Notes under the pieces: generated by a model | The model's input: the letters and a program-made list of their open reading frames with translations, nothing else | Told to the model about the DNA's origin: nothing | Database searches by the model: none | In this document: one piece after another, positions 1 through 52,738 of the stretch | How positions within the stretch are numbered: position 1 is the stretch's first letter | Layout: every line of letters starts with the position of its first letter | Position numbers and translations under genes: made by a program | NCBI GenBank assembly: GCA_964649615.1 | Contig: CAZYPW010000005.1 | Location: 41,387 to 94,124, forward strand | Length of the DNA: 52,738 nucleotides | Direction: 5' to 3' | Source of the DNA: an uncultured Gammaproteobacteria bacterium | Lineage (GTDB): Bacteria; Patescibacteriota; Microgenomatia; Daviesbacterales; UBA10151

Positions 1-2110
1 AATCCAGGATGGAGGCAGAGGAGACATTTAAGGATGAACCTATTCCTACATTACCTGTTAAATCTGAGAATCCATTAACCCTTAGACCACCTTGGGCAAA
101 GCTTAACCCTGATACATTAAGGGAGGCCCCTATTCCTGTATTTCCAGCAAGGTTTGATATGCCAGATACATTTAAGGTTGACAGTGCTGCTGCTGAGGTG
201 ACAGTTAAGGATTGTCCTATCCCTACATTACCAGAGACATTTAAACTACTGCCTATTCCCACAAAATCAGAAAAGTATCCTGTACCATTAACTCTTAAGT
301 TATAATCAGGCAAGGTGGTTCCTATCCCTACATTACCATTTGAGTCTATCCTTAATCTGTCTGCTCCTCCTGTTGCAAAACTTAACAAATTATCTCCTGG
401 CCTGTAAATACCTGTGTCTGTATCATTGATGAAAGCCAGGGCTGGAGAAGAGGCTGATCCATCAGGCAAAAGAAGGGATGAGGTAGAGGTAGTTGATCCA
501 TCTACTGTTAAGGTTCCAGTAATCCTGGTATTACCCCAGACATCTAATTTATTAGAAGAGGTAGTAGCCCCCAGCCCTAAATTTCCTGCTGAGGTTACAA
601 AGAGCCCATTAGCACCTGAATTAATTTGTAGTTGAGTATCAGGAGAAGTAGTCCCAATTCCTACTCTGTTATTTGAGCTGTCTACAAACAAAGTATTGGT
701 ATCTATGGTGGTATCACCTGATACAGTTAAGGTGGAAGATAATGTGGTGGCACCAGTAATTCCCAGTGTTCCACCTATGGTAGCATTACTGGTAATATTT
801 CCAGTCCCTACTACATGAAGCTTAGTTGATGGGGAAATAGTTCCTAACCCCACATTACCAGATGCATCAATGGTAATGCCTTGTCCTGCAGTACCTCCAG
901 TGATTAAGGCTATGTTGTTTGCTCCAATTCGATATAGTCCGCTGTCAGTATCATCTGTAAAAGCTAACCCTGGAGCAGAAGCTGTACCATCTGAAATCAG
1001 CACTACTCCTGAAAAAGAAGGGGAGGATTTGGCAGAAAGAGTGATAGATCCTCCAAGTGAGACTGTGCCACCGCCTGTTAAATTAGTCCCTGCTGTAACG
1101 GTTACAGCAGAATTTGACAGAGCAGAGTTAGGGATATTAGTGAAGGTATTAGCACTTCCTGAGAGAGATTTATTAGTTAAGGTTTGGGTGGTATCAGTTC
1201 CAACCAGGGTGGTTGTTGCTCCTGGCAGGGTAAACTGAAACCCTCCAGATGTAATCTGAGCGTTGCTAGCAGACAAAGTTAAAGAAGAAAAAGTTGGAGA
1301 AGAAGTAGTTGATACATTTTGATCTAATGTAGCATTATTTGTTACTGTTAATGTGGTATCTCCAGAGGTAGCAATGATGTTTGAGGAGGAAGGAGTAGCT
1401 TCTAACTTCAAGTTATTTATTAACCCAGTTACAAAAAGTGAGCTATTTATTTGGGTATCAGTATTTACTTCTAAAAACTGAGAACTGGCTGTTTCAGCCA
1501 GGACATCTGAATCGTTTATCGTTAATTGTTTATCGTTAATCGGTAATGGGGGTGGGGGATCAGGTTTAAGATCAAGGGGGATGAAACCCAGCTCCTCTGC
1601 TTTCTTAGGACTAATTATCCCAATACTATCCTGAGCTAGTTTATCTAAAGGAGCAAGAAGAGCTGAAGCTATATTTCCCTTCATGAATTGTTTGGTAGTA
1701 TCAGGAGAAGTTAGGTAGGAAGCTACAATTCCTGCAACAGTTATTAAAACAAGAGAAGAGAAAACTCCTCCTGTTATGAGGAAATTAGTAAGAAAAGTTT
1801 TTTTGACGATAGATGGTAGAGGATTGATAGTGGATAGATCTTCTACTTCTATATTCCATTTTCTACCATCTATTGGCTGCTCTTCTGTTTTCTTTAATAG
1901 CTCCTCAGTAGTTTGGACTCTAGCTTGATGGTCTGCAACTGATTTTGGATTAATTGCACTTAGAGAATCTAGTGAATATAGCCTGGTACCACCTGGAGTT
2001 CTAATAGCAGTAATCTTGCCAGCTCTTTCCCATCTTCTTAAGGTATCAATGGAGACTTTAAGTATCTTGGAAGCTTGGCCTATTTTAACAAAATCAGACG
2101 GTTTTTGCAT
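1..2110 (-). CDS. Large membrane-anchored surface/tail-fibre-like repeat protein with N-terminal MerR/excisionase-type HTH; runs off the window (3' partial)
   Basis: Hand translation from ATG 2110 stays open to base 1: MQKPSDFVKIGQASKILKVSIDTLRRWERAGKITAIRTPGGTRLY (HTH), a hydrophobic segment, then many G-N-V-G-I-G repeats. Absent from the ORF track because its stop is outside the window. Confidence 0.85.
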   Translation of the reverse strand, partial: MQKPSDFVKIGQASKILKVSIDTLRRWERAGKITAIRTPGGTRLYSLDSLSAINPKSVADHQARVQTTEELLKKTEEQPIDGRKWNIEVEDLSTINPLPSIVKKTFLTNFLITGGVFSSLVLITVAGIVASYLTSPDTTKQFMKGNIASALLAPLDKLAQDSIGIISPKKAEELGFIPLDLKPDPPPPLPINDKQLTINDSDVLAETASSQFLEVNTDTQINSSLFVTGLINNLKLEATPSSSNIIATSGDTTLTVTNNATLDQNVSTTSSPTFSSLTLSASNAQITSGGFQFTLPGATTTLVGTDTTQTLTNKSLSGSANTFTNIPNSALSNSAVTVTAGTNLTGGGTVSLGGSITLSAKSSPSFSGVVLISDGTASAPGLAFTDDTDSGLYRIGANNIALITGGTAGQGITIDASGNVGLGTISPSTKLHVVGTGNITSNATIGGTLGITGATTLSSTLTVSGDTTIDTNTLFVDSSNNRVGIGTTSPDTQLQINSGANGLFVTSAGNLGLGATTSSNKLDVWGNTRITGTLTVDGSTTSTSSLLLPDGSASSPALAFINDTDTGIYRPGDNLLSFATGGADRLRIDSNGNVGIGTTLPDYNLRVNGTGYFSDFVGIGSSLNVSGNVGIGQSLTVTSAAALSTLNVSGISNLAGNTGIGASLNVSGLSFAQGGLRVNGFSDLTGNVGIGSSLNVSSASILD

Positions 2111-2214
2111 AGATTCTAAGGTGGGAGCCGTCTGTCCCCCTAAAATCTATGCAAATCTGCTTATTGTGCATAGATTCTTAATCCATCGTACATAGATCTG
2201 CATAGATTTGTCAA
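2104..2214 (-). promoter_or_regulatory. Sigma70-like promoter with repeated TGCATAGATT boxes
   Basis: Minus strand TTGACA (2209-2214), 18 bp, TACGAT (2185-2190); TGCATAGATT at 2106, 2167, 2199, variant at 2189, inverted copy 2144-2153. Confidence 0.6.
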
Positions 2215-2242
2215 GGGGTTATTATAATAGTAAAGGGAGAAT

Positions 2243-2332
2243 TTAAAGTTCAAAATTCAAAATGCAAAATGACAATTAAAAATTTAAAATTTTAAACTGC
2301 AACTTTTAACTTTTCATTTTACACTTTTAACT
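2243..2332. repeat. Heptamer-repeat palindrome after atpC
   Basis: ttaaagttcaaaattcaaaatgcaaaat ... aacttttaacttttcattttacacttttaac; overlaps the atpC stop. Confidence 0.8.
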
Positions 2333-2595
2333 TGTTCTTGGGGCTGAATATAAGTATAAATATCTACTTTATTTTGCTGGACATAGATGATGGCTACTGG
2401 AAATTTAAAGGTTAAAGCTTTTTGGCCTTTAATCCTGATAATAATTGGTTGGTTTTCAATCACAGTGATAAAATTGGCGTGTTCAGATAAGATATCAAAA
2501 GAACCCTGGGAGTTCTTGGAAGAAACCGAATCTGCATTTGTATCAAGAATGAGCTGTTGGGGAGAGATGATACGGACATGTAAGGTTTGATTCAT
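2314..2595 (-). CDS. atpC: F1 ATPase epsilon subunit (N-terminal domain only)
   Basis: LHVRIISP...VSSKNSQGSFDILSEHANFIT matches the epsilon beta-sandwich; last gene of the atp operon. Confidence 0.8.
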   Translation of the reverse strand: MNQTLHVRIISPQQLILDTNADSVSSKNSQGSFDILSEHANFITVIENQPIIIRIKGQKALTFKFPVAIIYVQQNKVDIYTYIQPQEQVKSVK

Positions 2596-2676
2596 AATTC
2601 AAAACTCAAAAATCAAAAGTCAAAAGTTCAAGTAAAAAGACTAAAAGTTTTTACTTTTTAACTTTTACCTTTTAAC
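2596..2676. repeat. Heptamer-repeat palindrome filling the atpD-atpC gap
   Basis: aattcaaaactcaaaaatcaaaagtcaaaag ... tttttactttttaacttttaccttttaac. Confidence 0.85.
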
Positions 2677-4109
<1,433 letters not shown>

Positions 4110-4949
4110 TTATTGCATCCCTCCTTTCCTGCTAGATAAAGATCCGGCATAATTTTCCAAAATTTGGTTATTAATTAAGCTTCTTTTTAAGTAAGCCTTA
4201 ATTTTTTGGGATTCTTTAATAAACTTATTAGCTTCTGTTTCTGCCTGATCCATGGAAATAAACCTGGAGGCAGTCCTGGAAACCTCAGATTCTAAAAAAG
4301 TTTCTTCCAAAAGCAGGGTTAGAATTTGATTATCAAAAAAATCTAATACTTTGCTAAGTTCTGGTTCAAAGATGAATTTAATTTTTTCTTCCTCTTTTGA
4401 GCTAGCTGGGATTTGAGCCACTTTAGCAATATCTGTATAGGTGGGATCTTGGATTAATAAGGTTCTCAGCTTAGAAAAAAAGATTAGCACTTGGTTGTAA
4501 TTTTTTAAACTGGCTACCAAAGCAGTTAGCTCAGAGGCATTAGGCTGGTCTTTGGCTAGAATAACTTCCTGAAGTGATCCAAAATCTTTACTTTTCCTAA
4601 AATAAGCTTGGGCTGTTTTGCCAATAATAATTCTATCTGTTTTAAGTTCTTTGGTTTTTTCAATGTAATAATCTATTAAATCAGAATTAATATCACCATA
4701 AAATCTATAATTAGAAGTGATAATGATGCTTAAGGTTTGGGTGGGTTTGGAGATGCTGATATTGCGCTTTAGGGCTAAAGCCCGAATCAAGCTAAAAACC
4801 TGGGAGATTTCTTGAAAAAACTCCCTGTTTCTTTCCAGGTTTACCCTTAAGAGTTTGATTTTTTGGTTGGCAATTTCAGAATAGGCCTGCGCTACCATTT
4901 TAAATGAATAACCCTCTTCAATTAATTGGTCAACTTCTTTAATAGTCAT
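4110..4949 (-). CDS. atpG: F1 ATPase gamma subunit (divergent)
   Basis: Position between alpha and beta; IITSNYRFYGDINS, FIFEPEL, SRTASRFISMDQAETEA motifs. Confidence 0.85.
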   Translation of the reverse strand: MTIKEVDQLIEEGYSFKMVAQAYSEIANQKIKLLRVNLERNREFFQEISQVFSLIRALALKRNISISKPTQTLSIIITSNYRFYGDINSDLIDYYIEKTKELKTDRIIIGKTAQAYFRKSKDFGSLQEVILAKDQPNASELTALVASLKNYNQVLIFFSKLRTLLIQDPTYTDIAKVAQIPASSKEEEKIKFIFEPELSKVLDFFDNQILTLLLEETFLESEVSRTASRFISMDQAETEANKFIKESQKIKAYLKRSLINNQILENYAGSLSSRKGGMQ

Positions 4950-4954
4950 TAATT

Positions 4955-5369
4955 AATCTCAAATCTGAGATCTTAAATGTCAAATCTACATCTAAAATCT
5001 CAAAACTTCTTCCTCCCTTTTAAAGTTAATACACTTGATCCTAACATATTGCTTATTTCGTTAGCCTCTAAGAGTAATTCCGCACATTCTGTTTTTAAAT
5101 TAGGATAAGAATCTCTCAATAGACAAATCCAATACTTAGTCTCATTAGCAGATTTTAAATCTATTTCATAAAATTTGATGAAATCTTTCCTGCTTGAAGC
5201 TGCTTGAGCTTCTATCATATTTGCTCCAATAGACCAGAAAGCCCTTTTATCAGGTAAATTATTCACAAAACTAATAATCTCTAAAGAAAATCTATAAGCA
5301 CGTAACTTTACATCATTAGATTTTAGATTTGAATTGTAGTTTTGCGTTTTGCGTTTTGAGTTTTGAGAT
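4955..5369 (-). mobile_element. Putative full mini-element: heptamer arms (4955-5008, 5321-5369) enclosing a four-helix-bundle gene
   Basis: Arms match the two halves of ORF-less palindromes at 43363-43465, 48829-48930 and 30366-30474; mobility is inferred. Confidence 0.6.
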
Positions 5370-5374
5370 ATCAT
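5000..5374 (-). CDS. Four helix bundle protein (TIGR02436 / 23S rRNA IVP family), probably internally deleted
   Basis: SIGANMIEAQAASSRKDFIKFYEIDLKSANETKYW family motif; ATG 5374 overlaps the atpA stop (ATGA). Confidence 0.85.
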   Translation of the reverse strand: MISQNSKRKTQNYNSNLKSNDVKLRAYRFSLEIISFVNNLPDKRAFWSIGANMIEAQAASSRKDFIKFYEIDLKSANETKYWICLLRDSYPNLKTECAELLLEANEISNMLGSSVLTLKGRKKF

Positions 5375-6822
5375 GGGCATAATTTGGCCAAGACTGGCTT
5401 GACTCCTTCTAACATTTTAATTAGTTCATCATCAGTATCAACTTTACTGTAAGTTTTAGCAATCTCTATTAGTTGAGGTTCCTCCAAAAAGGCCTTAACT
5501 AGAACTTTTTTGTATTTTTCCATAAACTCTTTGCTTTTATCCTGGAAAAAGGTGGTGAAAGGAAGCGCTAAAAGGGCTACTTGGATGCCTTTGGGGATGG
5601 GGGTGAAGGGTTCTTGTTTTAACACTTCCAAGATCAAATCTCTTCTTTTTAAAATCAGTTGGGTTTCAGGAGATAATTCTGAGGAAAATCTGGCAATGGT
5701 CTCTAAATCTGCTGCAGCAGACAAAACCTGCCTCACTCTTGTTGAGAGCAAATTTGAAACCTGCTCCTGAGTTTGCCTTCCCACCCTGGAAACAGAGAGT
5801 GAAATATCAATAGCTGGGGTTTGGCCTTGGGATCTCATAGAGGCTTTAAACAACAGATGGCCATCTGTCATAGACATGAGATTGGTGGGAATAAAGGTGG
5901 TAAAATCATTTAAATTTAATTCAATCGCAGGCAGGGCAGTGATTGAACCTCCACCAAAAGCTTTTAAAAAATTCCCTGCCCTCTCCAAGAGATGTGCATG
6001 CTGGTAAAAGATGTCTCCAGGGTAAGATTCCCTTCCCGGGGCCTTATTACCAAGCAGGGCAATTTCCCTATAAATTTTAGCATGGGCTCCTAAATCATCT
6101 AAAATCAAAAGGACATCATGGCCTTTTTTTTGAAAATATTCAGCTACTGAAAAAGCTGTTTTAGGAGTTAAAAAAATTAAAGGAGCAGGTTCAGAAGAGG
6201 AGGTAGCTATCACAATAGTGTAATATAGGGCTCCATTAGCAGCCAGCACATCTATTAAATTTCTCACACTCACTGCTGGCTTGCCTATTGAAGCATATAT
6301 ACAAACCACTCCAGTCCCTTTTTGATTAATGATAATGTCAATTAGAAACTGAGTTTTACCAGAGTGGGCATCTCCCATAATCAGCTCCCTTTGCCCCAAT
6401 CCTATGGGAATAATGGTATCAATTACAGTAATGCCAGTTAAAAATTGCTCATGAATATATTCTCTGCTTTCAATTCCAGGCGCACTTCTTTCCAGCTCTA
6501 AAATCTGGACATTTTTGGAGTTGGTTAAAGGTCCTTTGCCATCAATTGGCAGCCCTAGTGGATTAATGCTTCTGGTCAATAGAAATTCACCAACTGGAAT
6601 GCCCAGGCGGTTAGGCAGTCTTTTAAAGGTTTGGCCTGGTTCAATTTTAGCCTCATCAAGCATTAAAACCTCAATAGAAGTTTCAGATAGGGAATTAACC
6701 CAGCCCCGAGCCCCATTATCTGCCTCAACCATGTCGTTAATGCGTACAGTAGGCAGCCCATCTACATGGACCAGGAAATCCCGGACAGATACAGCAAAAC
6801 CAACTTCTTGCCCATTATTCAT
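5371..6822 (-). CDS. atpA: F1 ATPase alpha subunit
   Basis: GQRELIMGDAHSGKT, PGRESYPGDIFYQHAHLLERA, ISLSVSRVG. Confidence 0.95.
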   Translation of the reverse strand: MNNGQEVGFAVSVRDFLVHVDGLPTVRINDMVEADNGARGWVNSLSETSIEVLMLDEAKIEPGQTFKRLPNRLGIPVGEFLLTRSINPLGLPIDGKGPLTNSKNVQILELERSAPGIESREYIHEQFLTGITVIDTIIPIGLGQRELIMGDAHSGKTQFLIDIIINQKGTGVVCIYASIGKPAVSVRNLIDVLAANGALYYTIVIATSSSEPAPLIFLTPKTAFSVAEYFQKKGHDVLLILDDLGAHAKIYREIALLGNKAPGRESYPGDIFYQHAHLLERAGNFLKAFGGGSITALPAIELNLNDFTTFIPTNLMSMTDGHLLFKASMRSQGQTPAIDISLSVSRVGRQTQEQVSNLLSTRVRQVLSAAADLETIARFSSELSPETQLILKRRDLILEVLKQEPFTPIPKGIQVALLALPFTTFFQDKSKEFMEKYKKVLVKAFLEEPQLIEIAKTYSKVDTDDELIKMLEGVKPVLAKLCP

Positions 6823-6823
6823 A

Positions 6824-7300
6824 CTATCTTAAAAATTTCTTAAAGCTTTGCAAGATAACTTCTTTTCTCTCTTCAATTCTGGCCTTCAAGGAGTAATCCT
6901 TATAAACTCCATTCCAAACTAGGGAACATCCAGCTATTAACTTTAAGTCAAATTTTAAATCAATCAATTTGAAGGAGTTAAAGTTTTTTCTATAATACTC
7001 TCCAAGCTCAGTAATTAGTTCATCAGGGGGATTGAAGGCTAAATTTAAGGCCAAAGTAGGAGTTTGTTTTAGTTTAGATTCTAAAAAGGAAAATGTTTCC
7101 TCAAGGTTTGCAGGGGTAAATTGTTGAAAAAAAGTTTCAGGCAGCAGTTTCAGCCACTTTAAATCCTCAGCAGTTGGTTCAATTAAAATAGCCCCCCCAT
7201 AAAATTTTTGGGCAAAGTTGCTCTTTAAAATTCTCAATCTGTGTTTAAATTGAAAAACAGTATAAGTTTTTCCCAATATAGCCTCAAATATTTGATCCAT
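6824..7300 (-). CDS. atpH: ATP synthase delta-like subunit
   Basis: C-terminal DLKLIAGCSLVWNGVYKDYSL resembles the delta/OSCP motif; sits before atpA. Confidence 0.7.
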   Translation of the reverse strand: MDQIFEAILGKTYTVFQFKHRLRILKSNFAQKFYGGAILIEPTAEDLKWLKLLPETFFQQFTPANLEETFSFLESKLKQTPTLALNLAFNPPDELITELGEYYRKNFNSFKLIDLKFDLKLIAGCSLVWNGVYKDYSLKARIEERKEVILQSFKKFLR

Positions 7301-7303
7301 AAT

Positions 7304-7990
7304 TTAACTTAAGAATTTCTCACCCTTGGCTTTTTCTAAGGCCTCATAAATGAGATCAAGCTGGTCTTTTAAAGAGAGTTTTTTACCCAAAACCACACTC
7401 AAAGTTTGTTCCATAATTGCTAAAATATTTTCATCAACAGCTTTAAGCTGGGCATTTTTATAATTCTCTAATAGTTCTTTGGCAGCCTTAATTTCCAGAT
7501 CAATAGAAGAAAGGGTTTTTTGTTCAGTGGAGACTAAAAAATCAGATAATCTTTCTTCCATCCTGCCAAAGATTTGGTTAATTCTGGCTTTAGTTTCTTC
7601 CTGGGAAAATTTTTCCAGCTCTTGAGCCTGCCTTTGGAGCTGCTGGATAAAGGCTAATAAACTATTTTGAGCTTCACTAACAGAAATTTGGGATTGTTTA
7701 GCTATCTCATCTAATCTTTTTTTATATTCACCTTCTAATTTAGCAGTTTCAACTTTAGTATCAGCTACCACTTTTACTCCCTCAAGTTCAGCCTGGCCTA
7801 AAATATCCTGGGATTTTTTATAAGACTGTTGTAAAGCCTCCAATCCTTTTTCCCTGAATTGGCCAATGATTTTCTGGCCTTCTTTTTCTAATGATTGCCT
7901 CCTGTTATATTCCCTAAGGTAGAGGAAAATCCCTGCCAGGGTGGTGATAGATAGTATTATGGTGGGTAAACTAATGGGCAGTTCGGGCAT
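7304..7990 (-). CDS. atpF: ATP synthase b-like subunit (one TM helix plus coiled coil)
   Basis: Single N-terminal TM, long charged coiled coil, operon position; low sequence-level certainty. Confidence 0.55.
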   Translation of the reverse strand: MPELPISLPTIILSITTLAGIFLYLREYNRRQSLEKEGQKIIGQFREKGLEALQQSYKKSQDILGQAELEGVKVVADTKVETAKLEGEYKKRLDEIAKQSQISVSEAQNSLLAFIQQLQRQAQELEKFSQEETKARINQIFGRMEERLSDFLVSTEQKTLSSIDLEIKAAKELLENYKNAQLKAVDENILAIMEQTLSVVLGKKLSLKDQLDLIYEALEKAKGEKFLS

Positions 7991-8004
7991 GATTTGATAA
8001 TAGC

Positions 8005-8077
8005 AAGTTTAAAGTGTAAAATGCAAAGTGTAAAATAACAAGGTAAATATTAAAAATTTTGATTTTTGATTTTTGAT

Positions 8078-8080
<3 letters not shown>
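8005..8080. repeat. Heptamer-repeat palindrome upstream of atpF
   Basis: aagtttaaagtgtaaaatgcaaagtgtaaaat ... aattttgatttttgatttttgattt. Confidence 0.8.
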
Positions 8081-8950
<870 letters not shown>

Positions 8951-9016
8951 CTACTTTTATATCAATAGCTCAAAATATATAAAAGCTCATCAATATAATT
9001 ACCGCAGGAGCTTAAG

Positions 9017-9050
9017 TTAGGGGTATAGGGTATAGGGTTAGGATTTAGGC
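9017..9050. repeat. Heptamer tandem repeat (TAGGGTA)
   Basis: gttagggtatagggtatagggttaggatttagg. Confidence 0.65.
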
Positions 9051-9129
9051 TGGATCAGAATATATATTAAGTATATCAATTATAACTAAGATGAATTTCA
9101 ATTAGCTTGTGAAAAGAAGGTGTGAAACG

Positions 9130-9232
9130 GTATTAGGTAGTATATATTAAGTATTATGGGAAGATAAGATTTAAACCTTTTAGACGAAGTCGCAAGCTTC
9201 GCTTAATACCTAATACTTGATACTTAATACTT
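9130..9232. repeat. Heptamer palindrome (AGTATTA/TAATACT) enclosing a 42-bp dispersed repeat
   Basis: gtattagg..attaagtatta ... taatacctaatacttgatacttaatact; 9168-9209 matches 26625-26666 at 40/42. Confidence 0.75.
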
Positions 9233-9278
9233 GTTCAGTAGATTGAACGAGCTCGTATCTTATGCTAAGATCGAAGTT

Positions 9279-11819
9279 ATGAAGAAGTATATACCTAACC
9301 AAATTGAGCCTAAATGGCAGAAAAAGTGGAGAGAAGGTGCTCTCTATTTAACCAATTTATCCAAAAATGATAATAAATATTATGTTTTAGTTGAGCTGCC
9401 TTATACTTCGGGGGATCTTCATATGGGGCACTGGTTTACCTTCACCATGGGTGATATCTTGGCTAGATTCAAAAAAAGACAGGGGTTCAATGTGCTTTTC
9501 CCGATCGGATTTGATGCATTTGGCTTGCCAGCAGAGAATGCTGCAATTAAGCAAAACATTCATCCAAGAGACTGGACTTATGGCAATATTGAGCGTATGA
9601 GAACTCAATTTGAAACTTTAGGAGCCTCGATGGATTGGACTAAAACCATGGTGGCTTGTGATCCTAAATACTACAAATGGAATCAATGGATCTTCTTAAA
9701 GATGCTAGAGCAGGGTAGCACTTATAGAGGTAGAGCGCTATCAAACTGGTGTCCTAACTGCCAGACAGTACTGGCCAATGAGAATGTAGAATTAGGCAGA
9801 TGCTGGAGGTGCGGCACAGAGGTAATTACCAAAGAAATAGAACAGTGGTTTTTTAAGATCACAGACTATGCCGAAAAATTACTTTGGCCAGAATCACCAA
9901 AAGTAGATTGGCCCAAGCATTTAAGAGAAGGTCAAAATAATTGGATAGGTAAGTCAGAAGGTGTAATTTATCGTTTCAAAGTAAAAGATATGAATATTTA
10001 CTTTGAAATGTTTGATTCTGTGCCCCAAACATTTATGGCTCAAACGTTTACAGTTATTGCTCCTGAACATCCTAAACTCTACGAGTTAGTAAAAGGCACT
10101 AAATACGAGAAAAAAGTGATGAATTTTGTCGACAAGATCAGAAGAAAGAAAGCTGCTGATAAATTTGAAGCCGATAAGGAAGTGGAAGGCGTATTTACCG
10201 GTAGGTATATAGAATATACTCCAACAGGACAGAATATTCCTTTGTGGGTAGCGTCGTTCGTTATAGCCGAATATGGTACAGGAGTTGTTAATTCCAGTGC
10301 ACACGACGAGCGTGATTTTGCCTTTGCCAAAAAGTATGACTTGCCACTGCATCCGGTTATGTTTCCGTCTGATCCAGTTGAGGCCAAGAAGGTCAGAAAT
10401 TTGGAATATTGTTACCATCATGCACCAGATGGTATCTTGCAAGAACCGGCAGAATTTAAAGGTAGAAAATGGGCAGGAGTAAGAGCAGACATTATTGATT
10501 ATATTGAAAAAAAAGGCTTTGGCAAAAGGGCCATCCAGTATCATCTTCACGATTGGTCAATCTCTAGACAAAGATATTGGGGGACACCCATTCCCATTAT
10601 TTATTGTGATAAGTGTGGGACAGTACCTGTGCCGGAAAAAGATTTACCAGTGGAGCTGCCTTATAAGGTTGACTATGCTCCCCAAGGTAAGCCCCCTCTG
10701 GCTACGGCAGAGGATTGGGTGAATGTAGAGTGCCCTAAGTGTGGTGGGCCAGCCAAAAGAGAAGTGGAAACTATGGATACTTTTGTTGATTCAGCCTGGT
10801 ACTTCTTTAGGTATTTAGATCCTGAAAATGATCAACAGATCTTTGATAAAAAGGTAGTAAAAGATTGGATGCCACTAGAGATCTATATTGGGGGGCCGGA
10901 ACATACCTTGGGACATGCCTTGTATTCCAGATTCTTTACCATGATCTTTCATGATTTAGGACTGATTAATTTTGATGAGTATGCTAAAAAGAGGATACAC
11001 CACGGTACAATTTTAGGTCCTGATGGCTCTAGAATGAGCAAGTCCAGAGGGAATGTGGTTAATCCTGATGAGGAGGTTAAAAATTATGGGGCAGATGCTA
11101 TCAGAGTTTATCTGATGTTTTTAGGCCCTTTTGACATTGTTACTTCTTGGAACCCCAATGGTGTCAATGGTGCCTATCATTTCCTACAACGTGTTTGGTC
11201 TCTCCGTGACAAATTACTTCCGATTGGACGTGGGCTCATCGCCCAAGAAAGTAGTTTGTCACAAGCTGACCTGAAAATGATACACAAGACTATTAAGAAG
11301 GTGACAGAAGATATTGAGGGACTTAAATACAACACAGCTATTGCCTCCCTCATGGAGTGGTTGAATCATTTATCTAAAAAAGAATCTATCAGTAAAGAAG
11401 AATATAAAACATTTTTATTACTACTTGCCCCATTCTCGCCCCATATTACAGAGGAACTGTGGGAAATTGTTAATCGTGAATCGTCTATCGTATATCGGAA
11501 AAATAAAAACGATAAGCAAAGCTTGCGATCTAACGATCTAAAACGACAAACGATAAACGACAAACGAAATTGGTCTATACATAAGCAGTTGTGGCCACAG
11601 TTTGATAAAAAATATCTGGAAGAAGAGGAGATAGTTATCATAGTTCAGATTAATGGTAAGGTGAGAGACAGCATCATGATACAAAAAGATATAATAAATA
11701 ACAAAGAGGATATAGAAAAATTTGCCAAACAAGCTGCAAATGCTAAGAAGTACTTAGCAGGAAAAACTGTGAAAAAAGTTGTGTATGTAGAAGGTAAGGT
11801 AATAAATTTTGTTATTTAG
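9279..11819 (+). CDS. leuS: Leucine--tRNA ligase
   Basis: HMGH and RMSKS motifs, zinc knuckles, editing-domain HDERD; ATG 9279 preferred. Confidence 0.97.
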   Translation: MKKYIPNQIEPKWQKKWREGALYLTNLSKNDNKYYVLVELPYTSGDLHMGHWFTFTMGDILARFKKRQGFNVLFPIGFDAFGLPAENAAIKQNIHPRDWTYGNIERMRTQFETLGASMDWTKTMVACDPKYYKWNQWIFLKMLEQGSTYRGRALSNWCPNCQTVLANENVELGRCWRCGTEVITKEIEQWFFKITDYAEKLLWPESPKVDWPKHLREGQNNWIGKSEGVIYRFKVKDMNIYFEMFDSVPQTFMAQTFTVIAPEHPKLYELVKGTKYEKKVMNFVDKIRRKKAADKFEADKEVEGVFTGRYIEYTPTGQNIPLWVASFVIAEYGTGVVNSSAHDERDFAFAKKYDLPLHPVMFPSDPVEAKKVRNLEYCYHHAPDGILQEPAEFKGRKWAGVRADIIDYIEKKGFGKRAIQYHLHDWSISRQRYWGTPIPIIYCDKCGTVPVPEKDLPVELPYKVDYAPQGKPPLATAEDWVNVECPKCGGPAKREVETMDTFVDSAWYFFRYLDPENDQQIFDKKVVKDWMPLEIYIGGPEHTLGHALYSRFFTMIFHDLGLINFDEYAKKRIHHGTILGPDGSRMSKSRGNVVNPDEEVKNYGADAIRVYLMFLGPFDIVTSWNPNGVNGAYHFLQRVWSLRDKLLPIGRGLIAQESSLSQADLKMIHKTIKKVTEDIEGLKYNTAIASLMEWLNHLSKKESISKEEYKTFLLLLAPFSPHITEELWEIVNRESSIVYRKNKNDKQSLRSNDLKRQTINDKRNWSIHKQLWPQFDKKYLEEEEIVIIVQINGKVRDSIMIQKDIINNKEDIEKFAKQAANAKKYLAGKTVKKVVYVEGKVINFVI
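11471..11568. repeat. In-frame heptamer palindrome inside leuS
   Basis: taatcgtgaatcgtctatcgtatatcgg ... aaacgacaaacgataaacgacaaacga. Confidence 0.85.
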
Positions 11820-11870
11820 CAGCGATCTATTTTGTCTGCTAAAGATTAATCATTGTTGATTTAGATTGTT

Positions 11871-12305
11871 ATGACAAGTAAATCAAAAGCTGCCCTAAAT
11901 AGAGACAATTCCTGGCTTTTAGCAAGGTTAGATTTTATTTGGACAAAATATTTTACTGAGGTTCCCCAAACAAATAAAGTCTTTATTAAATTTGGCAGAA
12001 ATGCCAGGTTAAGGCTTGGTTCAATTCGCTTAGATAGAAAAACTAAAGCCAGCTATATACTGATAACTTCAATGTTTAAAGAGCAATCAATCCCACAAGA
12101 GGTAGTGGATCACACCATTGGCCATGAGTTGGTGCATTATGCTCATGGTTTCTCTTCCAACAGGCCCAGATTGCACAAATATCCACACTCAGGAGGAGTA
12201 GTTAAAAAGGAGATGGCAGAGCGGGGAATGGAATATCTATATAAAGCTTATAAGGCTTGGATAAAAGACTATCGAAAAATGCTAAAAAAGTCATATGGAT
12301 TTTGA
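11871..12305 (+). CDS. SprT-like/zincin HExxH protein
   Basis: TIGHELVHYAHG motif. Confidence 0.65.
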   Translation: MTSKSKAALNRDNSWLLARLDFIWTKYFTEVPQTNKVFIKFGRNARLRLGSIRLDRKTKASYILITSMFKEQSIPQEVVDHTIGHELVHYAHGFSSNRPRLHKYPHSGGVVKKEMAERGMEYLYKAYKAWIKDYRKMLKKSYGF

Positions 12306-12879
12306 GAAGGAAAATTGGTGGCAGGAATTTAAAGTTCCAATTGCGTTATCTTTAGTTGGTCTAGTGCTTATTATTGGTGGAGCAGTGAGTTCAGGGATAG
12401 GAAAAGCCCAGTCAAAGCAGTATCCTAAAGAGAGCCTGGTTTCTGATAAGACTATTTCAGTAGATGTATCAGGAGCAGTTAAAAATCCAAGCGTATATCA
12501 ATTTAATGAAAATGCCAGAATAGAGGAAGCAATCTCTTCAGCAGGAGGTTTTTCAGATGATGCAGACCTAGAATATATATCAAAGTATATAAATATGGCA
12601 CAAAAATTAGTAGACGGAACTAAAATCTATATCCCGGCAAATGGTGAGAGTATTTCAGCTGCCAAAGTGGGCCAAGTGGTCGGAACTAATACTTCTGCCA
12701 AAATCAATATCAATACAGCCACTCAAGCCGAACTGGAATCATTAGACGGGATAGGCATATCAAGAGCATCAGATATAATTTCAGGCAGACCATATCAAAG
12801 AAAAGAGGAATTAATAGATAAAAAAATTATAGGCAAAGCTGTGTTTGAGAAAATCAAGGATTTTATTGTTGTCTACTAG
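12295..12879 (+). CDS. comEA: Competence DNA receptor ComEA
   Basis: TM, SLBB (VDVSGAVKNP), INLAQKL-like segment, HhH (ININTAT...LDGIG). Confidence 0.9.
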   Translation: MDFEKENWWQEFKVPIALSLVGLVLIIGGAVSSGIGKAQSKQYPKESLVSDKTISVDVSGAVKNPSVYQFNENARIEEAISSAGGFSDDADLEYISKYINMAQKLVDGTKIYIPANGESISAAKVGQVVGTNTSAKININTATQAELESLDGIGISRASDIISGRPYQRKEELIDKKIIGKAVFEKIKDFIVVY

Positions 12880-12954
12880 TCCTAAACATAGCTTCAAAAT
12901 ATTCAATCTTGACACGGCCGTTGAACAAATGTAATATAAATTGTAAGAGTATAA

Positions 12955-13467
12955 ATGAAGGCTTATAAAAAGAGTTTAGCTCAATTTGTCCTAATTGTTT
13001 TAGAAAAGAGTATTGATGGCTACGTTAGAGTAGAAGATTTTGCCCAGCATCATTATCGCTATTTTTATGGGGCTCCGGAATTGAAAAAATCAAGTCTGGC
13101 TGCTGCTATTGCTCGTCTAAGAGAAGGAGGTTTAGTGGAAACTAAGCGTAAGAGGTCGGATATTTTAGTAAAGTTAACCAAGCTAGGTAAAGAATCACTC
13201 AATGATTTTAATTTAGATGATCAACCCTGGGATGGTAAATGGAGGATCGTGATATTTGATATTCCTGAAACTCAAAGAACAGTGAGAGATTTGTTTAGAA
13301 GAAGACTCAAAGACTGGGATTTTAAAAATTTTCAACAAAGCGTTTGGATTACCAAAAAAAATGTTACAGAAAAGATGAGGAAACTCATTAATAAGTTGGG
13401 AATATATGATTGGGTAGCTGTAATTGAGTCGGAAGATAAAGCTTTATCCAATATCTACAATCTTTAA
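12955..13467 (+). CDS. PaaX-like regulator (wHTH plus Cas2-like C-terminal domain)
   Basis: WDGKWRIVIFDIPE...FQQSVW motif. Confidence 0.8.
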   Translation: MKAYKKSLAQFVLIVLEKSIDGYVRVEDFAQHHYRYFYGAPELKKSSLAAAIARLREGGLVETKRKRSDILVKLTKLGKESLNDFNLDDQPWDGKWRIVIFDIPETQRTVRDLFRRRLKDWDFKNFQQSVWITKKNVTEKMRKLINKLGIYDWVAVIESEDKALSNIYNL

Positions 13468-13473
13468 ACGGTC

Positions 13474-14466
13474 GTGGAACAAATATATAAATTTAAAGCT
13501 AAATTACCGGTTTTTTTGACTATAATTTTGTATGTTTTATTTTTCTACTTAAGATCAATTCAGGGTGGGTGGGATCTCAAAATGGATATTCTAAAAACTC
13601 AAAGGCAGGCATTAGATAAAAAAATCAGTCAGTTCTTGCCTTCACCCCAGGCTGAACTTTTATCCGGCATTTTGCTCGGACAAAATAAAAATTTGCCTGG
13701 CAAACTTAAATTAGCTTTGAGGGATACATCAACTTTACATATTGTAGTAGCTTCAGGTCAGAACCTAAGCATGGTGGCAGGATTTTTCTTAGGTTTTTCA
13801 GGCTTGATTGGCAGAAGAAAAGCGCTTGTTTTGGGGCTGCTAGCTTGCATATTTTATACTTTGTTATCCGGAATGCAGGTGCCAATACTTAGAGCAGCTA
13901 TTATGTTTGGTTTTGCTTCTATTGCTCAATTTTTCGGCAGAGAAAAAGACGGCTGGTGGGTACTAATTATAACAGCAGCCTTGATGCTTTTAGTTAATCC
14001 TGCATGGATTACCAGTCTGTCTTTTCAGCTGTCATTTTTGGCAACTTTTGGGGTGATAGTAATTTCGCCCATCTTTCTTAGATGGTTTGAAAGAGTACCA
14101 ATTATCGGCCAGGACTTATCAGTTACTCTGGCGGCACAAATAATGGTGACACCTGTAATTGCCCAAAATTTTCATCAGATTTCTTTTGTTTCTTTGGCAG
14201 CCAATGTTTTAATTCTTTGGACTATATCTTTTATCATGATTTTAGGGAGCCTGATGATTTTAGTAGGGACAATCTGGTCGGCAGCAGGATTAGTTGTCGG
14301 AGTAGGGGTAAATATTTTTCTTACTTACTTTATTTATATAGTGCAATTTTTTGCCAATCTGCCTTTTGCCTGGGAATATGTCGAGGAGCAAGCGTGGGCG
14401 GTGTGGATAGGGTACTATATGATAGTAGGTGGGGTATTATTAGGTCTAAGTAAGAATAGAGAATAA
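13474..14466 (+). CDS. comEC: ComEC/Rec2 competence membrane protein; start uncertain
   Basis: LHIVVASGQN, SFQLSFLATFG motifs; many TM helices. Confidence 0.9.
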   Translation: MEQIYKFKAKLPVFLTIILYVLFFYLRSIQGGWDLKMDILKTQRQALDKKISQFLPSPQAELLSGILLGQNKNLPGKLKLALRDTSTLHIVVASGQNLSMVAGFFLGFSGLIGRRKALVLGLLACIFYTLLSGMQVPILRAAIMFGFASIAQFFGREKDGWWVLIITAALMLLVNPAWITSLSFQLSFLATFGVIVISPIFLRWFERVPIIGQDLSVTLAAQIMVTPVIAQNFHQISFVSLAANVLILWTISFIMILGSLMILVGTIWSAAGLVVGVGVNIFLTYFIYIVQFFANLPFAWEYVEEQAWAVWIGYYMIVGGVLLGLSKNRE

Positions 14467-14580
14467 TTTTAAATTTTCAATTTTAAATTCACAATGAATT
14501 TTCAATGATTCAATGTTTGAAAATTAATACATTGATATTTGATTGTAAATTGTAAATTGTAAATTGGTAATTGTAAATTT
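14465..14580. repeat. Heptamer palindrome between comEC and argS
   Basis: aattttcaattttaaattcacaatgaattttcaat ... attgtaaattgtaaattgtaaattggtaattgtaaatt. Confidence 0.8.
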
Positions 14581-14596
14581 ATGTTATTATTAACTT

Positions 14597-16213
14597 ATGG
14601 TCAAACAAAGAATTTTGGAAGATTTAAAAACTGCTGTAAAGGAATTAGGCTATCCAGTAACTGATCCCGATTCAATCGGGACTAATATAGTTTGTAATAT
14701 TCCAAAAAATCCCAAATTTGGGGACTATACAACGAATTTGGCTCTCCAACTTGCTAAACAAGATTCGCAAAACCATCGTCACTCGCCACTCGAGATTGCT
14801 AATGAAATTTTACAAAAATTTGGGACTCATACTTACTTAGAAAAAGTTGAAGTGGCAGGAGGATTTATCAATTTTTTTGTTAAAAAATCAGTTTTAGCAA
14901 ATGATTTAAAAGAGATTTTGCAGTTAGGGGAAAATTTTGGCAAGTCAGAAATAGGTAGTGGTAAAAAAGCCAGGGTAGAGTTTGTTTCAGCTAACCCCAC
15001 AGGCCCGCTGCACATGGGTAATGCCAGAAGCGCTCCCTTGGGGGATGTTTTAGCAAGTGTCCTACATTCCCAAGGATATCAAGTTTTAAGGGAATTTATA
15101 GACAACAATGTTGGTGAACAAGTTAAAGCCTTGGGGGCAACTATAAAAGCTAAAATTTCTGGTAATAGTTTAGACGCTAACCAATATCAAGGTGAATATA
15201 TCTCAGATTTAGCCAAAAATTTAGAAGTTAATGTAGAAAAATTAACAGATGAAGAGGTGGGAAGGTTGGCTGTGGAGTTTTTGCATGAGGAGATTTTAGC
15301 TGATTGCCACCTGATGGGGATTAAATTTGATTTGGTAGTGCATGAATCTGATTTAAGAAAGGAAGCAGCTAAAGTTTTAGAGCAGTTAAGGAAAAAAGGG
15401 GTTTTGAAAGAAAAAGATGGAGCTTTGTGGCTTGCTCCCAATGATGAGTTTTTAAAAGACAGAGAAACCGTGGTGCAAAAAACTGATGGAAATTATACCT
15501 ATTTTACAGCTGATATTGTTTATCACAAACAAAAATTTGAATCAGGGGCTGAAGTGATTATAGATGTATTTGGCAGCAATCATCATGGCCATGTTCCCAG
15601 GCTTCAAGCTGCAGCTCTAGCCTTAGGATTTGACCCTAAAAGGCTAAAAGTAGTGCTATACCAATATGTCAGAGTTAAAAGGGGAAAAGAAGTGGTGAAG
15701 ATGAGCAAAAGAGCAGGAAATTTTATTACAGCCAAAGAGGTACTGGAGGAGGTAGGCAAAGATGCTTTTAGATTTTATCTTTTAAGGTTTGCTCCTCAAA
15801 CTCATATGGATTTTGATTTAGAGTTAGTAAAAGAGCAGACCAATAAAAATCCAGTTTATTATGTGCAATATGCCCATGCCAGGATGGTAAATATCCTTTT
15901 AAAGGCAAAAGACAACAAAGAGGAGGCTAATTTAGAACTTCTAACTGCTGAGTATGAACAAGCTTTAATAAAACATTTACTATATTTGCCAGATTTATTA
16001 GCAGAATTAGCCTTAAGTTTTCAAGTTCATCACCTAACAGACTATGCAATTTCTTTAGCAGATTACTTCCATAAGTTTTATGAGGCATGCCCAGTGCTTT
16101 CAGCAGAGAGCAAAGAGTTAGTTAAGGCAAGACTTGCTTTAGTTAAAGCTTCTAAGATAACGCTGGCTAATACTTTAGAAATCTTAGGAGTTTTAGCACC
16201 TGAAAGGATGTAA
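14597..16213 (+). CDS. argS: Arginine--tRNA ligase
   Basis: VEFVSANPTGPLHMGNAR, KMSKRAG, YYVQYAHAR. Confidence 0.97.
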   Translation: MVKQRILEDLKTAVKELGYPVTDPDSIGTNIVCNIPKNPKFGDYTTNLALQLAKQDSQNHRHSPLEIANEILQKFGTHTYLEKVEVAGGFINFFVKKSVLANDLKEILQLGENFGKSEIGSGKKARVEFVSANPTGPLHMGNARSAPLGDVLASVLHSQGYQVLREFIDNNVGEQVKALGATIKAKISGNSLDANQYQGEYISDLAKNLEVNVEKLTDEEVGRLAVEFLHEEILADCHLMGIKFDLVVHESDLRKEAAKVLEQLRKKGVLKEKDGALWLAPNDEFLKDRETVVQKTDGNYTYFTADIVYHKQKFESGAEVIIDVFGSNHHGHVPRLQAAALALGFDPKRLKVVLYQYVRVKRGKEVVKMSKRAGNFITAKEVLEEVGKDAFRFYLLRFAPQTHMDFDLELVKEQTNKNPVYYVQYAHARMVNILLKAKDNKEEANLELLTAEYEQALIKHLLYLPDLLAELALSFQVHHLTDYAISLADYFHKFYEACPVLSAESKELVKARLALVKASKITLANTLEILGVLAPERM

Positions 16214-17271
16214 TGTTTGGAAGAAAAAAACAGGCTAGAAGATCTACTAATATACTGTTTGTTATATTTAGATTATTTTTAAGTGTAATTATTTTTGCCA
16301 TGCTTTTGGGAGGAATATATTCTGCATATAAACACTTTAGTGGTTTAGATCCTTTAAAATTAAGCCCTGAAGCTGTCTTAATTAATTTATTAAAATCCAA
16401 AACTCCCCAGGATATAATTGCTGCTTTATCTTCAGTAAAACTAACAGAAGGCATTGCTCAAAAAATTAACCAGAGAGTTTCAGGAGGCCAGGCAGTTATT
16501 CCAGCTGACCCCAGTTCAAACGGGGCTGATCCAAAGCCAACTCAAACTTCTTCCCAGGTTGTTTTAAGATTTTTAATGGTAGCTGATTCCCACAATGATA
16601 ATCAATATTTAGCTAAGGCTTTAGATCAAGCTAAGCTTCAATATCCTGATATTAAGTTTATTTTAGGTTTGGGAGATTATACAGAAGTGGGAACTGTTAC
16701 AGAATTAAAAAATGCCAAGAAAGAGTTTGACCAAGCCTCTTTGAGATATTTTTTAGTAGTTGGAGACCATGATTTATGGGACGGGAGAGATAAAGGAGAA
16801 AGCCCCATTAAAAATTTTAATCAAGTTTTTGGTCCTACTTTTCAAGCTTTTTCAGAGGGAGATTTTTATTTTATTTTGCTCAATAATAGTGATAACTACC
16901 AAGGAGTATCTTTAGAACAAACAAATTGGCTAGATGCTCAATTAGAAAAAGCTAAAAATGCAAAGGGAATTTTTGTATTCTTGCATGAGAGCTTGTACCA
17001 TCCTTCTTCTGATCATGTAATGGGTAGAGTACAGGCAGAGTTGAAAAAACAAGCTCAGAATTTACTGTTTAGTTTAAAATCAGCAGGGGTAAAAACAGTG
17101 ATAGCTGGAGATACTCATTATTTTTCTTATTATGAAGAGCCCCAAACTCATCTGCCTATGGCTACAATTGGAGCTATTACCTCTGAAAGGAATTTACAAA
17201 CCCCCAGGTTTGGGATAGGGGAGGTGTTAGAGGATGGGAATTTAAGGGTTGTGGATGTAGAAATTAAATAA
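16213..17271 (+). CDS. Membrane-anchored calcineurin-like metallophosphoesterase
   Basis: ADSH, GLGD, VGDHD, FLH, GDTH motifs; N-terminal TM. Confidence 0.85.
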   Translation: MFGRKKQARRSTNILFVIFRLFLSVIIFAMLLGGIYSAYKHFSGLDPLKLSPEAVLINLLKSKTPQDIIAALSSVKLTEGIAQKINQRVSGGQAVIPADPSSNGADPKPTQTSSQVVLRFLMVADSHNDNQYLAKALDQAKLQYPDIKFILGLGDYTEVGTVTELKNAKKEFDQASLRYFLVVGDHDLWDGRDKGESPIKNFNQVFGPTFQAFSEGDFYFILLNNSDNYQGVSLEQTNWLDAQLEKAKNAKGIFVFLHESLYHPSSDHVMGRVQAELKKQAQNLLFSLKSAGVKTVIAGDTHYFSYYEEPQTHLPMATIGAITSERNLQTPRFGIGEVLEDGNLRVVDVEIK

Positions 17272-17285
17272 TATAATACTTCGAT

Positions 17286-17792
17286 ATGATTGGGCAAACT
17301 TTGATCATCATTAAACCAGATGGAGTTAGTGGAGGCTTTACAGATGAAATTATCAAAAGATATGAAGCTGTAGGGCTTAAGGTAGTTAAAAGAATGGATT
17401 GTATGGCCCCACTTAATATTGTAGAAAAACACTATCCAATGGATCCAGAATATTTAAGGTCAATTGGAGAAAAAACTATTGCTGCAGGCCAAAAAGTGAC
17501 CTCAGCAGAAGATCAGGGTAGAAAAGTAGTGTCATGGCTTCGCAAATTTATTACCTCCGGTCCGGTGGTAGTAATGCTCCTGGAGGGGGAGGATGCAGTT
17601 AAACAGGCTCGTAAAACCAGTGGCTTTACCGATCCTGCAAGTGCAGAAAAAGGCACTATCAGGGGAGATTTGGGAACAGATAATATATTGGATGCCAATA
17701 GGGAAGAAAGACCGGTTTATAATTTAATTCATGCTTCAGGATCAGCTGATGAAGCTGCAAAAGAAATAAAATTGTGGTTTGGACAAAACTAG
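17286..17792 (+). CDS. ndk: Nucleoside-diphosphate kinase
   Basis: TLIIIKPDG, GTIRGD, NLIHAS catalytic His. Confidence 0.93.
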   Translation: MIGQTLIIIKPDGVSGGFTDEIIKRYEAVGLKVVKRMDCMAPLNIVEKHYPMDPEYLRSIGEKTIAAGQKVTSAEDQGRKVVSWLRKFITSGPVVVMLLEGEDAVKQARKTSGFTDPASAEKGTIRGDLGTDNILDANREERPVYNLIHASGSADEAAKEIKLWFGQN

Positions 17793-17856
17793 TCGGAGAG
17801 GAGCGTGGTATAGTCGCTTCGCTTCCTGTATCACTTCGTGATATAATTCATTTAAT

Positions 17857-18102
17857 ATGAAAGATTTACAGTTTAAAGTGTTAATTGAACAAGATGAGGA
17901 CGGATGGTATATTGCAGAGGTGCCCGAGCTTCAGGGATGCTATACTCAAGGTAAAACTCTAGAGGAAGTACGAGAAAGAATTAAAGAAGTAATTAAACTT
18001 GTCCTGGAATCAGATAAAGAGGCCAAAAAGAGTAAGTTATCTTCCCCACAGCCACATTCTAAATTCTTTGCGGTTGAGGACATAAGCCTTCAGTATGCCT
18101 AA
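17857..18102 (+). CDS. hicB: HicB family antitoxin
   Basis: IEQDEDGWYIAEVPELQGCYTQGKTLEEV. Confidence 0.9.
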   Translation: MKDLQFKVLIEQDEDGWYIAEVPELQGCYTQGKTLEEVRERIKEVIKLVLESDKEAKKSKLSSPQPHSKFFAVEDISLQYA

Positions 18103-18319
18103 ACTGTCTCCAATCAATGCCACAAAACTTATCAAGATTCTTGCGAAGCAAGGGTTTATTAAGGTTCGTCAAAGTGGTAGTCATGCTAGGTTAGAGCATC
18201 CCGACGGTAGAAAAACTAGCATACCAGTTCATTCTGGAGAAAATGTCAGAGTGGGACTTCTAAGAAAAATCCTCAGAGACACAAATATCTCTCGTGATGA
18301 GTTTGAAACGCTAAAATAA
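18095..18319 (+). CDS. hicA: HicA family toxin
   Basis: GFIKVRQSGSH...IPVH...GLLRKIL; overlaps hicB. Confidence 0.9.
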   Translation: MPKLSPINATKLIKILAKQGFIKVRQSGSHARLEHPDGRKTSIPVHSGENVRVGLLRKILRDTNISRDEFETLK

Positions 18320-18358
18320 TCCTAAAAAATAGTCAGCAGATCCAGTATAATCAACCTT

Positions 18359-18775
18359 ATGAATACTGATGATCCTAAACAAGATGTTCCCCGGAGTACC
18401 TCTGAACCTACTCAAGATTCGGGCAATGACCAAAACCTGACAGATCAATGATTGAGGAAATTGTGGGTGATAAAGAAGTACCAATATTTCTAGATGAATG
18501 GTTAAAAAATGGACTTAACGCCAGCGCAGCCTACAAAGCTCTGCACCCCAATGCTAGTGATGCTTCAGCCAGAGTTTTAGGCTCAAAAAAGTTAACAAAG
18601 AATAACATTTCTGCTATTTTGGCAGGATATGATCTTGGGTACAGTGATTATATTCTGAGTCTTAAAGAGGGTTTAGTTGCTACGAAATTTAATGAACAAA
18701 CAGGAGAAAAAAGTACCAGATTATAGAACCAGGTTAGAGTATCATCGTATTCTTGGTAAATTATTAGGGTTTTAA
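18359..18775 (+). pseudogene. Frameshifted terminase-small-subunit-like gene
   Basis: ATG 18359 frame stops at 18451; 18448 frame has FLDEWLKNGLNASAAYKALHP..SARVLGSK; a third frame after the A6 run (18707-18712) reads VPDYRTRLEYHRILGKLLGF*. Confidence 0.55.
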
Positions 18776-18834
18776 ATAATGAGTCTTTATTCTCTTTACC
18801 TAATCATGTAGAATTTTCTGTTATAATTGTTAAT

Positions 18835-20103
18835 ATGGCTGATGGTAGCAGTGGTCCCCCTCCTTCAGAGTTAGGTATCACACCTAAAGATTTAGGTATT
18901 AAACCAGGTAATCTGCCAGCACGACCACAGGAATTTGGACGAATAGACTTACAAGAAACACCGTATAGAACGGATGTTAGGGTTTTACAAGCTCAATATT
19001 TTCCAGAAGGTAAATATTTAAAAATAGCTGATGGATCAGAATATATCCTTGACGCCAATGGTAGAACGATTATCCTATTTGAAAAACCAACAGATAAAGG
19101 ATTCACTTCTGCTTACTCTCCCTTAACACCACAAGATTTAAGAAGAAAGTTAGCTACTTTACCAGAAGAGCAACAAAAAGAGCTTGCTGGGATGTTACAT
19201 TTACCTGATTTAAGCCCTGATAGCCTTCATACCACTCAAGCTACTGGGACTCTTGAGGATTTAATGTCGAGATTAAAGAGTAGAGCAAGCAGCGAAAGAA
19301 GGCCCCAAAGAGTAGCTGCAACAGACGCAGTAAGTAGAGATATACCACCTGATCTACCAGATAGTCATTTTGTTCAATTAAACCCGAAAGAGTATGCGGC
19401 AAGAAAAGCTGAGCAATGGGAAGCCGTAAGGGATCTTCCTGATAATGATCAACGTAAAATTCTCTACTTTAGAAGATTTACTCGAGAGTTTAGGTCTGGA
19501 GTACGATTTAATCCAGAACTCACTGCTTCTTCAGGAGATAACTTTAGATATTACGGGGTAGATACTTCTAGGGTAGGCGAACTACCTACGGTAGAAGCAT
19601 ATAGACCAACTATAGCGGTATCAGCAGGAAGAAAGATTGGTTTTGTGATCGGATACCATCATTTGGAAAAACCTTGGAGTAATTTATTCATGGAGATGTT
19701 TCAAAGACAAGTTCAATATTCCCCCGATCAGATAGAGTTTATTGTTATCCAGAATACAGATATTCCAACAGGTGATCGATCAATAGCCTCTGAGCGAGAA
19801 ATTCAACAAACAATCGCAGCAATGGGGATTACTGATATTATTGATGTTCACGAACAGCTTGCCATGTTAAATCATTATATGGATAGTACCAGAGCATCAG
19901 AGTTCAAAAATACTTTTAGAGCAGGAGGGAGTAAAAATCCTAATGGTGGAGAATATACACTTGATCCTTTTGTACCTCTTTGGGCTATAGAACAGTATTA
20001 CCAGGGTCATATATACCCGCAACTGCAAGATGCAATCAATGAACAGATTAAAAAAGCAGAGGTTTTAATAAAAGGCTTAGGTAACCCAGCGGCAAAAGCA
20101 TAG
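18835..20103 (+). CDS. Hypothetical protein; possible zinc-hydrolase-like C-terminus
   Basis: 422-aa ORF with TATAAT 7 nt before ATG; GYHHLE and IDVHE motifs. Confidence 0.65.
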   Translation: MADGSSGPPPSELGITPKDLGIKPGNLPARPQEFGRIDLQETPYRTDVRVLQAQYFPEGKYLKIADGSEYILDANGRTIILFEKPTDKGFTSAYSPLTPQDLRRKLATLPEEQQKELAGMLHLPDLSPDSLHTTQATGTLEDLMSRLKSRASSERRPQRVAATDAVSRDIPPDLPDSHFVQLNPKEYAARKAEQWEAVRDLPDNDQRKILYFRRFTREFRSGVRFNPELTASSGDNFRYYGVDTSRVGELPTVEAYRPTIAVSAGRKIGFVIGYHHLEKPWSNLFMEMFQRQVQYSPDQIEFIVIQNTDIPTGDRSIASEREIQQTIAAMGITDIIDVHEQLAMLNHYMDSTRASEFKNTFRAGGSKNPNGGEYTLDPFVPLWAIEQYYQGHIYPQLQDAINEQIKKAEVLIKGLGNPAAKA

Positions 20104-20152
20104 AGATTTATACACTAGGATCATTTCTAATATTCTTTGGTATAATCCTTAA

Positions 20153-20293
20153 ATGGACGAGAATGAGTTGGACTTTACTAAACTTAAATATGTTTTGTAC
20201 GCCCGCAAATCTACAGATGATCCTTCAGTAAATTCAGGATCATCTTGAGCTCTGCCGAAAGATGACCCCCAAAGACAAGTAAGATCTATTTAA
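20153..20293 (+). pseudogene. Serine recombinase N-terminal remnant
   Basis: KYVLYARKSTDDP...DDPQRQVRSI; interrupted by a 45-bp insert containing TGA, then truncated. Confidence 0.75.
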
Positions 20294-20517
20294 ACAATTG
20301 GTTTGCCAAATTTTATTAAGTTTTCTTTTTTCTCTCTTCTCCAGCCTTTAATTTGGGTTTCTCTTCTTCTGGCACCCAAAAGAGTTGGGAGAGTTTCAAT
20401 ATAAATAAGCTCAAAGGTTTTATTTCTTTTGGTAAATTCAGCACCATCACCGGATTTGTGTCTTAAGATTCTGCTATTGATATCATGAGTTACCCCTTTT
20501 AGTGCCCTTCGATAAGC
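20290..20517 (-). pseudogene. 5'-truncated GIY-YIG nuclease
   Basis: Hand translation GVTHDINSRILRHKSGDGAEFTK...ARRRETQIKGWRREKK; no start or GIY motif, upstream stop lies in a REP-like hairpin. Confidence 0.75.
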
Positions 20518-20593
20518 TCAGGGCCTTTCGACTCTATGCTATTCATCGGTCGAAGACCTTGAGTGAGGTCGATTTATCGACCGAATCGAAAGG
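20504..20593. repeat. REP-like GC-rich hairpins
   Basis: gcccttcgataagctcagggc (similar to 29783-29804) followed by cctttcga...tcgaaagg. Confidence 0.65.
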
Positions 20594-20665
20594 TCGGGGT
20601 GCTGGGAATTGAACCCAGTATCTCTGCGACCCGAACGCAGCGTGATACCGATTCACTACACCCCG
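20592..20665 (-). tRNA. tRNA-Pro(CGG)
   Basis: CGGGGTG acceptor, CTGCG-TT-CGG-GT-CGCAG anticodon arm, TTCAATT T-loop. Confidence 0.92.
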
Positions 20666-20710
20666 AATCCTTAGTAATTATACCTCCTGAAGTGTTAAAA
20701 TATAATATAT

Positions 20711-20911
20711 GCCGTTGTAGCTCACCGGATAAGCGGAGCTTGCAAAATTGGCCCTGTAGCTCAGTGGATAGAGCAATCCCGTCCTAAGGGAGAGGTCGTG
20801 AGTTCGACTCTCGCCAGGGCCGCCAATTTTGTAGAGCAACCCGTCCTTCTCCGCCAAAGGCGGAGGGTGTGTTAGGGGTAGGTTGGAGGTTCGATTCCTC
20901 TCAACGGCGCC
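20711..20911 (+). other. Interrupted outer tRNA-like gene (probably Arg-derived) enclosing tRNA-Arg(CCT)
   Basis: GCCGTTG (20711) pairs with CAACGGC (20902); canonical T-arm GGAGG-TTCGATT-CCTCT; the D-loop and anticodon loop both carry insertions. Confidence 0.65.
20750..20825 (+). tRNA. tRNA-Arg(CCT)
   Basis: GGCCCTG/CAGGGCC stem, GGATA D-loop, CCT anticodon, TTCGACT T-loop, encoded CCA. Confidence 0.9.
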
Positions 20912-20915
20912 CGCT

Positions 20916-21596
20916 ATGATTGATAATTTTAAATTTGTTTTACTAATTAGATTTGTAGGATATTTGGTATTTTTTACCGGCCTTTTGACCTTTTTATTTA
21001 TCTTAGGACCCTTAGTAAAAGCAGAAGCTGAGTATAGGATGGATAGAATTTTAGGAGTAAGAAGAACTGTGCCTAATATTATAACTTCTGATTCAGGGCA
21101 AACAGGATCTATGACTTCTTTTTCAGATTTAAAAGTTGATAATAACACTATTATCCCAGTTTCCACAGAATTTGGGATTGTGATTGAAAAGATTAATGCC
21201 AATGCTAAAATTGTAGCTAATGTTGATCCTGGCAATGAGAAAGAATATGCCCAGGCTTTAACTTTGGGAGTTGCTCAAGCGCAGGGCAGCACAGATCCTG
21301 GCCAGCCAGGTAACCTTTACCTATTTTCCCACTCCACAGATGCCCCCTGGAATATAATACGGTTTAATGCAGTTTTTTACCTTTTGAGAGAGTTAAATAA
21401 TGGTGATAGGGTGATTATTTTTTACAAAAACAAAAGATATGATTATATTGTCTATGATAAAACTGTAGTTTCACCCTCTGATGTAACTTATCTTACTAAT
21501 AGGTATGATGTGCCTGTTTTAACGCTGCAAACCTGTGATCCACCAGGAACTTTACTTAATAGGCTGGTGATTAGGGCAAAACTTGTTAATAGCTAG
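20916..21596 (+). CDS. Sortase
   Basis: LFSHS His motif, LTLQTC catalytic motif, downstream Arg; ATG 20916. Confidence 0.9.
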   Translation: MIDNFKFVLLIRFVGYLVFFTGLLTFLFILGPLVKAEAEYRMDRILGVRRTVPNIITSDSGQTGSMTSFSDLKVDNNTIIPVSTEFGIVIEKINANAKIVANVDPGNEKEYAQALTLGVAQAQGSTDPGQPGNLYLFSHSTDAPWNIIRFNAVFYLLRELNNGDRVIIFYKNKRYDYIVYDKTVVSPSDVTYLTNRYDVPVLTLQTCDPPGTLLNRLVIRAKLVNS

Positions 21597-21605
21597 AATT
21601 GACCA

Positions 21606-21722
21606 TAGATGGTAGAGAATAGAAAATAGTGGTAGAAGGTAGAAAGTGGAAGTTAGAGATAATCTATCATCCAGCTTCTATCTTCAAAGTACTATCTTCC
21701 ATTTTCCATCATCTATCGTCTA
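21606..21722. repeat. Heptamer palindrome (ATGGTAG/CTATCTT family)
   Basis: atagatggtagagaatagaaaatagtggtagaagg ... ctatcttccattttccatcatctatcgtc. Confidence 0.8.
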
Positions 21723-21736
21723 AAATATTTAAGATT

Positions 21737-22870
21737 ATGTCTAAGCGTTTTCTTATTACCATTATCACTTTAGCAGTTATAGCCTTTTCTGCAGGCATAG
21801 CTATTTTTTTAGCCAAAGGTTACACCTTTTCTCCTACAGAAAAAAGAATTGTGGGTACAGGCATTATTAATATCACTTCTGAACCTGATGCAGCCTCTGT
21901 TTTTATTGATGGGCACCTTACCACAGCCACTAATGCTACAGTTTCTTCACTTTCTCCTAAAAGTTATACAGTCAGGGTGGTAAAAGAGGGTTTTATACCC
22001 TGGGAAAGGTTAGTTGAGGTTAAAGAAGGAGTGGTAACAGCTGTCAAAGTTACTTTATTCCCAGCTATACCCACTATTTATCCTTTAACCTTCAGCGGAG
22101 TTTTAAATCCTTCTTTGTCTCCTGATGGTTCTAAATTGGCTTATATTGTGCCAGCTAACAATAACAATCTAAAAAAGGCTGGAGTTTGGGTTTGGACTAT
22201 GGTCAGAAACCAGCCAATTGCTTTTGCCCGCTCTTCTGAACCACATCAGATTGCCTCAAACACCACTACTGATTTTTCCAAAGCTACTTTGAAATGGTCT
22301 CCAGATTCAAAACAAGTTCTAGCGGTAACGCCAACAGCTACAGTTGATGGTAACAACTATCTGCTGGAATCTGAGAGTATGAATAATGATCCTAGGGACA
22401 TCACCCCAATTTTATCTGCTACTTTAAGTGCTTGGGAAGAAGATATTGAGTCTAAAGAAATGGCCAGGGTAATGACTATAAATGATGATAGATTAAGGAA
22501 AATAGCCTCTGATTCTGCCTCTTTGAGTTGGGCACCAGATGAAACTAAGTTTATGGCTTCATCTTCCGCAGAGGTTAAAGTCTATGATTTAGAAGATAAT
22601 GAGCGAAGCTCCTCTGTGAGTAAAGACTACAAATTGCCTAAAGCTTTAGCCTATATCTGGTTGCCAGATTCACGCCATATAGTTTTAGTTGAGGAGGGAG
22701 CTATTTCTATGGTGGATTTTGATGGGACAAATAAGGCCGTTATTTATGTTGGTAAGTTTGAAGATAGTTTTGTTTTTCCTTGGCCAGATTCATCCAGATT
22801 TGTGATAATAAGCTCATTTCCCACCCCCACTGCATCTGAACCAAACTTGTATGGGATAAACCTACGGTAA
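21737..22870 (+). CDS. PEGA-domain, beta-propeller-like exported protein
   Basis: TM, ITSEPDAASVFIDG PEGA motif, SPDG/WSPD/WAPD repeats; ATG 21737. Confidence 0.8.
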   Translation: MSKRFLITIITLAVIAFSAGIAIFLAKGYTFSPTEKRIVGTGIINITSEPDAASVFIDGHLTTATNATVSSLSPKSYTVRVVKEGFIPWERLVEVKEGVVTAVKVTLFPAIPTIYPLTFSGVLNPSLSPDGSKLAYIVPANNNNLKKAGVWVWTMVRNQPIAFARSSEPHQIASNTTTDFSKATLKWSPDSKQVLAVTPTATVDGNNYLLESESMNNDPRDITPILSATLSAWEEDIESKEMARVMTINDDRLRKIASDSASLSWAPDETKFMASSSAEVKVYDLEDNERSSSVSKDYKLPKALAYIWLPDSRHIVLVEEGAISMVDFDGTNKAVIYVGKFEDSFVFPWPDSSRFVIISSFPTPTASEPNLYGINLR

Positions 22871-22953
22871 GTTAAAAGTTTAAAGTGCAAAGTGTAAAGT
22901 TAGTGTTGTTTTCTTTCAGAAAACTTTTAATTTTTAACTTTGAATTTTGAACT
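22871..22953. repeat. Heptamer palindrome before mreB
   Basis: gttaaaagtttaaagtgcaaagtgtaaagtt ... aacttttaatttttaactttgaattttgaac. Confidence 0.8.
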
Positions 22954-23012
22954 ATTATGATCCATTTAGTGCATCTTGTGACCCAGTTTTCCAGTTGTTA
23001 AAATGTCCAGGT

Positions 23013-24029
23013 ATGTTTGGACTGAACAAAAGAATTGGAATTGACCTTGGCACTGCTAACTCTTTGGTTTATTTAGCAGGTACAGGCATTGTTTTAAATG
23101 AACCCACTGTGGTGGCTATTACTACAGATGATAACCGGGTTTTAGCTGTGGGTAATGAAGCCAAAGAAATGCTGGGCAGGACTCCAGGTAATATTATTGC
23201 CAGTAGGCCTATGAGAGATGGGGTGATTGCAGATTATGTGATCACTGAGGCCATGATCAGATATTTTTTAGATAAAGTCAGTGGCCAAAGTAGGATTTTT
23301 AAGCCTGAGGTAATGGTTTGTGCTCCTGCTGGGGTAACTTCTGTGGAGAAAAGAGCCATCTTGGATGCTACCCTTTCTGCTGGAGCTAAAACTGCTTTTT
23401 TAATAGATGAACCCTTGGCTGCAGCTATTGGAGCCAAAATCCCCATTGCTAATCCTTCAGGCAATATGATTGTGGATATTGGTGGAGGAACTACTGAAGC
23501 AGCAGTGATTTGTTTGGGAGGAGTGGTGGTACATTCCAGTGTCAGAGTGGGGGGAAATAAAATTGACGAGGCTATACAAAATTATGTCAGGAAAAAACAT
23601 AATTTAATTATAGGAGAAAGAATGGCAGAAGAGGTCAAAATTAAAATAGGTTCAGCCATCCCTTTAAAACCAGGAGAGATGCAAAAATTAGAAGTAAGAG
23701 GCAGGGATGCTGTAACTGGCTTGCCTAAAACAGTGGAGATAACTTCAGAAGAAGTAACTCTGGCTATCAATGAAGTCATCAACAAAATTATTTCTGGAGC
23801 TAAAGGAGTTTTAGAACAAATTCCTCCTGAGCTGGCCTCTGATATTATTGATAAAGGAATTGTGATGAGTGGAGGAACATCACTTTTAAGAAATTTAGAT
23901 AGATTATTTACAGAAACCTTAGGGGTGCCTGCAGCTTTAGCAGAGAATCCATTGTATTGTGTGGCTTTGGGCACAGGAATAGCGCTGGAAAATCTGGATC
24001 TTTACAAAAGATCGGTAAGTAAAAGATAA
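23013..24029 (+). CDS. mreB: Rod shape-determining protein MreB
   Basis: IGIDLGTAN, VDIGGGTT, MSGGTSLL; ATG 23013. Confidence 0.95.
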   Translation: MFGLNKRIGIDLGTANSLVYLAGTGIVLNEPTVVAITTDDNRVLAVGNEAKEMLGRTPGNIIASRPMRDGVIADYVITEAMIRYFLDKVSGQSRIFKPEVMVCAPAGVTSVEKRAILDATLSAGAKTAFLIDEPLAAAIGAKIPIANPSGNMIVDIGGGTTEAAVICLGGVVVHSSVRVGGNKIDEAIQNYVRKKHNLIIGERMAEEVKIKIGSAIPLKPGEMQKLEVRGRDAVTGLPKTVEITSEEVTLAINEVINKIISGAKGVLEQIPPELASDIIDKGIVMSGGTSLLRNLDRLFTETLGVPAALAENPLYCVALGTGIALENLDLYKRSVSKR

Positions 24030-24095
24030 ATTTCCTTAGAGGATATATAGTAGAAATAAATGGAAATAAGTAGAAATACATTGTAAACTAGAGGA

Positions 24096-25316
24096 ATGGT
24101 GATTGGTTTTGATGGATCAAGGGCTTTTATTTCTCAAAAAACAGGCACAGAAAATTATTCCTATCAGCTTTTAAAAGCATTAGCCAAAATTGATAAAGCT
24201 AATCGGTATTTTGTTTACACCAGGCCTTTCATTAGTAGGCCGATCGACCAACTAATGAAATTGCCTAAGAATTTTAAGGTGGTTGAAATTAGGTGGCCAA
24301 GATTTTGGACACAGGGAGGTTTAGCAGTCCAGACCTTCAAGGATAATTTGGATGTTTTGTTTGTTCCTTCACATACTTTGCCTATAATCAGAAGACCGGG
24401 ATTGAAAACTGTTATAACAGTGCATGATTTAGGGTCAGAGTATTTACCCTCCATGCATCAGTTAAAGCAAAGGTTATATTTGGGTTTTATGCAAAAATAT
24501 CAGCTTAATTCAGCCACAAAAATAATTGCTGTATCACAAGCTACCAAACTAGATCTAGTTAAGAGAATTGGGATAGATCCTGGGAAGATAAAAGTGGTGT
24601 ACGAAGGATACGATCAAGGCAATTTCAAAAATCAAAACTCAAAAGTCAAAATTGATGCACAAAGTAGTATTTTGAAATACTATGAACTAATAACTAATAA
24701 CTATTTTCTTTTTGTGGGGACAGTACAGCCAAGGAAGAACCTCGAGCGCGTGATTTCAGCATTTAGTAGGTTTATAGCCCAATCTAAAACTCGAAATGGA
24801 GATAGTATAGAGTATAAAGTATCGAGTATAGAGGGTAAAAAACAGAAAAAAGCAAAACCCCACTATACTCTATACACTATACCTTATACTTTAGTGATTG
24901 CGGGTTCAAAGGGTTGGCTTTCTAATGATATCTACAAACTGCCAAAGAAGTTGGGGATTGAAGATAGGGTGAAGTTTTTAGGGTATGTGCCTGAGAAAGA
25001 TTTACCTGCACTTTACAGTGGAGCCCAAGCTTTAGTTTTCCCCTCTCTTTTTGAAGGATTTGGGTTGCCTATACTTGAGGCTCAAGCCTGTGGATGCCCA
25101 GTGGTTACCTCAAATGTGTCAAGCATGCCTGAAGTAGCTGGAAAAGGGGCAATATATGTGGATCCCTACAGCGTAGATGATATAGTAGATGGTATGGAAA
25201 GGGTAAAGGGTAAAGCGGAAAGGGTAAAGTTAATAAAGGCAGGATATGAGAATATAAAAAGATTTAGTTGGGAAAAGTGTGCAGCTCAAACACTAAAAGT
25301 GTTTGAAGAATTATGA
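24096..25316 (+). CDS. GT4 family glycosyltransferase with repeat-derived inserts
   Basis: GTVQPRKN, EGFGLPILEA. Confidence 0.92.
   Translation: MVIGFDGSRAFISQKTGTENYSYQLLKALAKIDKANRYFVYTRPFISRPIDQLMKLPKNFKVVEIRWPRFWTQGGLAVQTFKDNLDVLFVPSHTLPIIRRPGLKTVITVHDLGSEYLPSMHQLKQRLYLGFMQKYQLNSATKIIAVSQATKLDLVKRIGIDPGKIKVVYEGYDQGNFKNQNSKVKIDAQSSILKYYELITNNYFLFVGTVQPRKNLERVISAFSRFIAQSKTRNGDSIEYKVSSIEGKKQKKAKPHYTLYTIPYTLVIAGSKGWLSNDIYKLPKKLGIEDRVKFLGYVPEKDLPALYSGAQALVFPSLFEGFGLPILEAQACGCPVVTSNVSSMPEVAGKGAIYVDPYSVDDIVDGMERVKGKAERVKLIKAGYENIKRFSWEKCAAQTLKVFEEL
24802..24890. repeat. In-frame heptamer palindrome (TAGAGTA/TATACTC) in the GT4 gene
   Basis: Near-identical to 25725-25804. Confidence 0.9.
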
Positions 25317-26059
25317 AAAAAGAAATTTTAGGAGTTAAAATTGATGATCTTTCAATACCTGAAATTGTCAGTATAGTAGAAGGTTGGTTAAAAAAGGAAG
25401 GTAAGCATTATATTGTTACTCCGAATCCGGAAATTGTGATGATGGCGCAAAAAGATTTGGAGTTAAAAAAGATCTTAAATAATACAGACTTAAGTATTCC
25501 TGATGGAGTGGGTTTAAAATTAGCAAGTGATATAGAAAATATTAGTCCTGGAGTAGATGTTTTGGAGGCCTTAGTAAAATTAGCAGCTGATTTGGGCGCC
25601 ACAGTAGGCTTTTTAGGTGGCAGAGTTGGGGTAGCAGAAAAAGCAGTAGAGCGCTTATTAAAAAAGCATCCAAATTTAAAAGTAACTTTTGCAGGGTCTG
25701 GAGGAGAGGTGGATGAGGAAGGGAATAGTATAGAGTATAGAGTATCAAGTATAAAGGGTAACAAACAAAAAAATAAATCCCACTATACTCTATACACTAT
25801 ACCTGCTACCGATTTACTTTTCGTGGCCTTTGGCCCACCTAAGCAGGAAAAATGGATAGCAAAAAACTTAAAGGAAATAGATGTTAAAGTAGCTATGGGG
25901 GTGGGAGGAGCTTTTGATTACCTATCTGGCAGAGTTAAGCGAGCTCCTAAGCTAATAAGAAGCTTAGGGTTGGAGTGGTTGTTTAGGCTAATCATTCAAC
26001 CATGGAGAATAAAAAGGCAAATAGCTCTTCTTAAATATCTTTATCTTGTGATACACTGA
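25313..26059 (+). CDS. WecB/TagA/CpsF family glycosyltransferase
   Basis: TPNPE, PDGVG, GPPKQE, GVGGAFD, RAPK..LGLEWLFRL. Confidence 0.92.
   Translation: MKKEILGVKIDDLSIPEIVSIVEGWLKKEGKHYIVTPNPEIVMMAQKDLELKKILNNTDLSIPDGVGLKLASDIENISPGVDVLEALVKLAADLGATVGFLGGRVGVAEKAVERLLKKHPNLKVTFAGSGGEVDEEGNSIEYRVSSIKGNKQKNKSHYTLYTIPATDLLFVAFGPPKQEKWIAKNLKEIDVKVAMGVGGAFDYLSGRVKRAPKLIRSLGLEWLFRLIIQPWRIKRQIALLKYLYLVIH
25725..25804. repeat. In-frame heptamer palindrome in the WecB/TagA gene
   Basis: Last 26 nt identical to 24859-24884. Confidence 0.9.
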
Positions 26060-26063
26060 AAGT

Positions 26064-26570
26064 ATGGTTATTACCAAAAAATATCAGGATATCAAACCAG
26101 TTTTAATGGATACAAAAGCTCCTCGGGTAAAGGAGCCTTATTTTGTAATAGATGCAGGCCATCAATCAATTTTTGTATTAGCTTCTGGCCAAAATGGGGT
26201 GGAATATAATAAAACTGAGGGTTTTGTGAGTAGTTATAATGAAGTAGGTACATTTCAGTGCCTTTATGGCCAGGGAGCAATTTTGATGCAGAGAAATGAT
26301 GAAGAAGGAGAGGCCAAAGAGTTTAAAGTCTTAACTTTAAATCCAGGGAGGCAGTTTTTAGTGCCTGCTGGGTGGGCAATGTGTTTAGTTAATATAGGAA
26401 AAAATTTATTGGTAGTTTTAGCAAATTTGGATATTAATTCAAAGTATTTAGATTCAAAACCAATTATAGAAAAAAGGGGGTTAGCTTACTTTGTAGTGGA
26501 GAAAAAAGGTGAAATAGCTTTCGAGCAAAATCTAAACTATACGGTTCATCCTCAAATTACTACAGAGTAA
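26064..26570 (+). CDS. Cupin, archaeal-type glucose-6-phosphate isomerase-like
   Basis: GVEYNKTEG, FQCLYGQG, VPAGWA, EKRGLAYFVVE; metal His residues poorly conserved. Confidence 0.6.
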   Translation: MVITKKYQDIKPVLMDTKAPRVKEPYFVIDAGHQSIFVLASGQNGVEYNKTEGFVSSYNEVGTFQCLYGQGAILMQRNDEEGEAKEFKVLTLNPGRQFLVPAGWAMCLVNIGKNLLVVLANLDINSKYLDSKPIIEKRGLAYFVVEKKGEIAFEQNLNYTVHPQITTE

Positions 26571-26624
26571 GATTTGATTTTTACAACAACGTAATCTAGT
26601 CATATTAGCAGTAAAGTTAACCAG

Positions 26625-26666
26625 GATTTAAACCCTTTAGACGAAGTCGCAAACTTCGCTTAATAC
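26625..26666. repeat. 42-bp dispersed repeat, copy 2
   Basis: gatttaaaccctttagacgaagtcgcaaacttcgcttaatac; compare 9168-9209. Confidence 0.8.
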
Positions 26667-26669
26667 TAA

Positions 26670-26900
26670 TTAGTAAGAGCTTGTTGAGGACTCAGAGGAT
26701 TGGGTTTTTTGTGTTATCCCTAAAAGCCATAACACTGCCTCTTTCTTATATCTTCTATCACCTCTGGAGTTTATTCTAATGGCTGGCAGTTTGCCTCTTT
26801 TGCCCCATCTTTTAATAGTTAAAGGAGAAACTCTTAAAACTTCTGCTACTTCTTTGACTGTTAATAAATCAGGGAGATTTTCTAGTGATAATTTGTTCAT
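26670..26900 (-). CDS. Excisionase/BldC-like small HTH protein
   Basis: LLTVKEVAEVLRVSPLTIKRWGKRGKLPAIRINSRGDRRY. Confidence 0.88.
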   Translation of the reverse strand: MNKLSLENLPDLLTVKEVAEVLRVSPLTIKRWGKRGKLPAIRINSRGDRRYKKEAVLWLLGITQKTQSSESSTSSY

Positions 26901-26984
26901 AATTAGTTATGAGTTCATAGTACGCTTCGCTTGTAGTTCATAGAAAATTTCTACGAACTAATAACTACCAACTAAGAACTAATC
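26901..26984. repeat. Heptamer palindrome (TAGTTAT/AACTAAT)
   Basis: aattagttatgagttcatag ... cgaactaataactaccaactaagaactaat. Confidence 0.75.
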
Positions 26985-27066
26985 ATTATATATCATAACA
27001 AAACATAGAGTGTCAATCCCTCAATTACATTCGGGATTGACCCTTTAACAGGCCAGCAGCTTAAAA

Positions 27067-27618
27067 TTACTTGCCTTTGGCTATAATTCCTTGAATAATC
27101 CCTCTGTATTTTGAAATATCAGATTCTGCTTGTGACTTTTCCTTTTTATCACGTTCACAACTATCTTTAAAGAAATCACTTCCACTGCAGGTAATCCTCA
27201 TTGAAGCTTCTGCACCATCTAAACTAAAAACAGCATAATTAAATCTTTGTAAGTAATATTCCAAATCTTCATAGTCTGTTTGAGAGTAACATTTATTGCT
27301 GGCAAATTCACCTTCTCTGATATTTTTTCTAATGCAGTTTGCAACTTGTGGCTGAGTTGGTTTAACCACAGGTTGGGTAACAGGTTTTTGAGTAGGCTTT
27401 GGAGTTGGGGGAGATGAAGGTGAAAGACTAGGAGATGGAGAAGGAGTAGGCTCCAGCGCTGTTTGTAAATCTTGGGAAAATTGCCTGAAAGGAGCCACAA
27501 AAACTTTATCAAAATCACCAGATTGAACTCCCTGATAAATACCAGCAAGGATAAATACTAAAAATAAACCAAGTAAAATAGAAAAAACTAGTCTAGCACG
27601 GAATAAAATCCTGGACAT
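27067..27618 (-). CDS. Hypothetical membrane-anchored protein
   Basis: N-terminal TM, Pro/Ser/Thr linker, 4-Cys domain. Confidence 0.7.
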   Translation of the reverse strand: MSRILFRARLVFSILLGLFLVFILAGIYQGVQSGDFDKVFVAPFRQFSQDLQTALEPTPSPSPSLSPSSPPTPKPTQKPVTQPVVKPTQPQVANCIRKNIREGEFASNKCYSQTDYEDLEYYLQRFNYAVFSLDGAEASMRITCSGSDFFKDSCERDKKEKSQAESDISKYRGIIQGIIAKGK

Positions 27619-27619
27619 A

Positions 27620-28201
27620 TTATTTGGTTAAGTTAACTTCTGCCTGGCCCTCGAGTGTTGCTTCAAATAACTCTTCTTCATTGAACCCAAATAACTTAGC
27701 TGCTAATAAATTAGGAAAAGTTTGAACCATTGTGTTATATTCTAATACTGTTTGATTATATTCTTCTCTGTAACTGGCCACCTGGTCTTCTGTTTCTTTA
27801 ATATCCACTCTTAACTCCTGATAGTTTTTAGAAGCTACCAAATCTGGATAATCCTCAGAAACTGCAAAAAGTGATCTTAAGGCTTGAGTTAAAAAATTAT
27901 CTGCTTGGGCTGATTCTTTGGGCCCATGAGGTTTTTCTAAAGCTGCCCTAGCCTTAGCTACATCTGTAAAGGTACCTTTTTCATGCTTGGCATATTCTCT
28001 AACAATGGTGGCTAAATTCTCAATTAAAGAAGCCCTTCTTTTTAGCTGTACATCAATATCTGCAAAATCAGTTTTGACTTTATTCCTTTGAGTTATAAAG
28101 CTATTATAAGTAGCCCATAAAAAAAGAAGGATAAAACCTACCAGGCCTGCCAGGAGCCAGAGCAAAAGAGTAATATTTAAATAAAAGCCAAAGATGTTCA
28201 T
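27620..28201 (-). CDS. lemA: LemA family protein
   Basis: DIDVQLKRR, AVSEDYPDL, YNTMVQTFP. Confidence 0.93.
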   Translation of the reverse strand: MNIFGFYLNITLLLWLLAGLVGFILLFLWATYNSFITQRNKVKTDFADIDVQLKRRASLIENLATIVREYAKHEKGTFTDVAKARAALEKPHGPKESAQADNFLTQALRSLFAVSEDYPDLVASKNYQELRVDIKETEDQVASYREEYNQTVLEYNTMVQTFPNLLAAKLFGFNEEELFEATLEGQAEVNLTK

Positions 28202-29679
28202 TTTGGTAAATTGGAGAGCTCTTTCTTAGCTTGCAGTATATAACTATCGTAGTTGCCGCTTTGATTTTCTGAAGTAAAGATTTCTATGGCCTTAAGGTAG
28301 TGTTCTCTAGCTGAATCATAAATTTTTAGGTTAGCATAGGCCCGGGCTACACTAAGATTGGCAAAACCTGATTTGTCAGTTAACCTCAAGGTCTTTTGGA
28401 AGTGAAGTATGGCTTCTTCATATTTTTCCATCTGTATTAAGATGTCACCCACCCCATTGATATAGAGGGCATTATTTGGATCAAGCTCTTCTGCTTTAAG
28501 GTAAGCTGCCAGCCCATCTTCTAAAGTGCCGCTGGAACTTACCCAGGTATAGGCACTGCCAAGCTGATACCATAACTTAGGATTGTTGGGCTCTATTTCC
28601 AGGGCTTTTTTAATCTCTGCTATATTTTCATCATTAAGTTTTTTAGTTTCTGAAATTAGTTCTGCATCAGTTTTCCCAGAGTTTGGAAGCTCCCTCATTT
28701 GTTTAAAAAGTTTCTGGGAGTTCTCGTAATGTATTTTTGTTTCAGCAGACATTTCACCTGTTTGAGACATTTCTGTACTAACAGCTTTTTGGAAAAATTG
28801 GGAGGAAAAGAATTTATAGCTGCCAAAGGCAACTGCAGCAGCAATTAACCAGCCTACCAAAGCCAAAACCCAGATCCATCTGATCCCTTTACCTTTTTCA
28901 TTTTCTAAACCGATATTAGCATGTTTGTATAAGATAATCTGGTAAGCCAGGGCAAACCAGCCTAAAATAATGTTTAGCAAATAAGAAAAAATACTAACCA
29001 TCCATTGAGCGTCTTGGGTAACTAGATTTTTTAAAATGTTAATAACTAGAAAAACTACAAAATAAAGCACCCAAAGCAGAATGCTTCTGACAAAAATAGC
29101 CCCAAAGTTTTTGCTGATCAGCAGTACTGATCTTCTAATTGCCTCCAGCCCGCGCCTGCCATTTAAAATGATCTCCAGTTGTGTAAATCCCAGTAAAAAT
29201 CCTACTAAAATTGCAGGCAGGATAAAAACAAAAAATGAGCCTGCAATAAGGAAAAAGGTGACCAGCCCTACCAAAAATAGAGGTAAAATGAGCCTTAAGC
29301 TATTTTTAAAAGCAGCAGCAACTGAGGTTTTGCCTTTGCTGTCTACTATTAATATAGTTGCCACTTGTAAGGCAGCAGTGATGATAGCAAAAACCACCCC
29401 AAAAACTGCGATCAAGATAGCGGAGGTGATTAAAAAATTAGGAGAGAGTAGTAAATCAGGAGTAAAACCTGCCAGGCCTTTTTGCAAAAGAGCAGAACCA
29501 ATTCCAGAAATAATAAAAATTACCACAGCCAGAGCAGCCAAAAGCAAATAAATCACAAGACTTAAGATATTAATAATAAATAAAGAAAGCACAGATTGGG
29601 TAAAAGTTTGCCAAGAGTCAGAAAAAAGTTGGGAAATTGTAGGAAAGGCAGAACTGGTTTTTATATTTTCATTCACCAT
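28198..29679 (-). CDS. Polytopic membrane protein with C-terminal TPRs
   Basis: Several TM helices, then ALEIEPNN / AEELDPNN TPR motifs. Confidence 0.8.
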   Translation of the reverse strand: MVNENIKTSSAFPTISQLFSDSWQTFTQSVLSLFIINILSLVIYLLLAALAVVIFIISGIGSALLQKGLAGFTPDLLLSPNFLITSAILIAVFGVVFAIITAALQVATILIVDSKGKTSVAAAFKNSLRLILPLFLVGLVTFFLIAGSFFVFILPAILVGFLLGFTQLEIILNGRRGLEAIRRSVLLISKNFGAIFVRSILLWVLYFVVFLVINILKNLVTQDAQWMVSIFSYLLNIILGWFALAYQIILYKHANIGLENEKGKGIRWIWVLALVGWLIAAAVAFGSYKFFSSQFFQKAVSTEMSQTGEMSAETKIHYENSQKLFKQMRELPNSGKTDAELISETKKLNDENIAEIKKALEIEPNNPKLWYQLGSAYTWVSSSGTLEDGLAAYLKAEELDPNNALYINGVGDILIQMEKYEEAILHFQKTLRLTDKSGFANLSVARAYANLKIYDSAREHYLKAIEIFTSENQSGNYDSYILQAKKELSNLPK

Positions 29680-29731
29680 CTTAGTATTTCAAGGTTTATA
29701 TAAAATGTCAATAAAATAATGGGTTTAGCTC

Positions 29732-29804
29732 GTCCCGCCAAAGGCGGGACTTCGCTATCCCTGAAAGAGTTATTGTAATTCTACCCTTCGACTATGCTCA
29801 GGGT
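29732..29804. repeat. REP-like hairpins downstream of rplL
   Basis: gtcccgccaaaggcgggac (29732-29750) and acccttcgactatgctcagggt (29783-29804). Confidence 0.7.
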
Positions 29805-29805
29805 T

Positions 29806-30360
29806 TCACTGAAGTTCAACTGTTCCACCTGCAGCTGTTAATTTAGCTTTTGCCTCTTCCGCGGTCTGTTTATTAACAGATTCTAAAACTGGTTTAGGAG
29901 CTCCCTCCACCAAATCTTTAGCTTCTTTAAGGCCTAAAGTTTGAACTAATTCCCTCACAGCTTTAATAACTGCAATTTTATTGGCTCCACCTGCTGTCAA
30001 GATCACATTAAAGGTGGTCTTTTCTTCCTGTGGCTCGCCCGCCGAAGGCGAGGCGGCAACTGGTGATGCCACTGGGGCTGAAGCTGAAACACCAAATCTC
30101 TCTTCCAAAGCGTGAACTAAATCAGCTAATTCTAAAACAGAAAGTTTTTCAATCTGTTCAATTATCTTTTCTAAGTTTGCAGAAACAGGTTTCTTTTCAG
30201 AAGACTCGGAAGGACTCGGTGTACCAGATGTATCAGATGGAGTCGGAGTTTCAGCAGATTCAGAAACTTGTTCTTTCTGATTCTCTGATTCACGGACTGT
30301 CTGACTCTCTGATTTATCTGAGTTTTCTGAGTTGTTCTGATCTTTTTGATCATCTGCCAT
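29806..30360 (-). CDS. rplL: 50S ribosomal protein L7/L12 with ~60-aa N-terminal extension
   Basis: [42 protein letters not shown]. Confidence 0.95.
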
Positions 30361-30365
30361 AGTTT

Positions 30366-30474
30366 AAACTCAAAACGCAAATCGCAAAACTCAAATCTAC
30401 ATCTTAAAACTCAAAACTTTTAAAGATTTAAGATTTTATTTTTAGTTTTGACATTTGACATTTGACATTTGAGT
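30366..30474. repeat. Empty copy of the four-helix-bundle-flanking palindrome
   Basis: caaatctacatcttaaaactcaaaactttt ... agttttgacatttgacatttgacatttgagtt. Confidence 0.85.
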
Positions 30475-30476
30475 TA

Positions 30477-31004
30477 TTATTCACCTCCTTTACTTATTCT
30501 AATTTGATTTAATGCATAGACTAAGTTCCTTAAGTTACCATTTAATACAGAGACCATTCCTTGTAAAGGAGCAACCAAGACGCCCACTGTTTTAGCTCTT
30601 AGTTCATCTTTAGTAGGTAAGGTAGAAAGTTGGATAATTTTGGCTTCATCTAAGGCAATCTCACCCAGGAATCCTGATTTAACTTTGCCAATTGCAGCAT
30701 CTTTAAGTGCTTTAACCAAAATTTTAATAGGGGAGATTTCATCATCATATGCAAAAAGAGTAGCAGTAGGCCCTTCAAGACTGGAAGGTGGAAGATGGAA
30801 GGTGGAAGATGGAACAGCCAGTTTAAGCAGAGTGTTTTTGGTGATGATAAACTGGGCATTTTGTTCTCTTAGCTTCTTTCTTAAATCAGAAAGTTGGGCC
30901 ATGTTTAGACCTTTGTAGTCTGTAAAAACTACAGCAGTAGATTTGCCTAGTTTTTCTTGTATTATTTTTACTAATTCTTCTTTTTGTTGTCTTGTTTTAG
31001 CCAT
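30477..31004 (-). CDS. rplJ: 50S ribosomal protein L10
   Basis: AVVFTDYKGL, KNTLLKLA, LPTKDELRAK; heptamer insert at 30783-30813. Confidence 0.95.
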   Translation of the reverse strand: MAKTRQQKEELVKIIQEKLGKSTAVVFTDYKGLNMAQLSDLRKKLREQNAQFIITKNTLLKLAVPSSTFHLPPSSLEGPTATLFAYDDEISPIKILVKALKDAAIGKVKSGFLGEIALDEAKIIQLSTLPTKDELRAKTVGVLVAPLQGMVSVLNGNLRNLVYALNQIRISKGGE

Positions 31005-31005
31005 T

Positions 31006-31026
31006 AAAAAAGCCTCCTTTCGAGGC
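31006..31026 (-). terminator. Attenuator-type hairpin with U6 directly before the rplJ start
   Basis: GCCTC-GAAAG-GAGGC-TTTTTT-A-ATG; the hairpin sequesters AAGGAGG. Confidence 0.7.
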
Positions 31027-31036
31027 CTGCTTCCTT

Positions 31037-31118
31037 TGTCATCCTGAACTTGATAGATCGTGTCCTTCGGACAACAGGATCTATATAATATGGATTCCAG
31101 ATTAAGTCTGGGATGACA
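31037..31118. repeat. REP-like element with TGTCATCC/GGATGACA ends
   Basis: tgtcatcctgaacttg ... ccagattaagtctgggatgaca. Confidence 0.75.
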
Positions 31119-31126
31119 TTGGTATG

Positions 31127-31169
31127 CCTCGGTGGGAATTACCTTATTTTAAGAGAACCCACTGTCTTA
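31127..31169 (-). ncRNA. L10 leader core
   Basis: AAGACAGTGGG...CCCACCGAGG upstream of rplJ, like the L10-leader consensus AAGACAGUAGG...CCUACCGAGG. Confidence 0.75.
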
Positions 31170-31211
31170 AGCTTTCAAATTTTAGCCTATCTGGTATAAT
31201 TTGTCAATTGT

Positions 31212-32372
31212 ATGATCAAAAGAGAGCGAGAAAGTGATTTCAGTCTAGATTTGGTAGGGGTGTATTTAACTGAGGCAGGGACTGCCAGGCTGCTCAAGGC
31301 AGAAGAAGAAAGGCAGCTGGCCCAAGGAATAGAGGCCGGAAAACTAGTTTCAGCGGTTCGAGCCAGACTGCCCTGGAGTGAGAGAAAATCAAGAGCAGTT
31401 TTGAAAGAGGGAATCAGGGAAGTTTTGAGTGGAGATGTCTGGGAAGCGCTAAATCAGCATTTAGGTTATCCTTCTCCTTTAGTGTTAGAACAGAATTTAG
31501 AGCCTCCGCAATATAATGAAACCTTAGAGAGCCTTAGTAAGATTCAAATAGGTAATCAGGTAGATACATCACCGAGAGAAATATCCACAGCTTTACGGAT
31601 TTTAAGAGAAGATGATGGCAGCGGAGCCTACTTTGATACCTTAGAAGATATTGGTAAAAAGGCCAGGAGTAGTTTTATTGAGGCAAATTTGCGTTTGGCA
31701 ATTGATCTCTCCAAACATTGGCAGGGAAGGGGTTTGGACTTAGAAGATTTATTCCAGGAGGGAAATATCGGTTTAATCAGAGCAGTAGACAGGTTTGACT
31801 ATAGAAGAGGCTACAAATTTTCCACTTATGCCAGCTGGTGGATCAGGCAGGCTGTGAGTAGAGCAGTCTATGATAAAGGTCGTTATGTGCGTTTACCTGT
31901 TCATTTGAATGAGGTGATTGTTAAGCTGAGGCATATTGCAGAAGATTTAGTGGAGGAATATGGCAGAGATCCTACAAACAAAGAGATGGCGCAGAAAGCA
32001 AATCTCCCGATTGAGCAAGTAGCCAGAGTGTCTATTTGGACACAGCAGCTAATTTCTCTGGAAACCCAGATTAATAGTGAATCAGAAGATGTACTGGGAG
32101 ATTTTATGGAGGATAAAAATGCAGAAGATCCCCAGGAGGCAGCTGTGAATAATGATCGGGATGAGGCGATTAAAAAGGTCATGGCTGATTTGACCGATAG
32201 AGAAAGAAGGGTGCTTTGGTTGCGTTATGGTTTTAATGGTAGGGACTATACTTTGGAAGAAGTAAGCAGAGAGTTTGGGGTTAGCAGAGAAAGGATCAGG
32301 CAGATTGAGGTAAAAGCCTTAAGAAAATTAAAACTACCAAGCAGGGCTGAAAAACTAGCACTTTATTGGTAG
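31212..32372 (+). CDS. Sigma-70 family (RpoD-like) factor lacking region 1.1
   Basis: DLFQEGNIGLIRAVDRFDYRRGYKFSTYASWWIRQ; TLEEV..FGVSRERIRQIEVKALRKL. Confidence 0.9.
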   Translation: MIKRERESDFSLDLVGVYLTEAGTARLLKAEEERQLAQGIEAGKLVSAVRARLPWSERKSRAVLKEGIREVLSGDVWEALNQHLGYPSPLVLEQNLEPPQYNETLESLSKIQIGNQVDTSPREISTALRILREDDGSGAYFDTLEDIGKKARSSFIEANLRLAIDLSKHWQGRGLDLEDLFQEGNIGLIRAVDRFDYRRGYKFSTYASWWIRQAVSRAVYDKGRYVRLPVHLNEVIVKLRHIAEDLVEEYGRDPTNKEMAQKANLPIEQVARVSIWTQQLISLETQINSESEDVLGDFMEDKNAEDPQEAAVNNDRDEAIKKVMADLTDRERRVLWLRYGFNGRDYTLEEVSREFGVSRERIRQIEVKALRKLKLPSRAEKLALYW

Positions 32373-32414
32373 GGTATAGACAAAAATGTTTCGATCGTTT
32401 CACGAGAGTTCTTG

Positions 32415-32825
32415 TTAAGGACTTGAGGTAGGCGCTGGTTCAGAAGGTGGTGGAGCTGATTCGGTAGTTGTTGGCGCTGGTGCAGGCTCAGAAGATGTAG
32501 GAGCTGGGGTAGGTTCAGAAGTAGTAGTGGTTGAGGTACTGCCAGAAGTGCTGCCAGAACCATCCTGCATACACCAGCCTCCATTGTCGCTCATCCAATG
32601 GTAGCCTGAAGAGCAGGAGCCTGAAGATGAGCCTCCAGAGGTGGAGGTGCTGCCAGAAGTAGATGTACTGGAAGATGATGATTGGCGGCAAGTACAGGCA
32701 GCTGAGTCAAAATACCACCCACTCCCGCAACTCGATGCTGATACGTTATAGCATCCTTGTGATGAAGATTGTTTGCAGGAGCATGAGCCACTATCAAAAT
32801 AGCCGCTGCCGCATTTATACTTTTG
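32415..32825 (-). pseudogene. Start-less Cys-repeat, Ser/Thr/Pro-rich reading frame
   Basis: 137 codons including the stop, in frame after the ligase TGA: CGSGYFDSGSCSC / CGSGWYFDSAACTC ... SEPTPAPT. Confidence 0.55.
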
Positions 32826-34289
32826 TCAAGAGTCCAAATTCCCCAGTTGTTTATACAAAAAATTCCTTCTTATTTTATAGAAATTAATCCAGGGAGCAAT
32901 TTGGATGGCTTCATTATCTAAACTAATGGCTTGATGGATATCTATTACCTCATACCCTGAGGCTTTTTTGAATAAATTATCTGCCCTTAAAGTTTGGACA
33001 ATATAAAAGGCTGTAAAAATTACAAGGGTTATCCCTAAAAAAGAAATCAAGGTTCGGACACTCTTTTTATAAACTATATTTTCCAATTTTAGAGGGTTAA
33101 TAATCCCAAGAGAGATCCAAAATAGGGTGTAGGGGACAGAAGAAACAGGGGAGAACTGATGGATTATTACAAAAGCTATGATCACACAAAGGGCTATTTT
33201 GACAAAATCCTGATTTTCCGGGTTGCCTTTTAGTCCTTTGAAGATGCTCATTATCAAAATAGTCAAAAACAGGACAAGTCCAATAGCCCCTAAATTAACA
33301 GTTAAGTCTAAGAATAGATTATGGGATGAATCCACTACAATATCCTTTAAGCCTAGGTCATCTGGTGTGATAACTTGGGAAAAAGCCAAGGAAAAGTTTT
33401 CTATCCCATATCCTGTTAAAGGTTTTTGGGAGATTAACTGTAAAGACTTTTGGGCAATTTGGGACCTGTTTTCTGCACTCCATTTGGAAACAGTGTCTAC
33501 CTGAAACCGTAACCATTCCTGGTAAACTAAATTAGGGAAAAGATGGCCCAAAACACCAAAAACTACAACCAGGACGGTAATTACCCCTAAAAATAACCTG
33601 TAATGGTAAAATCCCCAAATTAACCCTAAAACAGCTAAAGCTAAATATGCACTTCTTGAAAAAGTTGAGATTACACCAAGTAAGATTACTATAAGAGCTA
33701 TCCCCACAATTTTCCCTAGCCAGTGGTGTTTTAAGTGTTTGAATAAAAACCAACCAAAAGGTAAAGATAATACAAGATATGCCCCTAAAAAATTAGCCTG
33801 GCCAAAAGTAGAGATTACCCTGCCACTATATAATAGCTGTAGGTTGTAGTTAAAAAACCATAATGAAACAAACTGGATTAGGGCTAAGGAGGCTACAAAA
33901 GTGCTGCTTATTAAAATAGCCCAGCAAGCTTGGAGCTTAAAATGGCTGTTTTCAAACACCTTGGAGGAGATTAAAAAGAGCAGCCCGTAACATAAATAGC
34001 TTAAAAACCCCTGCATCCTGAAATAAGAGCCAAAAAAGCTTTCAGAGAAATTTAAACCTATTAGGCCGCTAATTAAAATCCATCCCAAAAGGGATAAAAA
34101 CAAATAATGAACAAGTTTTAACTGTTTGATTTTGAAATTCAAAATAACAATAAAAAAAGCTATAGCAGAAAAAAGATATAAAAATAGGACCTTTGGCAGT
34201 TCAAATGAGAGTAGGGAAAAGGGAGAAAAAAGTAAAGGTTGGGCAAAAAGCAATGAAAGGAATAGCAGACGGATAGAAGATAGGTTCAT
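32826..34289 (-). CDS. O-antigen ligase family membrane protein
   Basis: STFGQANFLGAYL, TFSRSA, GYGIENF, SSHNLFLD. Confidence 0.88.
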   Translation of the reverse strand: MNLSSIRLLFLSLLFAQPLLFSPFSLLSFELPKVLFLYLFSAIAFFIVILNFKIKQLKLVHYLFLSLLGWILISGLIGLNFSESFFGSYFRMQGFLSYLCYGLLFLISSKVFENSHFKLQACWAILISSTFVASLALIQFVSLWFFNYNLQLLYSGRVISTFGQANFLGAYLVLSLPFGWFLFKHLKHHWLGKIVGIALIVILLGVISTFSRSAYLALAVLGLIWGFYHYRLFLGVITVLVVVFGVLGHLFPNLVYQEWLRFQVDTVSKWSAENRSQIAQKSLQLISQKPLTGYGIENFSLAFSQVITPDDLGLKDIVVDSSHNLFLDLTVNLGAIGLVLFLTILIMSIFKGLKGNPENQDFVKIALCVIIAFVIIHQFSPVSSVPYTLFWISLGIINPLKLENIVYKKSVRTLISFLGITLVIFTAFYIVQTLRADNLFKKASGYEVIDIHQAISLDNEAIQIAPWINFYKIRRNFLYKQLGNLDS

Positions 34290-34307
34290 CTATTCCACTA
34301 TATCAAA

Positions 34308-36737
34308 TTACCTATACTGGTTGTACCAGGGAAGGAATAGTAAGTAGTCACTATAATTTACTGCGCCATCTTTATTTAAATCTGTTTTGGCACAAATAGA
34401 TGTTTTGATTGGTCTGTAATAACAGTTAACAAAAACAGAGAAGTCTAAGGTGTTGATCCTATTGTCAGAGTTAAAATCTACATCTTCAAACCTTAAATTA
34501 GCTTTTTTAGCCTTGACATTCACATAAGCATAGTTGGTATTGTTGTATTCATTTGTCTCTGGAATATAGTTAAAATGGTCAGCTTTAACAATAAAATAAT
34601 GGTAGCCTGAATTTTGGTATGTGTAGTTTATATCAAACACTGAGGTTTTGGATTGTCCAGCCCTAAGTTTATCAAAGCTGCCTGCAAAAGAATGCACTCT
34701 TTTCCATGATGGATCATATACTTCAACAGAAGCCCAAAATCCTTGGTTTAGATCAACACTGCCTTGGTTTTTAACAGTAATTTCTACTTCACCTTTGCTG
34801 CCTACTGTATTATCACCTAATACTTTGACTTGGGTCACAACCAGATCTGATTTAGCTTCAGTTACATATACCCAGTTAGTTTTTTGATTATTGTATTCAT
34901 TAGTTTCAGGAACTTTGTTGCCGTAATCTGCTACTACAGTGAAGTAATGCCAGCCAGATCTACTGTAAGCTTGGTTTAAATCAACCCTTTTTCTAAGAGT
35001 TTGTCCTGTTTTAAGAGGGCCAATTTCAGTATTAACTACAGATCTATTCCAGCTTGAATCATATACAAATATAGCTACAGGTGTTGGTGCAGTGATATCC
35101 TTTTGCCCTTGGTTTTTGATGCCAAATTCAATTTGGTCTTTGTTGCCTACAGTATGGGTGCCAACAGCATTTACACTTTCAACAATAAAATCTGGTTTAG
35201 GTTCAACGATGGTTATAGTTGTGCTGGCTGAATTATTATCTTCTTTTGCTTCAGCAATTTGTGAATCTGTATCAGCTTGGGCATTGACTTGATAAGTCCC
35301 AGCAGTTTTAAAGGTAGTAACTGTTAAGTCCTGGCTGCTACCTGGAGCTAAGTCATCAGTTCCCATCCTCCAAGGATTGTCATTTCCTATCTTGATTTGG
35401 GTCACAGAAGGTTGGGCACTGGCTGAACCAATATTTTTCACTGTTGCAGTAATAGTAATTTTGTTATTTGTACTTCCAGTTGTTCCAATGCCAATATTTT
35501 CTACTTTAGATTTTAAGCTCACAGTTAAGTCAGGTTGAGCAATAACTCCTGTTAAGTGGATGGTGTATTTAACAGATGGTCCGTCATACCATTTACCATC
35601 CTGGTAATACCTAATTGTAGCCAGTCCTACATAAGTGCCATTTGGTTTGTTTACATTAATATAAGCTCTGATATTTGTTGAGCCGTTAGGTGCAATTCCT
35701 CCAGATGATTCATAAAATCCTTGTCCTTGGGTAGGGGAGCTGTATTTAATTTGCCAGGCTGTTGCACCTTTGCTTGTTAATGTAAATCCAGGCCAGTAAA
35801 CTAAACCGTACTGGGCATTATTTCTATCTAAAGTTACAACTACAGAATCAGTGCTTGGGGTAATGGAGTGTACCCCAATTACATTAGACACAGCTAAGAT
35901 TGGAGCAGGTTGGCCAACTGGTACATTTCCTGATCTGTAAACTAATTTATAGTTTGCTCTAAAAAGTGGGCTTTCAATAGAACAGTTTCCACTAGGTTTG
36001 GCTACAGTGCCATCGTTTCTCCAAGCACAGTCATTGCTTGGCCAGTAAGTATGTCCTGCAGCAGTGCCTGTATAGTTATCTACATTTAGATAATTAATGT
36101 AATCTTTTGGATGGGCACTGGTAATTCCAGACCAGCTTAAATTAACAGATGTACCGATTCCAATATTTGCAGGTGAGGCCATAAATGAGCCAGTTGAAGC
36201 AGCTTGAACTATAAAAGGATTAGATGTGGCAAGTAAGTTTCCGCTTGCATTGTAGTAACCTAATTTAAAGGTGCCTAAATCAGCTATCACAGCAGAGGTA
36301 AAGGTACAGCTGCCTATTTTAACAGCGTTTGATCCTGAAACATTGTTTAAATTACAGTTGTTACTAGGGGAGATTCCATTAGGTCCAACGCTTCTATTGG
36401 TTCCATCAGTTGTTAAAACTCTAATATAGTCAGTATTAGCTGCGTTTGGTACATTCCAAGAGACATTAAGGTTTTCTCCAGATTTTACAGAATAGTTATT
36501 TACAAATATAGTAGGTTTTGCAATAGGGGTGGGGCTTGGAGTAGGGGTAGGGGATGGTACTGGACTAGGAATTGGTGTTGGGTCAGGAGTAGGCACCGGA
36601 ACAGGGATAGAGATTGGTGCAGAAACAGGTTGGCTAACTTGGGCCAGTGTTACCACTGGGGAAAGAAAAGAAAAATAAGCCATTAAAAAAATGGCTAACC
36701 CCTTTTTCAAAATATTGAAGAAACTGTTATGTTTCAT
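34308..36737 (-). CDS. Secreted CARDB-repeat protein with C-terminal dockerin-like motif
   Basis: Three CARDB-like repeats (PDLTV..., VPETNEYNN); DFNSDNRINTLD / DLNKDGAVNYSD; ATG 36737. Confidence 0.85.
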   Translation of the reverse strand: MKHNSFFNILKKGLAIFLMAYFSFLSPVVTLAQVSQPVSAPISIPVPVPTPDPTPIPSPVPSPTPTPSPTPIAKPTIFVNNYSVKSGENLNVSWNVPNAANTDYIRVLTTDGTNRSVGPNGISPSNNCNLNNVSGSNAVKIGSCTFTSAVIADLGTFKLGYYNASGNLLATSNPFIVQAASTGSFMASPANIGIGTSVNLSWSGITSAHPKDYINYLNVDNYTGTAAGHTYWPSNDCAWRNDGTVAKPSGNCSIESPLFRANYKLVYRSGNVPVGQPAPILAVSNVIGVHSITPSTDSVVVTLDRNNAQYGLVYWPGFTLTSKGATAWQIKYSSPTQGQGFYESSGGIAPNGSTNIRAYINVNKPNGTYVGLATIRYYQDGKWYDGPSVKYTIHLTGVIAQPDLTVSLKSKVENIGIGTTGSTNNKITITATVKNIGSASAQPSVTQIKIGNDNPWRMGTDDLAPGSSQDLTVTTFKTAGTYQVNAQADTDSQIAEAKEDNNSASTTITIVEPKPDFIVESVNAVGTHTVGNKDQIEFGIKNQGQKDITAPTPVAIFVYDSSWNRSVVNTEIGPLKTGQTLRKRVDLNQAYSRSGWHYFTVVADYGNKVPETNEYNNQKTNWVYVTEAKSDLVVTQVKVLGDNTVGSKGEVEITVKNQGSVDLNQGFWASVEVYDPSWKRVHSFAGSFDKLRAGQSKTSVFDINYTYQNSGYHYFIVKADHFNYIPETNEYNNTNYAYVNVKAKKANLRFEDVDFNSDNRINTLDFSVFVNCYYRPIKTSICAKTDLNKDGAVNYSDYLLFLPWYNQYR

Positions 36738-36820
36738 ATTTAAGTTGCATATGATACCAGATCCCAAAGGAATTGTCAAGTACTATGGGGTTAGTGGTAA
36801 AAATTACTGGATTATTTATC

Positions 36821-37693
36821 TTAATATTGGTTGATATTAGGTACCCAAATCCAGTGGCCATCTGACTGGGGTCCTCCTATGGCACTATTATCTTTAAGGG
36901 AGGCAGAAGAACTAGCTTCAGGAGTTGATTGCCATACCCCAGAGTCCCCAGTTTTAGAAAAGTTTCTTAATAAAATAGTATAGTCAATAATATTTACCAC
37001 TCCATCTAAGTTAAAATCTGCACTTTTATTATAGTTAGAAGATGAACTACTGCTTCCTAAGGCACTCTTGATGATAGATAAGTCTGTAGAATTGATAGTA
37101 TTGTCTTCATTTAAATCACCTGTTAAAAGAGTCACAAACTCATCTGAGTTTAATTTAGTGACATTAGGGGACATGGTAAAAGAGACCCCTTTAGCAAGTT
37201 GGGTTTGGCCTTTAAGCAAAGCTGAATAAGTGCTGCCAGGGGTAAGTCCTGCTAAAGATAAACCTGCATATTCTCCTGAGGTAGTTAAATCTATGCTAAA
37301 GGAGAGTAAGTATTTAGGAGCATTGGAGATAATTCCTTCCACAATTCCCACAAACATTTTAGTAGATTGGTCAGACTCCGGTCTGCCCTCAAGCTTGGTT
37401 TTTAAAGATAAAGTTGGGCCAAAGGAGGTGGCAATAGTGGTAGAGGCAATATCAGGAGTAGGGGAAGGTGAGGGCAGATCTGTAACTGTTTTAGTTTCTG
37501 TTAAATCAAGCAACTCTTTTTTAGCGCTGCCTATGGGCTTGGGGGTTCCCTGGGGAAGAGTTTCTTGTTTTACCTCATCTGCCTGGGATTTAAACTTTTG
37601 GGCTTGAGAAGCCAAATAAGCTCCCAGAGGAATAGATAGTATCAAAAAGATATACAAGCCAAGCAGCAGCCTTTCTTTAAAAGTGGTAAACAT
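36821..37693 (-). CDS. Membrane-anchored protein with dockerin-like domain
   Basis: GDLNEDNTINSTD, ADFNLDGVVNIIDY. Confidence 0.8.
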   Translation of the reverse strand: MFTTFKERLLLGLYIFLILSIPLGAYLASQAQKFKSQADEVKQETLPQGTPKPIGSAKKELLDLTETKTVTDLPSPSPTPDIASTTIATSFGPTLSLKTKLEGRPESDQSTKMFVGIVEGIISNAPKYLLSFSIDLTTSGEYAGLSLAGLTPGSTYSALLKGQTQLAKGVSFTMSPNVTKLNSDEFVTLLTGDLNEDNTINSTDLSIIKSALGSSSSSSNYNKSADFNLDGVVNIIDYTILLRNFSKTGDSGVWQSTPEASSSASLKDNSAIGGPQSDGHWIWVPNINQY

Positions 37694-37724
37694 CTAATAA
37701 TAGTGTATATTTAAATGTATAAGG

Positions 37725-38717
37725 TTGGCAACTATGTTAAAGATTCTATTTAATACTGTTTTGGGAGTGGCGCTCATTTTTATCTGGTCACGTTTTGTTA
37801 ATATTAATGAGATTTTCCAGGCTATCTCTAAAATCTCCCCGCTTAATTTAACTCCAGTTTTTTTATGCATGTTTTTATCTCCTTTTTTTAGGGCAGTTAG
37901 ATTACAAATTTTTCTTTCTGAAATTAAAAAGATCAAACTATTAGACCTAATTTTTTTAAATGGGGCAGCCCAAATGTTAAACTTTTTTATCCCCATCAGG
38001 GCAGGAGAACTTGCTAAGGGAGTTTATTTAAACAATAAATATAATTTGCCTTTAGCCAAATCAATTGTTTGGGTCTTTATGGACAGGTTTGTGGACTTTT
38101 TGTTTGTTTTACTCTTTGCTTCTTTACTAGTGGCAGTAGTTCCTACTAAATTACCCGCTGGATTTGCCCAAACCTCTTTGATAATTTTTGTAATGGTTGC
38201 AGTTGCTACTTACCTGGTAATCTTCCAGATAAATTTTAGCAAGAAATTAGTCCAATTTTTGCAGTCTTTATTAATAGTTAAGACTATTAAGATATATTTT
38301 GTTAGATTTAGTAACTTCATTTTAGATTCTTTTACTATTTTAAAAAGGCATCCTAAAGATTTAAGCTTAATGTTTTTAATTACTCTGTTAGCTTATGGGG
38401 CTGACGCAGGAGTATGGTATTTTACCTTTTTAGCTCTTAAGTTCCCTCAAGAATATGTTAAAATGTATCTAGGACAACTGCTCTCTGCCCTAACTTATTT
38501 AGTGCCTGCAGCACCTGGTTATGTTGGTTCTACTGAAGCCTCAGGGCTGCTTATTTTATCTGGGATTTTTGGCATAGAAAATAATGTAGCTTCATCCATG
38601 ATAGTTTTGTTCCATATAGTTACAGCTTTAGGAATTTTAGTATTTGGCTTAATCTCAGCCTTTTTCTTAAAATTGGATTTAGGGTTAATTTTTAAAAAAG
38701 CTTTAAAAAGAAATTAA
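37725..38717 (+). CDS. Lysylphosphatidylglycerol synthase TM / flippase-like protein
   Basis: NFFIPIRAGELAK, ERxxD-like MDRFVD, VPAAPGYVGSTE. Confidence 0.8.
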   Translation: MATMLKILFNTVLGVALIFIWSRFVNINEIFQAISKISPLNLTPVFLCMFLSPFFRAVRLQIFLSEIKKIKLLDLIFLNGAAQMLNFFIPIRAGELAKGVYLNNKYNLPLAKSIVWVFMDRFVDFLFVLLFASLLVAVVPTKLPAGFAQTSLIIFVMVAVATYLVIFQINFSKKLVQFLQSLLIVKTIKIYFVRFSNFILDSFTILKRHPKDLSLMFLITLLAYGADAGVWYFTFLALKFPQEYVKMYLGQLLSALTYLVPAAPGYVGSTEASGLLILSGIFGIENNVASSMIVLFHIVTALGILVFGLISAFFLKLDLGLIFKKALKRN

Positions 38718-38741
38718 ATAATAGTACACTAGTAAAAACAC

Positions 38742-38789
38742 TTCATTGACAATGAAAACAATTAATGATATTCTTTCATTATAAATGAA
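38742..38789 (+). promoter_or_regulatory. Promoter with two TTCATT-N3-AATGAA palindromes
   Basis: TTGACA 38746, 17 bp, TATTCT 38769; palindromes at 38742-38756 and 38775-38789. Confidence 0.65.
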
Positions 38790-40056
38790 ATCTTTTGATA
38801 CTATACGCACATTACTTATAGAGCAGCGGAAAGAACTCTTAAATAAGAGTCTAGGAATAGAAAGAAGCAAGCTTACTGAAATTACTCCCTACAAAGATAC
38901 GCCATTTCCTGTGGTTATTTCAGGGCTTCGTAGAGCAGGGAAGTCTACACTTTTAGCACAATTAGCCCACAGATTCTATCCGGATCGTGACTTCTTCTAT
39001 ATTAATTTTGAAGATGAAAGGTTTTTGACTTTTACTGTTTCTGATTTTACAAGATTGCATGAGCTGTTGATAGAACTTTTTGGCAATAGAAAAGTCTTTC
39101 TGCTTGATGAGATTCAAAATATCGAAGGATGGGAAAGGTTTGTTAGCAGGATGATAAATAGCGGCTATAAATTCTACATAACAGGTTCAAACGCATCACT
39201 TTTAAGTAAGGAGTTAGGAACAAAATTGACTGGCAGGTATGTTCCTGTTGAGCTTTTCCCATTCTCTTTTGAAGAGTACTTGCATTTTAAAAAAATAACA
39301 TTGCCGGATATAGCCCGTCTTACTACTGTTGAGAGAGGGGAGTTAAAAAATGCTTTTTGGGAATATCTGAAAAAAGGCGGGATACCACAGGCTTTGCAAT
39401 ATCCAGAGCTGCCAATCCATAAAACAATCTATGATGATATTCTAAATCGTGATATTGGGGCAAGATATAAACTTACTGATACCAAACCACTGCGGGAGCT
39501 GACATTCTACCTTTTCAGTAATATTTCTGCTCTAGTTTCCTACAATAAAATGAAGGAATTACTGCAGTTGGGGAGTGTAAATACTGTCTCAAGTTACATA
39601 GGCTATTTAGAAACAAGTTGGCTGCTTTTTGCCATGAACCGCTACGCCTTCTCAGTAAAAAAGCAGCAGATAGCGAATAAAAAAATCTATTGCATAGATA
39701 CGGGGCTTGTAAAGTCTGTTGCTTTCTCGTTCTCTGAAGATAAGGGCAAGTTTTTAGAAAATACTGTCTTTTTAAAGCTGCGTAGGCTATACGAGGAAGA
39801 TCTTTACTATTACAAGACTAAAAGAGATAGGGAAGTAGATTTTTATCTTCCGAAACAAAAAACTTTTATTCAGGTGTCGCAAATTATAATTGATCCAGCC
39901 ACCCGGGAAAGGGAAGTACAGGCATTAGTGGAGGCGATGGAAGAGGTGAAAGGAAGTAGCGGATTTATTATTACTGAAGATGAAAAAGAGACTATTTCTG
40001 TAAAAGGGACAACGATTTTTGTTGTGCCAATTTATGAGTGGTTATGCCAATCCTGA
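38785..40056 (+). CDS. AAA_14 + DUF4143 ATP-binding protein
   Basis: GLRRAGKST, LLDEIQ, ITGS, KKIYCIDTG, EVDF. Confidence 0.9.
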   Translation: MKSFDTIRTLLIEQRKELLNKSLGIERSKLTEITPYKDTPFPVVISGLRRAGKSTLLAQLAHRFYPDRDFFYINFEDERFLTFTVSDFTRLHELLIELFGNRKVFLLDEIQNIEGWERFVSRMINSGYKFYITGSNASLLSKELGTKLTGRYVPVELFPFSFEEYLHFKKITLPDIARLTTVERGELKNAFWEYLKKGGIPQALQYPELPIHKTIYDDILNRDIGARYKLTDTKPLRELTFYLFSNISALVSYNKMKELLQLGSVNTVSSYIGYLETSWLLFAMNRYAFSVKKQQIANKKIYCIDTGLVKSVAFSFSEDKGKFLENTVFLKLRRLYEEDLYYYKTKRDREVDFYLPKQKTFIQVSQIIIDPATREREVQALVEAMEEVKGSSGFIITEDEKETISVKGTTIFVVPIYEWLCQS

Positions 40057-40161
40057 GTGTAAGATTTCAACATTTATTATTAATTTCGAAGAAATCTTAC
40101 ACCCTGTCTAAGATTAAGGAAGAAAGGTCTGATTGATTTTTAGAAAAGCTTTAAATAAGAG

Positions 40162-41220
40162 TTAAGTTGTGTTTCTGTAGGGGTATAGTGAGTTAAGGCC
40201 TTCTTCGTAACCATGATAATAAAAGTAAGCGGCCAGTGTTCTTATACCGGTTGTGCCATGTAAATCTGTTTTGTTTATCAGAGCCATAATTTCTTTTGGA
40301 TCATCAAGTGATACAGCTCTTATGTATGAAGGATCAAATTCAGCTCTGTCTGCTCCTAGCGATCCTGCATTGATTTCCCCGGATGATTCAGTAACCCTTG
40401 CTGTCATAATAAATCCTAGAGCACTAACATCAGGCTCTAAAATCATAGCAGCAATCCGGGAATGTTCAGGCATTAAAGTTAGTTTTAATTCTTCTCCGCC
40501 TACTTTATTGACAGATCTTCTAAGAGTATCAAAAGGAGACTTGTCTCTTACTCCATGTATTTGTTCTTCAATGGTTGTAGCATATCCATTTGGATAATAA
40601 TCAGCATCAGGTGGTTTTTGAGTAACAATCAGTTTGTTATCAGAGGTGGTGATTGCAACATGAATTACCATATTGTTGGGATATAAATCGAATACATATC
40701 CTTCAGCAGATCTTCTTGGCAGTATTGTATCTCTGTATGCTTCCGCATTTGGAAATTCTCTTCCATCAAACGGTAAACCTAAAGGGAGTCTACCTTCCCT
40801 AAGACCCATACCTAAAATCCTCATTCTGTGCCAATCATACGCTGATGCTTCTAAAATAAGATTTGTATCTGTTAAAACTCTACTATGACCGTATAAATGA
40901 AGCTTAGAACCATTAAAATCTGCTTTTCCTGCTGCACTATTTGTATATTCTTGGTATAGATCCCATAACTGCGATCCTTCAGGAGGCATAACAGGACCAG
41001 TTTTTGTCATAACTACCTGGTCTTCTGTATACCTGTCTCTTGTATCCTTAGTCCAGGTTTCAAAAGAAGCATTTAAAACTAAAGCATTATCTCTTATATA
41101 AGCTATTCCAAAAGTATCAATTATTCTTGGTAAGTTTCTTTCATACCAGTTTTGAGCAATTCCTGGAGTGGGTTTATTAAATAACCAATTAGCAGGATCT
41201 CGTGATTCAACTGTTGTCAT
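40162..41220 (-). CDS. Hypothetical protein with degenerate NUDIX-like C-terminus
   Basis: IHVAITTSDNKLIVTQK...YYPNGY...EEQI...TLRR...EEL. Confidence 0.6.
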   Translation of the reverse strand: MTTVESRDPANWLFNKPTPGIAQNWYERNLPRIIDTFGIAYIRDNALVLNASFETWTKDTRDRYTEDQVVMTKTGPVMPPEGSQLWDLYQEYTNSAAGKADFNGSKLHLYGHSRVLTDTNLILEASAYDWHRMRILGMGLREGRLPLGLPFDGREFPNAEAYRDTILPRRSAEGYVFDLYPNNMVIHVAITTSDNKLIVTQKPPDADYYPNGYATTIEEQIHGVRDKSPFDTLRRSVNKVGGEELKLTLMPEHSRIAAMILEPDVSALGFIMTARVTESSGEINAGSLGADRAEFDPSYIRAVSLDDPKEIMALINKTDLHGTTGIRTLAAYFYYHGYEEGLNSLYPYRNTT

Positions 41221-41237
41221 AAGTGGGTATTATACTA

Positions 41238-42137
41238 TTAAATTGAAGCTAAGTCAACTTTAATAGATGGACCCATGGTGGGAGAAAGGCTGACTTTTTT
41301 AATTCTGGTTTTGCCTAAAGTTTGAAGGAGGGTTTTAATGTTGGCAGATAATTCCTCTGTAGTTTGGTCAAGTTTTCCTAAGGCTAAGTGGATTACAGGA
41401 GCCTTGGATTCTGTTTTATACTCTGTTTTTCCAGCCTGGAAACCTTCCACTGTTTTTTTGAGATCATCTGTAATGGTGCCATTTTTAGGATTGGGCATTA
41501 AGCCTCTGGGGCCTAAAATTCTGGCTACCTTGGCCAGTTTAGGCATCCAGGATGGGGTAGCCACTACTAAATCAAAATTAACTTTACCTGTGTTGATTTG
41601 CTCAATAACCTCATCGCTACCAACAATATCTGCGCCGCACTTGTCAGCGTCTTTGCCAAAAGCAAGAATTGTTAATTTTTTACCAGAAGCATAGGGCAGT
41701 GAGACTAACCCACGAATACCCTGTGCATTGGTATTTATATGGGCCTCTATGGTGGCATTAAATTTAGCATAGGACAATTTTTTAACCATGTCAACTGCTT
41801 CAGCTAGGGGGTAAGTTTTAGTTCTATCTAAATCCGCTACAACTTCCTGGTATTTTTTAGATCTAGGCTTGGCTTTTCCTGGTTTAATAGATTTTTTCTG
41901 GGTCGCTCGCTCATCTGGTCGCGAAGCATCGCTTGTCTCTCCAGTGGACTCGCTAGAGGTTTGTTTCGCGCCCTGTTCTATGCTCGGTTCATTAACTTCA
42001 GATGTACGCTCAACTGCACTATTTGCTTCGATCGACTCAGGCTTCGCTGCCTCCCCCCTCGCACCAGCTTTTTTAGAAGAAGATTTTTTTTCTTCTACAA
42101 CAGAATCGTCCATGATTTTAGTCTTAGTTTTACCCAT
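41238..42137 (-). CDS. rplA: 50S ribosomal protein L1 with long N-terminal extension
   Basis: ILGPRGLMPNPKNGT, PTMGPSIK; ATG 42137. Confidence 0.95.
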   Translation of the reverse strand: MGKTKTKIMDDSVVEEKKSSSKKAGARGEAAKPESIEANSAVERTSEVNEPSIEQGAKQTSSESTGETSDASRPDERATQKKSIKPGKAKPRSKKYQEVVADLDRTKTYPLAEAVDMVKKLSYAKFNATIEAHINTNAQGIRGLVSLPYASGKKLTILAFGKDADKCGADIVGSDEVIEQINTGKVNFDLVVATPSWMPKLAKVARILGPRGLMPNPKNGTITDDLKKTVEGFQAGKTEYKTESKAPVIHLALGKLDQTTEELSANIKTLLQTLGKTRIKKVSLSPTMGPSIKVDLASI

Positions 42138-42205
42138 GGAAAGTATTTTAACAGTAAAGTCTGAACTTGACAAGTAAAAGTATATAGTAGTAAAATATTA
42201 CTAGT

Positions 42206-42508
42206 ATGAATATTGGAAATATTGTCGAGCCAAATAGCAAAGGGCAGGTTGTAATTCCTAAAAAGGTGAGGGATGAGTTGGGCATTTCTGCCAACACAAC
42301 CTTAAATGTGATAGTGAGCGGTGGTGGAATTCATCTTTACCCAGTAAGTGAAGTAGTTACAGAAGAGGAGAAGGATAACAAGCATGATCTTCTTCTGGAA
42401 ATTTTAGAAAGCACCAGGGGGTCATGGGCAGGGGATGATTGGCCCAGAACAGAGAGAAGAAGAAGGAACATAGAACTAAGGGCATCCAGAGAAAGAAAGA
42501 AGTGGTAG
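42206..42508 (+). CDS. vapB: AbrB/MazE-fold antitoxin
   Basis: NSKGQVVIPKKVRDELGI; overlaps the PIN gene. Confidence 0.85.
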   Translation: MNIGNIVEPNSKGQVVIPKKVRDELGISANTTLNVIVSGGGIHLYPVSEVVTEEEKDNKHDLLLEILESTRGSWAGDDWPRTERRRRNIELRASRERKKW

Positions 42509-42885
42509 TCTTAGATACAAATATTATTATTGACCACTTGCGTCAAGAAGATAAACTAACTTACCTGGTGAATTTTAGGCAAAAGTTCTCCAATGAAAAA
42601 TTAGCTATTTCTGTTATCTCTATTCAAGAACTTTATGAAGGACAAAGCAGTAAAGATAAAGAACGCCATAGAAAACTCATTAAAACTATTTCCTCACTGC
42701 GGATATTACCTTATACTTATGAGGTAGCTAAGTTTGCAGGTGAAATCGCAAGAGATACTGGAGCCCAAATCAGTTTGGCAGATGCAGCCATTGCTGCTAC
42801 AGCTATCATCAATGAAGCTCAGCTTCTGACTTTGAATATAAAAGACTTTGAAAAAATTAAGGGTTTAAAATTTGCCTCAGTTTAA
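42502..42885 (+). CDS. vapC: PIN-domain VapC toxin
   Basis: VVLDTNIIID, ELYEG, DAAIAATA, LLTLNIKDF; GTG 42502. Confidence 0.9.
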   Translation: MVVLDTNIIIDHLRQEDKLTYLVNFRQKFSNEKLAISVISIQELYEGQSSKDKERHRKLIKTISSLRILPYTYEVAKFAGEIARDTGAQISLADAAIAATAIINEAQLLTLNIKDFEKIKGLKFASV

Positions 42886-42930
42886 AATTTCCCTAGGTGC
42901 CTGCCTAATCCACCCCCCAGGTGTATTATA

Positions 42931-43353
42931 TTAGGAAATCTTAACTCCCATTGATTTAGCTGTGCCTTCTACAATTTTCATAGCAGCTTCAAGGGAGTTA
43001 GCATTTAAATCTGGCATTTTAGCTTCAGCAATAGATTTAACCTGGTCTTTTGATAATGTTCCCACTGGTTCTTTTAAAGCTGTGCCAGAACCTTTTTCCA
43101 GCTTTAGAGCTTTTTTAATCATTTCAGCTACAGGTGGCTCTTTGGTAATAAAAGAAAAAGTCCTATCCTCATAAACTGTAATCACCACAGGCAATAAATT
43201 GCCTTGTTTTTCTTTGGTTTTCTCATTAAAAGCCTTCACAAACTCCATGATAGGGAGTCCATGAGGACCCAAAGCTGTACCCACCGGGGGAGCAGCAGTT
43301 GCTACTCCTGCTGGGATGGTTAGTTTAATGTATGTTTTAATCTTTTTTGCCAT
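42931..43353 (-). CDS. rplK: 50S ribosomal protein L11
   Basis: [26 protein letters not shown]. Confidence 0.97.
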
Positions 43354-43362
43354 AATATAAAT

Positions 43363-43465
43363 AATCTCAAATCTGAGATCTTAAATCGCAAATCTACATC
43401 TTAAATCTCAAAACTTTTAAGATTTGAGTTGTAGTTTTGACATTTGACATTTGAGTTTTGAGATT
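43363..43465. repeat. Empty copy of the four-helix-bundle-flanking palindrome
   Basis: 43363-43416 matches 4955-5008 at 51/54; the remainder resembles 5321-5369. Confidence 0.9.
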
Positions 43466-43468
43466 CCT

Positions 43469-44167
43469 TCATATCTTCTGCACTTGCAGAAAATCTAGTT
43501 CCACTGGTGTTTCCCTTCCAAAGATAGATACCAAAACCTTAACTTTGCCTTTTTCCGCGTCTACATTATCAACTTTGCCAATAAATTCTGCAAAAGGCCC
43601 ATCAACAATTTTAACAGTATCTGAAACTGTGAAGACTTGTTTGTAAGTGGGAGCTTCTTCTTTGGTAAATCTGACAATAGTTTGTACTTCTGCTTCAGAA
43701 ATAGGGGTAGGTTTATTGCCAATTCCCACAAAGCTAGTTACTCCCTGGGTAGTTCTAACAGCTAGCCAGGAAGCATCATCCAAGACCATTTTGACTAAAA
43801 TATAGCCTGGGAAGATTTTTTCTTTAATATTTAATTTTTTGCCGCCTTTGATCTCAATTTTATCCTGGGTAGGGACTAAGACATCCAAAATCTTCTCTTC
43901 CAAATGTTCAGATTCAATCCTTTGTTTTAAAGCTGTAGCTACTCTATTTTCATGGCCTGAGTAAGTATGGACTACATACCATCTAGCATTAGGGTTGTCA
44001 TTTTTGACGGTAGAAGATGGAGGATTGATAATAGAATCTTGAAGATCGATGGTAGAGGATGGATTTTCTTGGTCTATCTCTCTATTTTCCATCTTCAAAG
44101 TACTATCTTCCATCTTTCCACCATCTATTTCTATCTGTTCTTCTGTTTTTACTTTATTATCTTCCAT
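43469..44167 (-). CDS. nusG: NusG with repeat-derived N-terminal extension
   Basis: WYVVHTYSGHE, FPGYILV, KOW VKIVDGPF, FGRETPVEL. Confidence 0.96.
   Translation of the reverse strand: MEDNKVKTEEQIEIDGGKMEDSTLKMENREIDQENPSSTIDLQDSIINPPSSTVKNDNPNARWYVVHTYSGHENRVATALKQRIESEHLEEKILDVLVPTQDKIEIKGGKKLNIKEKIFPGYILVKMVLDDASWLAVRTTQGVTSFVGIGNKPTPISEAEVQTIVRFTKEEAPTYKQVFTVSDTVKIVDGPFAEFIGKVDNVDAEKGKVKVLVSIFGRETPVELDFLQVQKI
44006..44135. repeat. In-frame heptamer palindrome in the nusG N-terminus
   Basis: Shares an exact 23-mer (44091-44113) with 21680-21702. Confidence 0.85.
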
Positions 44168-44351
44168 AGTTTGTTACCAGAAAACTAGAAATGGAAGTTA
44201 GGATATAATCCAAACCTCCAAGTAATATCCCTACCACCACTGCTACTATCACCACCAAAACTGTATATCTTAAGGTCTGCTCCCTGGTTGGCCAGACCAC
44301 CTTATTTAACTCCTCCTGCACTTCTTTTAAAAATTCAATTATATTAGGCAT
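44157..44351 (-). CDS. secE: Preprotein translocase SecE
   Basis: FLKEVQEELNKVVWPT plus TM. Confidence 0.95.
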   Translation of the reverse strand: MPNIIEFLKEVQEELNKVVWPTREQTLRYTVLVVIVAVVVGILLGGLDYILTSISSFLVTNYGR

Positions 44352-44453
44352 GAAAAGAGGGTCCTAATATGGACCCACTTTGTCAAGTATAACAGACAAG
44401 AATACTAAATATCAAGAGTAAATATCCTTGCCTAGTAGTGTATAATTTGGCCA

Positions 44454-44846
44454 ATGCAAAAACACTTGGCAATTTTTAAAGGGGAGGGAGCAGAAGATAT
44501 TCTGTCTGGAAAAAAAACTATAGAGAGTAGATTTTCTAAGGCTAAAATAGCTCCATATGGTAAGATTTCTGCAGGGGATTTAGTCTATATAAAACCTTCT
44601 GGGGGAGATATAATTGGCCAGTTTAGAGTAAAAAAAGTGATCTTTTTTGATGGACTAGAAGTAGAGGATATAAAAGAAATACAGTTGAACTATGCTAGAT
44701 TTATAGTTGCAGGTAAAGAATATTGGAAGGGGAAAGAAGCTGCCAAATATGGGACTCTAATTTTTATAGGAGAATCAGCTCAATTTCTAACTTCACCCAT
44801 TAAAATCCCCAAAAAAGACTTAAGAGGCTGGGTAGTGCTAAACTAG
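44454..44846 (+). CDS. ASCH-domain protein
   Basis: ILSGKKTIESR, GDLVYIK. Confidence 0.8.
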   Translation: MQKHLAIFKGEGAEDILSGKKTIESRFSKAKIAPYGKISAGDLVYIKPSGGDIIGQFRVKKVIFFDGLEVEDIKEIQLNYARFIVAGKEYWKGKEAAKYGTLIFIGESAQFLTSPIKIPKKDLRGWVVLN

Positions 44847-47215
44847 TTTGAGCTGGGTTGTTGGTTTTGGGCTTGTTGGGCTGAAGGGGTGGCTAATGAT
44901 GAGAAAGGGTCAGTAAAAAAAGTTTGCCCATCTTTTTGAGTATACCTTACTAAGGATTTGCTTTCTGAATCAGTGATCACTAAATCTTTTCTTCCATCCA
45001 CCCTAGCTTCTATTATTCCCACAGGTAAGGCTAAAGGTTTATTTGGTTTATCCTTAAGCACTAAAGCCATAATTTCCTTCCAAATAGGAGCAGCTCCTGT
45101 GACCCCAGAAGTTAAAGCTTGCCTCATGGGAGAATTATCATTATTGCCCACCCAGGTTCCCACTACAAAATCCTCTGTATATCCAAAAGTCCAATTATCC
45201 CTTTTTAAATCTGTGGTGCCTGTTTTCACAGAGACAGTTTTATCTTTAATCAGAAGCTGAGAATTAGGACCAAAAGCAGGGGTACGGGCAGCGTTATCAG
45301 CCAGGATATGGCTGATTAAGTAAGCAATTTGAGGGGAAATAGCCTGTTTGTGTTGGTTTTGGGCTTCATCAATAATATTGCCATTGCCGTCTACTATTTT
45401 TAAAATTGGGTTAATATCTACTCTTTTACCAAGGTTAGCAAGAGTTCCATACATGGTAATCATGTCTACCATTTTGACCTCTGCCCCTCCCAAAGTTAAA
45501 GATAACCCATACCTCTCTGGCTGCGTAAAGGTGGTAATACCCATATCTTGGGCTGTTTCTATAATAGCAGGGATGCCCACTGTGGCAGCCAGCTTAACTG
45601 CAGGCATATTGAATGATGCAGCTAAAGCAGTCCTTAAACTAACAGCCCCATGGAATTTACCGTCATAATTGACAGGAGAATATGAGGCTCCCCAAGGATT
45701 CTTAAAGCTAGTTGGTACATCTAAGATAGTATTTCCAGGAGAATAGCCTTGTTTGAAAGCAGTGGCATAAGTCACAGGCTTAATTGAGGAACCTGGTTGC
45801 CTTAGGGCTGTGGTGACATTATATGATCCAGAAATAGGATCATGGTAATTTTTAGACCCTACCATAGCCAGTATTTGCCCGCTTTTTGGATCTGTGACCA
45901 TAGCAGCCCCATTTCTGACATTTAATGCTCCCAGTTTAATCACTTCCTCATAAACAATTCTTTCCACCTCCTCTTGCAGGCTTAAATCCAAAGAAGTATA
46001 AACCTTCAAGCCTCCTTGAGAAACTACTCTGGGGCCGAATTTTGCGGAAAGCAGATCTTTAACATACATCACAAAATGGGGGGCTTTGATATTATTAACA
46101 GGAGGTTTAATATGCAACTGCTGTGAATAAGCCTCATCTGCTTGAGCTGAAGTAATATATTTCTCCTTCACCATCCTGTCTAAAACCCATCTTTGCCTCA
46201 GTTTTGCCAGCTCAGGATTTTCCCCATATGGAGAAAATTGGGTGGGAGAAGCAGGCAGGCCTGCTAAAAAAGCAGCCTGGGCTAAAGTTAACTCGCCTAC
46301 TTTCCTGCCAAAATAGGTTTCTGAAGCAGCCTCAATTCCCCAGGCTGTGCCCCCATAAGGCACTTCATTTAGATACATTTGCAGTATTTCTGCCTTGGCA
46401 TATAATCTCTCAGCCCATAAAGACAGGATGATCTCTTTTATTTTCCTGATATAAGTTTTCTCAGGAGTGAGCAGGGTATTTTTAATCAGCTGTTGGGTGA
46501 GAGTAGAAGCTCCTTCTTGTTGGCCATACCTTAAATTTACATAAGCTGCCCTGAGAATAGCTAAAAAATCCACCCCAGGGTGGGAGTAAAAATTCTGGTC
46601 TTCAGAAGCCAAAGTAGCCTGGATTAAATATGAAGGCACCTCGCTCAAGTTGATTAAAGTCCTATTCCTGCCTTCATAAATTCTATATAACAGCTTTCCT
46701 TCTCTATCATAAAATTCTGTAGTTAAAGGCTGAATGGGGTTTTTTAATCTCTCAGGAGATGGCAGCTCTGCCCCTAAAGAAAAGGCAGATTGGGTATAAA
46801 GATAGATTAGAGTAAGAATAATCACAAATTTAAGGGTAAATCTGGCTGGTTTGGGCAAAAGGAGATTAAAAGCTGCTTTAGCTTTTTTAATATAAAAAGG
46901 AATAAAGGGAGTAGTTCTGGGCCTGCCTTTACTCCGTTTTAAGCGGGGTAGTTTAAAGTGAAAAGTGAAAAGTGAAAAGTTAGGAATAGTTGGCTGCCTA
47001 GACTTTCTAGATTTAGATCTTGATTTAGACATTATCTTCGCGGTCGAGAATATAATGGTAGAAGTGAGTTCAGCTAAATCTTTTAGGGCATAGAAAAATT
47101 GTTTAACAATCCAAAAAGGGATTTGCCCTACCTTAATCAGGATAATTTGAACCAAAAGGAGGCCAAAAAAGGGGAGGGTAGGTTTTAAGTTTTGGCTCTT
47201 TTTCCGTCTTGGCAT
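44843..47215 (-). CDS. Class A penicillin-binding protein (transglycosylase + transpeptidase)
   Basis: ASEDQNFYSH, GASTLTQQL, RKIKE, QPGSSIKP, SFN, KTGT. Confidence 0.93.
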   Translation of the reverse strand: MPRRKKSQNLKPTLPFFGLLLVQIILIKVGQIPFWIVKQFFYALKDLAELTSTIIFSTAKIMSKSRSKSRKSRQPTIPNFSLFTFHFKLPRLKRSKGRPRTTPFIPFYIKKAKAAFNLLLPKPARFTLKFVIILTLIYLYTQSAFSLGAELPSPERLKNPIQPLTTEFYDREGKLLYRIYEGRNRTLINLSEVPSYLIQATLASEDQNFYSHPGVDFLAILRAAYVNLRYGQQEGASTLTQQLIKNTLLTPEKTYIRKIKEIILSLWAERLYAKAEILQMYLNEVPYGGTAWGIEAASETYFGRKVGELTLAQAAFLAGLPASPTQFSPYGENPELAKLRQRWVLDRMVKEKYITSAQADEAYSQQLHIKPPVNNIKAPHFVMYVKDLLSAKFGPRVVSQGGLKVYTSLDLSLQEEVERIVYEEVIKLGALNVRNGAAMVTDPKSGQILAMVGSKNYHDPISGSYNVTTALRQPGSSIKPVTYATAFKQGYSPGNTILDVPTSFKNPWGASYSPVNYDGKFHGAVSLRTALAASFNMPAVKLAATVGIPAIIETAQDMGITTFTQPERYGLSLTLGGAEVKMVDMITMYGTLANLGKRVDINPILKIVDGNGNIIDEAQNQHKQAISPQIAYLISHILADNAARTPAFGPNSQLLIKDKTVSVKTGTTDLKRDNWTFGYTEDFVVGTWVGNNDNSPMRQALTSGVTGAAPIWKEIMALVLKDKPNKPLALPVGIIEARVDGRKDLVITDSESKSLVRYTQKDGQTFFTDPFSSLATPSAQQAQNQQPSSN

Positions 47216-47348
47216 ATTTTTAAAAATGCCTGCCTCAATACATCTTAAATTTTAACCTGAGATAAGTTCTAAAAGGATTGTATGATATTGTTACTTTACC
47301 CACAATAGGGAACTTTGGGTTGACCACGTTCAGTTTACATGAACGTGG

Positions 47349-47377
47349 TTGACAATTAAAAACCCATAGTATATAAT
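47349..47377 (+). promoter_or_regulatory. Consensus sigma70 promoter (leaderless geometry)
   Basis: TTGACA-17-TATAAT; ATG 8 nt after the -10 box. Confidence 0.75.
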
Positions 47378-47385
47378 TATGCTAT

Positions 47386-47970
47386 ATGACATTTGCTAAA
47401 GAAGCTTTAATAGATTATTTTGCAAAGCCTGAGCGCCTAACTAATGCTGTTTTTCTTGTGAGTGCTATTAGTAGTATGGGAGTAGCTTTATTGATGATAG
47501 TTTCTTCCCTGGCAGCTCAAGAGGCTGCTTCAAAAAAATATCTTCAAGAATGGTCCTCAAGATTAAATAGCCAGTTAGCAGGCCGCTTTCCATTAGGTGA
47601 AGCAGAAGCAAGATATAACGAGTTAATTGTTACCAGTGCTGCTCCTACTTGGGTTGAGAAATTAGAAGCAGATAGACAAAGAGAGCCTGTTAATGTGAGA
47701 AATTATGCTGGCACTTATCTTCCTAATGGTGTTGGTACTAGTGTTATAGGCGAAATTACACCAGGTTCTAAAATAACAGGTGCGGTCTGGACTTGGGGAC
47801 CTATGCCTTATTCTCCTGCAAAAGGAAGATGGGCAGCTTTTAGGTGTAAAAATGCTCAAGGTGTAGCTTGGAGACCTGAAGTAGTAGGAAATCTGGATGA
47901 GAGAGTTTGTGCCATCTTTGGTGATTATTTAAGAGTTCCTACACCAGCAGATAAAGCCCCCAAAAGATAA
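47386..47970 (+). CDS. Hypothetical membrane-anchored protein
   Basis: 194-aa ORF with one TM and its own promoter. Confidence 0.6.
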   Translation: MTFAKEALIDYFAKPERLTNAVFLVSAISSMGVALLMIVSSLAAQEAASKKYLQEWSSRLNSQLAGRFPLGEAEARYNELIVTSAAPTWVEKLEADRQREPVNVRNYAGTYLPNGVGTSVIGEITPGSKITGAVWTWGPMPYSPAKGRWAAFRCKNAQGVAWRPEVVGNLDERVCAIFGDYLRVPTPADKAPKR

Positions 47971-48823
47971 GAGTAATTCCTAAAAATTTAGTAAATAAAC
48001 TGATCACATTTTTATCCACGCTAAATACAGTTGGATATTTTTTAGATAAAAACAAGGCTAAAATAAATAAAAAGACGTATTGAGTGCCTTGTAAAGAGTT
48101 TACTAAAGCAGGAGAACCTAAAGAAATAGCAAAGAAAATTAATAGTTGAGAAATCCCTGCTACAGTTTGCCCAAAGATAAATAGGGGACCACCTCTTTGA
48201 AACATAGAAATACCACTCTTTTGAGTTGGTAAAATTTTATTCCTTAGATTAGGTAGTAATAATATAGTTATTCCTATAGGAATGAGTACAAATCTTGACC
48301 AAACTAAGACAGTCACCACATCCATCTTTAAATATGCTTCTTTTAGAATTAAATAGGAAAAGGCAAAAAAGGAGGCTGAAACAATCTCAAAAATCAGTTC
48401 CTGCCTGGATAGCTTACCTTGCCAATCAGTTAAAGTAATAAATAGCATCCCTAAAAGTAAAGCTAAAATAGCCCAAATTTGATTTTGGGTAATTGTTTGT
48501 CCCCATAAAGCTATCACAAATAAAATTAAAGGATTTAAAGTTCCAATAATAGGAATAACTCTGGCAAGAGAACCCACTTTTAATGCTTTGAACATAAAAT
48601 AAGCTCCCATAGTCCAAAGAAGGGTGGAGATTGAGGCTAAAATAAAGACTTCTGGGGTGGGAGTTTTCGTAAAAGGGATAGCAAAAACTGCTAAACAACT
48701 GATTAGGCTAAAATAAAAAACATAAAGCAGGGGATCTGGGATAACTTTAGTTAATAGGAATTTATCAACTGTTACAGCTATGCCGTTTAAGATGAAAGCA
48801 AGGATGGAAATTGGTAAATACAT
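47939..48823 (-). CDS. EamA/DMT family transporter
   Basis: About 10 TM helices; ALVNSLQGTQYVFLFILA. Confidence 0.8.
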   Translation of the reverse strand: MYLPISILAFILNGIAVTVDKFLLTKVIPDPLLYVFYFSLISCLAVFAIPFTKTPTPEVFILASISTLLWTMGAYFMFKALKVGSLARVIPIIGTLNPLILFVIALWGQTITQNQIWAILALLLGMLFITLTDWQGKLSRQELIFEIVSASFFAFSYLILKEAYLKMDVVTVLVWSRFVLIPIGITILLLPNLRNKILPTQKSGISMFQRGGPLFIFGQTVAGISQLLIFFAISLGSPALVNSLQGTQYVFLFILALFLSKKYPTVFSVDKNVISLFTKFLGITLIFWGLYLLV

Positions 48824-48828
48824 AATTT

Positions 48829-48930
48829 AATCTCAAAACTCAAATCGCAAAACGCAAATCTGAATCTTAAATCTTAAAAACTTTTTAGATTTGAATTGTA
48901 GTTTTGACATATGGCATTTAAGTTTTGAGT
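48829..48930. repeat. Empty copy of the four-helix-bundle-flanking palindrome
   Basis: 48883-48906 is identical to 5321-5344 (24 nt). Confidence 0.9.
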
Positions 48931-50244
48931 TTATTTTCCGTGTTCCATTTCTCTTTTATCAAAATCTTTTAATACTTCCTCTGCTGTGACAGTGTGTCCA
49001 ATAAATCTCATTAAAGAATGAGGTATGCCATTGGCTGCAATTATTTCTGCATAGGTTAGGGCAGAAGTTCTTAAATGCCTTTTTTGGCTGGCATAATCAA
49101 CTTCTACCAGGCCAAACCTAGGTTCAAAACCTCTATGCCATTCAAAATTATCAAGCAAACTCCAATAAAAAAATCCCCTTACGTTTACTCCTGCTTGGAT
49201 AGCCCTGTAAACCTCTGATAAATAAGTTACCAAAAATCTGTTCCTCCTGTCATCATTAGTGGAGGCTATCCCGCATTCTGTAATATAAATAGGCAGGTGA
49301 TTTTTAAAATCTGTTAGGATATCAAAAATTCCTTCAGGATATACCTCCCAGCCTAAATCAGAGATATCCTTACCTTCATCTTTAGCATTTATTATTTCTG
49401 GAAGCAATCCATCCTTTTCCTTAAGCCTAGTGTGAAAGTAGTAATTTAAGCCTAAAAAATCATGGGTGCCTTTGGTTAAAACATAGAAGAGATGATTCGC
49501 AGTTAAATCTGTGGCAATTACTGATAGTTGCTCAATCAGGGAGTGTTTATGAAAGGTTTCTATAGATTGGACATTATTAGCAATCCCAACCTTAGAATTT
49601 GGGTAAATTTTATGTACTAGTTTATAAGCTTTCTTGTGAGCCCTAGCTAGATTTAATTGAGTTTTAACTTGTGCCCACCAGCTTTTTTTGGCTCCTGGCC
49701 AAACTTTTTCAATATAAAGCTCATATATATAAACTTCAGGCTCATTTAGAGTAATCCAGAGGTCCACAAATTCTCCAATTTCAGGTATAACCTTTTTTAA
49801 AAACCGCTCAAAATAAAAGGGGGCTTTTAGATTTTCCCAGCCTCCTTTTTGGGCCAGCCAGGCAGGTAGGGTAAAATGCCATAAAGTTAAGCAAACAGCC
49901 ATTTTTCGGGCCTTGAGAGACTTAAAAACAGCCCTATAGTGCTCTATAGCATCTATATCAAACTTTCCTTCCTCTGGCTCTATTCTAGACCATTCTATAG
50001 ATAATCTATGGGCATTGTGGTTTAAGCTTTTAGCCAGATCAAAATCCTGCTCATAAAGCTCATACTGGTTACAAGCTAATCCTGATCTAAACCTGGGTTC
50101 TCTTTTTTGTTCCCATTCCCACCAGTCATTATGAATATTATTTCCTTCCACTTGGTGGGCACTTGTTGCAGCTCCCCATAAAAATCCATCAGGAAACTTT
50201 AAAGTAGCATGGTCATGTTTTTCCTTAAGATGAGTCTTAGGCAT
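48931..50244 (-). CDS. Glycoside hydrolase family 1
   Basis: WGAATSAHQVEG, TLNEP, ITECG, WSLLDNFEW. Confidence 0.95.
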   Translation of the reverse strand: MPKTHLKEKHDHATLKFPDGFLWGAATSAHQVEGNNIHNDWWEWEQKREPRFRSGLACNQYELYEQDFDLAKSLNHNAHRLSIEWSRIEPEEGKFDIDAIEHYRAVFKSLKARKMAVCLTLWHFTLPAWLAQKGGWENLKAPFYFERFLKKVIPEIGEFVDLWITLNEPEVYIYELYIEKVWPGAKKSWWAQVKTQLNLARAHKKAYKLVHKIYPNSKVGIANNVQSIETFHKHSLIEQLSVIATDLTANHLFYVLTKGTHDFLGLNYYFHTRLKEKDGLLPEIINAKDEGKDISDLGWEVYPEGIFDILTDFKNHLPIYITECGIASTNDDRRNRFLVTYLSEVYRAIQAGVNVRGFFYWSLLDNFEWHRGFEPRFGLVEVDYASQKRHLRTSALTYAEIIAANGIPHSLMRFIGHTVTAEEVLKDFDKREMEHGK

Positions 50245-50326
50245 ATATATATATTAGGATAGAGGAGTACACATTGTAAAGCTTAACTGTTGACAACTTT
50301 ATATGCGATCGCATACGATTTTGTTT

Positions 50327-50836
50327 ATGATTAGAAAAAAGACAATTGGAAAGTTTGTTCTTTTTGCTTTGGAAAAAGCAATTGATGGGGTTGTTATATT
50401 TGATGACCTAATACATCATCCTAACTGGTATGCTTATGGTGGAGGCTGGGAATACCCTTTAAAGAAATCAGCGCTCTCACAAGCCTTAAAGAGACTAAGA
50501 GAAAAAGGTTATATTGAAAAATCAAACAACAAAGATATTGATAAGATCATCTATAAATTAACAGATCAAGGAAGAGAGCTTATTTTACTTGGAAAGGATG
50601 AAGATGAGATTGAGTGGGATGGTAAATGGAGAATTGTCATATTCGATATTCCTGAAAATAAAAAAGTAGTCAGGGAAGTTTTAAGGGGTAGACTTAAACT
50701 GTGGGGATTCCAGCTTTGGCAGAAGTCTGTTTGGGCATCAAAAAAGAATTTAACCAATAAGCTTAGGGGGTTAATTAAAGAGCTGGGGATAGAGGATTGG
50801 GTATTAGTAATTGAATCTGAGAATGCGGGGCGTTGA
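50327..50836 (+). CDS. PaaX-like regulator, second copy
   Basis: WDGKWRIVIFDIPE...WQKSVW; ATG 50327 fits the promoter. Confidence 0.8.
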   Translation: MIRKKTIGKFVLFALEKAIDGVVIFDDLIHHPNWYAYGGGWEYPLKKSALSQALKRLREKGYIEKSNNKDIDKIIYKLTDQGRELILLGKDEDEIEWDGKWRIVIFDIPENKKVVREVLRGRLKLWGFQLWQKSVWASKKNLTNKLRGLIKELGIEDWVLVIESENAGR

Positions 50837-50869
50837 CAGAATTTGAGACGGCCGTAGGGTATTTTGTAA

Positions 50870-51214
50870 TTAGCTCGGAGTGAATGCAGGGGAATCTGGA
50901 TTTTCTTGATATTCCCAGCCACGATCAGTAGTTATTAAATTATTCCACTTTGAATCATTCATCGCTCTTTGCTCTTTTAGCAAAACTTTTAGCTTTGATC
51001 TCTCCCCGGTCAATTCGGTACATAAAGTATGGTAAGTAAGATTTTGCCATAGAATAATCATAGACTGTGCTGCAATTCTTTCTGGTGTCATTCCAGATTC
51101 TGCCAACAATTGGCCGCATAAGGCAGCATCAAATTTGATTCCAAAAGGGAAATGGGGACTTTCAAAAAATGGGTGGTAAATTATCTCAGGTGTGGGGGTT
51201 TCTGGAGTTCTCAT
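50870..51214 (-). CDS. Possible hypothetical protein or remnant
   Basis: 114-aa ORF starting right after the VanW gene; no motif recognised. Confidence 0.3.
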   Translation of the reverse strand: MRTPETPTPEIIYHPFFESPHFPFGIKFDAALCGQLLAESGMTPERIAAQSMIILWQNLTYHTLCTELTGERSKLKVLLKEQRAMNDSKWNNLITTDRGWEYQENPDSPAFTPS

Positions 51215-51215
51215 T

Positions 51216-51875
51216 TTAATTTAGCTCTAAAACAGAAACTTTGACCTTTTTCCCATCATATTCAAATTTAAAAGTAATTGGTTTAGCTTTATTATTAGTG
51301 ATATATAAATTTTGCCTGGAATTTGAGTCTTTGGAATAAGGGTTACTATATATAGAAACTCCATACTCTTTTGGAATATCAGGAATATTCATAAAATTGT
51401 GATTTGTAGGAGCTTCAGCATAAAGATTTGCTTCTTTGGCTGCCCAATATATAAGGGAGGCTAAATGACAGACTCCATCCCCAAATAAATATCCATCTGT
51501 CCTGAAGCCCTCTTGAGCATTAAAATGGGCACTAGTGTGTTTAACCAGTGTATCTTTATATTGGGGTAAAACATCATCATGGTAGGCAAAGGTCTGATTA
51601 GGCTCAAGGCTAAACTCATAAATAAAAGGCTTTTTAACCTCATCCCAGTTAATACTTTCTTTGGAAGATACACTACCCCTTAGATAGGCTAAATTAAGCA
51701 AGATATTATCTTTAAAAACCCCATTCACAAAGCTCTCATCATACCTGTTTTCTAAGCTGATCTCTTTTTGGGCAATAATAGGAGGCTCTTCTGGCCCCAA
51801 AAGGGAAGCAAAAGATAAAGGTAAAAAGGCTAAGATTTGGATTTTTTTAATCGTAGACAAGCTCTGCTTAATCAT
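51216..51875 (-). CDS. VanW family protein
   Basis: FGDGVCHLASLIYWAA motif. Confidence 0.8.
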   Translation of the reverse strand: MIKQSLSTIKKIQILAFLPLSFASLLGPEEPPIIAQKEISLENRYDESFVNGVFKDNILLNLAYLRGSVSSKESINWDEVKKPFIYEFSLEPNQTFAYHDDVLPQYKDTLVKHTSAHFNAQEGFRTDGYLFGDGVCHLASLIYWAAKEANLYAEAPTNHNFMNIPDIPKEYGVSIYSNPYSKDSNSRQNLYITNNKAKPITFKFEYDGKKVKVSVLELN

Positions 51876-51966
51876 ATGTTCCTTTGAAGCTAAGTAGTAT
51901 AACAGACTATGGGTTTAATATCAACTTTAGGGGGTTTATTTTTCAGCTAGAAAATGGTTATATTTA

Positions 51967-52683
51967 ATGGTGGTTAAACTGCTGCCTTTTATTATTGTTC
52001 CTTTCCTAATAGTTGCTTTAATTGGTTTTTGGGGCATCTTTTCTCCTAAAAAAGCTACAGATAAAACTGTTTTAGATAACTTTCTGCCTGTTTCATCGGA
52101 GCCAGTAGAGGTGCCTAAAAGCCTGCCTGAAGCTTCAAATGAGGATAAAATAAAAACTTTGCAGGAGGCTGTAGATAAATTAGTTTCAGAAATTAACTCA
52201 CTAAAAAGCAGCAACAGTTCAATAGATACAAGAATAGATGCTGTAGAAGCATCTGATATAGATTTGAAAGCCAGAGTTTCTGCTTTGGAAAATGCTACTC
52301 CAGCTCCAGTTAGCTCTTCTAAATCCACAGTTTATATCCCTTTAGGTTCAGGAGGGGGACCATGGGCTAATTCAGACTGGTATTCTACTCCTGAATATCA
52401 GGTCTCTTTGGATCCTGCTAATTATCCAGGATATACAGGCATGAATTTAGAAGTTACTTTTAGAATGGTGGAATCAGCAGGCACAGCTTCAGTCAGGCTT
52501 TATAATTCCACAGATTCCCAAGCTACTTCATCTCAAGTTGATACCACTTCCACTTCTTTTAGTGTTTATACTACTTCTTCATTTAAATTAGCTTCTGGCA
52601 ATAAAAACTACATTTTGCAATTAAAAAGCACTGAGGGGAAAAATATTTTCATCCAAAATGCCAGAATTAGGGTTAATTTCTGA
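51967..52683 (+). CDS. Hypothetical membrane-anchored coiled-coil protein
   Basis: N-terminal TM, coiled coil, beta-rich C-terminus. Confidence 0.75.
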   Translation: MVVKLLPFIIVPFLIVALIGFWGIFSPKKATDKTVLDNFLPVSSEPVEVPKSLPEASNEDKIKTLQEAVDKLVSEINSLKSSNSSIDTRIDAVEASDIDLKARVSALENATPAPVSSSKSTVYIPLGSGGGPWANSDWYSTPEYQVSLDPANYPGYTGMNLEVTFRMVESAGTASVRLYNSTDSQATSSQVDTTSTSFSVYTTSSFKLASGNKNYILQLKSTEGKNIFIQNARIRVNF

Positions 52684-52738
52684 CCCCTCTTGAGAGATGA
52701 ACGGAAAGCCCCATTACTCTTGCAACTCTTTGTAAAAA

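Follow-up and report, generated by a model that had tools for sequence, protein, structure and literature searches.

Heptamer-repeat palindromes of a Candidatus Daviesbacteria genome and their association with a four-helix-bundle gene

Proteins of the TIGR02436/PF05635 family, known as '23S rRNA intervening-sequence proteins', are homologous to Avd, the accessory protein of DGRs. The stems of intervening sequences (IVSs), like Correia MITEs, are substrates of RNase III (PMC10969869). No published link between the TIGR02436/PF05635 family and heptamer repeats was found. Here we describe such a link in a 52,738-nt stretch of DNA (the window) from a metagenome-assembled genome (MAG) of Candidatus Daviesbacteria, a small groundwater bacterium and no cyanobacterium. 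The window holds one full-length copy, in which a gene of this family lies between heptamer arms (4955-5370), together with ∼25 gene-less or one-armed copies belonging to several families (Table 1). The first-pass annotation's pointer to four-helix-bundle genes was thus apt.

Period-7 arrays and their sequence families

The first-pass annotation had proposed one heptamer-palindrome design across the window, to be judged by its excess over shuffled sequence. That excess is real and non-random: a lag-7 self-match scan (at least 17 of 21 matches) returned 26 strict segments (929 bp) against 0.0 in 20 composition-preserving shuffles. The enrichment is confined to period 7, lags 4-6 and 8-12 giving 0-1 segments in the same scan, and Tandem Repeats Finder reports dozens of period-7 or period-14 arrays within 1510-48878. 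The element catalogue comprises 27 segments and 2,074 bp (3.9% of the window); elements make up 17% of the window's 6.0 kb of intergenic DNA, and about half of element DNA is coding, in frame in leuS, GT4, wecG, nusG, rplJ and PBP1A. Most arrays have an inverted partner with which they form a hairpin, the best inverted architecture being that at 43363-43465 (51-nt arms, 1 nt between); arrays at 1510, 21631, 25195, 26951 and 30780 have no second arm. In 13 of 16 heptamer loci folded, hairpin energy gave z ≤ -3 relative to shuffles on at least one strand (lowest z, -11.8).

All eight unit types reported in the first-pass annotation are present at the places given for them, but they represent fewer families, since TCAAAAN, CAAAACT and AAAGTNN are two arms or rotations of a single CAAA/TTTG family. 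Several seemingly non-complementary arm pairs are joined by G.U wobble pairing on one strand. The CAAA family is multi-copy in the window (84-94% identity) and the TAGAGTA pair is 88% identical; identity between unlinked copies, 84-94%, extends across 54-110 nt, and copies have non-periodic features in common: a CTACAAC/GTTGTAG centre, A-rich loops and a AAGTTTTGA junction. Copies of some families in other species are ∼90% identical, although the host proteins are only ∼50-60% identical.

Table 1. Heptamer-repeat features of the window; units are listed at the end.
Position	Strand	Feature	Context and properties
1510..1547		one-armed [AATCGTT]x5 array	in MerR-HTH ORF (2-2107, minus); translated ..LPINDKQLTINDSD..
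1805..1878		GATGG(T/A)AGAGGATTGA-family hairpin	in MerR-HTH ORF; z -6.7
2240..2336	minus	CAAA/AAAGT-type hairpin	at and just past atpC 3' end
2588..2680	minus	CAAA/AAAGT-type hairpin	fills atpD–atpC spacer
4050..4112	minus	CAAA/AAAGT-type hairpin	fills atpG–atpD spacer; folding -16.1 vs 0.0
4955-5370	minus	full-length element	two inverted heptamer arms enclosing helix-bundle gene, between atpA and atpG
4955..5008	minus	3' arm	[NTTTGNN] heptamers on sense strand; 94% identical to 43363-43416
5003..5374	minus	124-aa four-helix-bundle gene	TIGR02436/PF05635, 23S rRNA IVS protein family, Avd-like
5316..5370	minus	5' arm	[NNCAAAN] heptamers coding for helix-bundle N-terminus
7995..8086		CAAA/AAAGT-type element	spacer before atpF; orientation opposite to other atp-operon copies
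8822..8914		[AGTTGGT]x3/[AACTAAT] hairpin, A-rich loop	N-terminal hydrophobic leader of protein 8078-8914 (minus)
9015..9092		[GGGTATA] array and partial hairpin	divergent intergenic region; weak structure, z -1.8
9202..9233		[CTTAATA]x4 array	adjoins leuS start codon
11464..11572		[AATCGTN]/[AAACGAN] hairpin	in frame in leuS, after ITEELW motif
14460..14582	plus	[AATTTTA]/[ATTGTAA] hairpin	fills comEC-like–argS spacer
21631..21657		one-armed [GGTAGAA] array	just 5' of homology-supported PEGA-domain gene start
22866..22957	plus	AAAGT/TTTGA-type hairpin	PEGA–mreB spacer; sense strand far more stable, -25.3 vs -10.9
24618..24712		[TCAAAAN]x4 ... [AACTAAT]x2.5	in GT4
24800..24897		TAGAGTA-type hairpin, A-rich loop	in-frame 22-30-aa insertion, GT4 inter-domain linker
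25195..25229		one-armed [AAAGGGT/AAAGCGG]x5 array	in GT4 (MERVKGKAERVK)
25722..25806		second TAGAGTA-type hairpin	in frame in wecG/tagA; 88% identical to 24800-24897
26951..26982		one-armed [AACTAAT/ACCAACT] array	between two convergent genes
30276..30340		8-9-nt period repeats of TCTGANNN	low-complexity N-terminal extension of L7/L12
30366..30477	minus	gene-less CAAA-family hairpin	rplJ–rplL spacer
30777..30817		[CATCTTC/CACCTTC]x4 array	in rplJ (..VPSSTFHLPPSSLEG..)
43361..43467	minus	best-formed gene-less CAAA-family hairpin	nusG–rplK spacer; 51-nt arms, z -8.4
44010..44098		GAAGATGGAGGATTGA-type hairpin	in nusG N-terminal extension
46948..47035		[AAAGTGA]x4 and [AGATCTA] repeats	PBP1A N-terminal tail (..SKSRSKSRKSR..FSLFTFHFKL..); weak hairpin
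48826..48932	minus	gene-less CAAA-family hairpin	EamA–GH1 spacer
1510 and 11469-11570		AATCGTT/AACGAT units
1809 and 44013		GATGGTAG units
2240, 2588, 4050, 24621, 30366, 43363, 48829		TCAAAAN/CAAAACT units
8887 and 24685		AACTAAT units
9202		CTTAATA unit
14542		ATTGTAA unit
24804 and 25727		TAGAGTA units

As first annotated, the elements have invaded both housekeeping operons (the atp, rplJ–rplL and nusG–rplK spacers) and essential genes; the genes that contain them are leuS, nusG, rplJ, rplL, wecG/tagA and those of the GT4 glycosyltransferase, PBP1A and MerR-HTH protein. Copies persist where they are tolerated: in intercistronic spacers, just 3' of a stop codon and upstream of promoters or ribosome-binding sites, and, within proteins, in surface loops, linkers and termini. 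Those inside proteins are translated in frame, with units mutated exactly at would-be stop codons, and host ORFs are intact and called as such in public annotation. Both TAGAGTA copies, for example, read SIEY(K/R)VSSI..HYTLYTIP in one frame, and in each the third unit has TCG or TCA at the very position of a would-be in-frame TAG; this peptide has no other match among 5.8 billion proteins. Independent short-read assemblies break within elements (one contig within 14460..14582, and two that terminate within 48826..48932), which we count as support for a multi-copy state in the genome.

The gene-bearing form and its relatives in other phyla

The full-length design, of ∼400-420 bp, consists of a ∼120-aa four-helix-bundle gene enclosed by two inverted arms, each of 5-8 units of 7 nt in tandem (8 nt in some subfamilies); the start codon falls within the 5' arm, the stop codon within the 3' arm. 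In the window copy the ATG and the stop codon of atpA overlap (ATGA), and the gene's own stop codon (AAGTTTTGA) falls in the first unit of the 3' arm. The ORF scores 53.7 bits against PF05635 (cut-off 33.8) and 63.2 bits against TIGR02436 (cut-off 24), and matches PDB 2RLD (E = 2e-10); confidence in the modelled protein structure is low (pLDDT 61). Three gene-less hairpins match the full-length arms (94% over 54 nt, 88% over 77 nt and 84% over 74 nt), and the junction at the stop codon is kept in gene-less copies, including that at 43361..43467. None of the 12 sister genomes compared has the gene in its atpA–atpG spacer.

The association of gene and repeats extends well beyond the window. Around 53 metagenomic homologues, strict period-7 arrays occur at 5.3/kb beside the gene and at 0.21/kb elsewhere in the same loci, a 25-fold difference. 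The arms of these homologues fold at -36 to -39 kcal/mol (shuffled, -21) and co-vary at the level of the unit (CAAAG/CTTTG, rho 0.55; CAAAT/ATTTG, rho 0.49); the observed match of arm profiles was reached in 0 of 5000 permutations. More distant homologues have other 7- or 8-nt units. We also inspected 16 plasmid-borne homologues, largely cyanobacterial (Nostoc, Trichormus, Scytonema, Geminocystis, Stanieria, Pseudanabaena, Picosynechococcus and Leptolyngbya), with further hosts in Riemerella, Azospirillum and Gemmatirosa: most have 7-8-nt repeat arms, and in the eight with 10-kb context arrays occur at 2.8/kb beside the gene against 0.08/kb elsewhere. The association is seen in cyanobacteria and four other phyla too; across more than 70 loci in six phyla the helix-bundle gene is the sole gene found between the arms, and its start and stop codons are embedded in them.

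Gene-bearing copies have arms that match gene-less hairpins in the two families detailed, CAAA in the window and GTCGTCA in the sister genome L003. The latter carries a second subfamily of the gene, flanked by AGTCGTC/GTCTGAN arms, and gene-less hairpins of this type in leuS and in the atpA–atpG, atpG–atpD and atpF–atpH spacers; its leuS insert encodes KKSLIADS, and the C-terminus of its helix-bundle protein is KSLKADS*. For most window families (TAGAGTA, AATCGTN, ATTGTAA, AGTTGGT and GATGGTAG) no cognate gene was found in the data searched.

Empty sites and turnover

Gain and loss of elements are fast relative to species divergence. The first-pass annotation had asked whether all copies are fixed across relatives; orthologous sites are often empty, so they are not. 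The leuS site (11464..11572) is empty (21 nt) in seven sister genomes; in L003, L006, L007, L008 and L017 it is occupied by heptamer hairpins, related or different, and in L005 by a non-heptamer palindrome. Of 14 sister genomes, 12 have an atpG–atpD spacer of 0-30 nt. Taken together, many Daviesbacteria lack an element at the leuS site and in five spacers, where others carry different families, which indicates high turnover, and what is present or absent is whole blocks of 90-120 nt. The GT4 insertion at 24800..24897 is missing in six syntenic orthologues, and 48 of 120 orthologues have some insert at the same point. The leuS elements of L003 and L017 are 87% identical, the flanking DNA 61-73% and LeuRS 56% (amino acids).

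Origin of the elements

The heptamer palindromes probably constitute a superfamily of small invasive hairpin elements, some bearing a gene and the others derived from these by its loss. The first-pass annotation had instead invoked a generative mechanism producing unrelated units. It was right that this is no single transposon family, several families sharing one design, but individual families are multi-copy and the two detailed include a gene-bearing copy with matching arms, so that a superfamily explains the shared architecture better. Internal deletion of the gene would give the 60-130 bp gene-less hairpins, and their further decay the one-armed arrays. The protein may recognise the periodic units in the arms of its own element, perhaps with one protomer of an Avd-like oligomer per unit, which would confer specificity of propagation; the chemistry could be supplied by host replication, recombination or reverse-transcription functions. 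Mobility, like this role for the protein, is inferred. No transposase, integrase or reverse transcriptase is encoded in the window, and no transposition event, target-site duplication or catalytic protein was identified. Also counted against the superfamily are that the 52.7 kb and its ∼17 kb flanks contain only one helix-bundle gene, that most window families lack a cognate gene in the data searched, and that the TAGAGTA peptide is otherwise unmatched.

An origin as classical MITEs, deletion derivatives of an insertion sequence located elsewhere and served by its transposase in trans, with the helix-bundle gene a passenger, would fit the small size, terminal inverted arms, multi-copy and assembly-breaking nature and variable presence at orthologous sites. 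It is nevertheless very unlikely: there is no transposase in the window or the 17 kb flanks, a crude and uninformative search saw no target-site duplications, the arms are periodic along their full length rather than merely repeated at the termini, and no other gene lies between arms at the >70 loci. The gene could also be a passenger homing into the loops of pre-existing hairpins. That the repeats arise from assembly or binning is barely credible: the DNA comes from a MAG, and short-read assemblies are indeed broken by repeats, but wherever assemblies made independently from other sequencing runs extend across elements the identity is 100%, dozens of unrelated MAGs show the same architecture, as do finished cyanobacterial plasmids, and host ORFs remain in frame. 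Host-selected regulatory RNA, whether RNase III processing sites, REP/BIME-like mRNA stabilisers or terminators, setting the stoichiometry of subunits from the atp and ribosomal-protein operons, and repetitive through repeated recruitment, is quite improbable as the origin. Hairpins do fill the atp, rplJ–rplL and nusG–rplK intercistronic spacers, those at 4050, 2240 and 22866 fold far better in the sense strand via G.U pairs (2240..2336 folds only as minus-strand, sense RNA; -21.6 vs -4.6 kcal/mol), and, as noted, RNase III has the related IVS stems and Correia MITEs among its substrates. However, in most sister genomes these spacers are empty (0-30 nt), and in others their occupants are unrelated families, so that no site has a conserved function tied to it; half of element DNA is in coding sequence; the sense-strand bias is not replicated in sister genomes (5 sense, 13 antisense); elements coincide with 0 of 5 terminator-like sites (shuffles give 6.5); and there is no Rfam match. 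Some copies may have acquired a secondary host use.

Local microsatellites, grown by slippage in place from chance seeds (Phe-Lys TTCAAAG) without movement, the inversion and the gene being incidental, are an unlikely source of the repeats as a whole. Slippage makes neither a reverse-complement array 20-60 nt away nor a shared centre, A-rich loops and AAGTTTTGA junction, and it does not account for the identity between unlinked loci, for families more identical in other species than the genes flanking them, for the presence or absence of whole blocks or for the 25-fold enrichment beside helix-bundle genes. On its side are the one-armed arrays, the sole enrichment of period 7, as if one slippage register were favoured, and arrays of different heptamers in GT4 and rplJ segments whose length is conserved among orthologues. 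The GT4 array at 25195..25229 has orthologues of equal length, with [TTCAAAG]x5 in L005 and L006 (five perfect units in L006, where the window has AAAGGGT units) and decayed forms in L004 and L014; at 24618..24712 orthologue segment length is nearly conserved, with other heptamers in other species; and the array at 30777..30817 sits within a single unbroken L10 Pfam-domain match (residues 3-98). Insertion alone leaves these arrays (25195, 24621 and rplJ) unexplained, which we count against the superfamily of elements, and their conserved length favours homogenisation in place, by slippage or conversion, over simple insertion. Some coding arrays therefore seem to have been re-homogenised in place with length unchanged, a local process on top of the elements; to this extent the 'generative' idea survives, though not as an anonymous generator of unrelated units.

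The repeats at 30276..30340 represent a related phenomenon, though not of period 7.

Heptamer hairpins and a gene-bearing copy in the window

The first-pass annotation had claimed that palindromes built of heptamer repeats are scattered across the whole window, and these palindromes are real. A self-match scan, which demands the same base one lag further downstream at 17 or more of 21 positions, yielded 26 segments (929 bp) at lag 7, compared with 0.0 in 20 composition-preserving shuffles; lags 4–6 and 8–12 gave 0–1 segments each, and the excess is thus specific to period 7. Tandem Repeats Finder returned dozens of arrays of period 7, 14 or 21 between positions 1510 and 48878. Most arrays have an inverted partner ∼20–60 nt away, and 13 of the 16 heptamer loci that were folded form hairpins with an energy z of −3 or lower relative to shuffles on at least one strand (strongest z = −11.8). 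The complete catalogue holds 27 segments that together span 2,074 bp. They make up 3.9% of the window and occupy 17% of the 6.0 kb of DNA between its genes; in a segment of a streamlined CPR genome this points to a recent repeat invasion. Half of all element bases lie in coding sequence.

The genes among which the elements are found include an F-type ATP synthase operon, leuS, argS and mreB, a GT4 glycosyltransferase gene, wecG/tagA, rplJ-rplL, nusG-rplK-rplA, and genes for a sigma-70 factor and PBP1A; the public annotation used for comparison was that of GCA_016176385.1, contig JACOXE010000005.1. In gene order, leuS and its surroundings match MAGs of Candidatus Daviesbacteria (Patescibacteria/CPR), which also supply the nearest relatives of LeuRS (57–79% identity to the LeuRS of comparison loci L001–L011). 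A cyanobacterial origin, suggested by the heptamers together with one HIP1 site, was rejected, since GCGATCGC occurs just once in the window and the close relatives of LeuRS, Atp and MreB all belong to Daviesbacteria or Patescibacteria. In a set of 80 LeuRS loci, those from Patescibacteria frequently have strict period-7 arrays (0.9–5.3 per 10 kb); such arrays are rare in Firmicutes, Chloroflexota, Bacteroidota and other LeuRS loci, most of which have none and a few one. The LeuRS locus of a member of the Thermoanaerobaculia (L065) contains four.

Two readings of the hairpins as familiar RNA structures were weighed. Rfam covariance models at gathering threshold matched two tRNAs in the window and nothing else, so that the elements were rejected as members of a known RNA family; there is no rRNA in the window. 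Intrinsic terminators, with a GC-rich stem and a U tract, were also rejected: none of the five terminator-like sites between 2000 and 9300 overlaps an element, and shuffles give 6.5. Two further candidates were dropped from the catalogue. The region 9005–9245, considered as a single large element, has a fold z of −1.06, which is not significant; and the palindromes near the start of a MerR-HTH gene consist not of heptamers but of four copies of a TGCATAGATT-type motif, which look like operator sites for autoregulation of that gene.

Independent short-read contigs of the same species (Logan) are 100% identical to the window where they overlap it, and they start or end within heptamer elements at 14496 and 48833; evidently the elements are repetitive enough to interrupt an assembly. 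No close strain lacking an element was found among these identical contigs or among GT4 relatives, the best of which reaches at most 69% identity. Practical effects of such elements are broken short-read assemblies, shifted gene-start calls and inflated protein novelty in metagenomic catalogues.

One element carries a gene. It forms a 422-bp insertion between atpA and atpG, a site that is without it in all 12 sister genomes compared, where the spacers measure 0–116 nt. The 124-aa product exceeds the curated cut-offs of two family models, with 53.7 bits for PF05635 ('23S rRNA intervening sequence protein'; cut-off 33.8) and 63.2 bits for TIGR02436 ('four helix bundle protein'; cut-off 24), an assignment with which the public annotation agrees; it also matches a solved member of the family, PDB 2RLD (E = 2e-10). 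Its AlphaFold model, computed from single-sequence input, is all-helical at low confidence (pLDDT 61). Proteins of the PF05635 family resemble Avd, an accessory protein of DGRs (PMC10053308). The gene is framed by two inverted heptamer arms: its start codon lies within the 5′ arm and overlaps the stop codon of atpA (ATGA), and its own stop codon lies within the first unit of the 3′ arm.

Three gene-less hairpins in other spacers closely resemble these arms (see table). At least the best-formed of them, in the nusG|rplK spacer, retains the ..AAAAGTTTTGAG.. junction of the gene-bearing copy, which fits derivatives produced by internal deletion. The TCAAAAN/AACTTTT hairpins of the atp operon and of the PEGA|mreB spacer show the same CAAA/TTTG design, with C-to-U changes in one arm accommodated by G.U pairing.

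Coordinates of features in the window (strand in brackets where assigned)
Feature	Position	Location	Description
Full-length element	4955-5370	atpA|atpG spacer	5′ arm, sense strand: CTCAAAA CTCAAAA CGCAAAA CGCAAAA CTACAAT TCAAATC TAAAATC; 3′ arm, sense strand: AAGTTTTGA GATTTTA GATGTAG ATTTGAC ATTTAAG ATCTCAG ATTTGAG ATT
Helix-bundle ORF	5003-5374 (minus)	within full-length element	
atpG	4110-4949 (minus)		
atpA	5371-6822 (minus)		
Gene-less hairpin	43361-43467	nusG|rplK spacer	94% identical to full-length arms over 54 nt
Gene-less hairpin	48826-48932	EamA|GH1 spacer	88% identical to full-length arms over 77 nt
Gene-less hairpin	30366-30477	rplJ|rplL spacer	84% identical to full-length arms over 74 nt
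AATCGTN hairpin	11464-11572	leuS	
TAGAGTA hairpin	24800-24897	GT4 gene, inter-domain linker	
TAGAGTA hairpin	25722-25806	wecG	
Coding element	8822-8914		encodes hydrophobic N-terminal leader
Coding element		nusG	encodes N-terminal extension
Coding element		PBP1A gene	encodes basic tail
Constant-length array	25195-25229	GT4 gene	AAAGGGT/AAAGCGG, five units
Comparable array	24621-24655	GT4 gene	
rplJ array	30777-30817	rplJ	
8–9-nt repeats	30276-30340	L7/L12 gene	
TGCATAGATT-type motif, two palindromes	2095-2212	just upstream of MerR-HTH ORF start (2107)	
122-aa ORF	870-1238 (plus)		wholly antisense to an open 702-aa MerR-HTH frame
PaaX_M paralogues	12955-13467; 50303-50836		
ArgRS gene	14597-16213		
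L1 ORF	41238-42173		
VapBC-like pair	42206-42885 (plus)	between minus-strand rplA and rplK	

The gene and its arms in other genomes

Scanning metagenome contigs with the window protein gave a set of 80 homologous loci. Nearly all complete ones have a 5′ arm of 5–8 NNCAAAN units that contains the start codon and a 3′ arm of NTTTGNN units that starts at the stop codon, with a CTACAAC/GTTGTAG pair in the centre. Strict period-7 arrays reach a density of 5.30 per kb within ∼110 nt of 53 homologue genes, compared with 0.21 per kb elsewhere in the same loci. When joined, the arms (n = 54) fold at −35.6 kcal/mol (sense) and −38.7 kcal/mol (antisense), compared with −21.1 kcal/mol if each arm is shuffled. 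Because arm offsets differ between copies, covariation was tested at the level of units: with kinship of copies ignored, CAAAG in one arm varies with CTTTG in the other (rho 0.55, p = 8e-4) and CAAAT with ATTTG (rho 0.49, p = 0.004), and the match between the dinucleotide profiles of the two arms, again ignoring kinship, was exceeded by none of 5000 permutations.

Arms of other unit types accompany other members of the gene family. In the sister locus L003 a TIGR02436 gene (E = 6e-37, from a protein HMM run on the sister loci) is inserted between argS and the next gene, and its arms read AGTCATC AGTCATC AGTCGTC AGAC and GTCTGAA AGCTGAT AGCTGAA GACTGAA. Gene-less hairpins of exactly this unit type are found in L003 within leuS and in the atpA|atpG, atpG|atpD and atpF|atpH spacers; the insert in leuS encodes ..KKSLIADS.., and the gene itself ends in ..KSLKADS before its stop codon. 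A second gene of L049 has octamer arms (CCTGATAN), and more distant homologues have arms of AATTTTA type. In the cases examined, gene subfamily and repeat family are cognate.

Homologues are also carried by plasmids. A tblastn search of PLSDB with the L003 protein matched 37 records, mostly from heterocystous cyanobacteria (the classic STRR organisms, STRR being short tandemly repeated repetitive sequences) together with Riemerella, Azospirillum and Gemmatirosa. In most of the 16 plasmid homologues inspected short-period arrays abut the ORF, and they are usually inverted: 5′ AGTCAGG and 3′ CCTGACT units in N. punctiforme, Trichormus and Scytonema; eight GGGAGTA and five TCCCTAC units in N. edaphicum; AAGGGAA and TCCCTTT in Geminocystis; AAGGTTC and GAACCTT in Riemerella; GACAGAG/GACGGAG and CTCTGTC in Azospirillum. 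CTTCTGC/CCTCTGC arrays lie by the gene in Stanieria and Nostoc 7120 and octamers in Picosynechococcus and Gemmatirosa, and Pseudanabaena has direct arrays (14 AAAGCTA and 10 AAAGCCA units). Across eight plasmid loci with 10 kb of context, array density is 2.78 per kb beside the gene versus 0.08 per kb elsewhere. The plasmid genes sit between cistrons (nrdB|nrdA, cas6|cas4 twice, cas10|cmr3) and within conjugation operons. The cas6|cas4 insertions affect two unrelated type I-D loci and the cas10|cmr3 insertion a type III-B locus (cyanobacterial plasmids L165, L176 and L174).

Occupied and empty sites in spacers and genes

The site in leuS that follows the ITEELW motif measures 21 nt and is empty in seven loci (L002, L009, L010, L011, L013, L038 and L058). 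The window has an AATCGTN hairpin at this position and L007 a related one; L003, L008 and L017 have a GTCGTCA hairpin, L006 has five AATGGAA units and L005 a palindrome that is not made of heptamers. The elements of L003 and L017 are 87% identical, compared with 61–73% for the flanking leuS DNA and 56% for the proteins. The atpA|atpG, atpG|atpD, atpF|atpH, c|atpF, comEC|argS and PEGA|mreB spacers display the same patchwork: they measure 0–30 nt in many species, and in others contain hairpins of 80–150 nt from differing families, which in every case lie ahead of the conserved promoter or leader motifs. The GT4 inter-domain linker, home to a TAGAGTA element in the window, has an insert of at least 5 aa in 48 of 120 GT4 orthologues, and the insert of the window is missing in six syntenic orthologues. 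The first-pass annotation had named fixation of all copies across distant relatives, with no empty sites, as a result that would speak against it; the leuS site and the spacers are in fact empty in many relatives, and the refutation thus fails.

Host ORFs with elements keep their reading frames open and are annotated as intact in the public record. Translated repeat-derived segments occur in essential proteins, namely LeuRS, NusG, L10, L7/L12, PBP1A and the cell-wall glycosyltransferases. The TAGAGTA copies in the GT4 gene and wecG are 88% identical and are read in the same frame, giving SIEY(K/R)VSSI..HYTLYTIP, a peptide found in no other protein among 5.8 billion. Since a perfect AGTATAG array reads every trinucleotide once per 21 nt, a TAG stop would be unavoidable; in both copies the third unit reads AGTATCG or AGTATCA, at the very point where GTA-TAG would otherwise arise. 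In all eight coding copies examined for orientation the sense RNA is the less stable strand and the antisense the more stable.

Palindromic families without heptamers are also translated in frame in Patescibacteria proteins (the GT4 orthologue alignment; L005 11993–12124). The peptide VILRSASDEGS is common to the LeuRS of L005 and to a GT4 orthologue (P0117), and inserts of VIPAKAGIH type and of PLARPxRSL..VRSTS type recur at the same hot spots.

Not every array in a gene behaves as an insertion. A 12-aa segment of GT4 is equal in length in all orthologues and differs in content: L008 shares the units of the window, L005 and L006 have five TTCAAAG units (perfect in L006), and in L004 and L014 the array has decayed. 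The situation of a second GT4 array is similar. In rplJ the array falls inside a single continuous match of the window's own L10 to the L10 Pfam domain, which argues against a long insertion there. Simple insertion is no explanation for arrays of constant length; they look as if an old array had evolved in concert, through slippage or conversion, while its length was constrained. The suggestion in the first-pass annotation that a generative mechanism underlies the shared design survives in part, in these same-length arrays of different units; the design itself is better explained by a superfamily of gene-bearing elements with gene-less derivatives.

Relation to known repeat systems

Heptamer tandem repeats of cyanobacteria have been catalogued since about 1990 and are used for strain typing. 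We know of no explanation so far for their origin, and to our knowledge the '23S rRNA intervening-sequence protein' family has been given no function beyond a fold resemblance to Avd. The physical coupling of helix-bundle genes with heptamer repeats, subfamily matching subfamily, in at least six phyla provides a testable common explanation for both, and the occurrence of cyanobacterial homologues in genetically tractable organisms opens a route to experiment. A full-text literature search, of incomplete coverage and thus yielding absence of evidence only, found no paper linking TIGR02436/PF05635 genes to heptamer repeats and no description of heptamer hairpins in CPR genomes.

The window feature is akin to palindromic repeats already known to insert into both spacers and coding sequence, yet it fits none of the closest systems in every defining feature: the host is not a cyanobacterium, the elements do not sit in rRNA, and transposase, RAYT and an RT with a template/variable repeat pair are all absent. 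The STRR sequences of heterocystous cyanobacteria, reportedly described by Mazel et al. in 1990, share the tandem 7-nt units, the several unit families per genome and the mostly intergenic position near gene starts and ends, and in our analysis STRR-like arrays flank TIGR02436 genes on plasmids of Nostoc, Trichormus, Scytonema and Geminocystis. Unlike STRRs, the window arrays belong to a member of the Patescibacteria/CPR, form hairpins as inverted pairs, lie in many cases in frame within essential genes and are tied to a gene. Small dispersed repeats (SDRs) of 21–27 nt nested in the heptamer repeats of Nostoc, said to have been described by Elhai et al. in 2008, have a likeness in very small GC-rich palindromes nested in heptamer arms. 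Such mini-hairpins (GCGAAGCCACGCCAAAGGCGGGCGAAGCG, CCTGCCTGACGGCAGTCAGG) were seen in L003 (12230–12262), L017 (12255–12285), L088, L097, L129 and L131, and are repeated elsewhere in the same loci. The ORF-carrying intervening sequences (IVSs) of 23S rRNA (Leptospira, Coxiella type; PF05635 'S23 ribosomal protein'), reportedly the subject of Ralph and McClelland in 1993, are marked by insertion in a 23S rRNA helix and excision by RNase III. They share with the full-length element the protein family, an ORF in the loop of a long inverted-repeat stem within an essential, highly transcribed unit, and a stem that is a plausible RNase III substrate; in contrast to them, the gene-bearing element lies between atpA and atpG, elements occur between cistrons and within coding sequence rather than in rRNA, their arms consist of periodic heptamers, and copies lacking the gene far outnumber the one that carries it.

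Comparison with other kinds of element leads to similar differences. MITEs resemble the gene-less copies (non-coding hairpins of 60–130 bp with inverted arms, several copies per family) but depend on a parent IS transposase, whereas the helix-bundle gene is the only gene found between such arms, and neither transposase nor integrase nor RT was found in the window ORFs scanned or in ∼17 kb of flanks. REP/REPIN-RAYT systems likewise combine a low-copy gene flanked by palindromic repeats with dispersed gene-less copies, gene subfamily and repeat family being paired one-to-one (PMC3116915). RAYT, however, is a Y1 (IS200-like) nuclease of known chemistry, and REPs are extragenic and without a heptamer period (PMC3116915); the window gene encodes a four-helix bundle with no known catalytic motif and no match to a Y1 transposase family. 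Rickettsia palindromic elements (RPEs) and intragenic MITEs are palindromes in frame in unrelated housekeeping genes, translated in tolerated loops and missing from orthologues (PMC10969869), and the GT4 and leuS elements of the window are in-frame palindromes missing from orthologues in the same way. RPEs differ in having ∼100–150 bp without short tandem units, no associated gene and a different host lineage (PMC10969869); because the tandem-heptamer design differs, homology to RPEs is unlikely. Heptamer direct repeats are also known from Beggiatoaceae and Bacteroidetes, almost exclusively as direct repeats (one inverted set in 170), with translational regulation as the proposed role (MacGregor 2015, PMC4679880). 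Borg tandem repeats, too, evolve fast and create low-complexity protein segments, but are direct, have coding-region units divisible by 3, form no inverted hairpins and have no associated gene (PMC9879509). The resemblance to DGRs lies in the homologous fold family of Avd, a nucleic-acid- and RT-binding oligomer (PMC10053308). The L003 homologue gives a weak Avd match (22 bits, below cut-off) and the window protein none; as against DGRs, there is no RT and no template/variable repeat pair nearby, and unit variation is not concentrated at adenines.

Observation establishes how the elements are built, that gene and arms are cognate, that the elements are multi-copy, that orthologous sites are occupied patchily and that the elements are compatible with translation. 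To account for this we propose that gene-less hairpins would derive from gene-bearing copies by internal deletion, that the helix-bundle protein may be a specificity factor recognising its own periodic arms, that the elements probably spread, or did until recently, within and between genomes, and that selection would filter their survival to spacers and tolerant loops. A crude fold-based test for target-site duplications on 45 gene-bearing elements, whose borders are poorly defined, found no consistent direct repeat at the borders. By analogy with IVS stems and Correia elements (PMC10969869), it is plausible that spacer copies are RNase III substrates. In the window, seven of nine intergenic copies fold more stably as sense RNA. 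This bias did not recur in sister genomes, where 5 intergenic elements favour sense and 13 antisense (18 in all); selection at the RNA level on the sense strand was rejected, and the bias is taken as a local feature only. A wider reading, which we hold possible but somewhat short of probable, is that TIGR02436/PF05635 proteins define a hitherto unrecognised pan-bacterial class of selfish elements in which a protein without transposase would act as specificity or mobility factor for arms of 7–8-nt units, the heptamer repeats of cyanobacteria (STRR), Bacteroidetes, Beggiatoaceae and CPR being such arms or gene-less remnants. If so, these elements would reshape the spacers of operons and supply essential proteins with extra peptide segments.

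Several further features of the window and comparison loci were recorded. ArgRS is 68% identical to that of L002 and ∼30% identical to the ArgRS at the same syntenic position in the other Daviesbacteria, which suggests that a divergent argS has taken the place of the original one. The ribosomal-protein operon contains an inserted VapBC-like pair (MazE-like antitoxin, PIN-domain toxin). Two paralogous PaaX_M (Cas2-like) plus winged-helix proteins are present, and the position of the first is without it in all syntenic relatives except L017. L7/L12 has a low-complexity N-terminal extension of ∼60 aa derived from short repeats, and the L1 ORF would have ∼130 aa ahead of its Pfam domain if begun at a TTG start (the public call is 299 aa). 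The short ORF antisense to the MerR-HTH frame is probably spurious. To the left of the window (L182 17002–20282) a 1,848-aa protein with an intein splicing domain, DUF3800 and a dockerin domain adjoins Kelch-repeat proteins. Outside the window, two strains that are otherwise 100% identical differ by a 44-nt indel (L180 1346–1389 versus L179 8904) at the end of a Gp49/HigB-like gene; it contains a small, perfect palindrome (ACTACGTTCA..TGAACGTAGT) with GTTGAC direct repeats on either side.

Follow-up and report, generated by a model that had tools for sequence, protein, structure and literature searches.

To our knowledge, the S23p or 'four helix bundle' proteins are among the commonest unexplained small proteins in genome annotation, and Avd, found in diversity-generating retroelements (DGRs), is the only member of the family that is understood. 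For decades, tandem heptamers have been reported from bacteria, as the STRR repeats of cyanobacteria since 1990 and, in 2007, through their over-representation among long simple repeats. REP/REPIN repeats with their RAYT gene (REPtrons) were reportedly described by Nunvar in 2010, Bertels and Rainey in 2011 and Ton-Hoang in 2012. REP repeats have a fixed length of 20-35 nt, and RAYT is a Y1 HUH transposase whose chemistry is known. Another group, the MITEs that reside in operons and are processed as RNA hairpins (Correia/nemis in Neisseria, ERIC in Yersinia), is said to go back to work by De Gregorio et al. between 2002 and 2005. The stems of Correia and ERIC elements are RNase III substrates and alter the stability of the neighbouring cistrons.

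In Coxiella, the intervening sequence (IVS) carries an S23p ORF within a 28-bp stem. Two to three copies of the heptamer GACAGAT stand just before its ATG, with a number that varies between strains, and RNase III cuts at the first heptamer repeat (PMC4990558). In Leptospira, too, 23S rRNA intervening sequences carry such an ORF (PMC4990558). ORFs of the same family, PF05635, have been found in insertions of CPR 16S and 23S genes (PMC11270868), and PF05635 is also the family matched by Avd proteins (PMC10053308). All five protomers of the Avd pentamer take part in gripping an 11-bp RNA stem-loop, and RNA downstream of avd pairs with the gene's 3' end (10.1101/2023.10.23.563531). Heptamer repeats have been catalogued in their own right: GGGAATC in Xanthomonas, with 70-75 convergent inverted pairs per genome, and GGGGA(T/C)T in Nostoc (PMC4692102), as well as TAACTGA in Beggiatoaceae, which also occurs in cyanobacteria and Bacteroidetes (PMC4679880). 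Neither paper draws a link to a protein, and S23 is unmentioned in both.

The window analysed here, meaning the whole stretch of 52,738 nucleotides (GCA_964649615.1 CAZYPW010000005.1:41387-94124, labelled as an uncultured Gammaproteobacteria bacterium), comes from a CPR-like bacterium and has a four-helix-bundle gene between atpA and atpG. We consider it fairly probable that this is an IVS-type S23p cassette in an mRNA operon, inserted as a unit at the overlap of atpA stop and atpG start, and that the matching palindromes elsewhere in the window are its ORF-less derivatives. Similar to 23S IVSs, the cassette combines a PF05635 protein, an ORF inside terminal inverted repeats and a long stem with a sporadic distribution and a sense insertion within a highly transcribed unit. 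Decay of the ORF is common to both, being a deletion in some Coxiella strains and the loss of 11 aa in the window copy. The sites differ, since an IVS occupies the tip of an rRNA helix, whereas the cassette occupies a stop/start junction of a protein-coding operon. Unlike IVSs, the cassette family has a translated 5' arm (in the CPR sub-family) and ORF-less copies at other operon junctions. A preliminary description, made from the sequence alone, had raised the possibility of an undescribed mobile or RNA-processing system. This is true only in part: the architecture is known from the 23S-rRNA intervening sequence, while no report was found of the mRNA-operon setting, the gene-less copies or the link between gene and heptamers. 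These three appear to be new, as the literature searched, which leaves most subscription journals outside, held nothing linking S23p/four-helix-bundle genes to heptamer arrays or operon insertions; an earlier mention is possible.

The remaining systems each share some of these features. A REPtron also consists of a single gene flanked by an inverted palindromic repeat that is dispersed without the gene between other genes, and one genome can contain several repeat families side by side, each paired with a gene variant of its own. Unlike RAYT, the cassette protein is a small helical bundle that has no known catalytic motif and is not a Y1 HUH enzyme; unlike REP, the cassette repeats are tandem heptamers. 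Correia and ERIC elements resemble the cassette in being short inverted-repeat elements that are co-transcribed with operons and have full and empty sites between relatives, but the cassette has no parental transposase element, no general target-site duplication, and arms with a period of 7. The catalogued heptamer repeats are similar to the cassette arms in that they are intergenic, often just upstream of start codons, lie between operon genes, often form inverted pairs, and vary in length among close relatives. With DGR Avd (PDB 4DWL, 8UB7) the cassette protein shares its Pfam family and presumably its fold; in contrast to a DGR, the cassette has no reverse transcriptase (RT) and no template/variable repeat (TR/VR) pair, and heptamer arms are undescribed for DGRs.

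The cassette between atpA and atpG

The genes atpA (F1 alpha, 5371..6822) and atpG (F1 gamma, 4110..4949) and the cassette between them all lie on the minus strand. The ORF (5000..5380) encodes a four-helix-bundle protein (PF05635/TIGR02436) of 126 aa from an ATG at 5380, or of 124 aa from the in-frame ATG at 5374, which is the protein-database call. The 5' (right) arm, at 5316..5374, is made of about seven heptamers (TCAAAAC, TCAAAAC, GCAAAAC, GCAAAAC, TACAATT, CAAATCT and AAAATCT), has its period-7 tract at 5333-5374, and carries the start codon (ATG 5374-5372), with the second in-frame ATG upstream. The core, 5009..5315 (about 307 bp), codes for helices 1-4 and is absent from the gene-less copies. 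The 3' (left) arm, 4950..5008, ends 1 nt before the atpG ATG (4949). The preliminary description was right in placing the N-terminus and stop codon of the gene inside the arms, as codons 1 to about 20 are encoded by the right-arm heptamers and the left arm contains the TGA (5002-5000). It was equally right that the cassette ATG overlaps the atpA stop: ATG 5374 and the atpA TGA (5373-5371) share the sequence ATGA. The junction as a whole reads TGCCCATGA, then 423 nt, then ATGACTATT, the atpG start, which is the sequence that overlaps the atpA stop directly in relatives.

The arms recur in the window where they had been reported. The left-arm stretch 4955-5008 agrees with 43363-43416 at 51/54 positions, and the right-arm 24-mer 5321-5344 is identical to 48883-48906. 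In a search of the window, left- and right-arm patterns allowing up to three and two mismatches, respectively, matched the named sites only, and the number of matches expected by chance was zero (100 dinucleotide shuffles). Between the two arms of the window copy, about 71% of positions (37/52, without gaps) are complementary. The duplex they form on the mRNA strand falls short of significance (dG -27.5, z -1.4, 19/200 shuffles as good), whereas that on the opposite strand is significant (dG -39.0, z -3.5), and in an RNA fold of the full-length element the long-range pairing is limited to the outermost 8 bp. An S23p ORF within stem-forming inverted repeats, which is one mark of an IVS, is found at the family level (z down to -18) and is weak in the window copy. 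The palindrome is therefore clear in the family but degenerate here. The other mark, location in a helix of 23S or 16S rRNA, is absent: the site is atpA|atpG, the window holds no rRNA, and Rfam matches in it are two tRNAs only.

The cassette has no notable promoter signal or ribosome-binding site of its own. A promoter scan gave one promoter-like match upstream of the ORF (5441..5414, minus strand), and such matches numbered 32 against 22.4 expected in shuffles. No intrinsic terminator (a G+C-rich stem followed by a T run) was found at any palindrome within 2000-9500. A defence or phage affiliation was rejected, since PADLOC and PHROGs gave no matches and a search of phage genomes gave only two weak ones.

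The window ORF scores 53.7 bits against PF05635 (cut-off 33.8) and 63.1 bits against TIGR02436 (cut-off 24), and the profile of its homologues matches PDB 2RLD with an E-value of 3e-22. The cargo is thus a TIGR02436/23S-IVP protein and not a transposase, as had been proposed: these two families are the only ones matched, and no transposase or RT is nearby. Profile searches found no known nuclease or recombinase motif in the protein. More than 1,200 relatives share 60-78% identity with it; they are 131-137 aa long and almost all come from Patescibacteria/CPR assemblies. Among CPR homologues, the core of the gene varies freely at third codon positions while first and second positions are held, which shows purifying selection on the protein. 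All three codon positions are conserved in the N-terminus encoded by the arm, and there the constraint is on the nucleotides.

The window copy itself has suffered an 11-aa in-frame deletion, with a junction at 5225..5239 (minus strand) that reads FWSIG|ANM where homologues have FWSIGDQLLRSATSIGANM. The stretch GDQLLRSATSI is absent from this copy alone among 26 aligned family sequences, and the near-invariant motif residues D, Q, L, R and T are gone with it. A conserved motif of the family is GxxRxxxSxxxNxxE (PMC3936711). It is present in all 25 aligned homologues, whereas the window copy has lost the R and the first S and retains ..SIGANMIE. In the AlphaFold monomer of the window protein (pLDDT 71.6), helices 1, 3 and 4 can be clearly recognised, and two 4-residue turns at the deletion take the place of helix 2, which is broken there. 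The best fold matches of this model are 2RLD (TM 0.65-0.73) and then 2GSC, both S23-family structures deposited with five chains each. With a motif-removing deletion and degenerate arms, the window copy looks like a decaying member of the family.

Given that PF05635 is matched by Avd proteins (PMC10053308), and that the structure of the window model weakly matches the DGR Avd chain in 8UB7, the gene might be taken for an Avd component or the remnant of a DGR. This is very improbable. No RT or transposase lies near the cassette, ten mid-size ORFs of the window are housekeeping genes, and a repeat search of the window found no template/variable repeat pair. Nor does an RT stand beside the homologues in other contigs; the neighbours of the cassette and these homologues are genes for ATP synthase, pilins and type II secretion (T2SS).

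Empty sites and gene-less copies

A metagenome scan with AtpA yielded 80 atp operons. The closest relative found (L085, AtpA 87% identical) reads ..TGCCCATGACTATT.. at this site, with the atpA stop overlapping the atpG start and no spacer, and the same spacer-free reading occurs in about 25/38 relatives, or about two thirds. Orthologous junctions lacking the cassette, which the preliminary description had named as a check, therefore exist: in L085 and most of the others the TGA of atpA overlaps the ATG of atpG. The same description had set the gene at the apex of a palindromic element. Entry of the gene into a palindrome already present was not borne out, because the empty site of relatives has no hairpin, and arms and gene therefore arrived together as one unit. 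The position inside the operon, apparently in translational coupling with atpA, might also suggest that the gene product is an accessory subunit of the ATP synthase, or a regulator of it, peculiar to this lineage. However, the site is empty in nearly all relatives, homologues are found in unrelated operons, and the window copy carries a motif-destroying deletion, so that we give this explanation next to no credence.

Other lineages had their atp operon colonised independently. In L106, a different four-helix-bundle (4HB) sub-family is present at atpA|atpG, with heptamers of the TTATAAA type and flanking arrays that are partly direct. In L113, a remnant at atpH|atpA keeps both arms and has a core that is short by about 50 codons; it is an intermediate between the full and the gene-less element. 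When three atp junctions were compared over about 35 relatives, 60-65% proved tight, with 20 nt or less, and 30-40% have period-7 hairpins of 45-200 nt, which are patchy in distribution and vary in sequence between lineages.

The relation between occupied and unoccupied copies had been called MITE-like. The full and empty sites and the inverted repeats agree with this, while a fixed target-site duplication and a transposase-coding parent do not exist here. ATGA is duplicated at the window site and in the three elements nearest to it, these four being flanked by ATGA/ATGT. Among 77 elements, however, the nucleotide that follows the two ATGs agrees in only 34%, no more than chance would give, and target-site duplication was rejected as a general feature. 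In the CPR contigs examined, the four-helix-bundle gene is the only ORF found between such ends, and there is no transposase parent.

Three gene-less (solo) copies in the window belong to the arm family of the cassette. With a repeat finder, the left arm (4950-5008) groups with 43358-43416 (93%), 30361-30419 (76%) and 48824-48882 (73%), and the right arm (5315-5370) groups with 43410-43465, 48877-48932 and 30421-30476 (77-89%). The elements at 43363, 48829 and 30366 had been described as left arm plus right arm with the core missing, and indeed the arms abut in all three. Their full extents, all on the minus strand, are 43358..43467 at the nusG|rplK junction, 48826..48932 at the junction of a GH1 glycosidase gene and an EamA transporter gene, and 30363..30476 at rplJ|rplL. 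Each fills its junction exactly, and each lies between co-directional genes. The copy at 43358 (dG -35.6/-28.3) is the closest to the full element of the window, which ranks 1 of 88 among the arms compared with it, and a translation of its 5' arm still gives the N-terminal peptide.

Further palindromes became visible through the folding of each intergenic gap, which replaced a strict palindrome finder whose mismatch penalties left only the 43363 copy. About ten intergenic gaps between co-directional genes in the window have heptamer palindromes, including the three in the arm family of the window gene. A palindrome of another unit family (GTTAAAA/GTAAAAA type) at the atpD|atpC junction (2596..2676, minus strand) finds its best match in the arms of a 4HB element in L042. 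Another, of a different family, at atpG|atpD (4051..4109, minus strand) folds on the transcribed strand only (dG -13.9 vs 0). On the plus strand, a TTGTAAA-type palindrome lies between co-directional genes at 14467..14596, and an AAAGTGT-type palindrome lies upstream of mreB at 22871..22946. The palindromes outside the arm family of the window gene match the arms of four-helix-bundle elements of other genomes and are putative ORF-less relatives within other sub-families. Of the lags from 4 to 12, period 7 alone yields tracts in the window.

Where the solos came from is less clear-cut. The three in the window are 80-88% identical to elements of other species, against 76-89% to the window's own element, which indicates cross-species conservation of the arm consensus; when elements of different species that lie in unrelated gene contexts are compared, their arms are 83-91% identical. 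Recent derivation of all three from the window gene copy was rejected, as only 43358 ranks that copy first and the others are equally near to elements of other species. Recent local copying is thus shown only weakly. In three other loci (L022, L046 and L081), solos share genome-specific unit variants, ATG included, with the local gene-bearing element. On the sense strand of the host operon, solos tend to have the A-rich arm first (29 vs 9, p=0.0017), and the sense strand has the better fold in 34/57 (p=0.09), a weak trend. Gene-less copies are most readily understood as having arisen from the full element by deletion.

It could be argued that there is no element at all, and that the heptamer hairpins are operon punctuation, stabilising or attenuating the mRNA, which arose in place by polymerase slippage and which the gene merely adjoins on two sides. 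The sequence differences between lineages at a given atp junction are in line with this. Heptanucleotides are moreover the commonest long simple repeats in many bacteria, for which slippage has been proposed (Mrazek 2007, as relayed in PMC4679880 and PMC4692102). On the other hand, slippage does not account for the 51/54 identity, non-periodic stretches included, between loci 38 kb apart, or for the likeness of arms across species' elements in unrelated contexts. Furthermore, both hairpin and gene are missing from the site in the closest relative, the solos retain an N-terminal coding remnant with its ATG, and the palindromes have no terminator-like signature. We regard this explanation as improbable.

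Heptamer arms around the gene in CPR and other phyla

If the cassette is of a general design, other members of the family should be flanked by similar arms, and a survey of flanks had been proposed for this reason. Arms are present at about 85 CPR homologues, where they are mostly inverted, and at most of 14 loci from other phyla. In three contigs, the gene is found in unrelated operons (pilins, T2SS, unknown genes), with a 5' arm of the form ATG-ATATCTCAAAAC... and a like 3' arm after the stop. A further 80 loci were taken from species-representative genomes, the gene calls in these loci being crude ORF picks. The 5' and 3' arms form a duplex in nearly every one of the 80, with dG from -30 to -80 kcal/mol and z mostly from -3 to -18. 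Across all loci, period-7 tracts are 19-fold denser at the ends of 4HB genes than elsewhere, and other periods are not enriched.

The heptamer unit varies by locus (TCAAATC, TCAAAAC, GCAAAGC, GTAAAAA and others), yet the two arms remain complementary. Pairing is stronger between cognate arms than between non-cognate ones (-38.5 vs -32.2, p=4e-7). Since the heptamer register makes a full alignment of the arms arbitrary, compensatory change was examined at a non-periodic anchor in the middle of the arm, where CTACA/TGTAG and CCACA/TGTGG gave counts of 11/0/2/10 (p=7e-5, by a statistic that ignores shared ancestry). Selection for an RNA stem would be expected to leave a strand asymmetry (G-U vs A-C). 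None was found in full elements, where antisense pairing (-39.9) is as good as sense pairing (-38.5), and RNA-strand-specific pairing in these was rejected. This means that selection of the stem at the mRNA level is not implied, and that a process at the DNA level could maintain it.

As to the setting, both neighbours are co-directional in 68/83 gene-bearing copies against a baseline of 70% in the same loci (p=0.008), a modest bias that is confounded with replication direction. Universal rRNA motifs were adjacent to none of the homologous loci (0/80). No mobility enzyme, transposase or RT was found beside the CPR copies in the contigs examined, the neighbours being ATP synthase, pilin and T2SS genes.

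Outside CPR, a search of plasmid proteins finds the family mainly in Nostoc and other cyanobacteria. Heptamer arrays flank the gene in about 12 of 14 plasmid loci examined. Among the Cyanobacteriota these are Dolichospermum, four Nostoc, Planktothrix, Gloeocapsa, Anabaena and Pseudanabaena, and among other phyla Chlorohelix (Chloroflexota) and Bernardetia and Chondrinema (Bacteroidota). The arrays are mostly inverted and some are perfect, for example CAATTCG x4 before and AATTGCG x4 after the gene, or CGTAATT x4 and AATTACG x4. In two 8.3-kb Nostoc loci the gene-flanking tracts are the sole period-7 tracts. Nostoc-type heptamers and TAACTGA-like units, both known from the repeat catalogues, directly flank PF05635 genes in plasmid loci. 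A Treponema locus (L170, Spirochaetota) has one unit on both sides in direct orientation, and clear heptamers were not found in Monoglobus (L175). The plasmid sites are again operon junctions, such as helicase|methylase, hsdS|hsdR, RND adaptor|permease and cas genes, in agreement with an earlier observation of such genes between cas genes (PMC3936711). In the non-CPR loci the arms lie outside the ORF, whereas in the CPR sub-family the 5' arm is translated. The association of gene and arms spans at least six phyla with unrelated heptamer sequences.

A tract of heptamers next to, or within, a gene also recalls a phase-variable contingency gene, in which gain or loss of units would switch expression and the arms would have no structural role. 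Seven is not a multiple of three, the tract is inside the ORF in the CPR sub-family, and the number of heptamers upstream of S23p differs among Coxiella strains. Nevertheless, the units are imperfect in most CPR copies, and homologues differ in length by 2-4 codons rather than by multiples of 7 nt. The inverted array after the stop and the gene-less copies would also be left without explanation. Phase variation is hence a distinctly remote prospect.

The main rival to an IVS-type cassette takes the arms as a mobile or functional REP/MITE-like unit, whose movement depends on an unlinked enzyme of the host or of an element (for instance a recombinase of the RAYT/IS200 type or of another kind), and the ORF as a passenger with an unrelated cellular role. 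Solos far outnumber gene-carrying copies in the window (about ten palindromes to one gene), the protein has no known nuclease or recombinase motif, and the lack of an RNA-strand preference in arm pairing fits a DNA hairpin as the substrate. But the link between gene and arms is found in at least six phyla despite unrelated heptamers, and repeated chance capture is hard to credit; the two Nostoc loci have period-7 tracts only around the gene; and neither a transposase near the CPR copies nor a general target-site duplication is present. We consider the passenger explanation unlikely, weakened as it is by this recurrence in many phyla, though it deserves more weight than slippage or phase variation.

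A possible mechanism and its implications

Comparison between genomes demonstrates that the cassette was inserted as a unit, in sense orientation at a stop/start overlap, that the gene-arm design is general, that the arms co-vary, that purifying selection acts on the protein, and that elements at operon junctions are gained and lost in a patchy manner. For an IVS-type cassette, the following course of events may be envisaged. Translation of the cassette is probably coupled to atpA, given that its ATG overlaps the atpA stop. The arms would then pair in RNA and/or single-stranded DNA, closing the insert off and bringing the two host cistrons back together. RNase III could cut the stem, by analogy with 23S IVSs, for which excision by this enzyme is established; a cut in an mRNA would separate the cistrons, and not leave a working fragmented rRNA.

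The protein, presumably a pentamer, would bind such stem-loops and so be tied to its own arms and to the solo copies. Hairpin binding is probably its role, given that its relative Avd grips an RNA stem-loop and that avd pairs through its end with RNA further downstream. As a speculation, one arm may be copied from the other on a folded-back strand, as the perfect, matching arrays that flank some genes suggest.

It is tempting to speculate further that PF05635 proteins are the dedicated partner of bacterial heptamer-repeat elements, forming a REP/RAYT-like system with no recognisable transposase, in which a pentamer that binds hairpins would recognise, maintain or spread arrays of 7-nt units. 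Templated synthesis or slippage on a strand folded back on itself might be the means, and the complementarity of the arms would thereby be preserved. We offer this as a tentative proposal. If it is true, the rRNA IVSs, the STRRs, the GGGAATC and TAACTGA repeats, and the operon palindromes of CPR bacteria would be the products of one mechanism.

Irrespective of mechanism, the physical link between gene and heptamers, made of co-varying heptamer arms around the gene, gene-less copies in operon junctions and empty orthologous sites, provides a testable handle on both the heptamer repeats and the S23p family. For annotation, it accounts for many odd intergenic palindromes and for the low-complexity N-termini of family proteins, and heptamer-armed gene cassettes may explain the long-puzzling heptamer repeats of bacteria. 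IVS-type elements are not limited to rRNA, but also colonise the stop/start junctions of essential operons, such as those for ATP synthase and ribosomal proteins, in the streamlined genomes of CPR bacteria. At such junctions, an effect on mRNA processing, translational coupling or subunit stoichiometry would be expected.

Condition of the window's four-helix-bundle gene

The four-helix-bundle gene in the window bears an in-frame deletion of 11 amino acids at 5225-5239, which is flanked by two SIG-coding repeats. Because the deletion takes out conserved motif residues and is predicted to disrupt helix 2 of the protein, the window copy is probably non-functional. A promoter-like match (TTGATA-16-TAAAAT, 10/12; 5414-5441, minus strand) lies within the 3' end of atpA, approximately 35-60 nt upstream of the ATG of the cassette; the frequency of such matches is just slightly above that in shuffled sequences.

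Other repeats and RNA genes in the window

Tracts with a period of seven nucleotides also occur within called ORFs of the window. Examples are GGAAGGT/GGAAGAT units in rplJ (30780-30817), AAAGTGA units in a 790-aa ORF (46948-46985), and a 49-nt repeat pair with AGTATAG-type units, whose two copies share 90% identity and lie in neighbouring ORFs of the glycosyltransferase region (24802-24850 and 25725-25773). A longer direct repeat of 91 nt (13228-13318 and 50615-50705, 76% identity) lies in two ORFs that each encode WDGKWRIVIFDIPE. The pair looks like paralogous coding sequence rather than a DGR template/variable pair. The only Rfam matches in the window are two divergent tRNA genes (20594-20665, minus strand, and 20750-20822, plus strand), one of which overlaps a 74-aa ORF from crude gene picking.

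Related genes on CPR contigs and on plasmids

One Patescibacteria contig (L038) has three four-helix-bundle genes within 12 kb, at 6001-6402, 6934-7338, and 11507-11926. The arms are very strong for one of the three (dG -57, z -11.6) and weak for the other two. Among the contigs with close homologues, many (including L006, L007, and L009) are TPA assemblies whose titles name 'uncultured Gammaproteobacteria' or 'Candidatus Saccharibacteria'. These titles look unreliable, because gene content and the nearest named relatives of the protein indicate Patescibacteria.

The gene is also found on plasmids of other phyla. In Nostoc sp. ATCC 53789 (L166, 1303-2199), it has perfect CAATTCG/AATTGCG arms. 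On one side of it lies a hypothetical CDS of 279 nt and on the other a CDS of 231 nt with the annotation DNA cytosine methyltransferase, and the element may have interrupted a gene for a methyltransferase. At three other plasmid loci (L165, L167, and L168), helicase-related and DNA methylase ORFs flank the element. The arrangement of the heptamers varies: on a Treponema saccharophilum plasmid (L170, 1393-1950), CCGCTCT and its variants stand on both sides of the gene as direct, not inverted, copies, and at L106, an atp operon locus, a direct and then an inverted copy follow the gene. The Chondrinema litorale plasmid (L177, 3830-4445) has AACTGTA, TAACTGA, and TCACTGA heptamers on either side of the gene. 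These belong to the TAACTGA type, which PMC4679880 describes as an abundant intergenic repeat of Beggiatoaceae, Bacteroidetes, and some cyanobacteria.

Solo palindromes at the atpA|atpG junction of relatives

Solo heptamer palindromes occupy the atpA|atpG junction in the atp operons of several relatives (L090/L091, 2075-2161; L092, 5950-6079; L099/L100, 5953-6038; L109, 1510-1653). Despite their differing unit sequences, all share an end module, TTGGAGG(C)(A/G)AAGC(C)GAC, which is absent from the solo copies of the window itself. The module consists of a Shine-Dalgarno-like GGAGG and a mini-hairpin, immediately ahead of the atpG ATG. It appears as if the solo elements with this module supply a ribosome-binding site to the downstream gene.

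Follow-up and report, generated by a model that had tools for sequence, protein, structure and literature searches.

A heptamer-array hairpin read in frame within the leucyl-tRNA synthetase hinge of Candidatus Daviesbacteria: probably a tolerated copy of a lineage-wide repeat

To our knowledge, Rickettsia is the one textbook case of essential genes that carry palindromic repeats in frame. Its palindromic elements, RPE-1 to RPE-10, are short palindromic repeats that lie in frame within genes (Ogata et al. 2000, 2002, as summarised in PMC10969869). They form families of ~150 bp (100-150 bp) in which both the sequence and the peptide are conserved. RPEs are dispersed in a reduced genome among housekeeping genes that are unrelated to each other, and translation proceeds through them, adding peptide segments where the protein fold allows it.

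Repeats with a 7-nt unit are known from other bacteria. TAACTGA repeats have been described in Beggiatoaceae, cyanobacteria, and Bacteroidetes (MacGregor 2015, PMC4679880), and that paper, citing Mrazek (2007), ranks heptanucleotides first in abundance among the long simple-sequence repeats of many prokaryotes. In these repeats a single unit is repeated directly; they occur in genome-wide excess and are mostly intergenic, lying upstream of start codons; within ORFs, only stop-free orientations and phases survive. The cyanobacterial STRR heptamers are heptanucleotide repeats as well. The SDRs of heterocystous cyanobacteria are reportedly structured, ~21-30 nt in length, and nested in other repeats, including heptamer arrays. 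REPs and REPINs are extragenic palindromes of 20-40 nt with a fixed sequence and are clustered around a RAYT gene. The intervening sequences of 23S rRNA can carry an S23p (PF05635) gene.

The window analyzed here is a stretch of 52,738 nucleotides from the genome of a Candidatus Daviesbacteria bacterium, a member of the CPR. It includes leuS (9279-11819; the gene and its features described below are on the + strand), encoding leucyl-tRNA synthetase (LeuRS). The open frame extends from TTG 9231 to 11819, and the likely start is ATG 9279 (MKKYIPNQ). The product has the Pfam domains tRNA-synt_1, LeuRS editing domain, and Anticodon_1, possesses the HMGH and RMSKS motifs, and matches Thermus thermophilus LeuRS with E = 1.6e-215. 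It is the sole LeuRS match in the genome, making leuS a single-copy gene.

An earlier note had claimed that LeuRS carries an insert of ~30 aa in the link between EELW and SIH, and this insert is real. The quoted peptide, EELW-EIVNRESSIVYRKNKNDKQSLRSNDLKRQTINDKRNW-SIHKQ, is present. The link (11463-11573) lies between the TGG of EELW at 11460-11462 and SIH, which begins at 11574, and comprises 37 codons. By comparison with 120 orthologues, the canonical Daviesbacteria link (xxLGEKY) is 7 residues, and that of T. thermophilus is 6. The net insert is ~90 nt, or 30 aa. Residues 746-782 are opposite residues 793-798 (6 residues) of the T. thermophilus enzyme (1h3n), leaving ~31 residues extra. The site is a hinge, with the last helix of the anticodon-binding domain on one side and the C-terminal domain, which is tRNA-binding in bacterial LeuRS, on the other. 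When the insert was mapped on a structure, a check that the note had proposed, the AlphaFold model had a mean pLDDT of 89.1, and the blocks at the insert (731-760) had values of 55-70, the sole dips besides a few loops. The insert is rich in basic residues, with 10 K+R and 4 D+E in 34 residues.

At the DNA level, the leuS insert is a composite in which facing heptamer arrays enclose a nested mini-hairpin module. The left arm (11472-11499) consists of AATCGTG AATCGTC TATCGTA TATCGGA, has four TCG at an exact 7-nt spacing, and is read NRESSIVYR. It is followed by the A-rich spacer AAAATAAAAACG (11500-11511), the terminal portion of which is another AAAAACGA-type unit, and by the 34-nt double-hairpin module ATAAGCAAAGCTTGCGATCTAACGATCTAAAACG (11512-11545), housed in the loop of the larger hairpin. 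The right arm (11541-11567) consists of AAACGAC AAACGAT AAACGAC AAACGAA and is read KRQTINDKR. It amounts to (AAACGAC)x3.9, with TRF scores of 47 and 54; TRF finds period 7 (3.9 copies) and period 14 (100% match). The two arms form an inverted repeat (11474-11497 and 11544-11567) of 24 nt that is 75% complementary. The heptamer palindrome reported in the note holds as two facing arrays, but it is an imperfect palindrome in which only the 4-5 nt core of each unit pairs, and its loop contains the module. The RNA fold of the insert has a predicted energy of -23.7 kcal/mol (z = -2.8), which was equalled by 1 of 200 shuffles. The heptamer structure in leuS is beyond chance because TCGT and ACGA are rare genome-wide (~0.7 per kb) and because runs with a 7-nt lag are in excess throughout the genome.

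The insert is bracketed by a direct repeat, GAAATTG, with a left copy at 11463-11469 and a right copy at 11566-11572 that gives the N-W codons (AAT TGG) before SIH. The copies are 103 nt apart, a distance not divisible by 3, and a simple target-site duplication was not accepted. Because the right copy falls within a stretch common to a second copy of the element at the rplC/rplD junction, the pair is read as microhomology and not as a proven target duplication.

The 34-nt module is also found as a separate element. The layout is TAAGCAAAGCTTGCGA-stem-loop-TCTAAA, and the leuS copy has the TAAGCAAAGCTTGCGA core, the variable second hairpin, and the TCTAAA that define the module, of which independent copies exist. 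Its hairpins are GCAA-AGC-TTGC and GATC-TAAC-GATC, and its peptide, (D)KQSLRSNDLK(R), represents the module's sole stop-free frame. A covariance model, R1, has 14 matches at E < 3e-4 in the host genome; the leuS module is the best at 53.8 bits, a score that is high partly by construction since this copy is among the 20 training sequences. Across the class, 20 of 121 genomes have the module, with 1-15 copies each. The proposed structure pairs at 93.5%, compared with at most 38.6% when the structure is slid along the sequence. Six cells are altered on both sides, a number reached in none of 500 shuffles, and pair 18-28 occurs as UA (10), CG (3), and GC (2). One-sided changes are all A-to-G on the sense strand and are compatible with G.U pairing. 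Copies are mostly intercistronic and co-oriented with their neighbours (~8:3 in this genome and 15:5 in other genomes). One copy is immediately upstream of a tRNA, and others are just upstream of the rplW or rplD start. In other genomes, copies are often within heptamer arrays and ORFs, where they are read KQSLRSxxLK. The G.U-compatible changes and the 15:5 sense bias hint at an RNA-level role, and the variable position and wide distribution of the module suggest that it may be mobile.

Heptamer arrays are not restricted to leuS. The host genome has 133 self-similar runs at a lag of 7 nt and 4-11 at the other lags from 4 to 12. Relatives have a similar excess, with 21 runs at lag 7 and 0-2 at other lags. 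The excess is both genome-wide and family-wide, and about half of the arrays are within open frames of housekeeping genes; of 129 runs placed, 65 are well within ORFs and 15 are near ORF ends. The units are many and varied, and facing pairs are frequent. Besides LeuRS, the genes that host arrays encode TsaD, in which the insert breaks the Pfam match into two, DnaX, TopA, L17 (in the tail), and GT4. All 11 AACGAT-type runs are in long open frames and are read LTINDKR or RLSFIVN.

A near-identical second set of arms and module is found at the rplC/rplD junction (C7:22023-22144). Here, the left arm matches that of leuS at 96% over 24 nt, the right arm at 97% over 32 nt, and the module at 90% over 31 nt. 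The match between the arms includes the order of the unit variants and the non-repeat ends. The parts are in a different order, and the module sits elsewhere than in leuS. The leuS-like DNA at rplD is read in the same frame that is used in LeuRS, and the module is likewise so read in TopA. Whole cassettes turn up again at unlinked loci, and also in other genera, with an identity of 88-96%, and one unit type is seen in different host genes of different genera. At another site in the window, a PF05635 gene has been inserted between atpG and atpA and is flanked by two inverted heptamer arrays. Heptamer-armed hairpins can carry cargo in the loop, since this gene lies between arrays and the module lies within the leuS copy.

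Alignment of the orthologues, also proposed in the note, indicates that the insert is not ancestral. The two nearest orthologues, P0015 (88-89% identity) and P0012, keep the canonical link. Hinge inserts are present in 52 of 120 LeuRS orthologues and differ in sequence and length, with at least three unrelated sequence types. The leuS DNA of relatives has other heptamer units at this site and keeps the 7-nt periodicity. The note's own grounds for refutation, an ancestral insert without DNA periodicity among relatives, are thus not borne out. Presence of the insert requires at least 31 changes on the tree, 28 of which are forced by starred branches, and a single ancestral insert is ruled out by these changes and by the insert-free nearest orthologues. 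A single recombining allele class is not indicated as the explanation because a tree built from the flanks only also needs 32 changes. However, recombination does affect leuS, which is a mosaic in two near relatives, and the number of independent gains is accordingly uncertain. Trp terminates 39 of 45 heptamer or SFDF-type inserts at the position where the canonical link has Tyr. Among the heptamer inserts, net charge varies between -3 and +5, with a mean of -0.1, and no peptide property is therefore conserved at the hinge. In one pair from different genera, L002 and L008, the insert DNA is 91% identical compared with 63-67% for the flanking leuS. This conservation is not what a purely neutral passenger would show; it implies either that the insert spread recently or that selection acts on the nucleic acid. 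Most strikingly, the LeuRS hinge is a recurrent hot spot across the family.

The insert in this hot spot is probably a translated and tolerated passenger copy of a lineage-wide repeat that operates at the level of the nucleic acid and has landed in a permissive hinge. Translation is suggested by the conservation of frame. The repeat, two imperfect heptamer arrays that form a hairpin with a 34-nt mini-element in the loop, would have arrived in the hinge by copying from another hairpin locus and not by local slippage alone. Candidate routes for such copying are gene conversion, template switching at microhomology, or a hairpin-directed insertion activity. Purifying selection would then retain just the versions that preserve the frame, lack stops, and are hydrophilic. 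Translation would continue through the repeat and yield a loop of ~30 residues that is hydrophilic and poorly ordered, with LeuRS remaining functional and the insert peptide itself probably having no conserved function.

The structure, and not the peptide, could be what is selected. The hairpin and module would then be a functional RNA, or single-stranded DNA, with the peptide as a by-product, and it might serve in processing or stability, mark a pause between two protein domains, or act as a leader for the genes downstream. The compensatory pairs of the module, its sense-strand A-to-G changes, the co-oriented intercistronic copies with their placement before the tRNA, rplW, and rplD, the conserved L002/L008 insert, and the fold z-score agree with this explanation. 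However, it is unlikely: pairing of the arms is limited to the short unit cores, the insert is missing from the two nearest orthologues and from 68 of 120 overall, and the hinge inserts belong to unrelated sequence types. The orientation bias is modest, and copies in ORFs are bound by one open frame per strand. A scan of 8900-12000 for consensus promoters and terminators found none in the insert, and Rfam searches of the whole window (gathering thresholds) and of 8800-11900 (E-value thresholds) returned two tRNAs only, neither in the insert. It is quite improbable that selection acts on the loop as an adaptive, basic (K/R-rich) appendage that helps the C-terminal domain hold tRNA-Leu. The likeness invoked is to eukaryotic synthetases, which have lysine-rich appended domains, and both the K+R content and the adjoining tRNA-binding domain are consistent with such a role. 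The inserts of orthologues, though, average close to no net charge and are unrelated in sequence and length, the nearest orthologues have no insert, and the same frame is read from the repeat at rplD and from the module in TopA. The low pLDDT of the insert also argues against an adaptive appendage.

Birth of the repeat in place by 7-nt replication slippage, with neither copying nor a mobile element, would fit the perfect 14-nt duplication in the right arm and the abundance of heptanucleotides among long simple-sequence repeats in many prokaryotes (Mrazek 2007, as summarised in PMC4679880). Slippage does not produce an inverted arm, though, nor does it account for arms that match a second locus in variant order and non-repeat ends, a loop that contains a module dispersed across the class, or cassettes that recur whole at unlinked loci and in other genera; we regard this origin as very improbable. 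The note had also proposed that an essential enzyme either tolerates or removes the insert. Toleration is the probable reading; the insert is in frame in an essential, single-copy enzyme. Removal before the mature enzyme is made, whether the RNA loses the insert like an intron, translation bypasses it, or it behaves like an intein, can be argued from the hairpin potential, from bypass elements and the intervening sequences of rRNA as analogues, and from the PF05635 gene between heptamer arms. It is nonetheless extremely unlikely. In a six-frame search of the family, leuS was open and had no stops in 61 of 61 genomes, the frame is kept at all 13 loci with an insert, and all inserts are multiples of 3, none of which an excised sequence would need. 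Moreover, 90 nt is too short for a group I or II intron, 30 aa is too short for an intein, and the insert has neither intein motifs nor an Rfam match. A self-splicing intron, intein, or bypass element was rejected on this evidence.

As a tolerated passenger, the leuS insert resembles the RPEs, a likeness drawn in the note and upheld here. The repeats are short, palindromic, dispersed, and always in frame in unrelated housekeeping genes, and are read through at fold-compatible positions. In contrast to the RPE families, the arms are arrays of 7-nt units whose sequence varies between copies and between genera, one and the same protein site is struck repeatedly, a smaller module is nested within, and the host is a CPR bacterium. 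The peptides LTINDKR and KQSLRSNDLK do recur, as follows from their sole stop-free frames, while the LeuRS-site peptides of orthologues are mutually unrelated. By analogy, the comparison supports a repeat that works like the RPEs and would be set apart from their families by its unit structure, which does not resemble a fixed 150-bp consensus, and by its host.

The leuS arrays also resemble the heptanucleotide repeats in being tandem 7-nt units that are longer and more common than expected by chance. Unlike those direct repeats, they are imperfect, include dozens of unit types, typically form two inverted arrays (hairpins), and lie in about half of cases inside essential genes. The module is similar to the SDRs in being very small, structured, and nested within other repeats, including tandem heptamers; it differs in sequence and lineage and in also being translated within genes. 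Short hairpin repeats and Y1 transposases are shared with the REP/REPIN systems, and the host genome encodes three Y1_Tnp (PF01797) proteins. However, the leuS element is intragenic with variable units, and no heptamer arrays or modules were found within 1.5 kb of the three Y1 genes, one of which is flanked by ACACCCCAAGGGTGT palindromes. Membership in a REP/REPIN-RAYT system was rejected, as the palindromes beside these genes, where there are any, are different ones. With respect to MITEs, the arms are inverted arrays and GAAATTG brackets the insert, its right copy being shared with the rplD copy. A related autonomous IS with matching ends was not found in the genome: blastn of the element returned just short repeat copies, and the Y1 genes have no heptamers nearby. 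The PF05635 gene between atpG and atpA recalls the 23S rRNA intervening sequences, but the leuS insert is gene-free, lies within the coding part of an mRNA, and evidently stays in place.

A literature search found no description of such heptamer-hairpin inserts in CPR bacteria. With a different architecture, heptamer-array hairpins with nested mini-hairpins, these ultra-small bacteria match the Rickettsia case at a larger scale. They go beyond it in that one hinge of an essential enzyme has been struck or rewritten dozens of times within a single family, one unit type occurs in different host genes of different genera, and the insert DNA is more conserved than the surrounding leuS in one genus pair. 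These features suggest that a DNA (or RNA) process specific to the lineage shapes both proteins and intergenic regions. Tentatively, Daviesbacteria and other Microgenomatia could possess an active and previously undescribed nucleic-acid process that writes, homogenises, and exchanges heptamer hairpins at recurrent sites, with the loops serving as landing pads for cargo. The sites may be both intergenic and in essential genes, with preferred targets in LeuRS (the hinge), DnaX (the zinc module), and TsaD (a loop), and the cargo may range from 30-nt double-hairpin mini-elements to S23p-type genes. If this is true, the high conservation of insert DNA would reflect ongoing horizontal or intragenomic copying, or a function of the hairpin at the RNA level. 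In practice, these inserts lengthen proteins, break domain models, as in TsaD, and can mislead the annotation and phylogeny of CPR bacteria. The finding is also relevant to how reduced genomes create new protein loops.

The leucyl-tRNA synthetase (LeuRS) gene, leuS, occupies an ORF at 9231-11819 (+), with a likely ATG start at 9279. LeuRS is single-copy in this genome and contains the class I catalytic core, the LeuRS editing domain, and the anticodon-binding domain, with HMGH and KMSKS-type motifs kept. It matches the Thermus thermophilus enzyme at E = 1.6e-215, and from its LeuRS relatives the source organism is judged to be a Candidatus Daviesbacteria. LeuRS query residues 746-782 align to only residues 793-798 of the Thermus enzyme, leaving ~31 residues extra, which bears out the ~30-residue insert between EELW and SIH described in the earlier note. 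In the protein chain, this segment comes between the final anticodon-binding-domain helix (...PHITEELW) and the SIHxQxWP motif leading to the C-terminal domain, a site referred to here as the hinge.

The insert is built from two facing heptamer arrays. The left arm (11472-11499) has four units, AATCGTG, AATCGTC, TATCGTA, and TATCGGA, with TCG at exact 7-nt spacing, and is followed by an A-rich spacer. The right arm (11541-11567) has four AAACGA-type units (TRF period 7, 3.9 copies). Together the arms make up an inverted repeat of 24 nt with 75% complementarity, and the RNA fold of the insert has z = -2.8. Pairing in each unit is limited to cores of 4-5 nt, and therefore the palindrome is both periodic and imperfect. 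The heptamer palindrome claimed earlier thus stands as facing 7-nt arrays, but it is not perfect, and its loop also holds a 34-nt module. A GAAATTG pair brackets the insert; the right copy supplies the N-W codons, and the left-junction copy is read in another frame (E-I-V codons). Because the right copy lies within a stretch common to the rplD locus, the pair is read as probable microhomology and not as a proven target duplication.

LeuRS is open, with zero internal stops, in 61/61 family genomes by six-frame search, and all 13 insert-bearing loci examined are in frame. An AlphaFold2 model of LeuRS (92-sequence alignment; mean pLDDT 89.1, pTM 0.82) predicts that the insert protrudes as a helical hairpin. 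The 10-residue blocks of the insert, 731-740, 741-750, and 751-760, have pLDDT values of 70, 55, and 55 (numbering of orthologue P0002; add 16 for the ORF from 9231).

Of 120 LeuRS orthologues, 68 show the canonical link of 7 residues (xxLGEKY). The links of the other 52 are longer and unrelated in sequence: 31 are heptamer-like or other, 14 belong to the 'SFDFAQDKQNW' kind, and 7 to the 'VILR…AQNDN' palindrome kind. The hinge is by far the most-occupied insertion site in the multiple alignment, with at least 6 extra residues in 39 sequences versus 20 and 14 at the sites ranked second and third. Palindrome-type peptides (VIPAEAGIH…AGMTN, RHPELVSGS…, and SEAVSEIAYPPSVGPKTPRN) are also found in other LeuRS loops (after P0002 residues ~235, 370, and 649), and three orthologues carry an inserted Nudix-like domain (PF00293). 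At the hinge, the DNA of insert-bearing relatives has the same architecture with other units, such as (TCGTCAG)4 facing CTGAnAG, ATTCGTN facing (AAAAACG)4, AATTGAA facing TCAATTG, and ACAGTTC arrays. The insert of this genome is lineage-specific, since the two nearest orthologues, P0015 (88-89% identical) and P0012, are without it. The syntenic contig of P0015 reads TCT GAC AAA GCT AGC TTG GGA GAA AAA TAC at the hinge, and both of its leuS-flanking spacers contain heptamer hairpins built from other units. The earlier note's reading would have failed had the insert been ancestral across the clade and aperiodic in relatives; the nearest orthologues without the insert and the heptameric inserts of relatives speak against this.

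With the insert columns excluded from the tree, presence and absence of hinge inserts require 31 changes, 28 of them forced by starred branches, compared to 39 with shuffled labels. A flank-only tree clusters the inserts no better (32 changes). In two close relatives, the leuS genes (loci L060 and L061) share 94-100% identity across their first 1.9 kb and only 71-82% across the last 0.55 kb; the break lies ~200 nt upstream of the hinge. Their hinge inserts differ, and identity is complete over the 34 nt that directly follow the insert (AATTGGTCCATACATCAGCAGTCTTGGCC…). This essential gene is a recombination mosaic, and part of the scatter of inserts therefore stems from recombination. The count of truly independent hinge gains is uncertain.

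The module, ATAAGCAAAGCTTGCGATCTAACGATCTAAAACG, lies at 11512-11545 and consists of two mini-hairpins. Across 20 copies from 11 genomes, 93.5% of cells in the two-hairpin structure are paired versus at most 38.6% with the partners slid, and six cells are changed on both sides, a number reached in 0/500 shuffles. One of the pairs occurs as UA (10 copies), CG (3), and GC (2), and helix 1 varies only from A to G, which is G.U-compatible on this strand. The alignment thus supports the proposed structure. The covariance model built for the module, R1, finds 14 copies in this genome at E < 3e-4, mostly intercistronic. One copy sits where the rplC stop meets the rplD start, another is part of a (GAATCAA)n array and in frame in topA, and more are found in several intergenic spacers, including TTAAGCGAAGTTTGCGACTTCGTCTAAAGGG at 26633-26663 (-; R1 E = 1.7e-8). 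A 30-nt copy at 9176-9206 (-) sits in the loop of an AAGTATT/AATACTT hairpin (9134-9233), ~70 nt upstream of the leuS start, in the spacer between the minus-strand gene 8078-8950 and leuS. In the nearest relative (L059), the syntenic spacer carries a hairpin built from another unit (ATTACTA/TAATTAG) and no module. A module-like sequence, ATAAGCGGAGCTTGCAAAATT (20729-20750), abuts the 5' end of a tRNA gene (20750-20822) and is a weak R1 match (E = 0.86).

Across the class, the module is present in 20 of 121 sampled genomes at 1-15 copies each, including all six sampled from the same family. Of 20 foreign copies, 15 are sense and 5 antisense; eight of the sense copies fall within long ORFs, where they read KQSLRSxxLK. 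Several are embedded in heptamer arrays, in one case a TTAACGA array. The module has a single stop-free frame per strand, and LeuRS uses it. Elhai reportedly described in 2008 cyanobacterial SDRs nested in heptamer arrays, an arrangement that the module within the LeuRS insert recalls.

The same three pieces as in leuS are found outside the window at rplC/rplD (contig C7, 22023-22144), where blastn matches the left arm (24 nt, 96%), the right arm (32 nt, 97%), and the module (31 nt, 90%). This argues that the two copies are related by copying and not by independent slippage. At rplC/rplD the module is 5' of the left arm and not in the loop, and so arms and module are separable. At C7:22016-22144, an ATG overlapping the end of rplC shares its reading frame with module, heptamer hairpin, and rplD; the overlap is with the rplC stop. 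Ribosomal protein L4 is thus likely to be extended at its N-terminus by ~43 residues, encoded by the same cassette and reading frame as in LeuRS.

Two features of the hinge inserts are at odds with a purely neutral passenger. Between G050 and G049, genomes of different genera, the hinge insert is 91% identical (104/114), versus 63% over 600 nt upstream and 67% over 280 nt downstream. This cassette includes a nested GC-rich mini-hairpin and is multicopy, with matches in 28/61 family genomes and full-length copies (88-96% identity) at other loci in three genera. Such cassettes would reflect either recent spread within and between genomes or selection on the nucleic acid. Trp directly before SIH ends 39/45 heptamer or SFDF-type inserts; canonical links end in Tyr in 46/68 and in Trp in only 1/68. 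The GC-rich mini-hairpin of the cassette shared by the two genera (loci L002/L008), GCGAAGCCACGCCAAAGGCGGGCGAAGCG, is 28 nt long and nested in the right arm, and isolated copies (97-100% identity) occur in many family genomes, including this one (C5:11257-11285).

The best reading, held with fair confidence, is that copying placed a nucleic-acid-level repeat in a permissive LeuRS hinge, where it is read through, and that selection filtered the inserts for frame, absence of stops, and hydrophilicity. A selected RNA structure is an unlikely alternative. That the insert is an adaptive basic appendage is very improbable. The insert of this genome is basic (10 K+R versus 4 D+E), but heptamer inserts of orthologues range in net charge from -3 to +5 (mean -0.1), so no peptide property is conserved at the hinge.

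Heptamers could also arise by slippage in place, and the arms are tandem units; as a sole cause this is very improbable, since leuS and rplC/rplD share arms and module. The earlier note proposed that the essential enzyme tolerates or removes the insert. Tolerance agrees with the in-frame, stop-free inserts, whereas excision is scarcely credible because an excised sequence is not bound to remain so.

The insert works like a Rickettsia palindromic element, a likeness drawn earlier that is upheld (PMC10969869), and is one case of the wider phenomenon of heptanucleotide repeats (PMC4679880). Literature searches found no description combining the inverted-array architecture, unit diversity, recurrent protein hot spots, and a nested class-wide module. 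No heptamer arrays were found within 1.5 kb of the three Y1_Tnp (IS200/RAYT-like) genes of this genome (C3:9321-9965, C2:80232-80972, and C6:61519-62226). The C3 copy has ACACCCCAAGGGTGT palindromes on both sides, in a REPtron-like layout.

Heptamer arrays are common in this genome and family. The 1.14-Mb genome has 133 lag-7 self-similar runs versus 4-11 for lags 4-12, and 102 kb of sequence surrounding leuS in 29 other family genera contains 21 lag-7 runs versus 0-2 at other lags. Units are of dozens of sequences (AAAAGTC, AAAACTC, AAGTATT, AACTACC, AACGATT, and others), many in facing pairs. A crude map of ORFs puts 65 out of 129 runs well within an ORF and 15 close to an ORF end. Among the hosts are TsaD (divided in two by Pfam), DnaX, a GT4 glycosyltransferase, the L17 tail, and TopA. 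Each of the 11 AACGAT-type runs is found in a long open frame, where it reads LTINDKR or, from the opposite strand, RLSFIVN. With three perfect TAAACGA units, every frame would contain a stop; the observed unit variants keep the frame open. At 8822-8914, facing (GTTGGTA)x3 and AACTAAT-type arrays form a further in-frame hairpin within the 5' end of a minus-strand 290-aa ORF (8078-8950), which encodes a membrane or signal-peptide protein. Between atpG and atpA, inverted arrays (arms ~4955-5005 and 5320-5370) bracket a 126-aa PF05635 (23S rRNA intervening-sequence protein) gene (5000-5380, -; Pfam E = 2.7e-14), so an entire gene can reside in the loop of a heptamer hairpin. DnaX of the relative G018 has an AATCGT-type insert at the site where DnaX of this genome has an AGTTC-type insert, and TsaD of G017 has an insert at the site used in TsaD here. 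The recurrent-site logic of the LeuRS hinge thus holds for other genes, DnaX and TsaD among them.

Follow-up and report, generated by a model that had tools for sequence, protein, structure and literature searches.

Disrupted tRNA genes and the elements that target them

Transfer RNA genes are usually seen as static, vertically inherited landmarks of the genome and as passive targets of integrative elements. The integrative elements that target tRNA genes bring with them a replacement copy of the part that they displace. The MITE-like and REP-like palindromic elements of bacteria are short and non-coding, with terminal inverted repeats and possibly a short target duplication. Homing proceeds with co-conversion of the flanking exons; donor-type exon is then found next to the insert and recipient-type exon beyond it.

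Among the archaea, tRNA genes with multiple and non-canonical introns have been described, and the transposition of introns was reported in the Thermoproteales (PMC4033280). Split, tri-split, and permuted tRNA genes are represented by Nanoarchaeum, Caldivirga, and Cyanidioschyzon (PMC4033280). With bacteria, the only tRNA introns known as of 2014 were those of group I, which occur in tRNA genes of cyanobacteria and some proteobacteria (PMC4033280).

The locus described here lies in a stretch of 52.7 kb, which is referred to as the window. Synteny assigns it to the uncultured Candidatus Daviesbacteria (Microgenomates, candidate phyla radiation). The original prediction held that a complete tRNA-Arg(CCT) is nested in the D-loop of another tRNA, and this was borne out; ARAGORN and Rfam both place the inner gene at 20750-20822. 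New to the present analysis are the identity of the outer gene, which is also a tRNA-Arg(CCT), the recurrent and reciprocal nature of the nesting, and the covariation of the inverted repeat that flanks the inner gene.

As in archaeal multi-intron tRNA genes, inserts are found in the D-loop and beside the anticodon, kindred inserts are shared by more than one tRNA and vary in position, and the flanks of an insert can pair, drawing the exon ends together. Unlike archaeal introns, the nest is found in a bacterium, has no BHB motif at its junctions, and has as its insert a complete tRNA of the same anticodon; moreover, its exons decay and are lost in relatives. The separation of the halves in the genome and the complementary sequences beside them are reminiscent of split and permuted tRNAs, but the halves are in normal order within what would be one transcript and enclose a whole tRNA; a BHB motif is absent, and no sign of their being joined was seen. 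By analogy, the nest may be likened to homing group I introns, as it involves insertion into a bacterial tRNA gene, a patchy distribution, and donor-type exon beside the insert. It differs from them in that the insert (102 nt, with no match in Rfam) has no ribozyme core and no homing endonuclease gene, and the host tRNA gene would not be restored by splicing; instead, the cargo would replace its function. The insert also supplies sequence that would preserve tRNA function at a hot spot with att-like ends, as do tRNA-targeting integrative elements, but it is only about 100 nt long, is accompanied by no integrase, and comprises a whole tRNA rather than its 3' part, with both of the old halves flanking it. 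Finally, the cassette recalls MITE and REP elements in its small size, its non-coding nature, its terminal inverted repeats, and a possible short duplication of the target; contrary to these, it carries a tRNA gene predicted to be functional, and its arms covary instead of having one fixed sequence.

The outer gene, its two inserts and the inner tRNA

The window is AT-rich (G+C ~37%), and only two tRNA genes were called by ARAGORN and Rfam in its 52.7 kb, a tRNA-Pro(CGG) and a tRNA-Arg(CCT). The features of the locus are the following; L numbers designate loci in related genomes.

20594-20665, minus strand: tRNA-Pro(CGG), the divergent neighbour (ARAGORN, Rfam); intact in the window, nested or fragmented in several relatives
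20693-20701, plus strand: extended -10-like motif TGTTAAAAT (TGnTAnAAT), resident and promoter-like, upstream of the outer 5' end
20711-20731, plus strand: 5' piece of the outer shell, positions 1-21 (GCCGTTG, TA, GCTC, D-loop ACCGGATA); 20/21 identical to the intact L002 gene
20732-20739, plus strand: left linker of the first insert, AGCGGAGC; homologous to AGCAAAGC in L056
20740-20749, plus strand: left inverted-repeat arm flanking the inner tRNA, TTGCAAAATT
20750-20825, plus strand: inner, intact tRNA-Arg(CCT) (ARAGORN; Rfam RF00005), with CCA encoded at 20823-20825
20825-20834, plus strand: right inverted-repeat arm, AATTTTGTAG; adds 9-10 pairs to the inner acceptor stem beyond a bulge of 3 nt (G73 C74 C75)
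20834-20847, plus strand: middle piece of the outer shell (GAGC, A26, ACCC, G, T, anticodon CCT at 20845-20847)
20848-20873, plus strand: second insert, the hairpin CTCCGCC-AAA-GGCGGAG (20849-20865; arms 20849-20855 and 20859-20865) followed by the tail GGTGTGTT
20874-20909, plus strand: 3' piece of the outer shell, positions 38-73; 37/38 identical to the intact L005 gene (BLAST)
20916-21596, plus strand: sortase gene (Pfam PF04203), starting 6 nt past the outer discriminator

The inner gene scored 58.7 bits against the Rfam family RF00005, for which the gathering score is 29, and is 90.5% identical to a stand-alone tRNA-Arg gene of L039. When its stems were compared with those of the homologous genes in L056 and L059, 7 of the 21 pairs were found to be changed on both sides, with pairing kept throughout except at 27-43, which is non-standard in all three. 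An inverted repeat that prolongs the inner acceptor stem had been proposed, and a repeat search recovered it as a perfect 10-nt match, CAAAATTGGC/GCCAATTTTG, at 20743-20752 and 20822-20831. The 10 pairs of the helix that flanks the inner tRNA are all formed in the window, L056, and L059, and three of them are changed on both sides; the helix varies in the way of the inner tRNA's own stems, with both sides changing and pairing retained. The pairing of leader with trailer is not a general tRNA trait here, as non-nested tRNA genes had a mean of 2.6 pairs vs 2.7 for shuffled sequences and only 1 of 69 had 6 pairs or more, and hence the flanking helix is regarded as a conserved property of the cassette. 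Such compensatory changes imply either selection on the structure of RNA or single-stranded DNA, or correction of a quasi-palindrome by template switching. A purely passive relic has no need of pairing kept up in this way; the covariation hints instead at a structure that matters during RNA processing or in single-stranded DNA, or at mutation by template switching. In L059 and L190, a UUCG hairpin enlarges the left linker. In the window's minimum-free-energy fold, the GAGC of the linker can form an alternative D-stem with the outer GCTC; this stem was dismissed as not conserved, by eye, in L056 or L059.

With the outer gene, both the 7-bp acceptor stem and the T-arm of the original prediction were found, the former as GCCGTTG/CAACGGC at 20711-20717 and 20902-20908 in a repeat search and the latter as GGAGG-TTCGATT-CCTCT. 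The 3' piece is composed of A, GGGGT, AGGTT, this T-arm, the acceptor strand CAACGGC, and the discriminator G. Deletion of 20732-20833 yields the D-arm GCTC-ACCGGATA-GAGC, again as expected, and ARAGORN then calls a tRNA. The span initially assigned to the gene, 20711-20911, is correct at its start but not at its end, the discriminator G being at 20909; the nucleotides that follow are CCC and not the CCA of the inner gene. With only the D-loop insert removed, the outer gene was called by ARAGORN as a tRNA-His(GTG) with an intron of 22 nt, while deletion of both inserts led to a call of tRNA-Arg(CCT) with an anticodon stem 1 nt short and with A37 missing or replaced. Since both homology and the double splice give Arg(CCT), the tRNA-His call was rejected as an artefact of the intron model.

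Intact genes of the same kind, termed type B (GCCGTYG...CRACGGCG), are present in about 13 relatives, and the spliced outer gene agrees with them at up to 67 of 73 positions, the best being the L033 gene (67/73). Where such a gene occupies this locus, it has the promoter-like motif too and stops just short of the sortase gene. Given this homology together with the motif and the sortase junction, the outer gene is identified as the orthologue of the resident tRNA-Arg(CCT). Its lesions, which were scored by alignment to 13 intact type-B alleles, are three: the 102-nt insert between positions 21 and 22 in the D-loop; the loss of 1 nt, a C or a T, from the 5' strand of the anticodon stem (AACCCC or AATCCC to AACCC); and the 26-nt hairpin insert in place of A37. 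This last corresponds to the hairpin that had been foreseen in the outer anticodon loop (CTCCGCC/GGCGGAG), and no second copy of it was found in the window. The single copy of the hairpin, the mere two tRNA genes called in the window, and the lack of a transposase near any nest are unlike MITE and IS elements.

The region from 20705 to 20915 was predicted to fold with -85 kcal/mol (z = -3.0) into a structure closed by the outer acceptor stem, inside which come the flanking helix, the cloverleaf of the inner tRNA, the hairpin, and the T-arm of the outer gene. One alternative considered is that each of the two tRNAs functions, with the nested gene and the hairpin taken out of the RNA as intervening sequences (by RNase P/Z or RNase III, followed by ligation) or the halves serving as a split tRNA; the locus would thus be a bacterial counterpart of the archaeal multi-intron or split tRNAs. 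The exons are indeed almost intact, the second insert occupies the classical position after the anticodon, nested tRNAs are found at 37/38 in L022 and L212, and the flanking helices both join the exon ends in space and covary. However, a strict scan for the hBHBh' motif across 20700-20925 returned 10 weak motifs, with none at 20731/20732, 20833/20834, or 20847-20874, and inspection by eye of L022 likewise revealed no BHB at the junctions. No Rfam intron family was matched at the gathering threshold or at E<=5, and at only 102 and 26 nt, the inserts lack the catalytic core of a group I intron, for which about 200 nt or more would be expected; a group II intron was equally absent. A split or permuted arrangement does not fit either, as the halves are colinear on one strand and within 200 nt of each other, without BHB. 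Besides the nucleotide missing from the anticodon stem in the window, a shell in L059 is without its anticodon arm and one in L190 is without its 3' half. Further, an intact tRNA-Arg(CCT) is present in every relative with enough sequence upstream of the sortase gene, and each interrupted tRNA seen in the relatives examined encloses an intact tRNA of the same anticodon, so that none is the sole copy. In the 2014 review, moreover, group I introns are the one kind by which tRNA splicing is known in bacteria (PMC4033280). Removal at the RNA level is considered highly improbable.

The earlier suggestion of an unusual processing substrate is retained solely in the trivial sense that the inner tRNA would have to be cut from a transcript of the outer promoter; splicing or ligation of the outer halves is unsupported, given the junctions without BHB, the lack of an intron family, and the intact copy within every interrupted tRNA. 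The further suggestion of a structured RNA found nothing in its favour beyond the fold itself, with its z of -3.0. Considering the lesions, the lack of BHB motifs at the junctions, and the lack of an Rfam intron family, the outer gene is most likely a non-decoding shell, and the inner tRNA-Arg(CCT) is likely the working gene. The acceptor stem, D-loop, and T-arm of the shell are very well preserved in the window, and a residual function of its tRNA-like top half is possible.

Nests, shells and alleles in related genomes

Relatives were sampled through the sortase gene (20916-21596), which provided 80 loci, the lineage-named records among them being mostly Daviesbacteria. Their usual layout is a minus-strand tRNA-Pro(CGG), followed by a plus-strand tRNA-Arg(CCT) and then the sortase gene. 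Across 68 relatives, a median of 7 nt separates the 3' end of the tRNA-Arg from the sortase start, compared to 6 nt for the outer gene in the window, and the junction of the outer shell with the sortase gene is that of the relatives with an intact tRNA. In 42 of the 68 relatives, TGnTAnAAT ends 7-17 nt before the tRNA-Arg, and the motif is placed in the same way in the window; a strict sigma-70 scan gave no match at this promoter-like site.

The original prediction had included a tRNA-in-tRNA relic among its options and had proposed conservation in relatives as a check, and on both counts the relatives were informative: a resident tRNA-Arg(CCT), twice interrupted and with a 1-nt deletion, is present in the window, more eroded shells are present elsewhere, the outer halves are homologous to intact genes and so no chance resemblance, and the nest recurs. 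A D-loop nest with homologous flanks was found in L056, L059, and L190, the last of these a metagenome contig. L059 has three levels: outermost is a type-C shell, within it a type-B shell, and at the centre a type-C gene that is intact. Neither shell has an anticodon arm, and each has hairpin inserts in its T-loop. With L190, only the 5' pieces are left of two shells. The reverse nest, an intact type-B gene at 37/38 of a type-A gene, occurs in L022 and L212. The tRNA-Pro(CGG) is itself nested in six genomes (L022, L059, L028, L046, L074, and L080); in several, a GC-rich inverted repeat, CCTGCCCGCC/GGCGGGCAGG or some variant, marks the limits of the cassette, and most of the nests share the 3' flank ACAGA...TTGGCRGGCRGG. 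Taken as a series of erosion, 3' shells are gone in L190 and L028, and arms have been deleted or halves lost in L059, L190, L028, and L046; the acceptor stems of the tRNA-Pro shells are mismatched. The start of the sortase gene lies 29-55 nt past the shell in L056 and L022.

Recurrence of this kind bears on whether the nest might be a chimera, assembled from two strain variants of the tRNA-Arg locus. Two short Logan contigs, L001 and L212, break inside a nested tRNA, which indicates that the region is repetitive to assemblers. Against a chimera, L001, an independent assembly (Logan, SRR12113424), agrees with the window base for base over the stretch that leads from the inner T-arm, by way of the outer 3' half, to within the sortase gene, diverged and covarying homologous nests are present in assemblies from other studies (L056, L059, and L190), and the insert has flanks of its own that are found in neither plain allele. 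An assembly artefact is very unlikely, the least probable of the explanations considered.

A crude motif classification of 79 tRNA-Arg(CCT) genes assigned 32 to type A, 11 to type B, 7 to type C, and 29 to none of these; at least three very different alleles of one isoacceptor exist at this locus among related genomes. Within type B, two haplotypes were recognized: B1, with T6/A67, the D-loop AATGGACA, and the variable loop AGGTT; and B2, with C6/G67, the D-loop ACCGGATA, and the anticodon-stem strands AGCCC/GGGTT. The shell in the window is a mosaic of the two, its acceptor stem, anticodon stem, variable loop, and T-arm being of B1 and only the 8-nt D-loop at the insert being of B2; the D-loop is also of type B2 in the other three D-loop nests. 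As the shell is of donor type only next to the insert and of recipient type elsewhere, spread of the cassette by recombination is suggested; such a mosaic would be expected had the cassette come by recombination from a nest of type B2, the neighbouring exon being co-converted with it.

Turnover of tRNA alleles at this locus is fast. The sortases of L211, which has a plain type-A gene, and of L212, in which a type-A gene encloses type B, are 90% identical, and genomes with a nest are interspersed with genomes that have none. By sortase identity, the closest relatives of the window are P0002, P0003 (L211), and P0004 (L212), and the sortases of L211 and L212 are each 77% identical to that of the window; in P0002, the gap between ndk and the sortase gene is too short to hold a nest.

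The locus also carries signs of integration. Duplicated, att-like 3' ends of tRNA-Pro (positions 57-73 or 34-73) are present in L020, L050, L051, L057, L063, and L080, and a duplicated 3' end of tRNA-Arg in L048, which marks the locus as a hot spot of recombination; the 3' end of the window's own tRNA-Pro adjoins a 2.8-kb islet that carries HicAB and a fragment of a terminase small subunit. These features would suit a leftover of integrase-driven, tRNA-targeting islands, whose serial integration and deletion left fragments that came to be nested by chance. Such islands, however, predict a complete gene, the island, and a displaced 3' fragment, whereas a 5' piece, a whole gene, and a 3' piece were observed within 200 nt; the pattern of a direct repeat of the tRNA 3' end with an integrase was not seen at the nest, and no integrase is present. 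To our knowledge, the D-loop is not a usual target of integrases, and genomes distant from one another share this 100-nt cassette, its flanks being homologous as well. An origin from such islands is thus judged improbable.

Proposed insertion of the cassette and replacement of the resident gene

The reading preferred here, to which a probability of roughly 60% is given, is that a resident gene was invaded by a cassette at the level of DNA, that its shell is non-decoding while the inner tRNA decodes, that the cassette spreads by recombination, and that the nests are intermediates of replacement. The 102-nt cassette, in which a complete tRNA-Arg(CCT) from another lineage, CCA included, is accompanied by an inverted repeat of 10 bp and a short linker, would have been inserted into the D-loop of the resident type-B tRNA-Arg(CCT). 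As the resident promoter-like motif lies just before the outer 5' end, transcription would presumably begin from it, and the ordinary enzymes of 5' and 3' tRNA processing (RNase P and exonuclease) would free the inner tRNA to decode. Loss of the resident gene would be tolerated because the insert brings a tRNA of the same anticodon. The outer shell would then erode after insertion, which would make the nests intermediates in tRNA gene replacement, and the cassette would belong to a family that recurs in Daviesbacteria and most likely spreads between alleles by recombination.

As to the route of insertion, TA is found at both insert borders in the window, L056, and L059; an alternative border is an AGAGC-like 5-mer, GGAGC/AGAGC in the window and AGAAC/AGAAC in L059. 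The terminal inverted repeat is set in from the left end of the insert, by 8 nt if measured by the helix and by 11 nt if measured by the perfect repeat. No transposase, integrase, or homing nuclease was found near any nest, the domain scan at the window locus having covered seven nearby ORFs, and we know of no transposase for the cassette. The proteins that were considered as candidates near nests (HicAB, the terminase-small-subunit fragment, a 422-aa orphan, an FMN reductase, and a cohesin-domain protein) include no recombinase, nor is the PaaX-like wHTH + Cas2-like protein near the nests of L059 and L190 one. Among the matches listed in a metagenome scan with the 17-mer GTAGCTCAYYGGATAAG, only L190 was relevant and the others were chance matches in coding DNA. 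Scans of viral contigs gave no sign of a phage-borne cassette, returning only chance matches in unrelated contigs that in the last two scans were mostly GC-rich.

A different role for the nest was considered in light of the preserved top half of the shell. This tRNA-like half may have been kept as a signal for RNase P or RNase Z that frees the sortase mRNA with a leader of ~6 nt, the flanking helix closing off the insert and so letting the shell still fold. The outer discriminator is placed 6 nt before the sortase ATG, against the median of 7 nt in relatives, and no terminator-like hairpin lies within 20400-21100. Both in the window and in L056, the lesions are limited to the anticodon arm, a part with which these enzymes can dispense; CCC comes after the outer gene and CCA after the inner; and the flanking helix covaries within a predicted fold that is closed by the outer acceptor stem. 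On the other hand, the 3' halves have been lost in L190 and L028, the tRNA-Pro acceptor stems are mismatched, the T-loops of L059 have been invaded, and in L056 and L022 the sortase gene does not begin until 29-55 nt after the shell. The changes in the L056 shell (T-stem GTAGG/CCTAT and G1-U72) were proposed and rejected as proof of selection; the same states already exist in the intact L023 allele, and hence they provide no sign of constraint on the shell. A retained processing signal is consequently viewed as rather unlikely.

Returning to the replacement of a resident gene by an incoming cassette, a search of the literature on nested or disrupted bacterial tRNA genes and on tRNA introns in candidate-phyla-radiation bacteria found no precedent, and the layout looks like a so far undescribed route of tRNA gene replacement. 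More tentatively, it is conceivable, if doubtful, that Daviesbacteria, and perhaps other candidate-phyla-radiation bacteria, harbour a family of hairpin-bounded cassettes of ~100 nt, each with a whole tRNA gene as cargo, that home into the D and anticodon loops of cognate resident tRNA genes, pass between alleles by recombination, and bring about Russian-doll tRNA genes and serial replacement of alleles. The nests have the appearance of allele-replacement intermediates caught in the act, with the incoming gene inside the old one and the insertion rendered harmless. If the cassettes are truly mobile, no smaller mobile unit that carries a gene would be known from bacteria, and they would be a new source of disrupted tRNA genes outside the archaea and eukaryotes. 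As standard tRNA finders report the inner gene only, the shells, along with any truly interrupted tRNAs, are invisible in the annotation of candidate-phyla-radiation genomes.

In a further likeness to MITE and REP elements, the arms CCTGCCCGCC/GGCGGGCAGG of the tRNA-Pro cassettes, which are GC-rich, were found by themselves, as hairpins, at other intergenic sites. The hairpin and tail of the second insert have a homologous counterpart in the T-loop of the type-C shell of L059 (CTCCGAC-GTAC-GTCGGAG GGCGTAT...), and a tail homologous to that of the second insert is present at the same anticodon-loop site in L056. These homologous inserts imply that small hairpin elements also settle in the loops of shells, and on the more tentative reading above, the shells and the hairpin elements invading them may for a while retain a part in processing as tRNA-like structures. 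Another pair of homologous T-loop inserts is shared by the tRNA-Arg and tRNA-Pro shells of L059.

Linkage of tRNA-Arg(CCT) to the sortase gene

The start codon of the sortase gene was located at most 12 nt from the 3' end of tRNA-Arg in 39 of 68 relatives, with a median distance of 7 nt. In the window, the junction (20909-20918) is too short to accommodate a Shine-Dalgarno sequence, nor was a terminator-like hairpin found there. Together, the short gap, the lack of room for a Shine-Dalgarno sequence and the absence of such a hairpin suggest from sequence that tRNA-Arg and sortase are co-transcribed, in which case 3' processing of the tRNA would yield a near-leaderless sortase mRNA. At two loci of relatives, L020 and L036, the approximately 70 nt between tRNA-Arg (with an encoded CCA) and the sortase gene are occupied by two conserved hairpins, CGTACAGAATC...GATTCTTACGTGG and GGAGCGT...ACGCTCC.

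The commonest allele of tRNA-Arg(CCT), type A, has the T-loop TGCAATT, with G at position 55 versus the near-universal U. It lies directly upstream of sortase at L003, L020, L061, L211 and about 28 other loci; despite G55, no second tRNA-Arg(CCT) gene was found within the locus stretch examined at the type-A loci.

Nested and repeated tRNA-Pro(CGG) genes

In six relatives, tRNA-Pro(CGG) was found inside other tRNA-Pro(CGG) genes, or with pieces of them at its sides:

L022, 2567-2754 (-)
L059, 976-1229 (-)
L028, 2745-2869 (-)
L046, 2489-2638 (-)
L074, 2650-2900 (-)
L080, 2087-2217 (+)

Several of these cassettes (an inserted tRNA plus its flanking inverted repeat) are bordered by CCTGCCCGCC/GGCGGGCAGG or a variant thereof, and a 3' flank starting ACAGA is common to most. 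The flanking helix of the L059 nest extends over 18-19 bp, and the segment from D-loop to anticodon is present there in duplicate. At L067 (1-270, minus strand; three copies, spacers of ~35 nt) and L075 (1-215, minus strand; two copies, spacer of ~110 nt), the complete tRNA-Pro gene is preceded by tandem repeats of its initial ~20 nt.

The GC-rich palindrome of the cassette borders, CCTGCCYGCC-GGCRGGCAGG, also stands alone at other intergenic sites (L007, ~541; L015, ~1340 and ~3765; L035, ~4544; L071, ~5317), and may be a REP-like dispersed element. As a T-run follows it at L007, this copy looks like an intrinsic terminator.

Genes and remnants around the tRNA loci

An islet of 2.8 kb separates ndk (17286-17792) from the 3' end of tRNA-Pro (20594-20665, minus strand) in the window, its genes spanning 17857-20103:

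17857-18319, HicB/HicA
18448-18726, terminase-small-subunit-like fragment, 92 aa
18835-20103, orphan ORF, 422 aa, with zero Pfam and PHROG matches

No att-like tRNA repeat was found at the islet borders; at L030, tRNA-Pro directly adjoins ndk with no islet between them.

Between tRNA-Pro and a triple tRNA-Arg nest, L059 encodes a PaaX-like protein of 166 aa (1474-1974) that combines a winged helix with a Cas2-like domain (PF20803, 2.9e-21). A close homolog, recognized by eye, is encoded directly upstream of the nest on the complement of the metagenome contig L190.

At L048 (2800-2946), a 16-nt copy of the 3' end of an intact type-B tRNA-Arg lies 58 nt downstream of that gene and resembles an att-site remnant. 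Finally, ARAGORN with introns allowed predicted a tRNA-Asn(ATT) interrupted by a 53-nt intron at L065 (2094-2238), probably a false positive.

Follow-up and report, generated by a model that had tools for sequence, protein, structure and literature searches.

How did one palindrome come to lie, in the same reading frame, within two unrelated and neighboring genes, and is it kept there for the sake of its peptide or of its nucleic acid? Protein-coding palindromes have so far been regarded as an oddity of Rickettsia and of a few organelles; the locus analyzed here places them in an unrelated and uncultivated lineage, the Daviesbacteria of the CPR. An earlier note on this DNA had described twin palindromes of ~80 bp, in frame, in adjacent glycosyltransferase genes, and the ORFs and the sequence of the window (i.e., the whole stretch of DNA that was analyzed, 52.7 kb) bear out that description. 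We think it probable that the two are paralogous copies of one small, non-autonomous hairpin repeat that is read through as protein, that the copy in the downstream gene is old, and that the repeat is under constraint at the level of nucleic acid.

The palindrome and its two host genes

The first host gene (Table 1) encodes a GT4-family glycosyltransferase with Pfam matches to Glycos_transf_1 (1.3e-32) and Glyco_transf_4 (1.9e-14), and its orthologues carry the annotation Candidatus Daviesbacteria. The second encodes a WecG/TagA-family glycosyltransferase (Pfam Glyco_tran_WecG, 1.8e-41) that matches the solved TagA structure 7MPK at 3.6e-48. The start of the TagA gene overlaps the GT4 stop codon (ATGA), the two being consecutive, overlapping cistrons. 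As the earlier note held, the host proteins are unrelated: they belong to different Pfam families. Both ORFs are intact through the elements, and the stretches that span them read GDSIEYKVSSIEGKKQKKAKPHYTLYTIPYT in GT4 and GNSIEYRVSSIKGNKQKNKSHYTLYTIPAT in TagA. Copy 1 is situated in the C-terminal Rossmann domain of GT4, with helix 214-229 on one side and strand 265-269 on the other. Copy 2 lies between strands 123-128 and 166-172 of TagA, where 7MPK has a helix, and its site falls in a gap region when the protein is aligned to that structure. In AlphaFold2 models of modest quality (mean pLDDT 62.8 and 71.4), residues 231-260 of GT4 and 141-160 of TagA had pLDDT values <50. As modeled, each copy would occupy a loop that is poorly ordered, joins elements of a Rossmann-type domain, and is highly variable among orthologues in its length and content.

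Table 1. Coordinates of the host genes, the coding palindromes, and further heptamer arrays in the window.
Feature	Position	Strand	Remarks
GT4-family glycosyltransferase gene, host of copy 1	24096-25316	+	406 aa; ORF and Pfam
WecG/TagA-family glycosyltransferase gene, host of copy 2	25313-26059	+	248 aa; ORF and Pfam
Copy 1 of the coding palindrome, 87 nt	24804-24890	+	In GT4; encodes SIEYKVSSIEGKKQKKAKPHYTLYTIPYT
Copy 1, left arm: heptamers AGTATAG AGTATAA AGTATCG AGTATAG	24804-24831	+	TRF period 7
Copy 1, apical stem (AGGGT / ACCC) and A-rich loop AAAAAACAGAAAAAAGCAAA	24832-24860	+	Loop homologous in orthologous TagA copies
Copy 1, right arm: TAC-core heptamers CACTATA CTCTATA CACTATA CCTTATACT	24861-24890	+	
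Copy 2 of the coding palindrome, 84 nt	25727-25810	+	In TagA; encodes SIEYRVSSIKGNKQKNKSHYTLYTIPAT
Further period-7 arrays in GT4: TCAAAAN x4, then AACTAAT x2.7	24624-24706	+	Second variable loop (FKNQNSKVKI...ELITNN)
Further period-7 array in GT4: AAAGGGT x4	25195-25222	+	Encodes ERVKGKAERVK
Intergenic heptamer-armed hairpin of the same kind	22869-22957	+	Between PEGA-domain gene and mreB, same gene cluster

Both copies follow one plan, in which an A-rich loop, closed by an apical stem of GGG(T)/(A)CCC, separates four AGTATNN heptamers on the left from four NNATACT heptamers on the right; TRF reported period 7 in both arms of each copy. The arms are A+T-rich, 28-30 nt long, and inverted to each other along their whole length, i.e., they are terminal inverted repeats. 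The lengths of 83 and 80 bp given previously became 87 and 84 nt as delimited here, while the difference of one codon, located in the loop, stood. The 26 nt said to be identical were also found as described: CCCACTATACTCTATACACTATACCT (24859-24884 and 25779-25804) is the longest exact string common to both copies. The window contains two exact occurrences of the 23-mer CACTATACTCTATACACTATACC, whereas 100 shuffles yielded none even when 3 mismatches were allowed. Folded as DNA, copy 1 reaches -12.3 kcal/mol and copy 2 -11.7 kcal/mol, with z-scores of about -4.1 and -4.2 relative to shuffles; as RNA the values are -27 and -22 kcal/mol. All eight copies that were folded formed a hairpin, at -17 to -30 kcal/mol as RNA. 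The number of units is four per arm in each of ten copies compared. A search of Rfam at gathering scores found nothing in the window, and a search at E <= 1 found nothing in positions 24500-26100.

Stop codons interrupt the element in five of its six reading frames, and one frame is open. Inside genes, therefore, only this strand and phase can survive, and the common strand and phase of the two copies are no coincidence, which agrees with the selection for frame proposed in the earlier note. The tandem four-heptamer arms and the five stop-containing frames had not been remarked upon there. The collapsed repeat that the earlier note had raised as a possible artifact, or a chimeric one, deserves mention, since palindromes of this sort do interrupt assemblies: at the precise position of the GT4 site-3 insert, L121 has an N-gap and the contig of L122 ends. 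However, independent assemblies from other samples (L034, L035, L116-L120, L038, and L042) hold the same element at the same sites, the window's own two proteins are each on record from more than one contig (2 and 4), and both ORFs stay open through the elements. The chance that the pair is an assembly artifact is, in our judgment, negligible.

Distribution, common origin, and age of the copies

The indel that the earlier note had predicted in orthologues is present at both sites. In TagA the modal loop is 12 aa (27 of 120 orthologues) and some loops are 1-6 aa, while many GT4 orthologues have loops of 6-9 aa, the site of copy 1 being empty or otherwise filled. The TagA-site element was found in at least eight sequenced orthologues at 56-75% protein identity, orthologous copies being those of L034, L116, L118, L119, L120, L042, and L038. 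By peptide pattern, the element family or a remnant of it occurs in ~26 of 120 TagA orthologues. Only two of 120 GT4 orthologues, P0001 and P0003, carry the element; one orthologue with the GT4-site copy has 69% protein identity. L121, the nearest TagA relative compared as DNA (79% aa identity outside the insert), is without it. A loop of ~30 nt, AGGGTAAAAAACAGAAAAAAGCAAAACCCC, is common to the GT4 copies of the window and L035 and to the TagA copies of L116, L118, L119, and L120. It is more diverged in the TagA copies of L042 and L038, and the TagA copies of the window and L034 have in common a derived 3-nt deletion within it. Since this A-rich loop is non-periodic and shared, itself or as a derivative, and since short-loop orthologues exist at both sites, the two copies have a common origin: the GT4 and TagA elements are copies of one element, as the earlier note had maintained, and not the product of convergence.

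A convergent resemblance would be expected had each array arisen in place, by 7-nt replication slippage together with fold-back or template switching, as a sort of "hairpin microsatellite." In favor of this, a strong, period-specific excess of 7-nt arrays is seen genome-wide, and the window alone has 26 period-7 arrays where shuffles predict 0.4, and none with periods of 6 or 8-12. Some short loop variants also resemble partial arms, and heptanucleotides have been reported as the commonest long SSRs of prokaryotes, with polymerase slippage proposed as their cause (PMC4679880, citing Mrazek 2007). However, a shared non-periodic loop in which 27 of 30 positions are identical, combined with the 26-nt identity, cannot be convergent, and 4 + 4 units in all ten copies are unlike a slippage-prone microsatellite. 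The homology of the loops largely refutes convergence for this pair, and we consider an origin in place very improbable.

The word "recent," which the earlier note had attached to the copying, did not hold up. Since the TagA copy is found among proteins of only 56-75% identity, and the GT4 copy in an orthologue of 69% identity whose flanking third positions are 49% identical, recency is unsupported. The element appears, from these sequence comparisons, to be old, and the 26 identical nt would reflect a generally slow change of this arm rather than recency: the GT4 copy resembles the TagA copies of other genomes (0.80-0.90) no less than its own neighbor (0.88). Under the reading that we favor, the TagA-site copy, present in many Daviesbacteria orthologues, would be the older one. 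The GT4-site copy would be secondary and probably came from the gene 0.9 kb downstream through a rare local copying event and not through a burst of transposition; template switching would be one such event, and ectopic conversion between hairpins another. Such copying would have preceded the divergence of lineages whose GT4 proteins are now 69% identical. Distribution is the one basis for the direction from TagA to GT4, and the GT4 copy could be the youngest or could derive from an unseen third copy. It is the most consensus-like of all copies.

That consensus-like character might also be expected of an active mobile palindrome, similar to MITEs or to the palindromic elements of Rickettsia, that targets these loops. 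Copies at the same site in different lineages would then be independent, fairly young, and drawn from a shared master pool, and the phasing of GTAT/ATAC would reflect recognition by the mobilizing enzyme. The element is patchy among TagA orthologues, and its lack in L121 fits this scenario, as does the presence of many other palindrome families, such as the "SSNEVRSY" and "DLRFKIYDL" families, in the same three or four GT4/TagA loops of scattered orthologues. Two proteins, P0033 and P0117, each hold two copies of another family at two sites. In addition, intergenic heptamer hairpins are unlike each other between syntenic spacers of related genomes, and identity rises sharply within the element only, with no recombination tract around it. 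The divergence of the element tracks that of its flanks weakly (r = 0.42, Mantel p = 0.08), and the similarities of the host genes are mosaic. Considering these two observations along with L121, repeated re-seeding of the same site from a shared pool would also explain why the elements are more similar than their flanks.

Other observations speak against mobility. DNA comparison of filled with short sites gave no consistent target-site duplication, a possible flanking (G/A)AT being unconvincing; since the loop varies in all orthologues, none of them offers a clean empty site, and the target duplications that the earlier note sought from orthologues were not definable. A Pfam scan of the 52 ORFs called in the window revealed no gene for a transposase, RAYT, or recombinase. 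The window holds two copies only, and among 1.84 billion representative proteins (collapsed at 50% identity) a profile search found no other host protein family. Its three matches were rejected as new hosts: they are either a pure tandem of the type (SIEYRVS)n or repeat proteins. A word-indexed peptide search, to which no weight is given, returned one irrelevant match and missed known positives that score 46-58 bits locally by the same profile, a scan of metagenomes for TagA loci yielded only ~8 close relatives, and viral contigs gave a single match and no link to phage. Moreover, the more distant orthologues L042 and L038 hold the more diverged copies, the window and L034 have derived loop changes in common, and repeated hits on exactly the same site would call for unusually precise targeting. 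We regard active mobility as unlikely, although it is the alternative to which we give the most weight.

Conservation of nucleic acid and of peptide

Among ten copies, the GTA/TAC cores are invariant, synonymous codon positions included. Sorted by heptamer phase, entropy vanishes at the G, T, and A positions (0.0) and amounts to 1.2-1.4 bits at NN; sorted by codon phase it is flat, at 0.39-0.77. Identity at the TagA sites is 0.74-0.90 within the element vs. 0.64-0.73 in the flanks, and at third codon positions it is 0.67-0.89 vs. 0.41-0.59; the corresponding third-position values for GT4 are 0.76 and 0.49. In the codon usage of the window, AGT accounts for 16% of Ser codons, ATA for 25% of Ile codons, and GTA for 29% of Val codons. 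The conservation of the DNA exceeds what the peptide would require, and these patterns suggest that nucleic acid, rather than peptide, is the target of selection. The Lys-rich peptide that the element encodes would then be a tolerated passenger.

A functional protein motif, such as a docking segment common to two enzymes of one pathway, would instead be kept by selection on amino acids. The residues S, I, Y, V, S, and I are indeed invariant in eight peptides, and both hosts are cell-envelope glycosyltransferases encoded in one operon. However, synonymous codon choice is just as invariant and follows the 7-nt phase rather than the codon phase, the segment is disordered in the models, and most orthologues do without it. 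A shared peptide function therefore seems extremely unlikely.

The phased GTAT/ATAC cores may be kept because a hairpin or cruciform needs them, or a factor that binds it, or the copying process itself. Covariation at the variable positions is weak (14 compensated cells, where shuffles give 8.6 +/- 2.2). Of these positions, no more than 40-50% form pairs in register, and the arms pair only at their 4-nt cores. Given this partial support for pairing, maintenance of the hairpin alone does not account for the pattern of conservation. Both the route by which the element spread and any function that it has as nucleic acid are matters that we infer.

One such function would be that of a cis-acting signal of the host, in which the phased GUA/UAC (or GTAT/ATAC) arrays serve as binding sites or as a switchable hairpin for transcription of the GT4-TagA operon, for mRNA processing or stability, or for translation, and are kept by purifying selection. 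The invariance of the cores at synonymous positions in ten copies would fit such a signal, as would the retention of the element at the same site in orthologues whose synonymous positions alongside it approach saturation. The two cistrons that contain the copies follow one another in a single operon and overlap, and related hairpins stand between cistrons of essential operons. The proteins HutP and TRAP recognize RNA through phased triplets, and HutP does so with UAG-N4-UAG, i.e., with a 7-nt period. Candidate binders of the element would include cold-shock and S1-domain proteins and two PadR + Cas2-like (PaaX_M) paralogues encoded in the window (12955-13467 and 50303-50836). However, the element is dispensable, many orthologues having either none or an unrelated insert at the site. 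Other hairpins are built from different heptamers, so that no single sequence-specific factor fits all of them, and a match in Rfam is lacking. A dedicated regulatory signal is thus improbable in our estimation, though less so than a peptide motif.

Heptamer-armed hairpins across the genome and known repeats

The GT4/TagA pair is one instance of heptamer-armed hairpins that occur throughout the genome and the lineage, mostly in intercistronic spacers and occasionally in permissive protein loops. The arrays of the window are mostly intercistronic hairpins, found for instance between cistrons of the atp and rplJL operons, and several other ORFs also contain arrays. Their density is 0.25 per kb in related loci and 0.06 per kb in the loci of distant TagA relatives (34-50% identity). 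Different hairpins of the genome use different heptamers, each locus having its own, and the hairpin between the PEGA-domain gene and mreB (Table 1) is missing from the syntenic spacer of L035. An array in the gene for ribosomal protein L10 was considered as a further insertion and ruled out by comparison with L034 and L035. Variation within arrays appeared concentrated in one phase, a pattern that the array detector favors, and it was discarded as evidence.

[quoted passage not shown] As summarized in PMC10969869 (after Ogata et al. 2000, 2002), RPEs are short palindromes lying in frame in unrelated protein genes and translated with the host protein, at places that the fold can accommodate; they belong to a genome that is small and reduced, and comprise several families with intergenic as well as genic copies; 44 insertions are given for R. 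conorii, and elements are dispersed in tens of copies. The elements studied here are 87 and 84 nt long whereas RPEs measure about 100-150 bp, there are two copies in 52.7 kb and in two host genes only, and the phylum is a different one (CPR/Patescibacteria). Furthermore, many palindrome families share the same orthologue loops here, and the nucleotide cores are conserved at synonymous sites. We know of no tandem-heptamer arm structure in RPEs and, given this architecture and the difference in phylum, homology to RPE-1 to RPE-10 is not expected.

Perfect coding palindromes of up to 284 bp are likewise inverted repeats in protein genes that are transcribed and translated, with structure and coding preserved together. 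[quoted passage not shown] The heptanucleotide repeats of bacteria (PMC4679880), which include the STRR of heterocystous cyanobacteria, the long SSRs of Mrazek 2007, and TAACTGA of Beggiatoaceae, Cyanobacteria, and Bacteroidetes, are similar in their 7-nt unit, in a strong and genome-specific excess, in a mostly intergenic location with occasional read-through in ORFs, and in a scattered phylogeny. They are mainly direct arrays of one dominant heptamer, in contrast to the inverted pairs of a locus-specific heptamer around an A-rich loop found here, where the number of units is stable among orthologues (ten copies, with no slippage variation) and where the copies in ORFs lie inside enzyme domains and not at protein ends.

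REP/BIME and MITE sequences (PMC3733652, PMC3184786, PMC10969869) also are small, non-autonomous hairpin repeats that fill the intercistronic spacers of operons. REP/BIME sequences are defined by a G+C-rich stem-loop of 20-40 bp with a GTAG or CGTC tag, outside genes (PMC3733652); our two copies are both intragenic and have neither the tag nor a G+C-rich stem. Unlike MITEs, they come with no target-site duplication that could be found, in a window without a RAYT or transposase gene. PARCELs resemble them as coding sequences with dyad symmetry that apparently move between and within genomes, but their 25-residue domains, arranged in tandem, constitute entire repeat proteins whose function is unknown and are not single loop inserts in housekeeping enzymes.

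The combination of phased 7-nt arms, cores that are invariant at synonymous sites among deeply diverged orthologues, and repeated occupation of the same enzyme loops by unrelated palindrome families has not, to our knowledge, been described before. More speculatively, heptamer-phased hairpins could form a distinct, undescribed class of genome element in CPR and some other phyla, generated and moved by copying in a 7-nt register (e.g., reiterative template switching at hairpins). Their phased 3-4-nt cores (GTAT/ATAC) would be a recognition code for a nucleic-acid-binding factor. Genic copies would then combine an overlapping selected signal with new protein loops, and they would do so time and again at the same places where essential enzymes are permissive, in TagA and GT4 and perhaps also in NusG, LeuRS, and PBP1. 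Taken as a whole, this proposal is tentative and, we think, rather unlikely to be correct in full. If the constraint on nucleic acid is real, essential cell-envelope genes contain overlapping codes, and the long-unexplained excess of heptanucleotides in bacteria would be tied to a concrete structure. Inserts of this kind inflate and diversify CPR proteins, break assemblies, and create spurious "shared peptides" in unrelated proteins by which homology searches and annotation are misled. The AGTATNN-armed architecture was also recognized in many of 33 matches from other genomes, 32 of which lay outside long ORFs.

Twin palindromes in adjoining glycosyltransferase genes

Two palindromic elements lie in this genome stretch (37% G+C), which the names of its closest homologues assign to Candidatus Daviesbacteria (CPR/Patescibacteria, Microgenomates group), copy 1 within a GT4-family and copy 2 within a WecG/TagA-family glycosyltransferase gene. 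The earlier note had described twin palindromes in these adjoining genes, and the description held: both sequences were present, both folded as hairpins well above shuffled controls, and the longest string identical between them was 26 nt (24859-24884 and 25779-25804). A 23-mer from this string occurred exactly twice in the window and was absent from shuffles with three mismatches allowed. We delimited the elements at 87 and 84 nt, not at 83 and 80 nt as first reported, although the difference of one codon stood and was located in the loop. Each arm consists of four tandem 7-nt units, namely AGTATAG, AGTATAA, AGTATCG, and AGTATAG on the left and units with a complementary TAC core on the right. 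Between the arms lie a short apical stem, GGG(T)/(A)CCC, and a loop rich in A. Since only one of the six frames is free of stop codons, an intragenic copy can survive solely in the present orientation and phase. The shared strand and phase reflect a filter and no second coincidence.

Positions of features in the window
Feature	Position	Strand	Remark
Period-7 array	1510-1547		in frame in MerR-like 702-aa ORF
Heptamer hairpins	4955-5004; 5316-5369		border PF05635 ORF
PF05635 ORF	5000-5380	-	between atpG and atpA
ORF without Pfam match	8078-8950	-	
Hairpin	8827-8910		AGTTGGT x3 ... AACTAAT x2.6
Period-7 array	11540-11569		in frame in LeuRS gene; single-phase differences
PadR-type ORFs	12955-13467; 50303-50836		paralogous
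Period-7 array	14464-14489		single-phase differences
HicB-like antitoxin ORF	17857-18102		
tRNA Pro(cgg)	20592-20665	-	
tRNA Arg(cct)	20750-20825	+	
Related copy of NusG palindrome	21675-21702		upstream of PEGA-domain gene
GT4-family glycosyltransferase	24096-25316	+	ORF, Pfam family
Period-7 array	24624-24653		single-phase differences
Element copy 1	24804-24890	+	within GT4 ORF
WecG/TagA-family glycosyltransferase	25313-26059	+	ORF, Pfam family; start overlaps GT4 stop
Element copy 2	25727-25810	+	within WecG/TagA ORF
Period-7 array	30781-30816		in frame in ribosomal protein L10 gene; single-phase differences
PIN-domain ORF	42439-42885		
NusG gene	43469-44167	-	predicted start
NusG palindrome	43995-44167		heptamer-armed
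Period-7 array	46950-46983		in frame in class A PBP gene

The two elements are most likely paralogs, each a copy of one coding palindrome. In-frame palindromes are already known, and the Rickettsia palindromic elements are the closest kind to the pair (PMC10969869). As far as we found in the literature searched, there is no description of heptamer-phased arms, of synonymous-site conservation, or of the same enzyme loops being repeatedly occupied by many families in a CPR lineage.

Age of the copies and constraint on the nucleic acid

We compared DNA for eight copies at the TagA site (the window and loci L034, L116, L118, L119, L120, L042, and L038 from other genomes) and two at the GT4 site (the window and L035). 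All ten carry an AGGG(T)AAAAAACAGAAAAAAGCAAAACCCC loop or one derived from it; they are homologous, and those at the two sites share an origin. Recent copying, as the earlier note had proposed, was not supported: the TagA copy was present in orthologues with protein identities as low as 56%, the GT4 copy was present in an orthologue at 69% identity whose flanking third-codon positions were 49% identical, and the GT4 copy of the window was no closer to its neighbor (identity 0.88) than to the TagA copies of other genomes (0.80-0.90). The TagA copies may stem from one ancient insertion followed by many losses, or they may have been re-seeded at the same site. Re-seeding would agree with L121, the closest TagA relative with DNA, which lacks the element, with the mosaic similarities of the host genes, and with the weak correlation of element and flank divergence (r = 0.42, p = 0.08); however, the derived loop changes common to the window and L034 copies, and the more diverged copies in more distant hosts, argue against it. 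Since the element is known from only two host genes, which lie 0.9 kb apart, and no further host protein family carrying the element peptide was found in the window or by a representative protein profile search, the TagA copy would be the older, and the GT4 copy would have arisen from it in a rare local event. Neither a mobilizing enzyme in the window nor a target duplication was found.

Among the TagA copies, identity was higher in the element than in the rest of the gene, both overall (74-90% vs. 64-73%) and at third-codon positions (67-89% vs. 41-59%), and the raised identity ended at the element edges. In all ten copies, the GTA core of each unit on the left and the TAC core of each unit on the right were invariant; the two or three spacer positions per unit showed 1.1-1.4 bits, so that variation tracked the 7-nt phase, and the three codon phases varied alike. 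Since the invariant cores sit in minority codons of this genome (AGT, 16%; ATA, 25%; GTA, 29%), peptide selection cannot explain the pattern, and the constraint appears to act on the nucleic acid. Considering that the GTAT/ATAC cores always paired in the in-register hairpin and spacer positions paired only about half the time, covarying weakly, what is conserved is the set of phased cores rather than a perfect stem. Core conservation could reflect selection on the element itself in a family that is still mobile, a DNA or RNA signal of the host, or a need of the copying process.

Occupants of the same enzyme loops

When TagA was aligned with the solved structure 7MPK, the insert fell at alignment gaps, in a segment between two core beta-strands. 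AlphaFold2 models of moderate quality gave pLDDT values below 50 for TagA residues 141-160 and GT4 residues 231-260, each stretch being flanked by regular secondary structure. These results are consistent with elements residing in permissive loops. Orthologues ranged from 337 to 461 aa for GT4 and from 219 to 293 aa for TagA, and a few loops accounted for most of this variation. The TagA site held a 12-aa loop in 27 of 120 orthologues, 1-6 aa in a few, and this family or a remnant in ~26; many others carried different palindrome-derived peptides, e.g., 'NVIARSEATKQS...ARNDE' and 'DLRFKIYDL...KSLIVNRKS'. At the GT4 site, this family was confined to the window protein and the orthologue P0003, with short loops or other palindromes elsewhere. 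The check proposed in the earlier note, to define empty sites and target duplications from orthologues, gave short loops at both sites and no target duplication.

Such twins recur, since other families are also doubled within one protein in the orthologues P0033 and P0117. P0033, the GT4 of the genome holding L034, carries the 'SSN(E/K)VRSY(H/L)KN(I/Y)N...SSRM(H/R)SNNN' family twice, at variable sites 1 and 3, and so provides a second case of twin palindromes; the family also occurs in P0068 and P0055. A G+C-rich family encoding '...VIARSEATKQS...LPRPFGARNDE...' occupies the same loops of GT4 and TagA in scattered orthologues (P0007, P0071, P0082, P0117, P0131, P0133, P0140, P0142, P0165, P0180, P0204, and P0215), in some cases twice in a single protein (P0117). 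Its DNA (L036:1683-2420) folds at about -50 kcal/mol, and the family resembles a coding palindrome that is spread widely among CPR genomes. Since the independent assemblies of L121 (a run of N at 700-730) and L122 (contig end at its start) are broken exactly at the GT4 site 3 insert, palindromic elements hinder assembly.

Heptamer hairpins in the window and other genomes

The window contained 26 period-7 arrays, compared with 0.4 in Markov shuffles, and none of period 6 or 8-12. Most were inverted pairs flanking an A-rich loop, and the heptamer was locus-specific (AAAACTC, TTTGACA, AGTTGGT, GATGGTA, and others). Heptamer arrays filled nearly every same-strand intergenic spacer of 60-130 nt, including spacers within the ATP-synthase operon and the rplJ-rplL gap. 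Array density was 0.25 per kb in related Daviesbacteria loci vs. 0.06 per kb around TagA in relatives that are more distant (34-50% identity). When one genome per species was scanned, GTATAGAGTAT-N20-50-ATACTCTATAC matched 33 loci, against ~2 by chance on a rough estimate, from Patescibacteria, Bacteroidota, Omnitrophica, and others, many with tandem-heptamer arms like those of the copies. Since 32 of the 33 lay outside long ORFs and nearly all such spacers of the window are filled, heptamer hairpins are normally intergenic; copies 1 and 2 are exceptions, hairpins that landed in genes. The pair most likely forms part of a population of heptamer-armed hairpins that extends across the lineage and to which the bacterial heptanucleotide repeats are related in form (PMC4679880). 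Intergenic hairpins turn over fast, since syntenic spacers of related genomes differ in hairpin presence and in the heptamer used (22869-22957 vs. L035:1819-1881; 26570-26670 vs. L034:1357-1470 and L035:5430-5601).

Several other features of the window were noted. In NusG, the predicted first 58 ORF codons, ahead of the NGN domain, lie entirely in a large heptamer-armed palindrome with an RNA fold of about -66 kcal/mol, and its related copy is 93% identical over 28 nt. The hairpin at 8827-8910 encodes a hydrophobic N-terminal segment, which may act as a signal sequence or span the membrane; alternatively, translation may begin further downstream. The PF05635 ORF belongs to the 23S rRNA intervening-sequence protein family. 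The two paralogous PadR-type ORFs each have an HTH of this type joined to a PaaX central Cas2-like domain, share a 91-nt stretch at 76% identity, and are possible nucleic-acid-binding candidates. In-frame period-7 arrays also occur in housekeeping genes (LeuRS, class A PBP, the MerR-like 702-aa ORF, and ribosomal protein L10); comparison of the L10 array with L10 of L034 and L035 showed no insertion, the region being a 7-aa repeat that varies in each of the three. In four arrays, unit differences were confined to one phase (e.g., TTCAAAA, ATCAAAA, CTCAAAA, GTCAAAA), a pattern that the detector itself favors.
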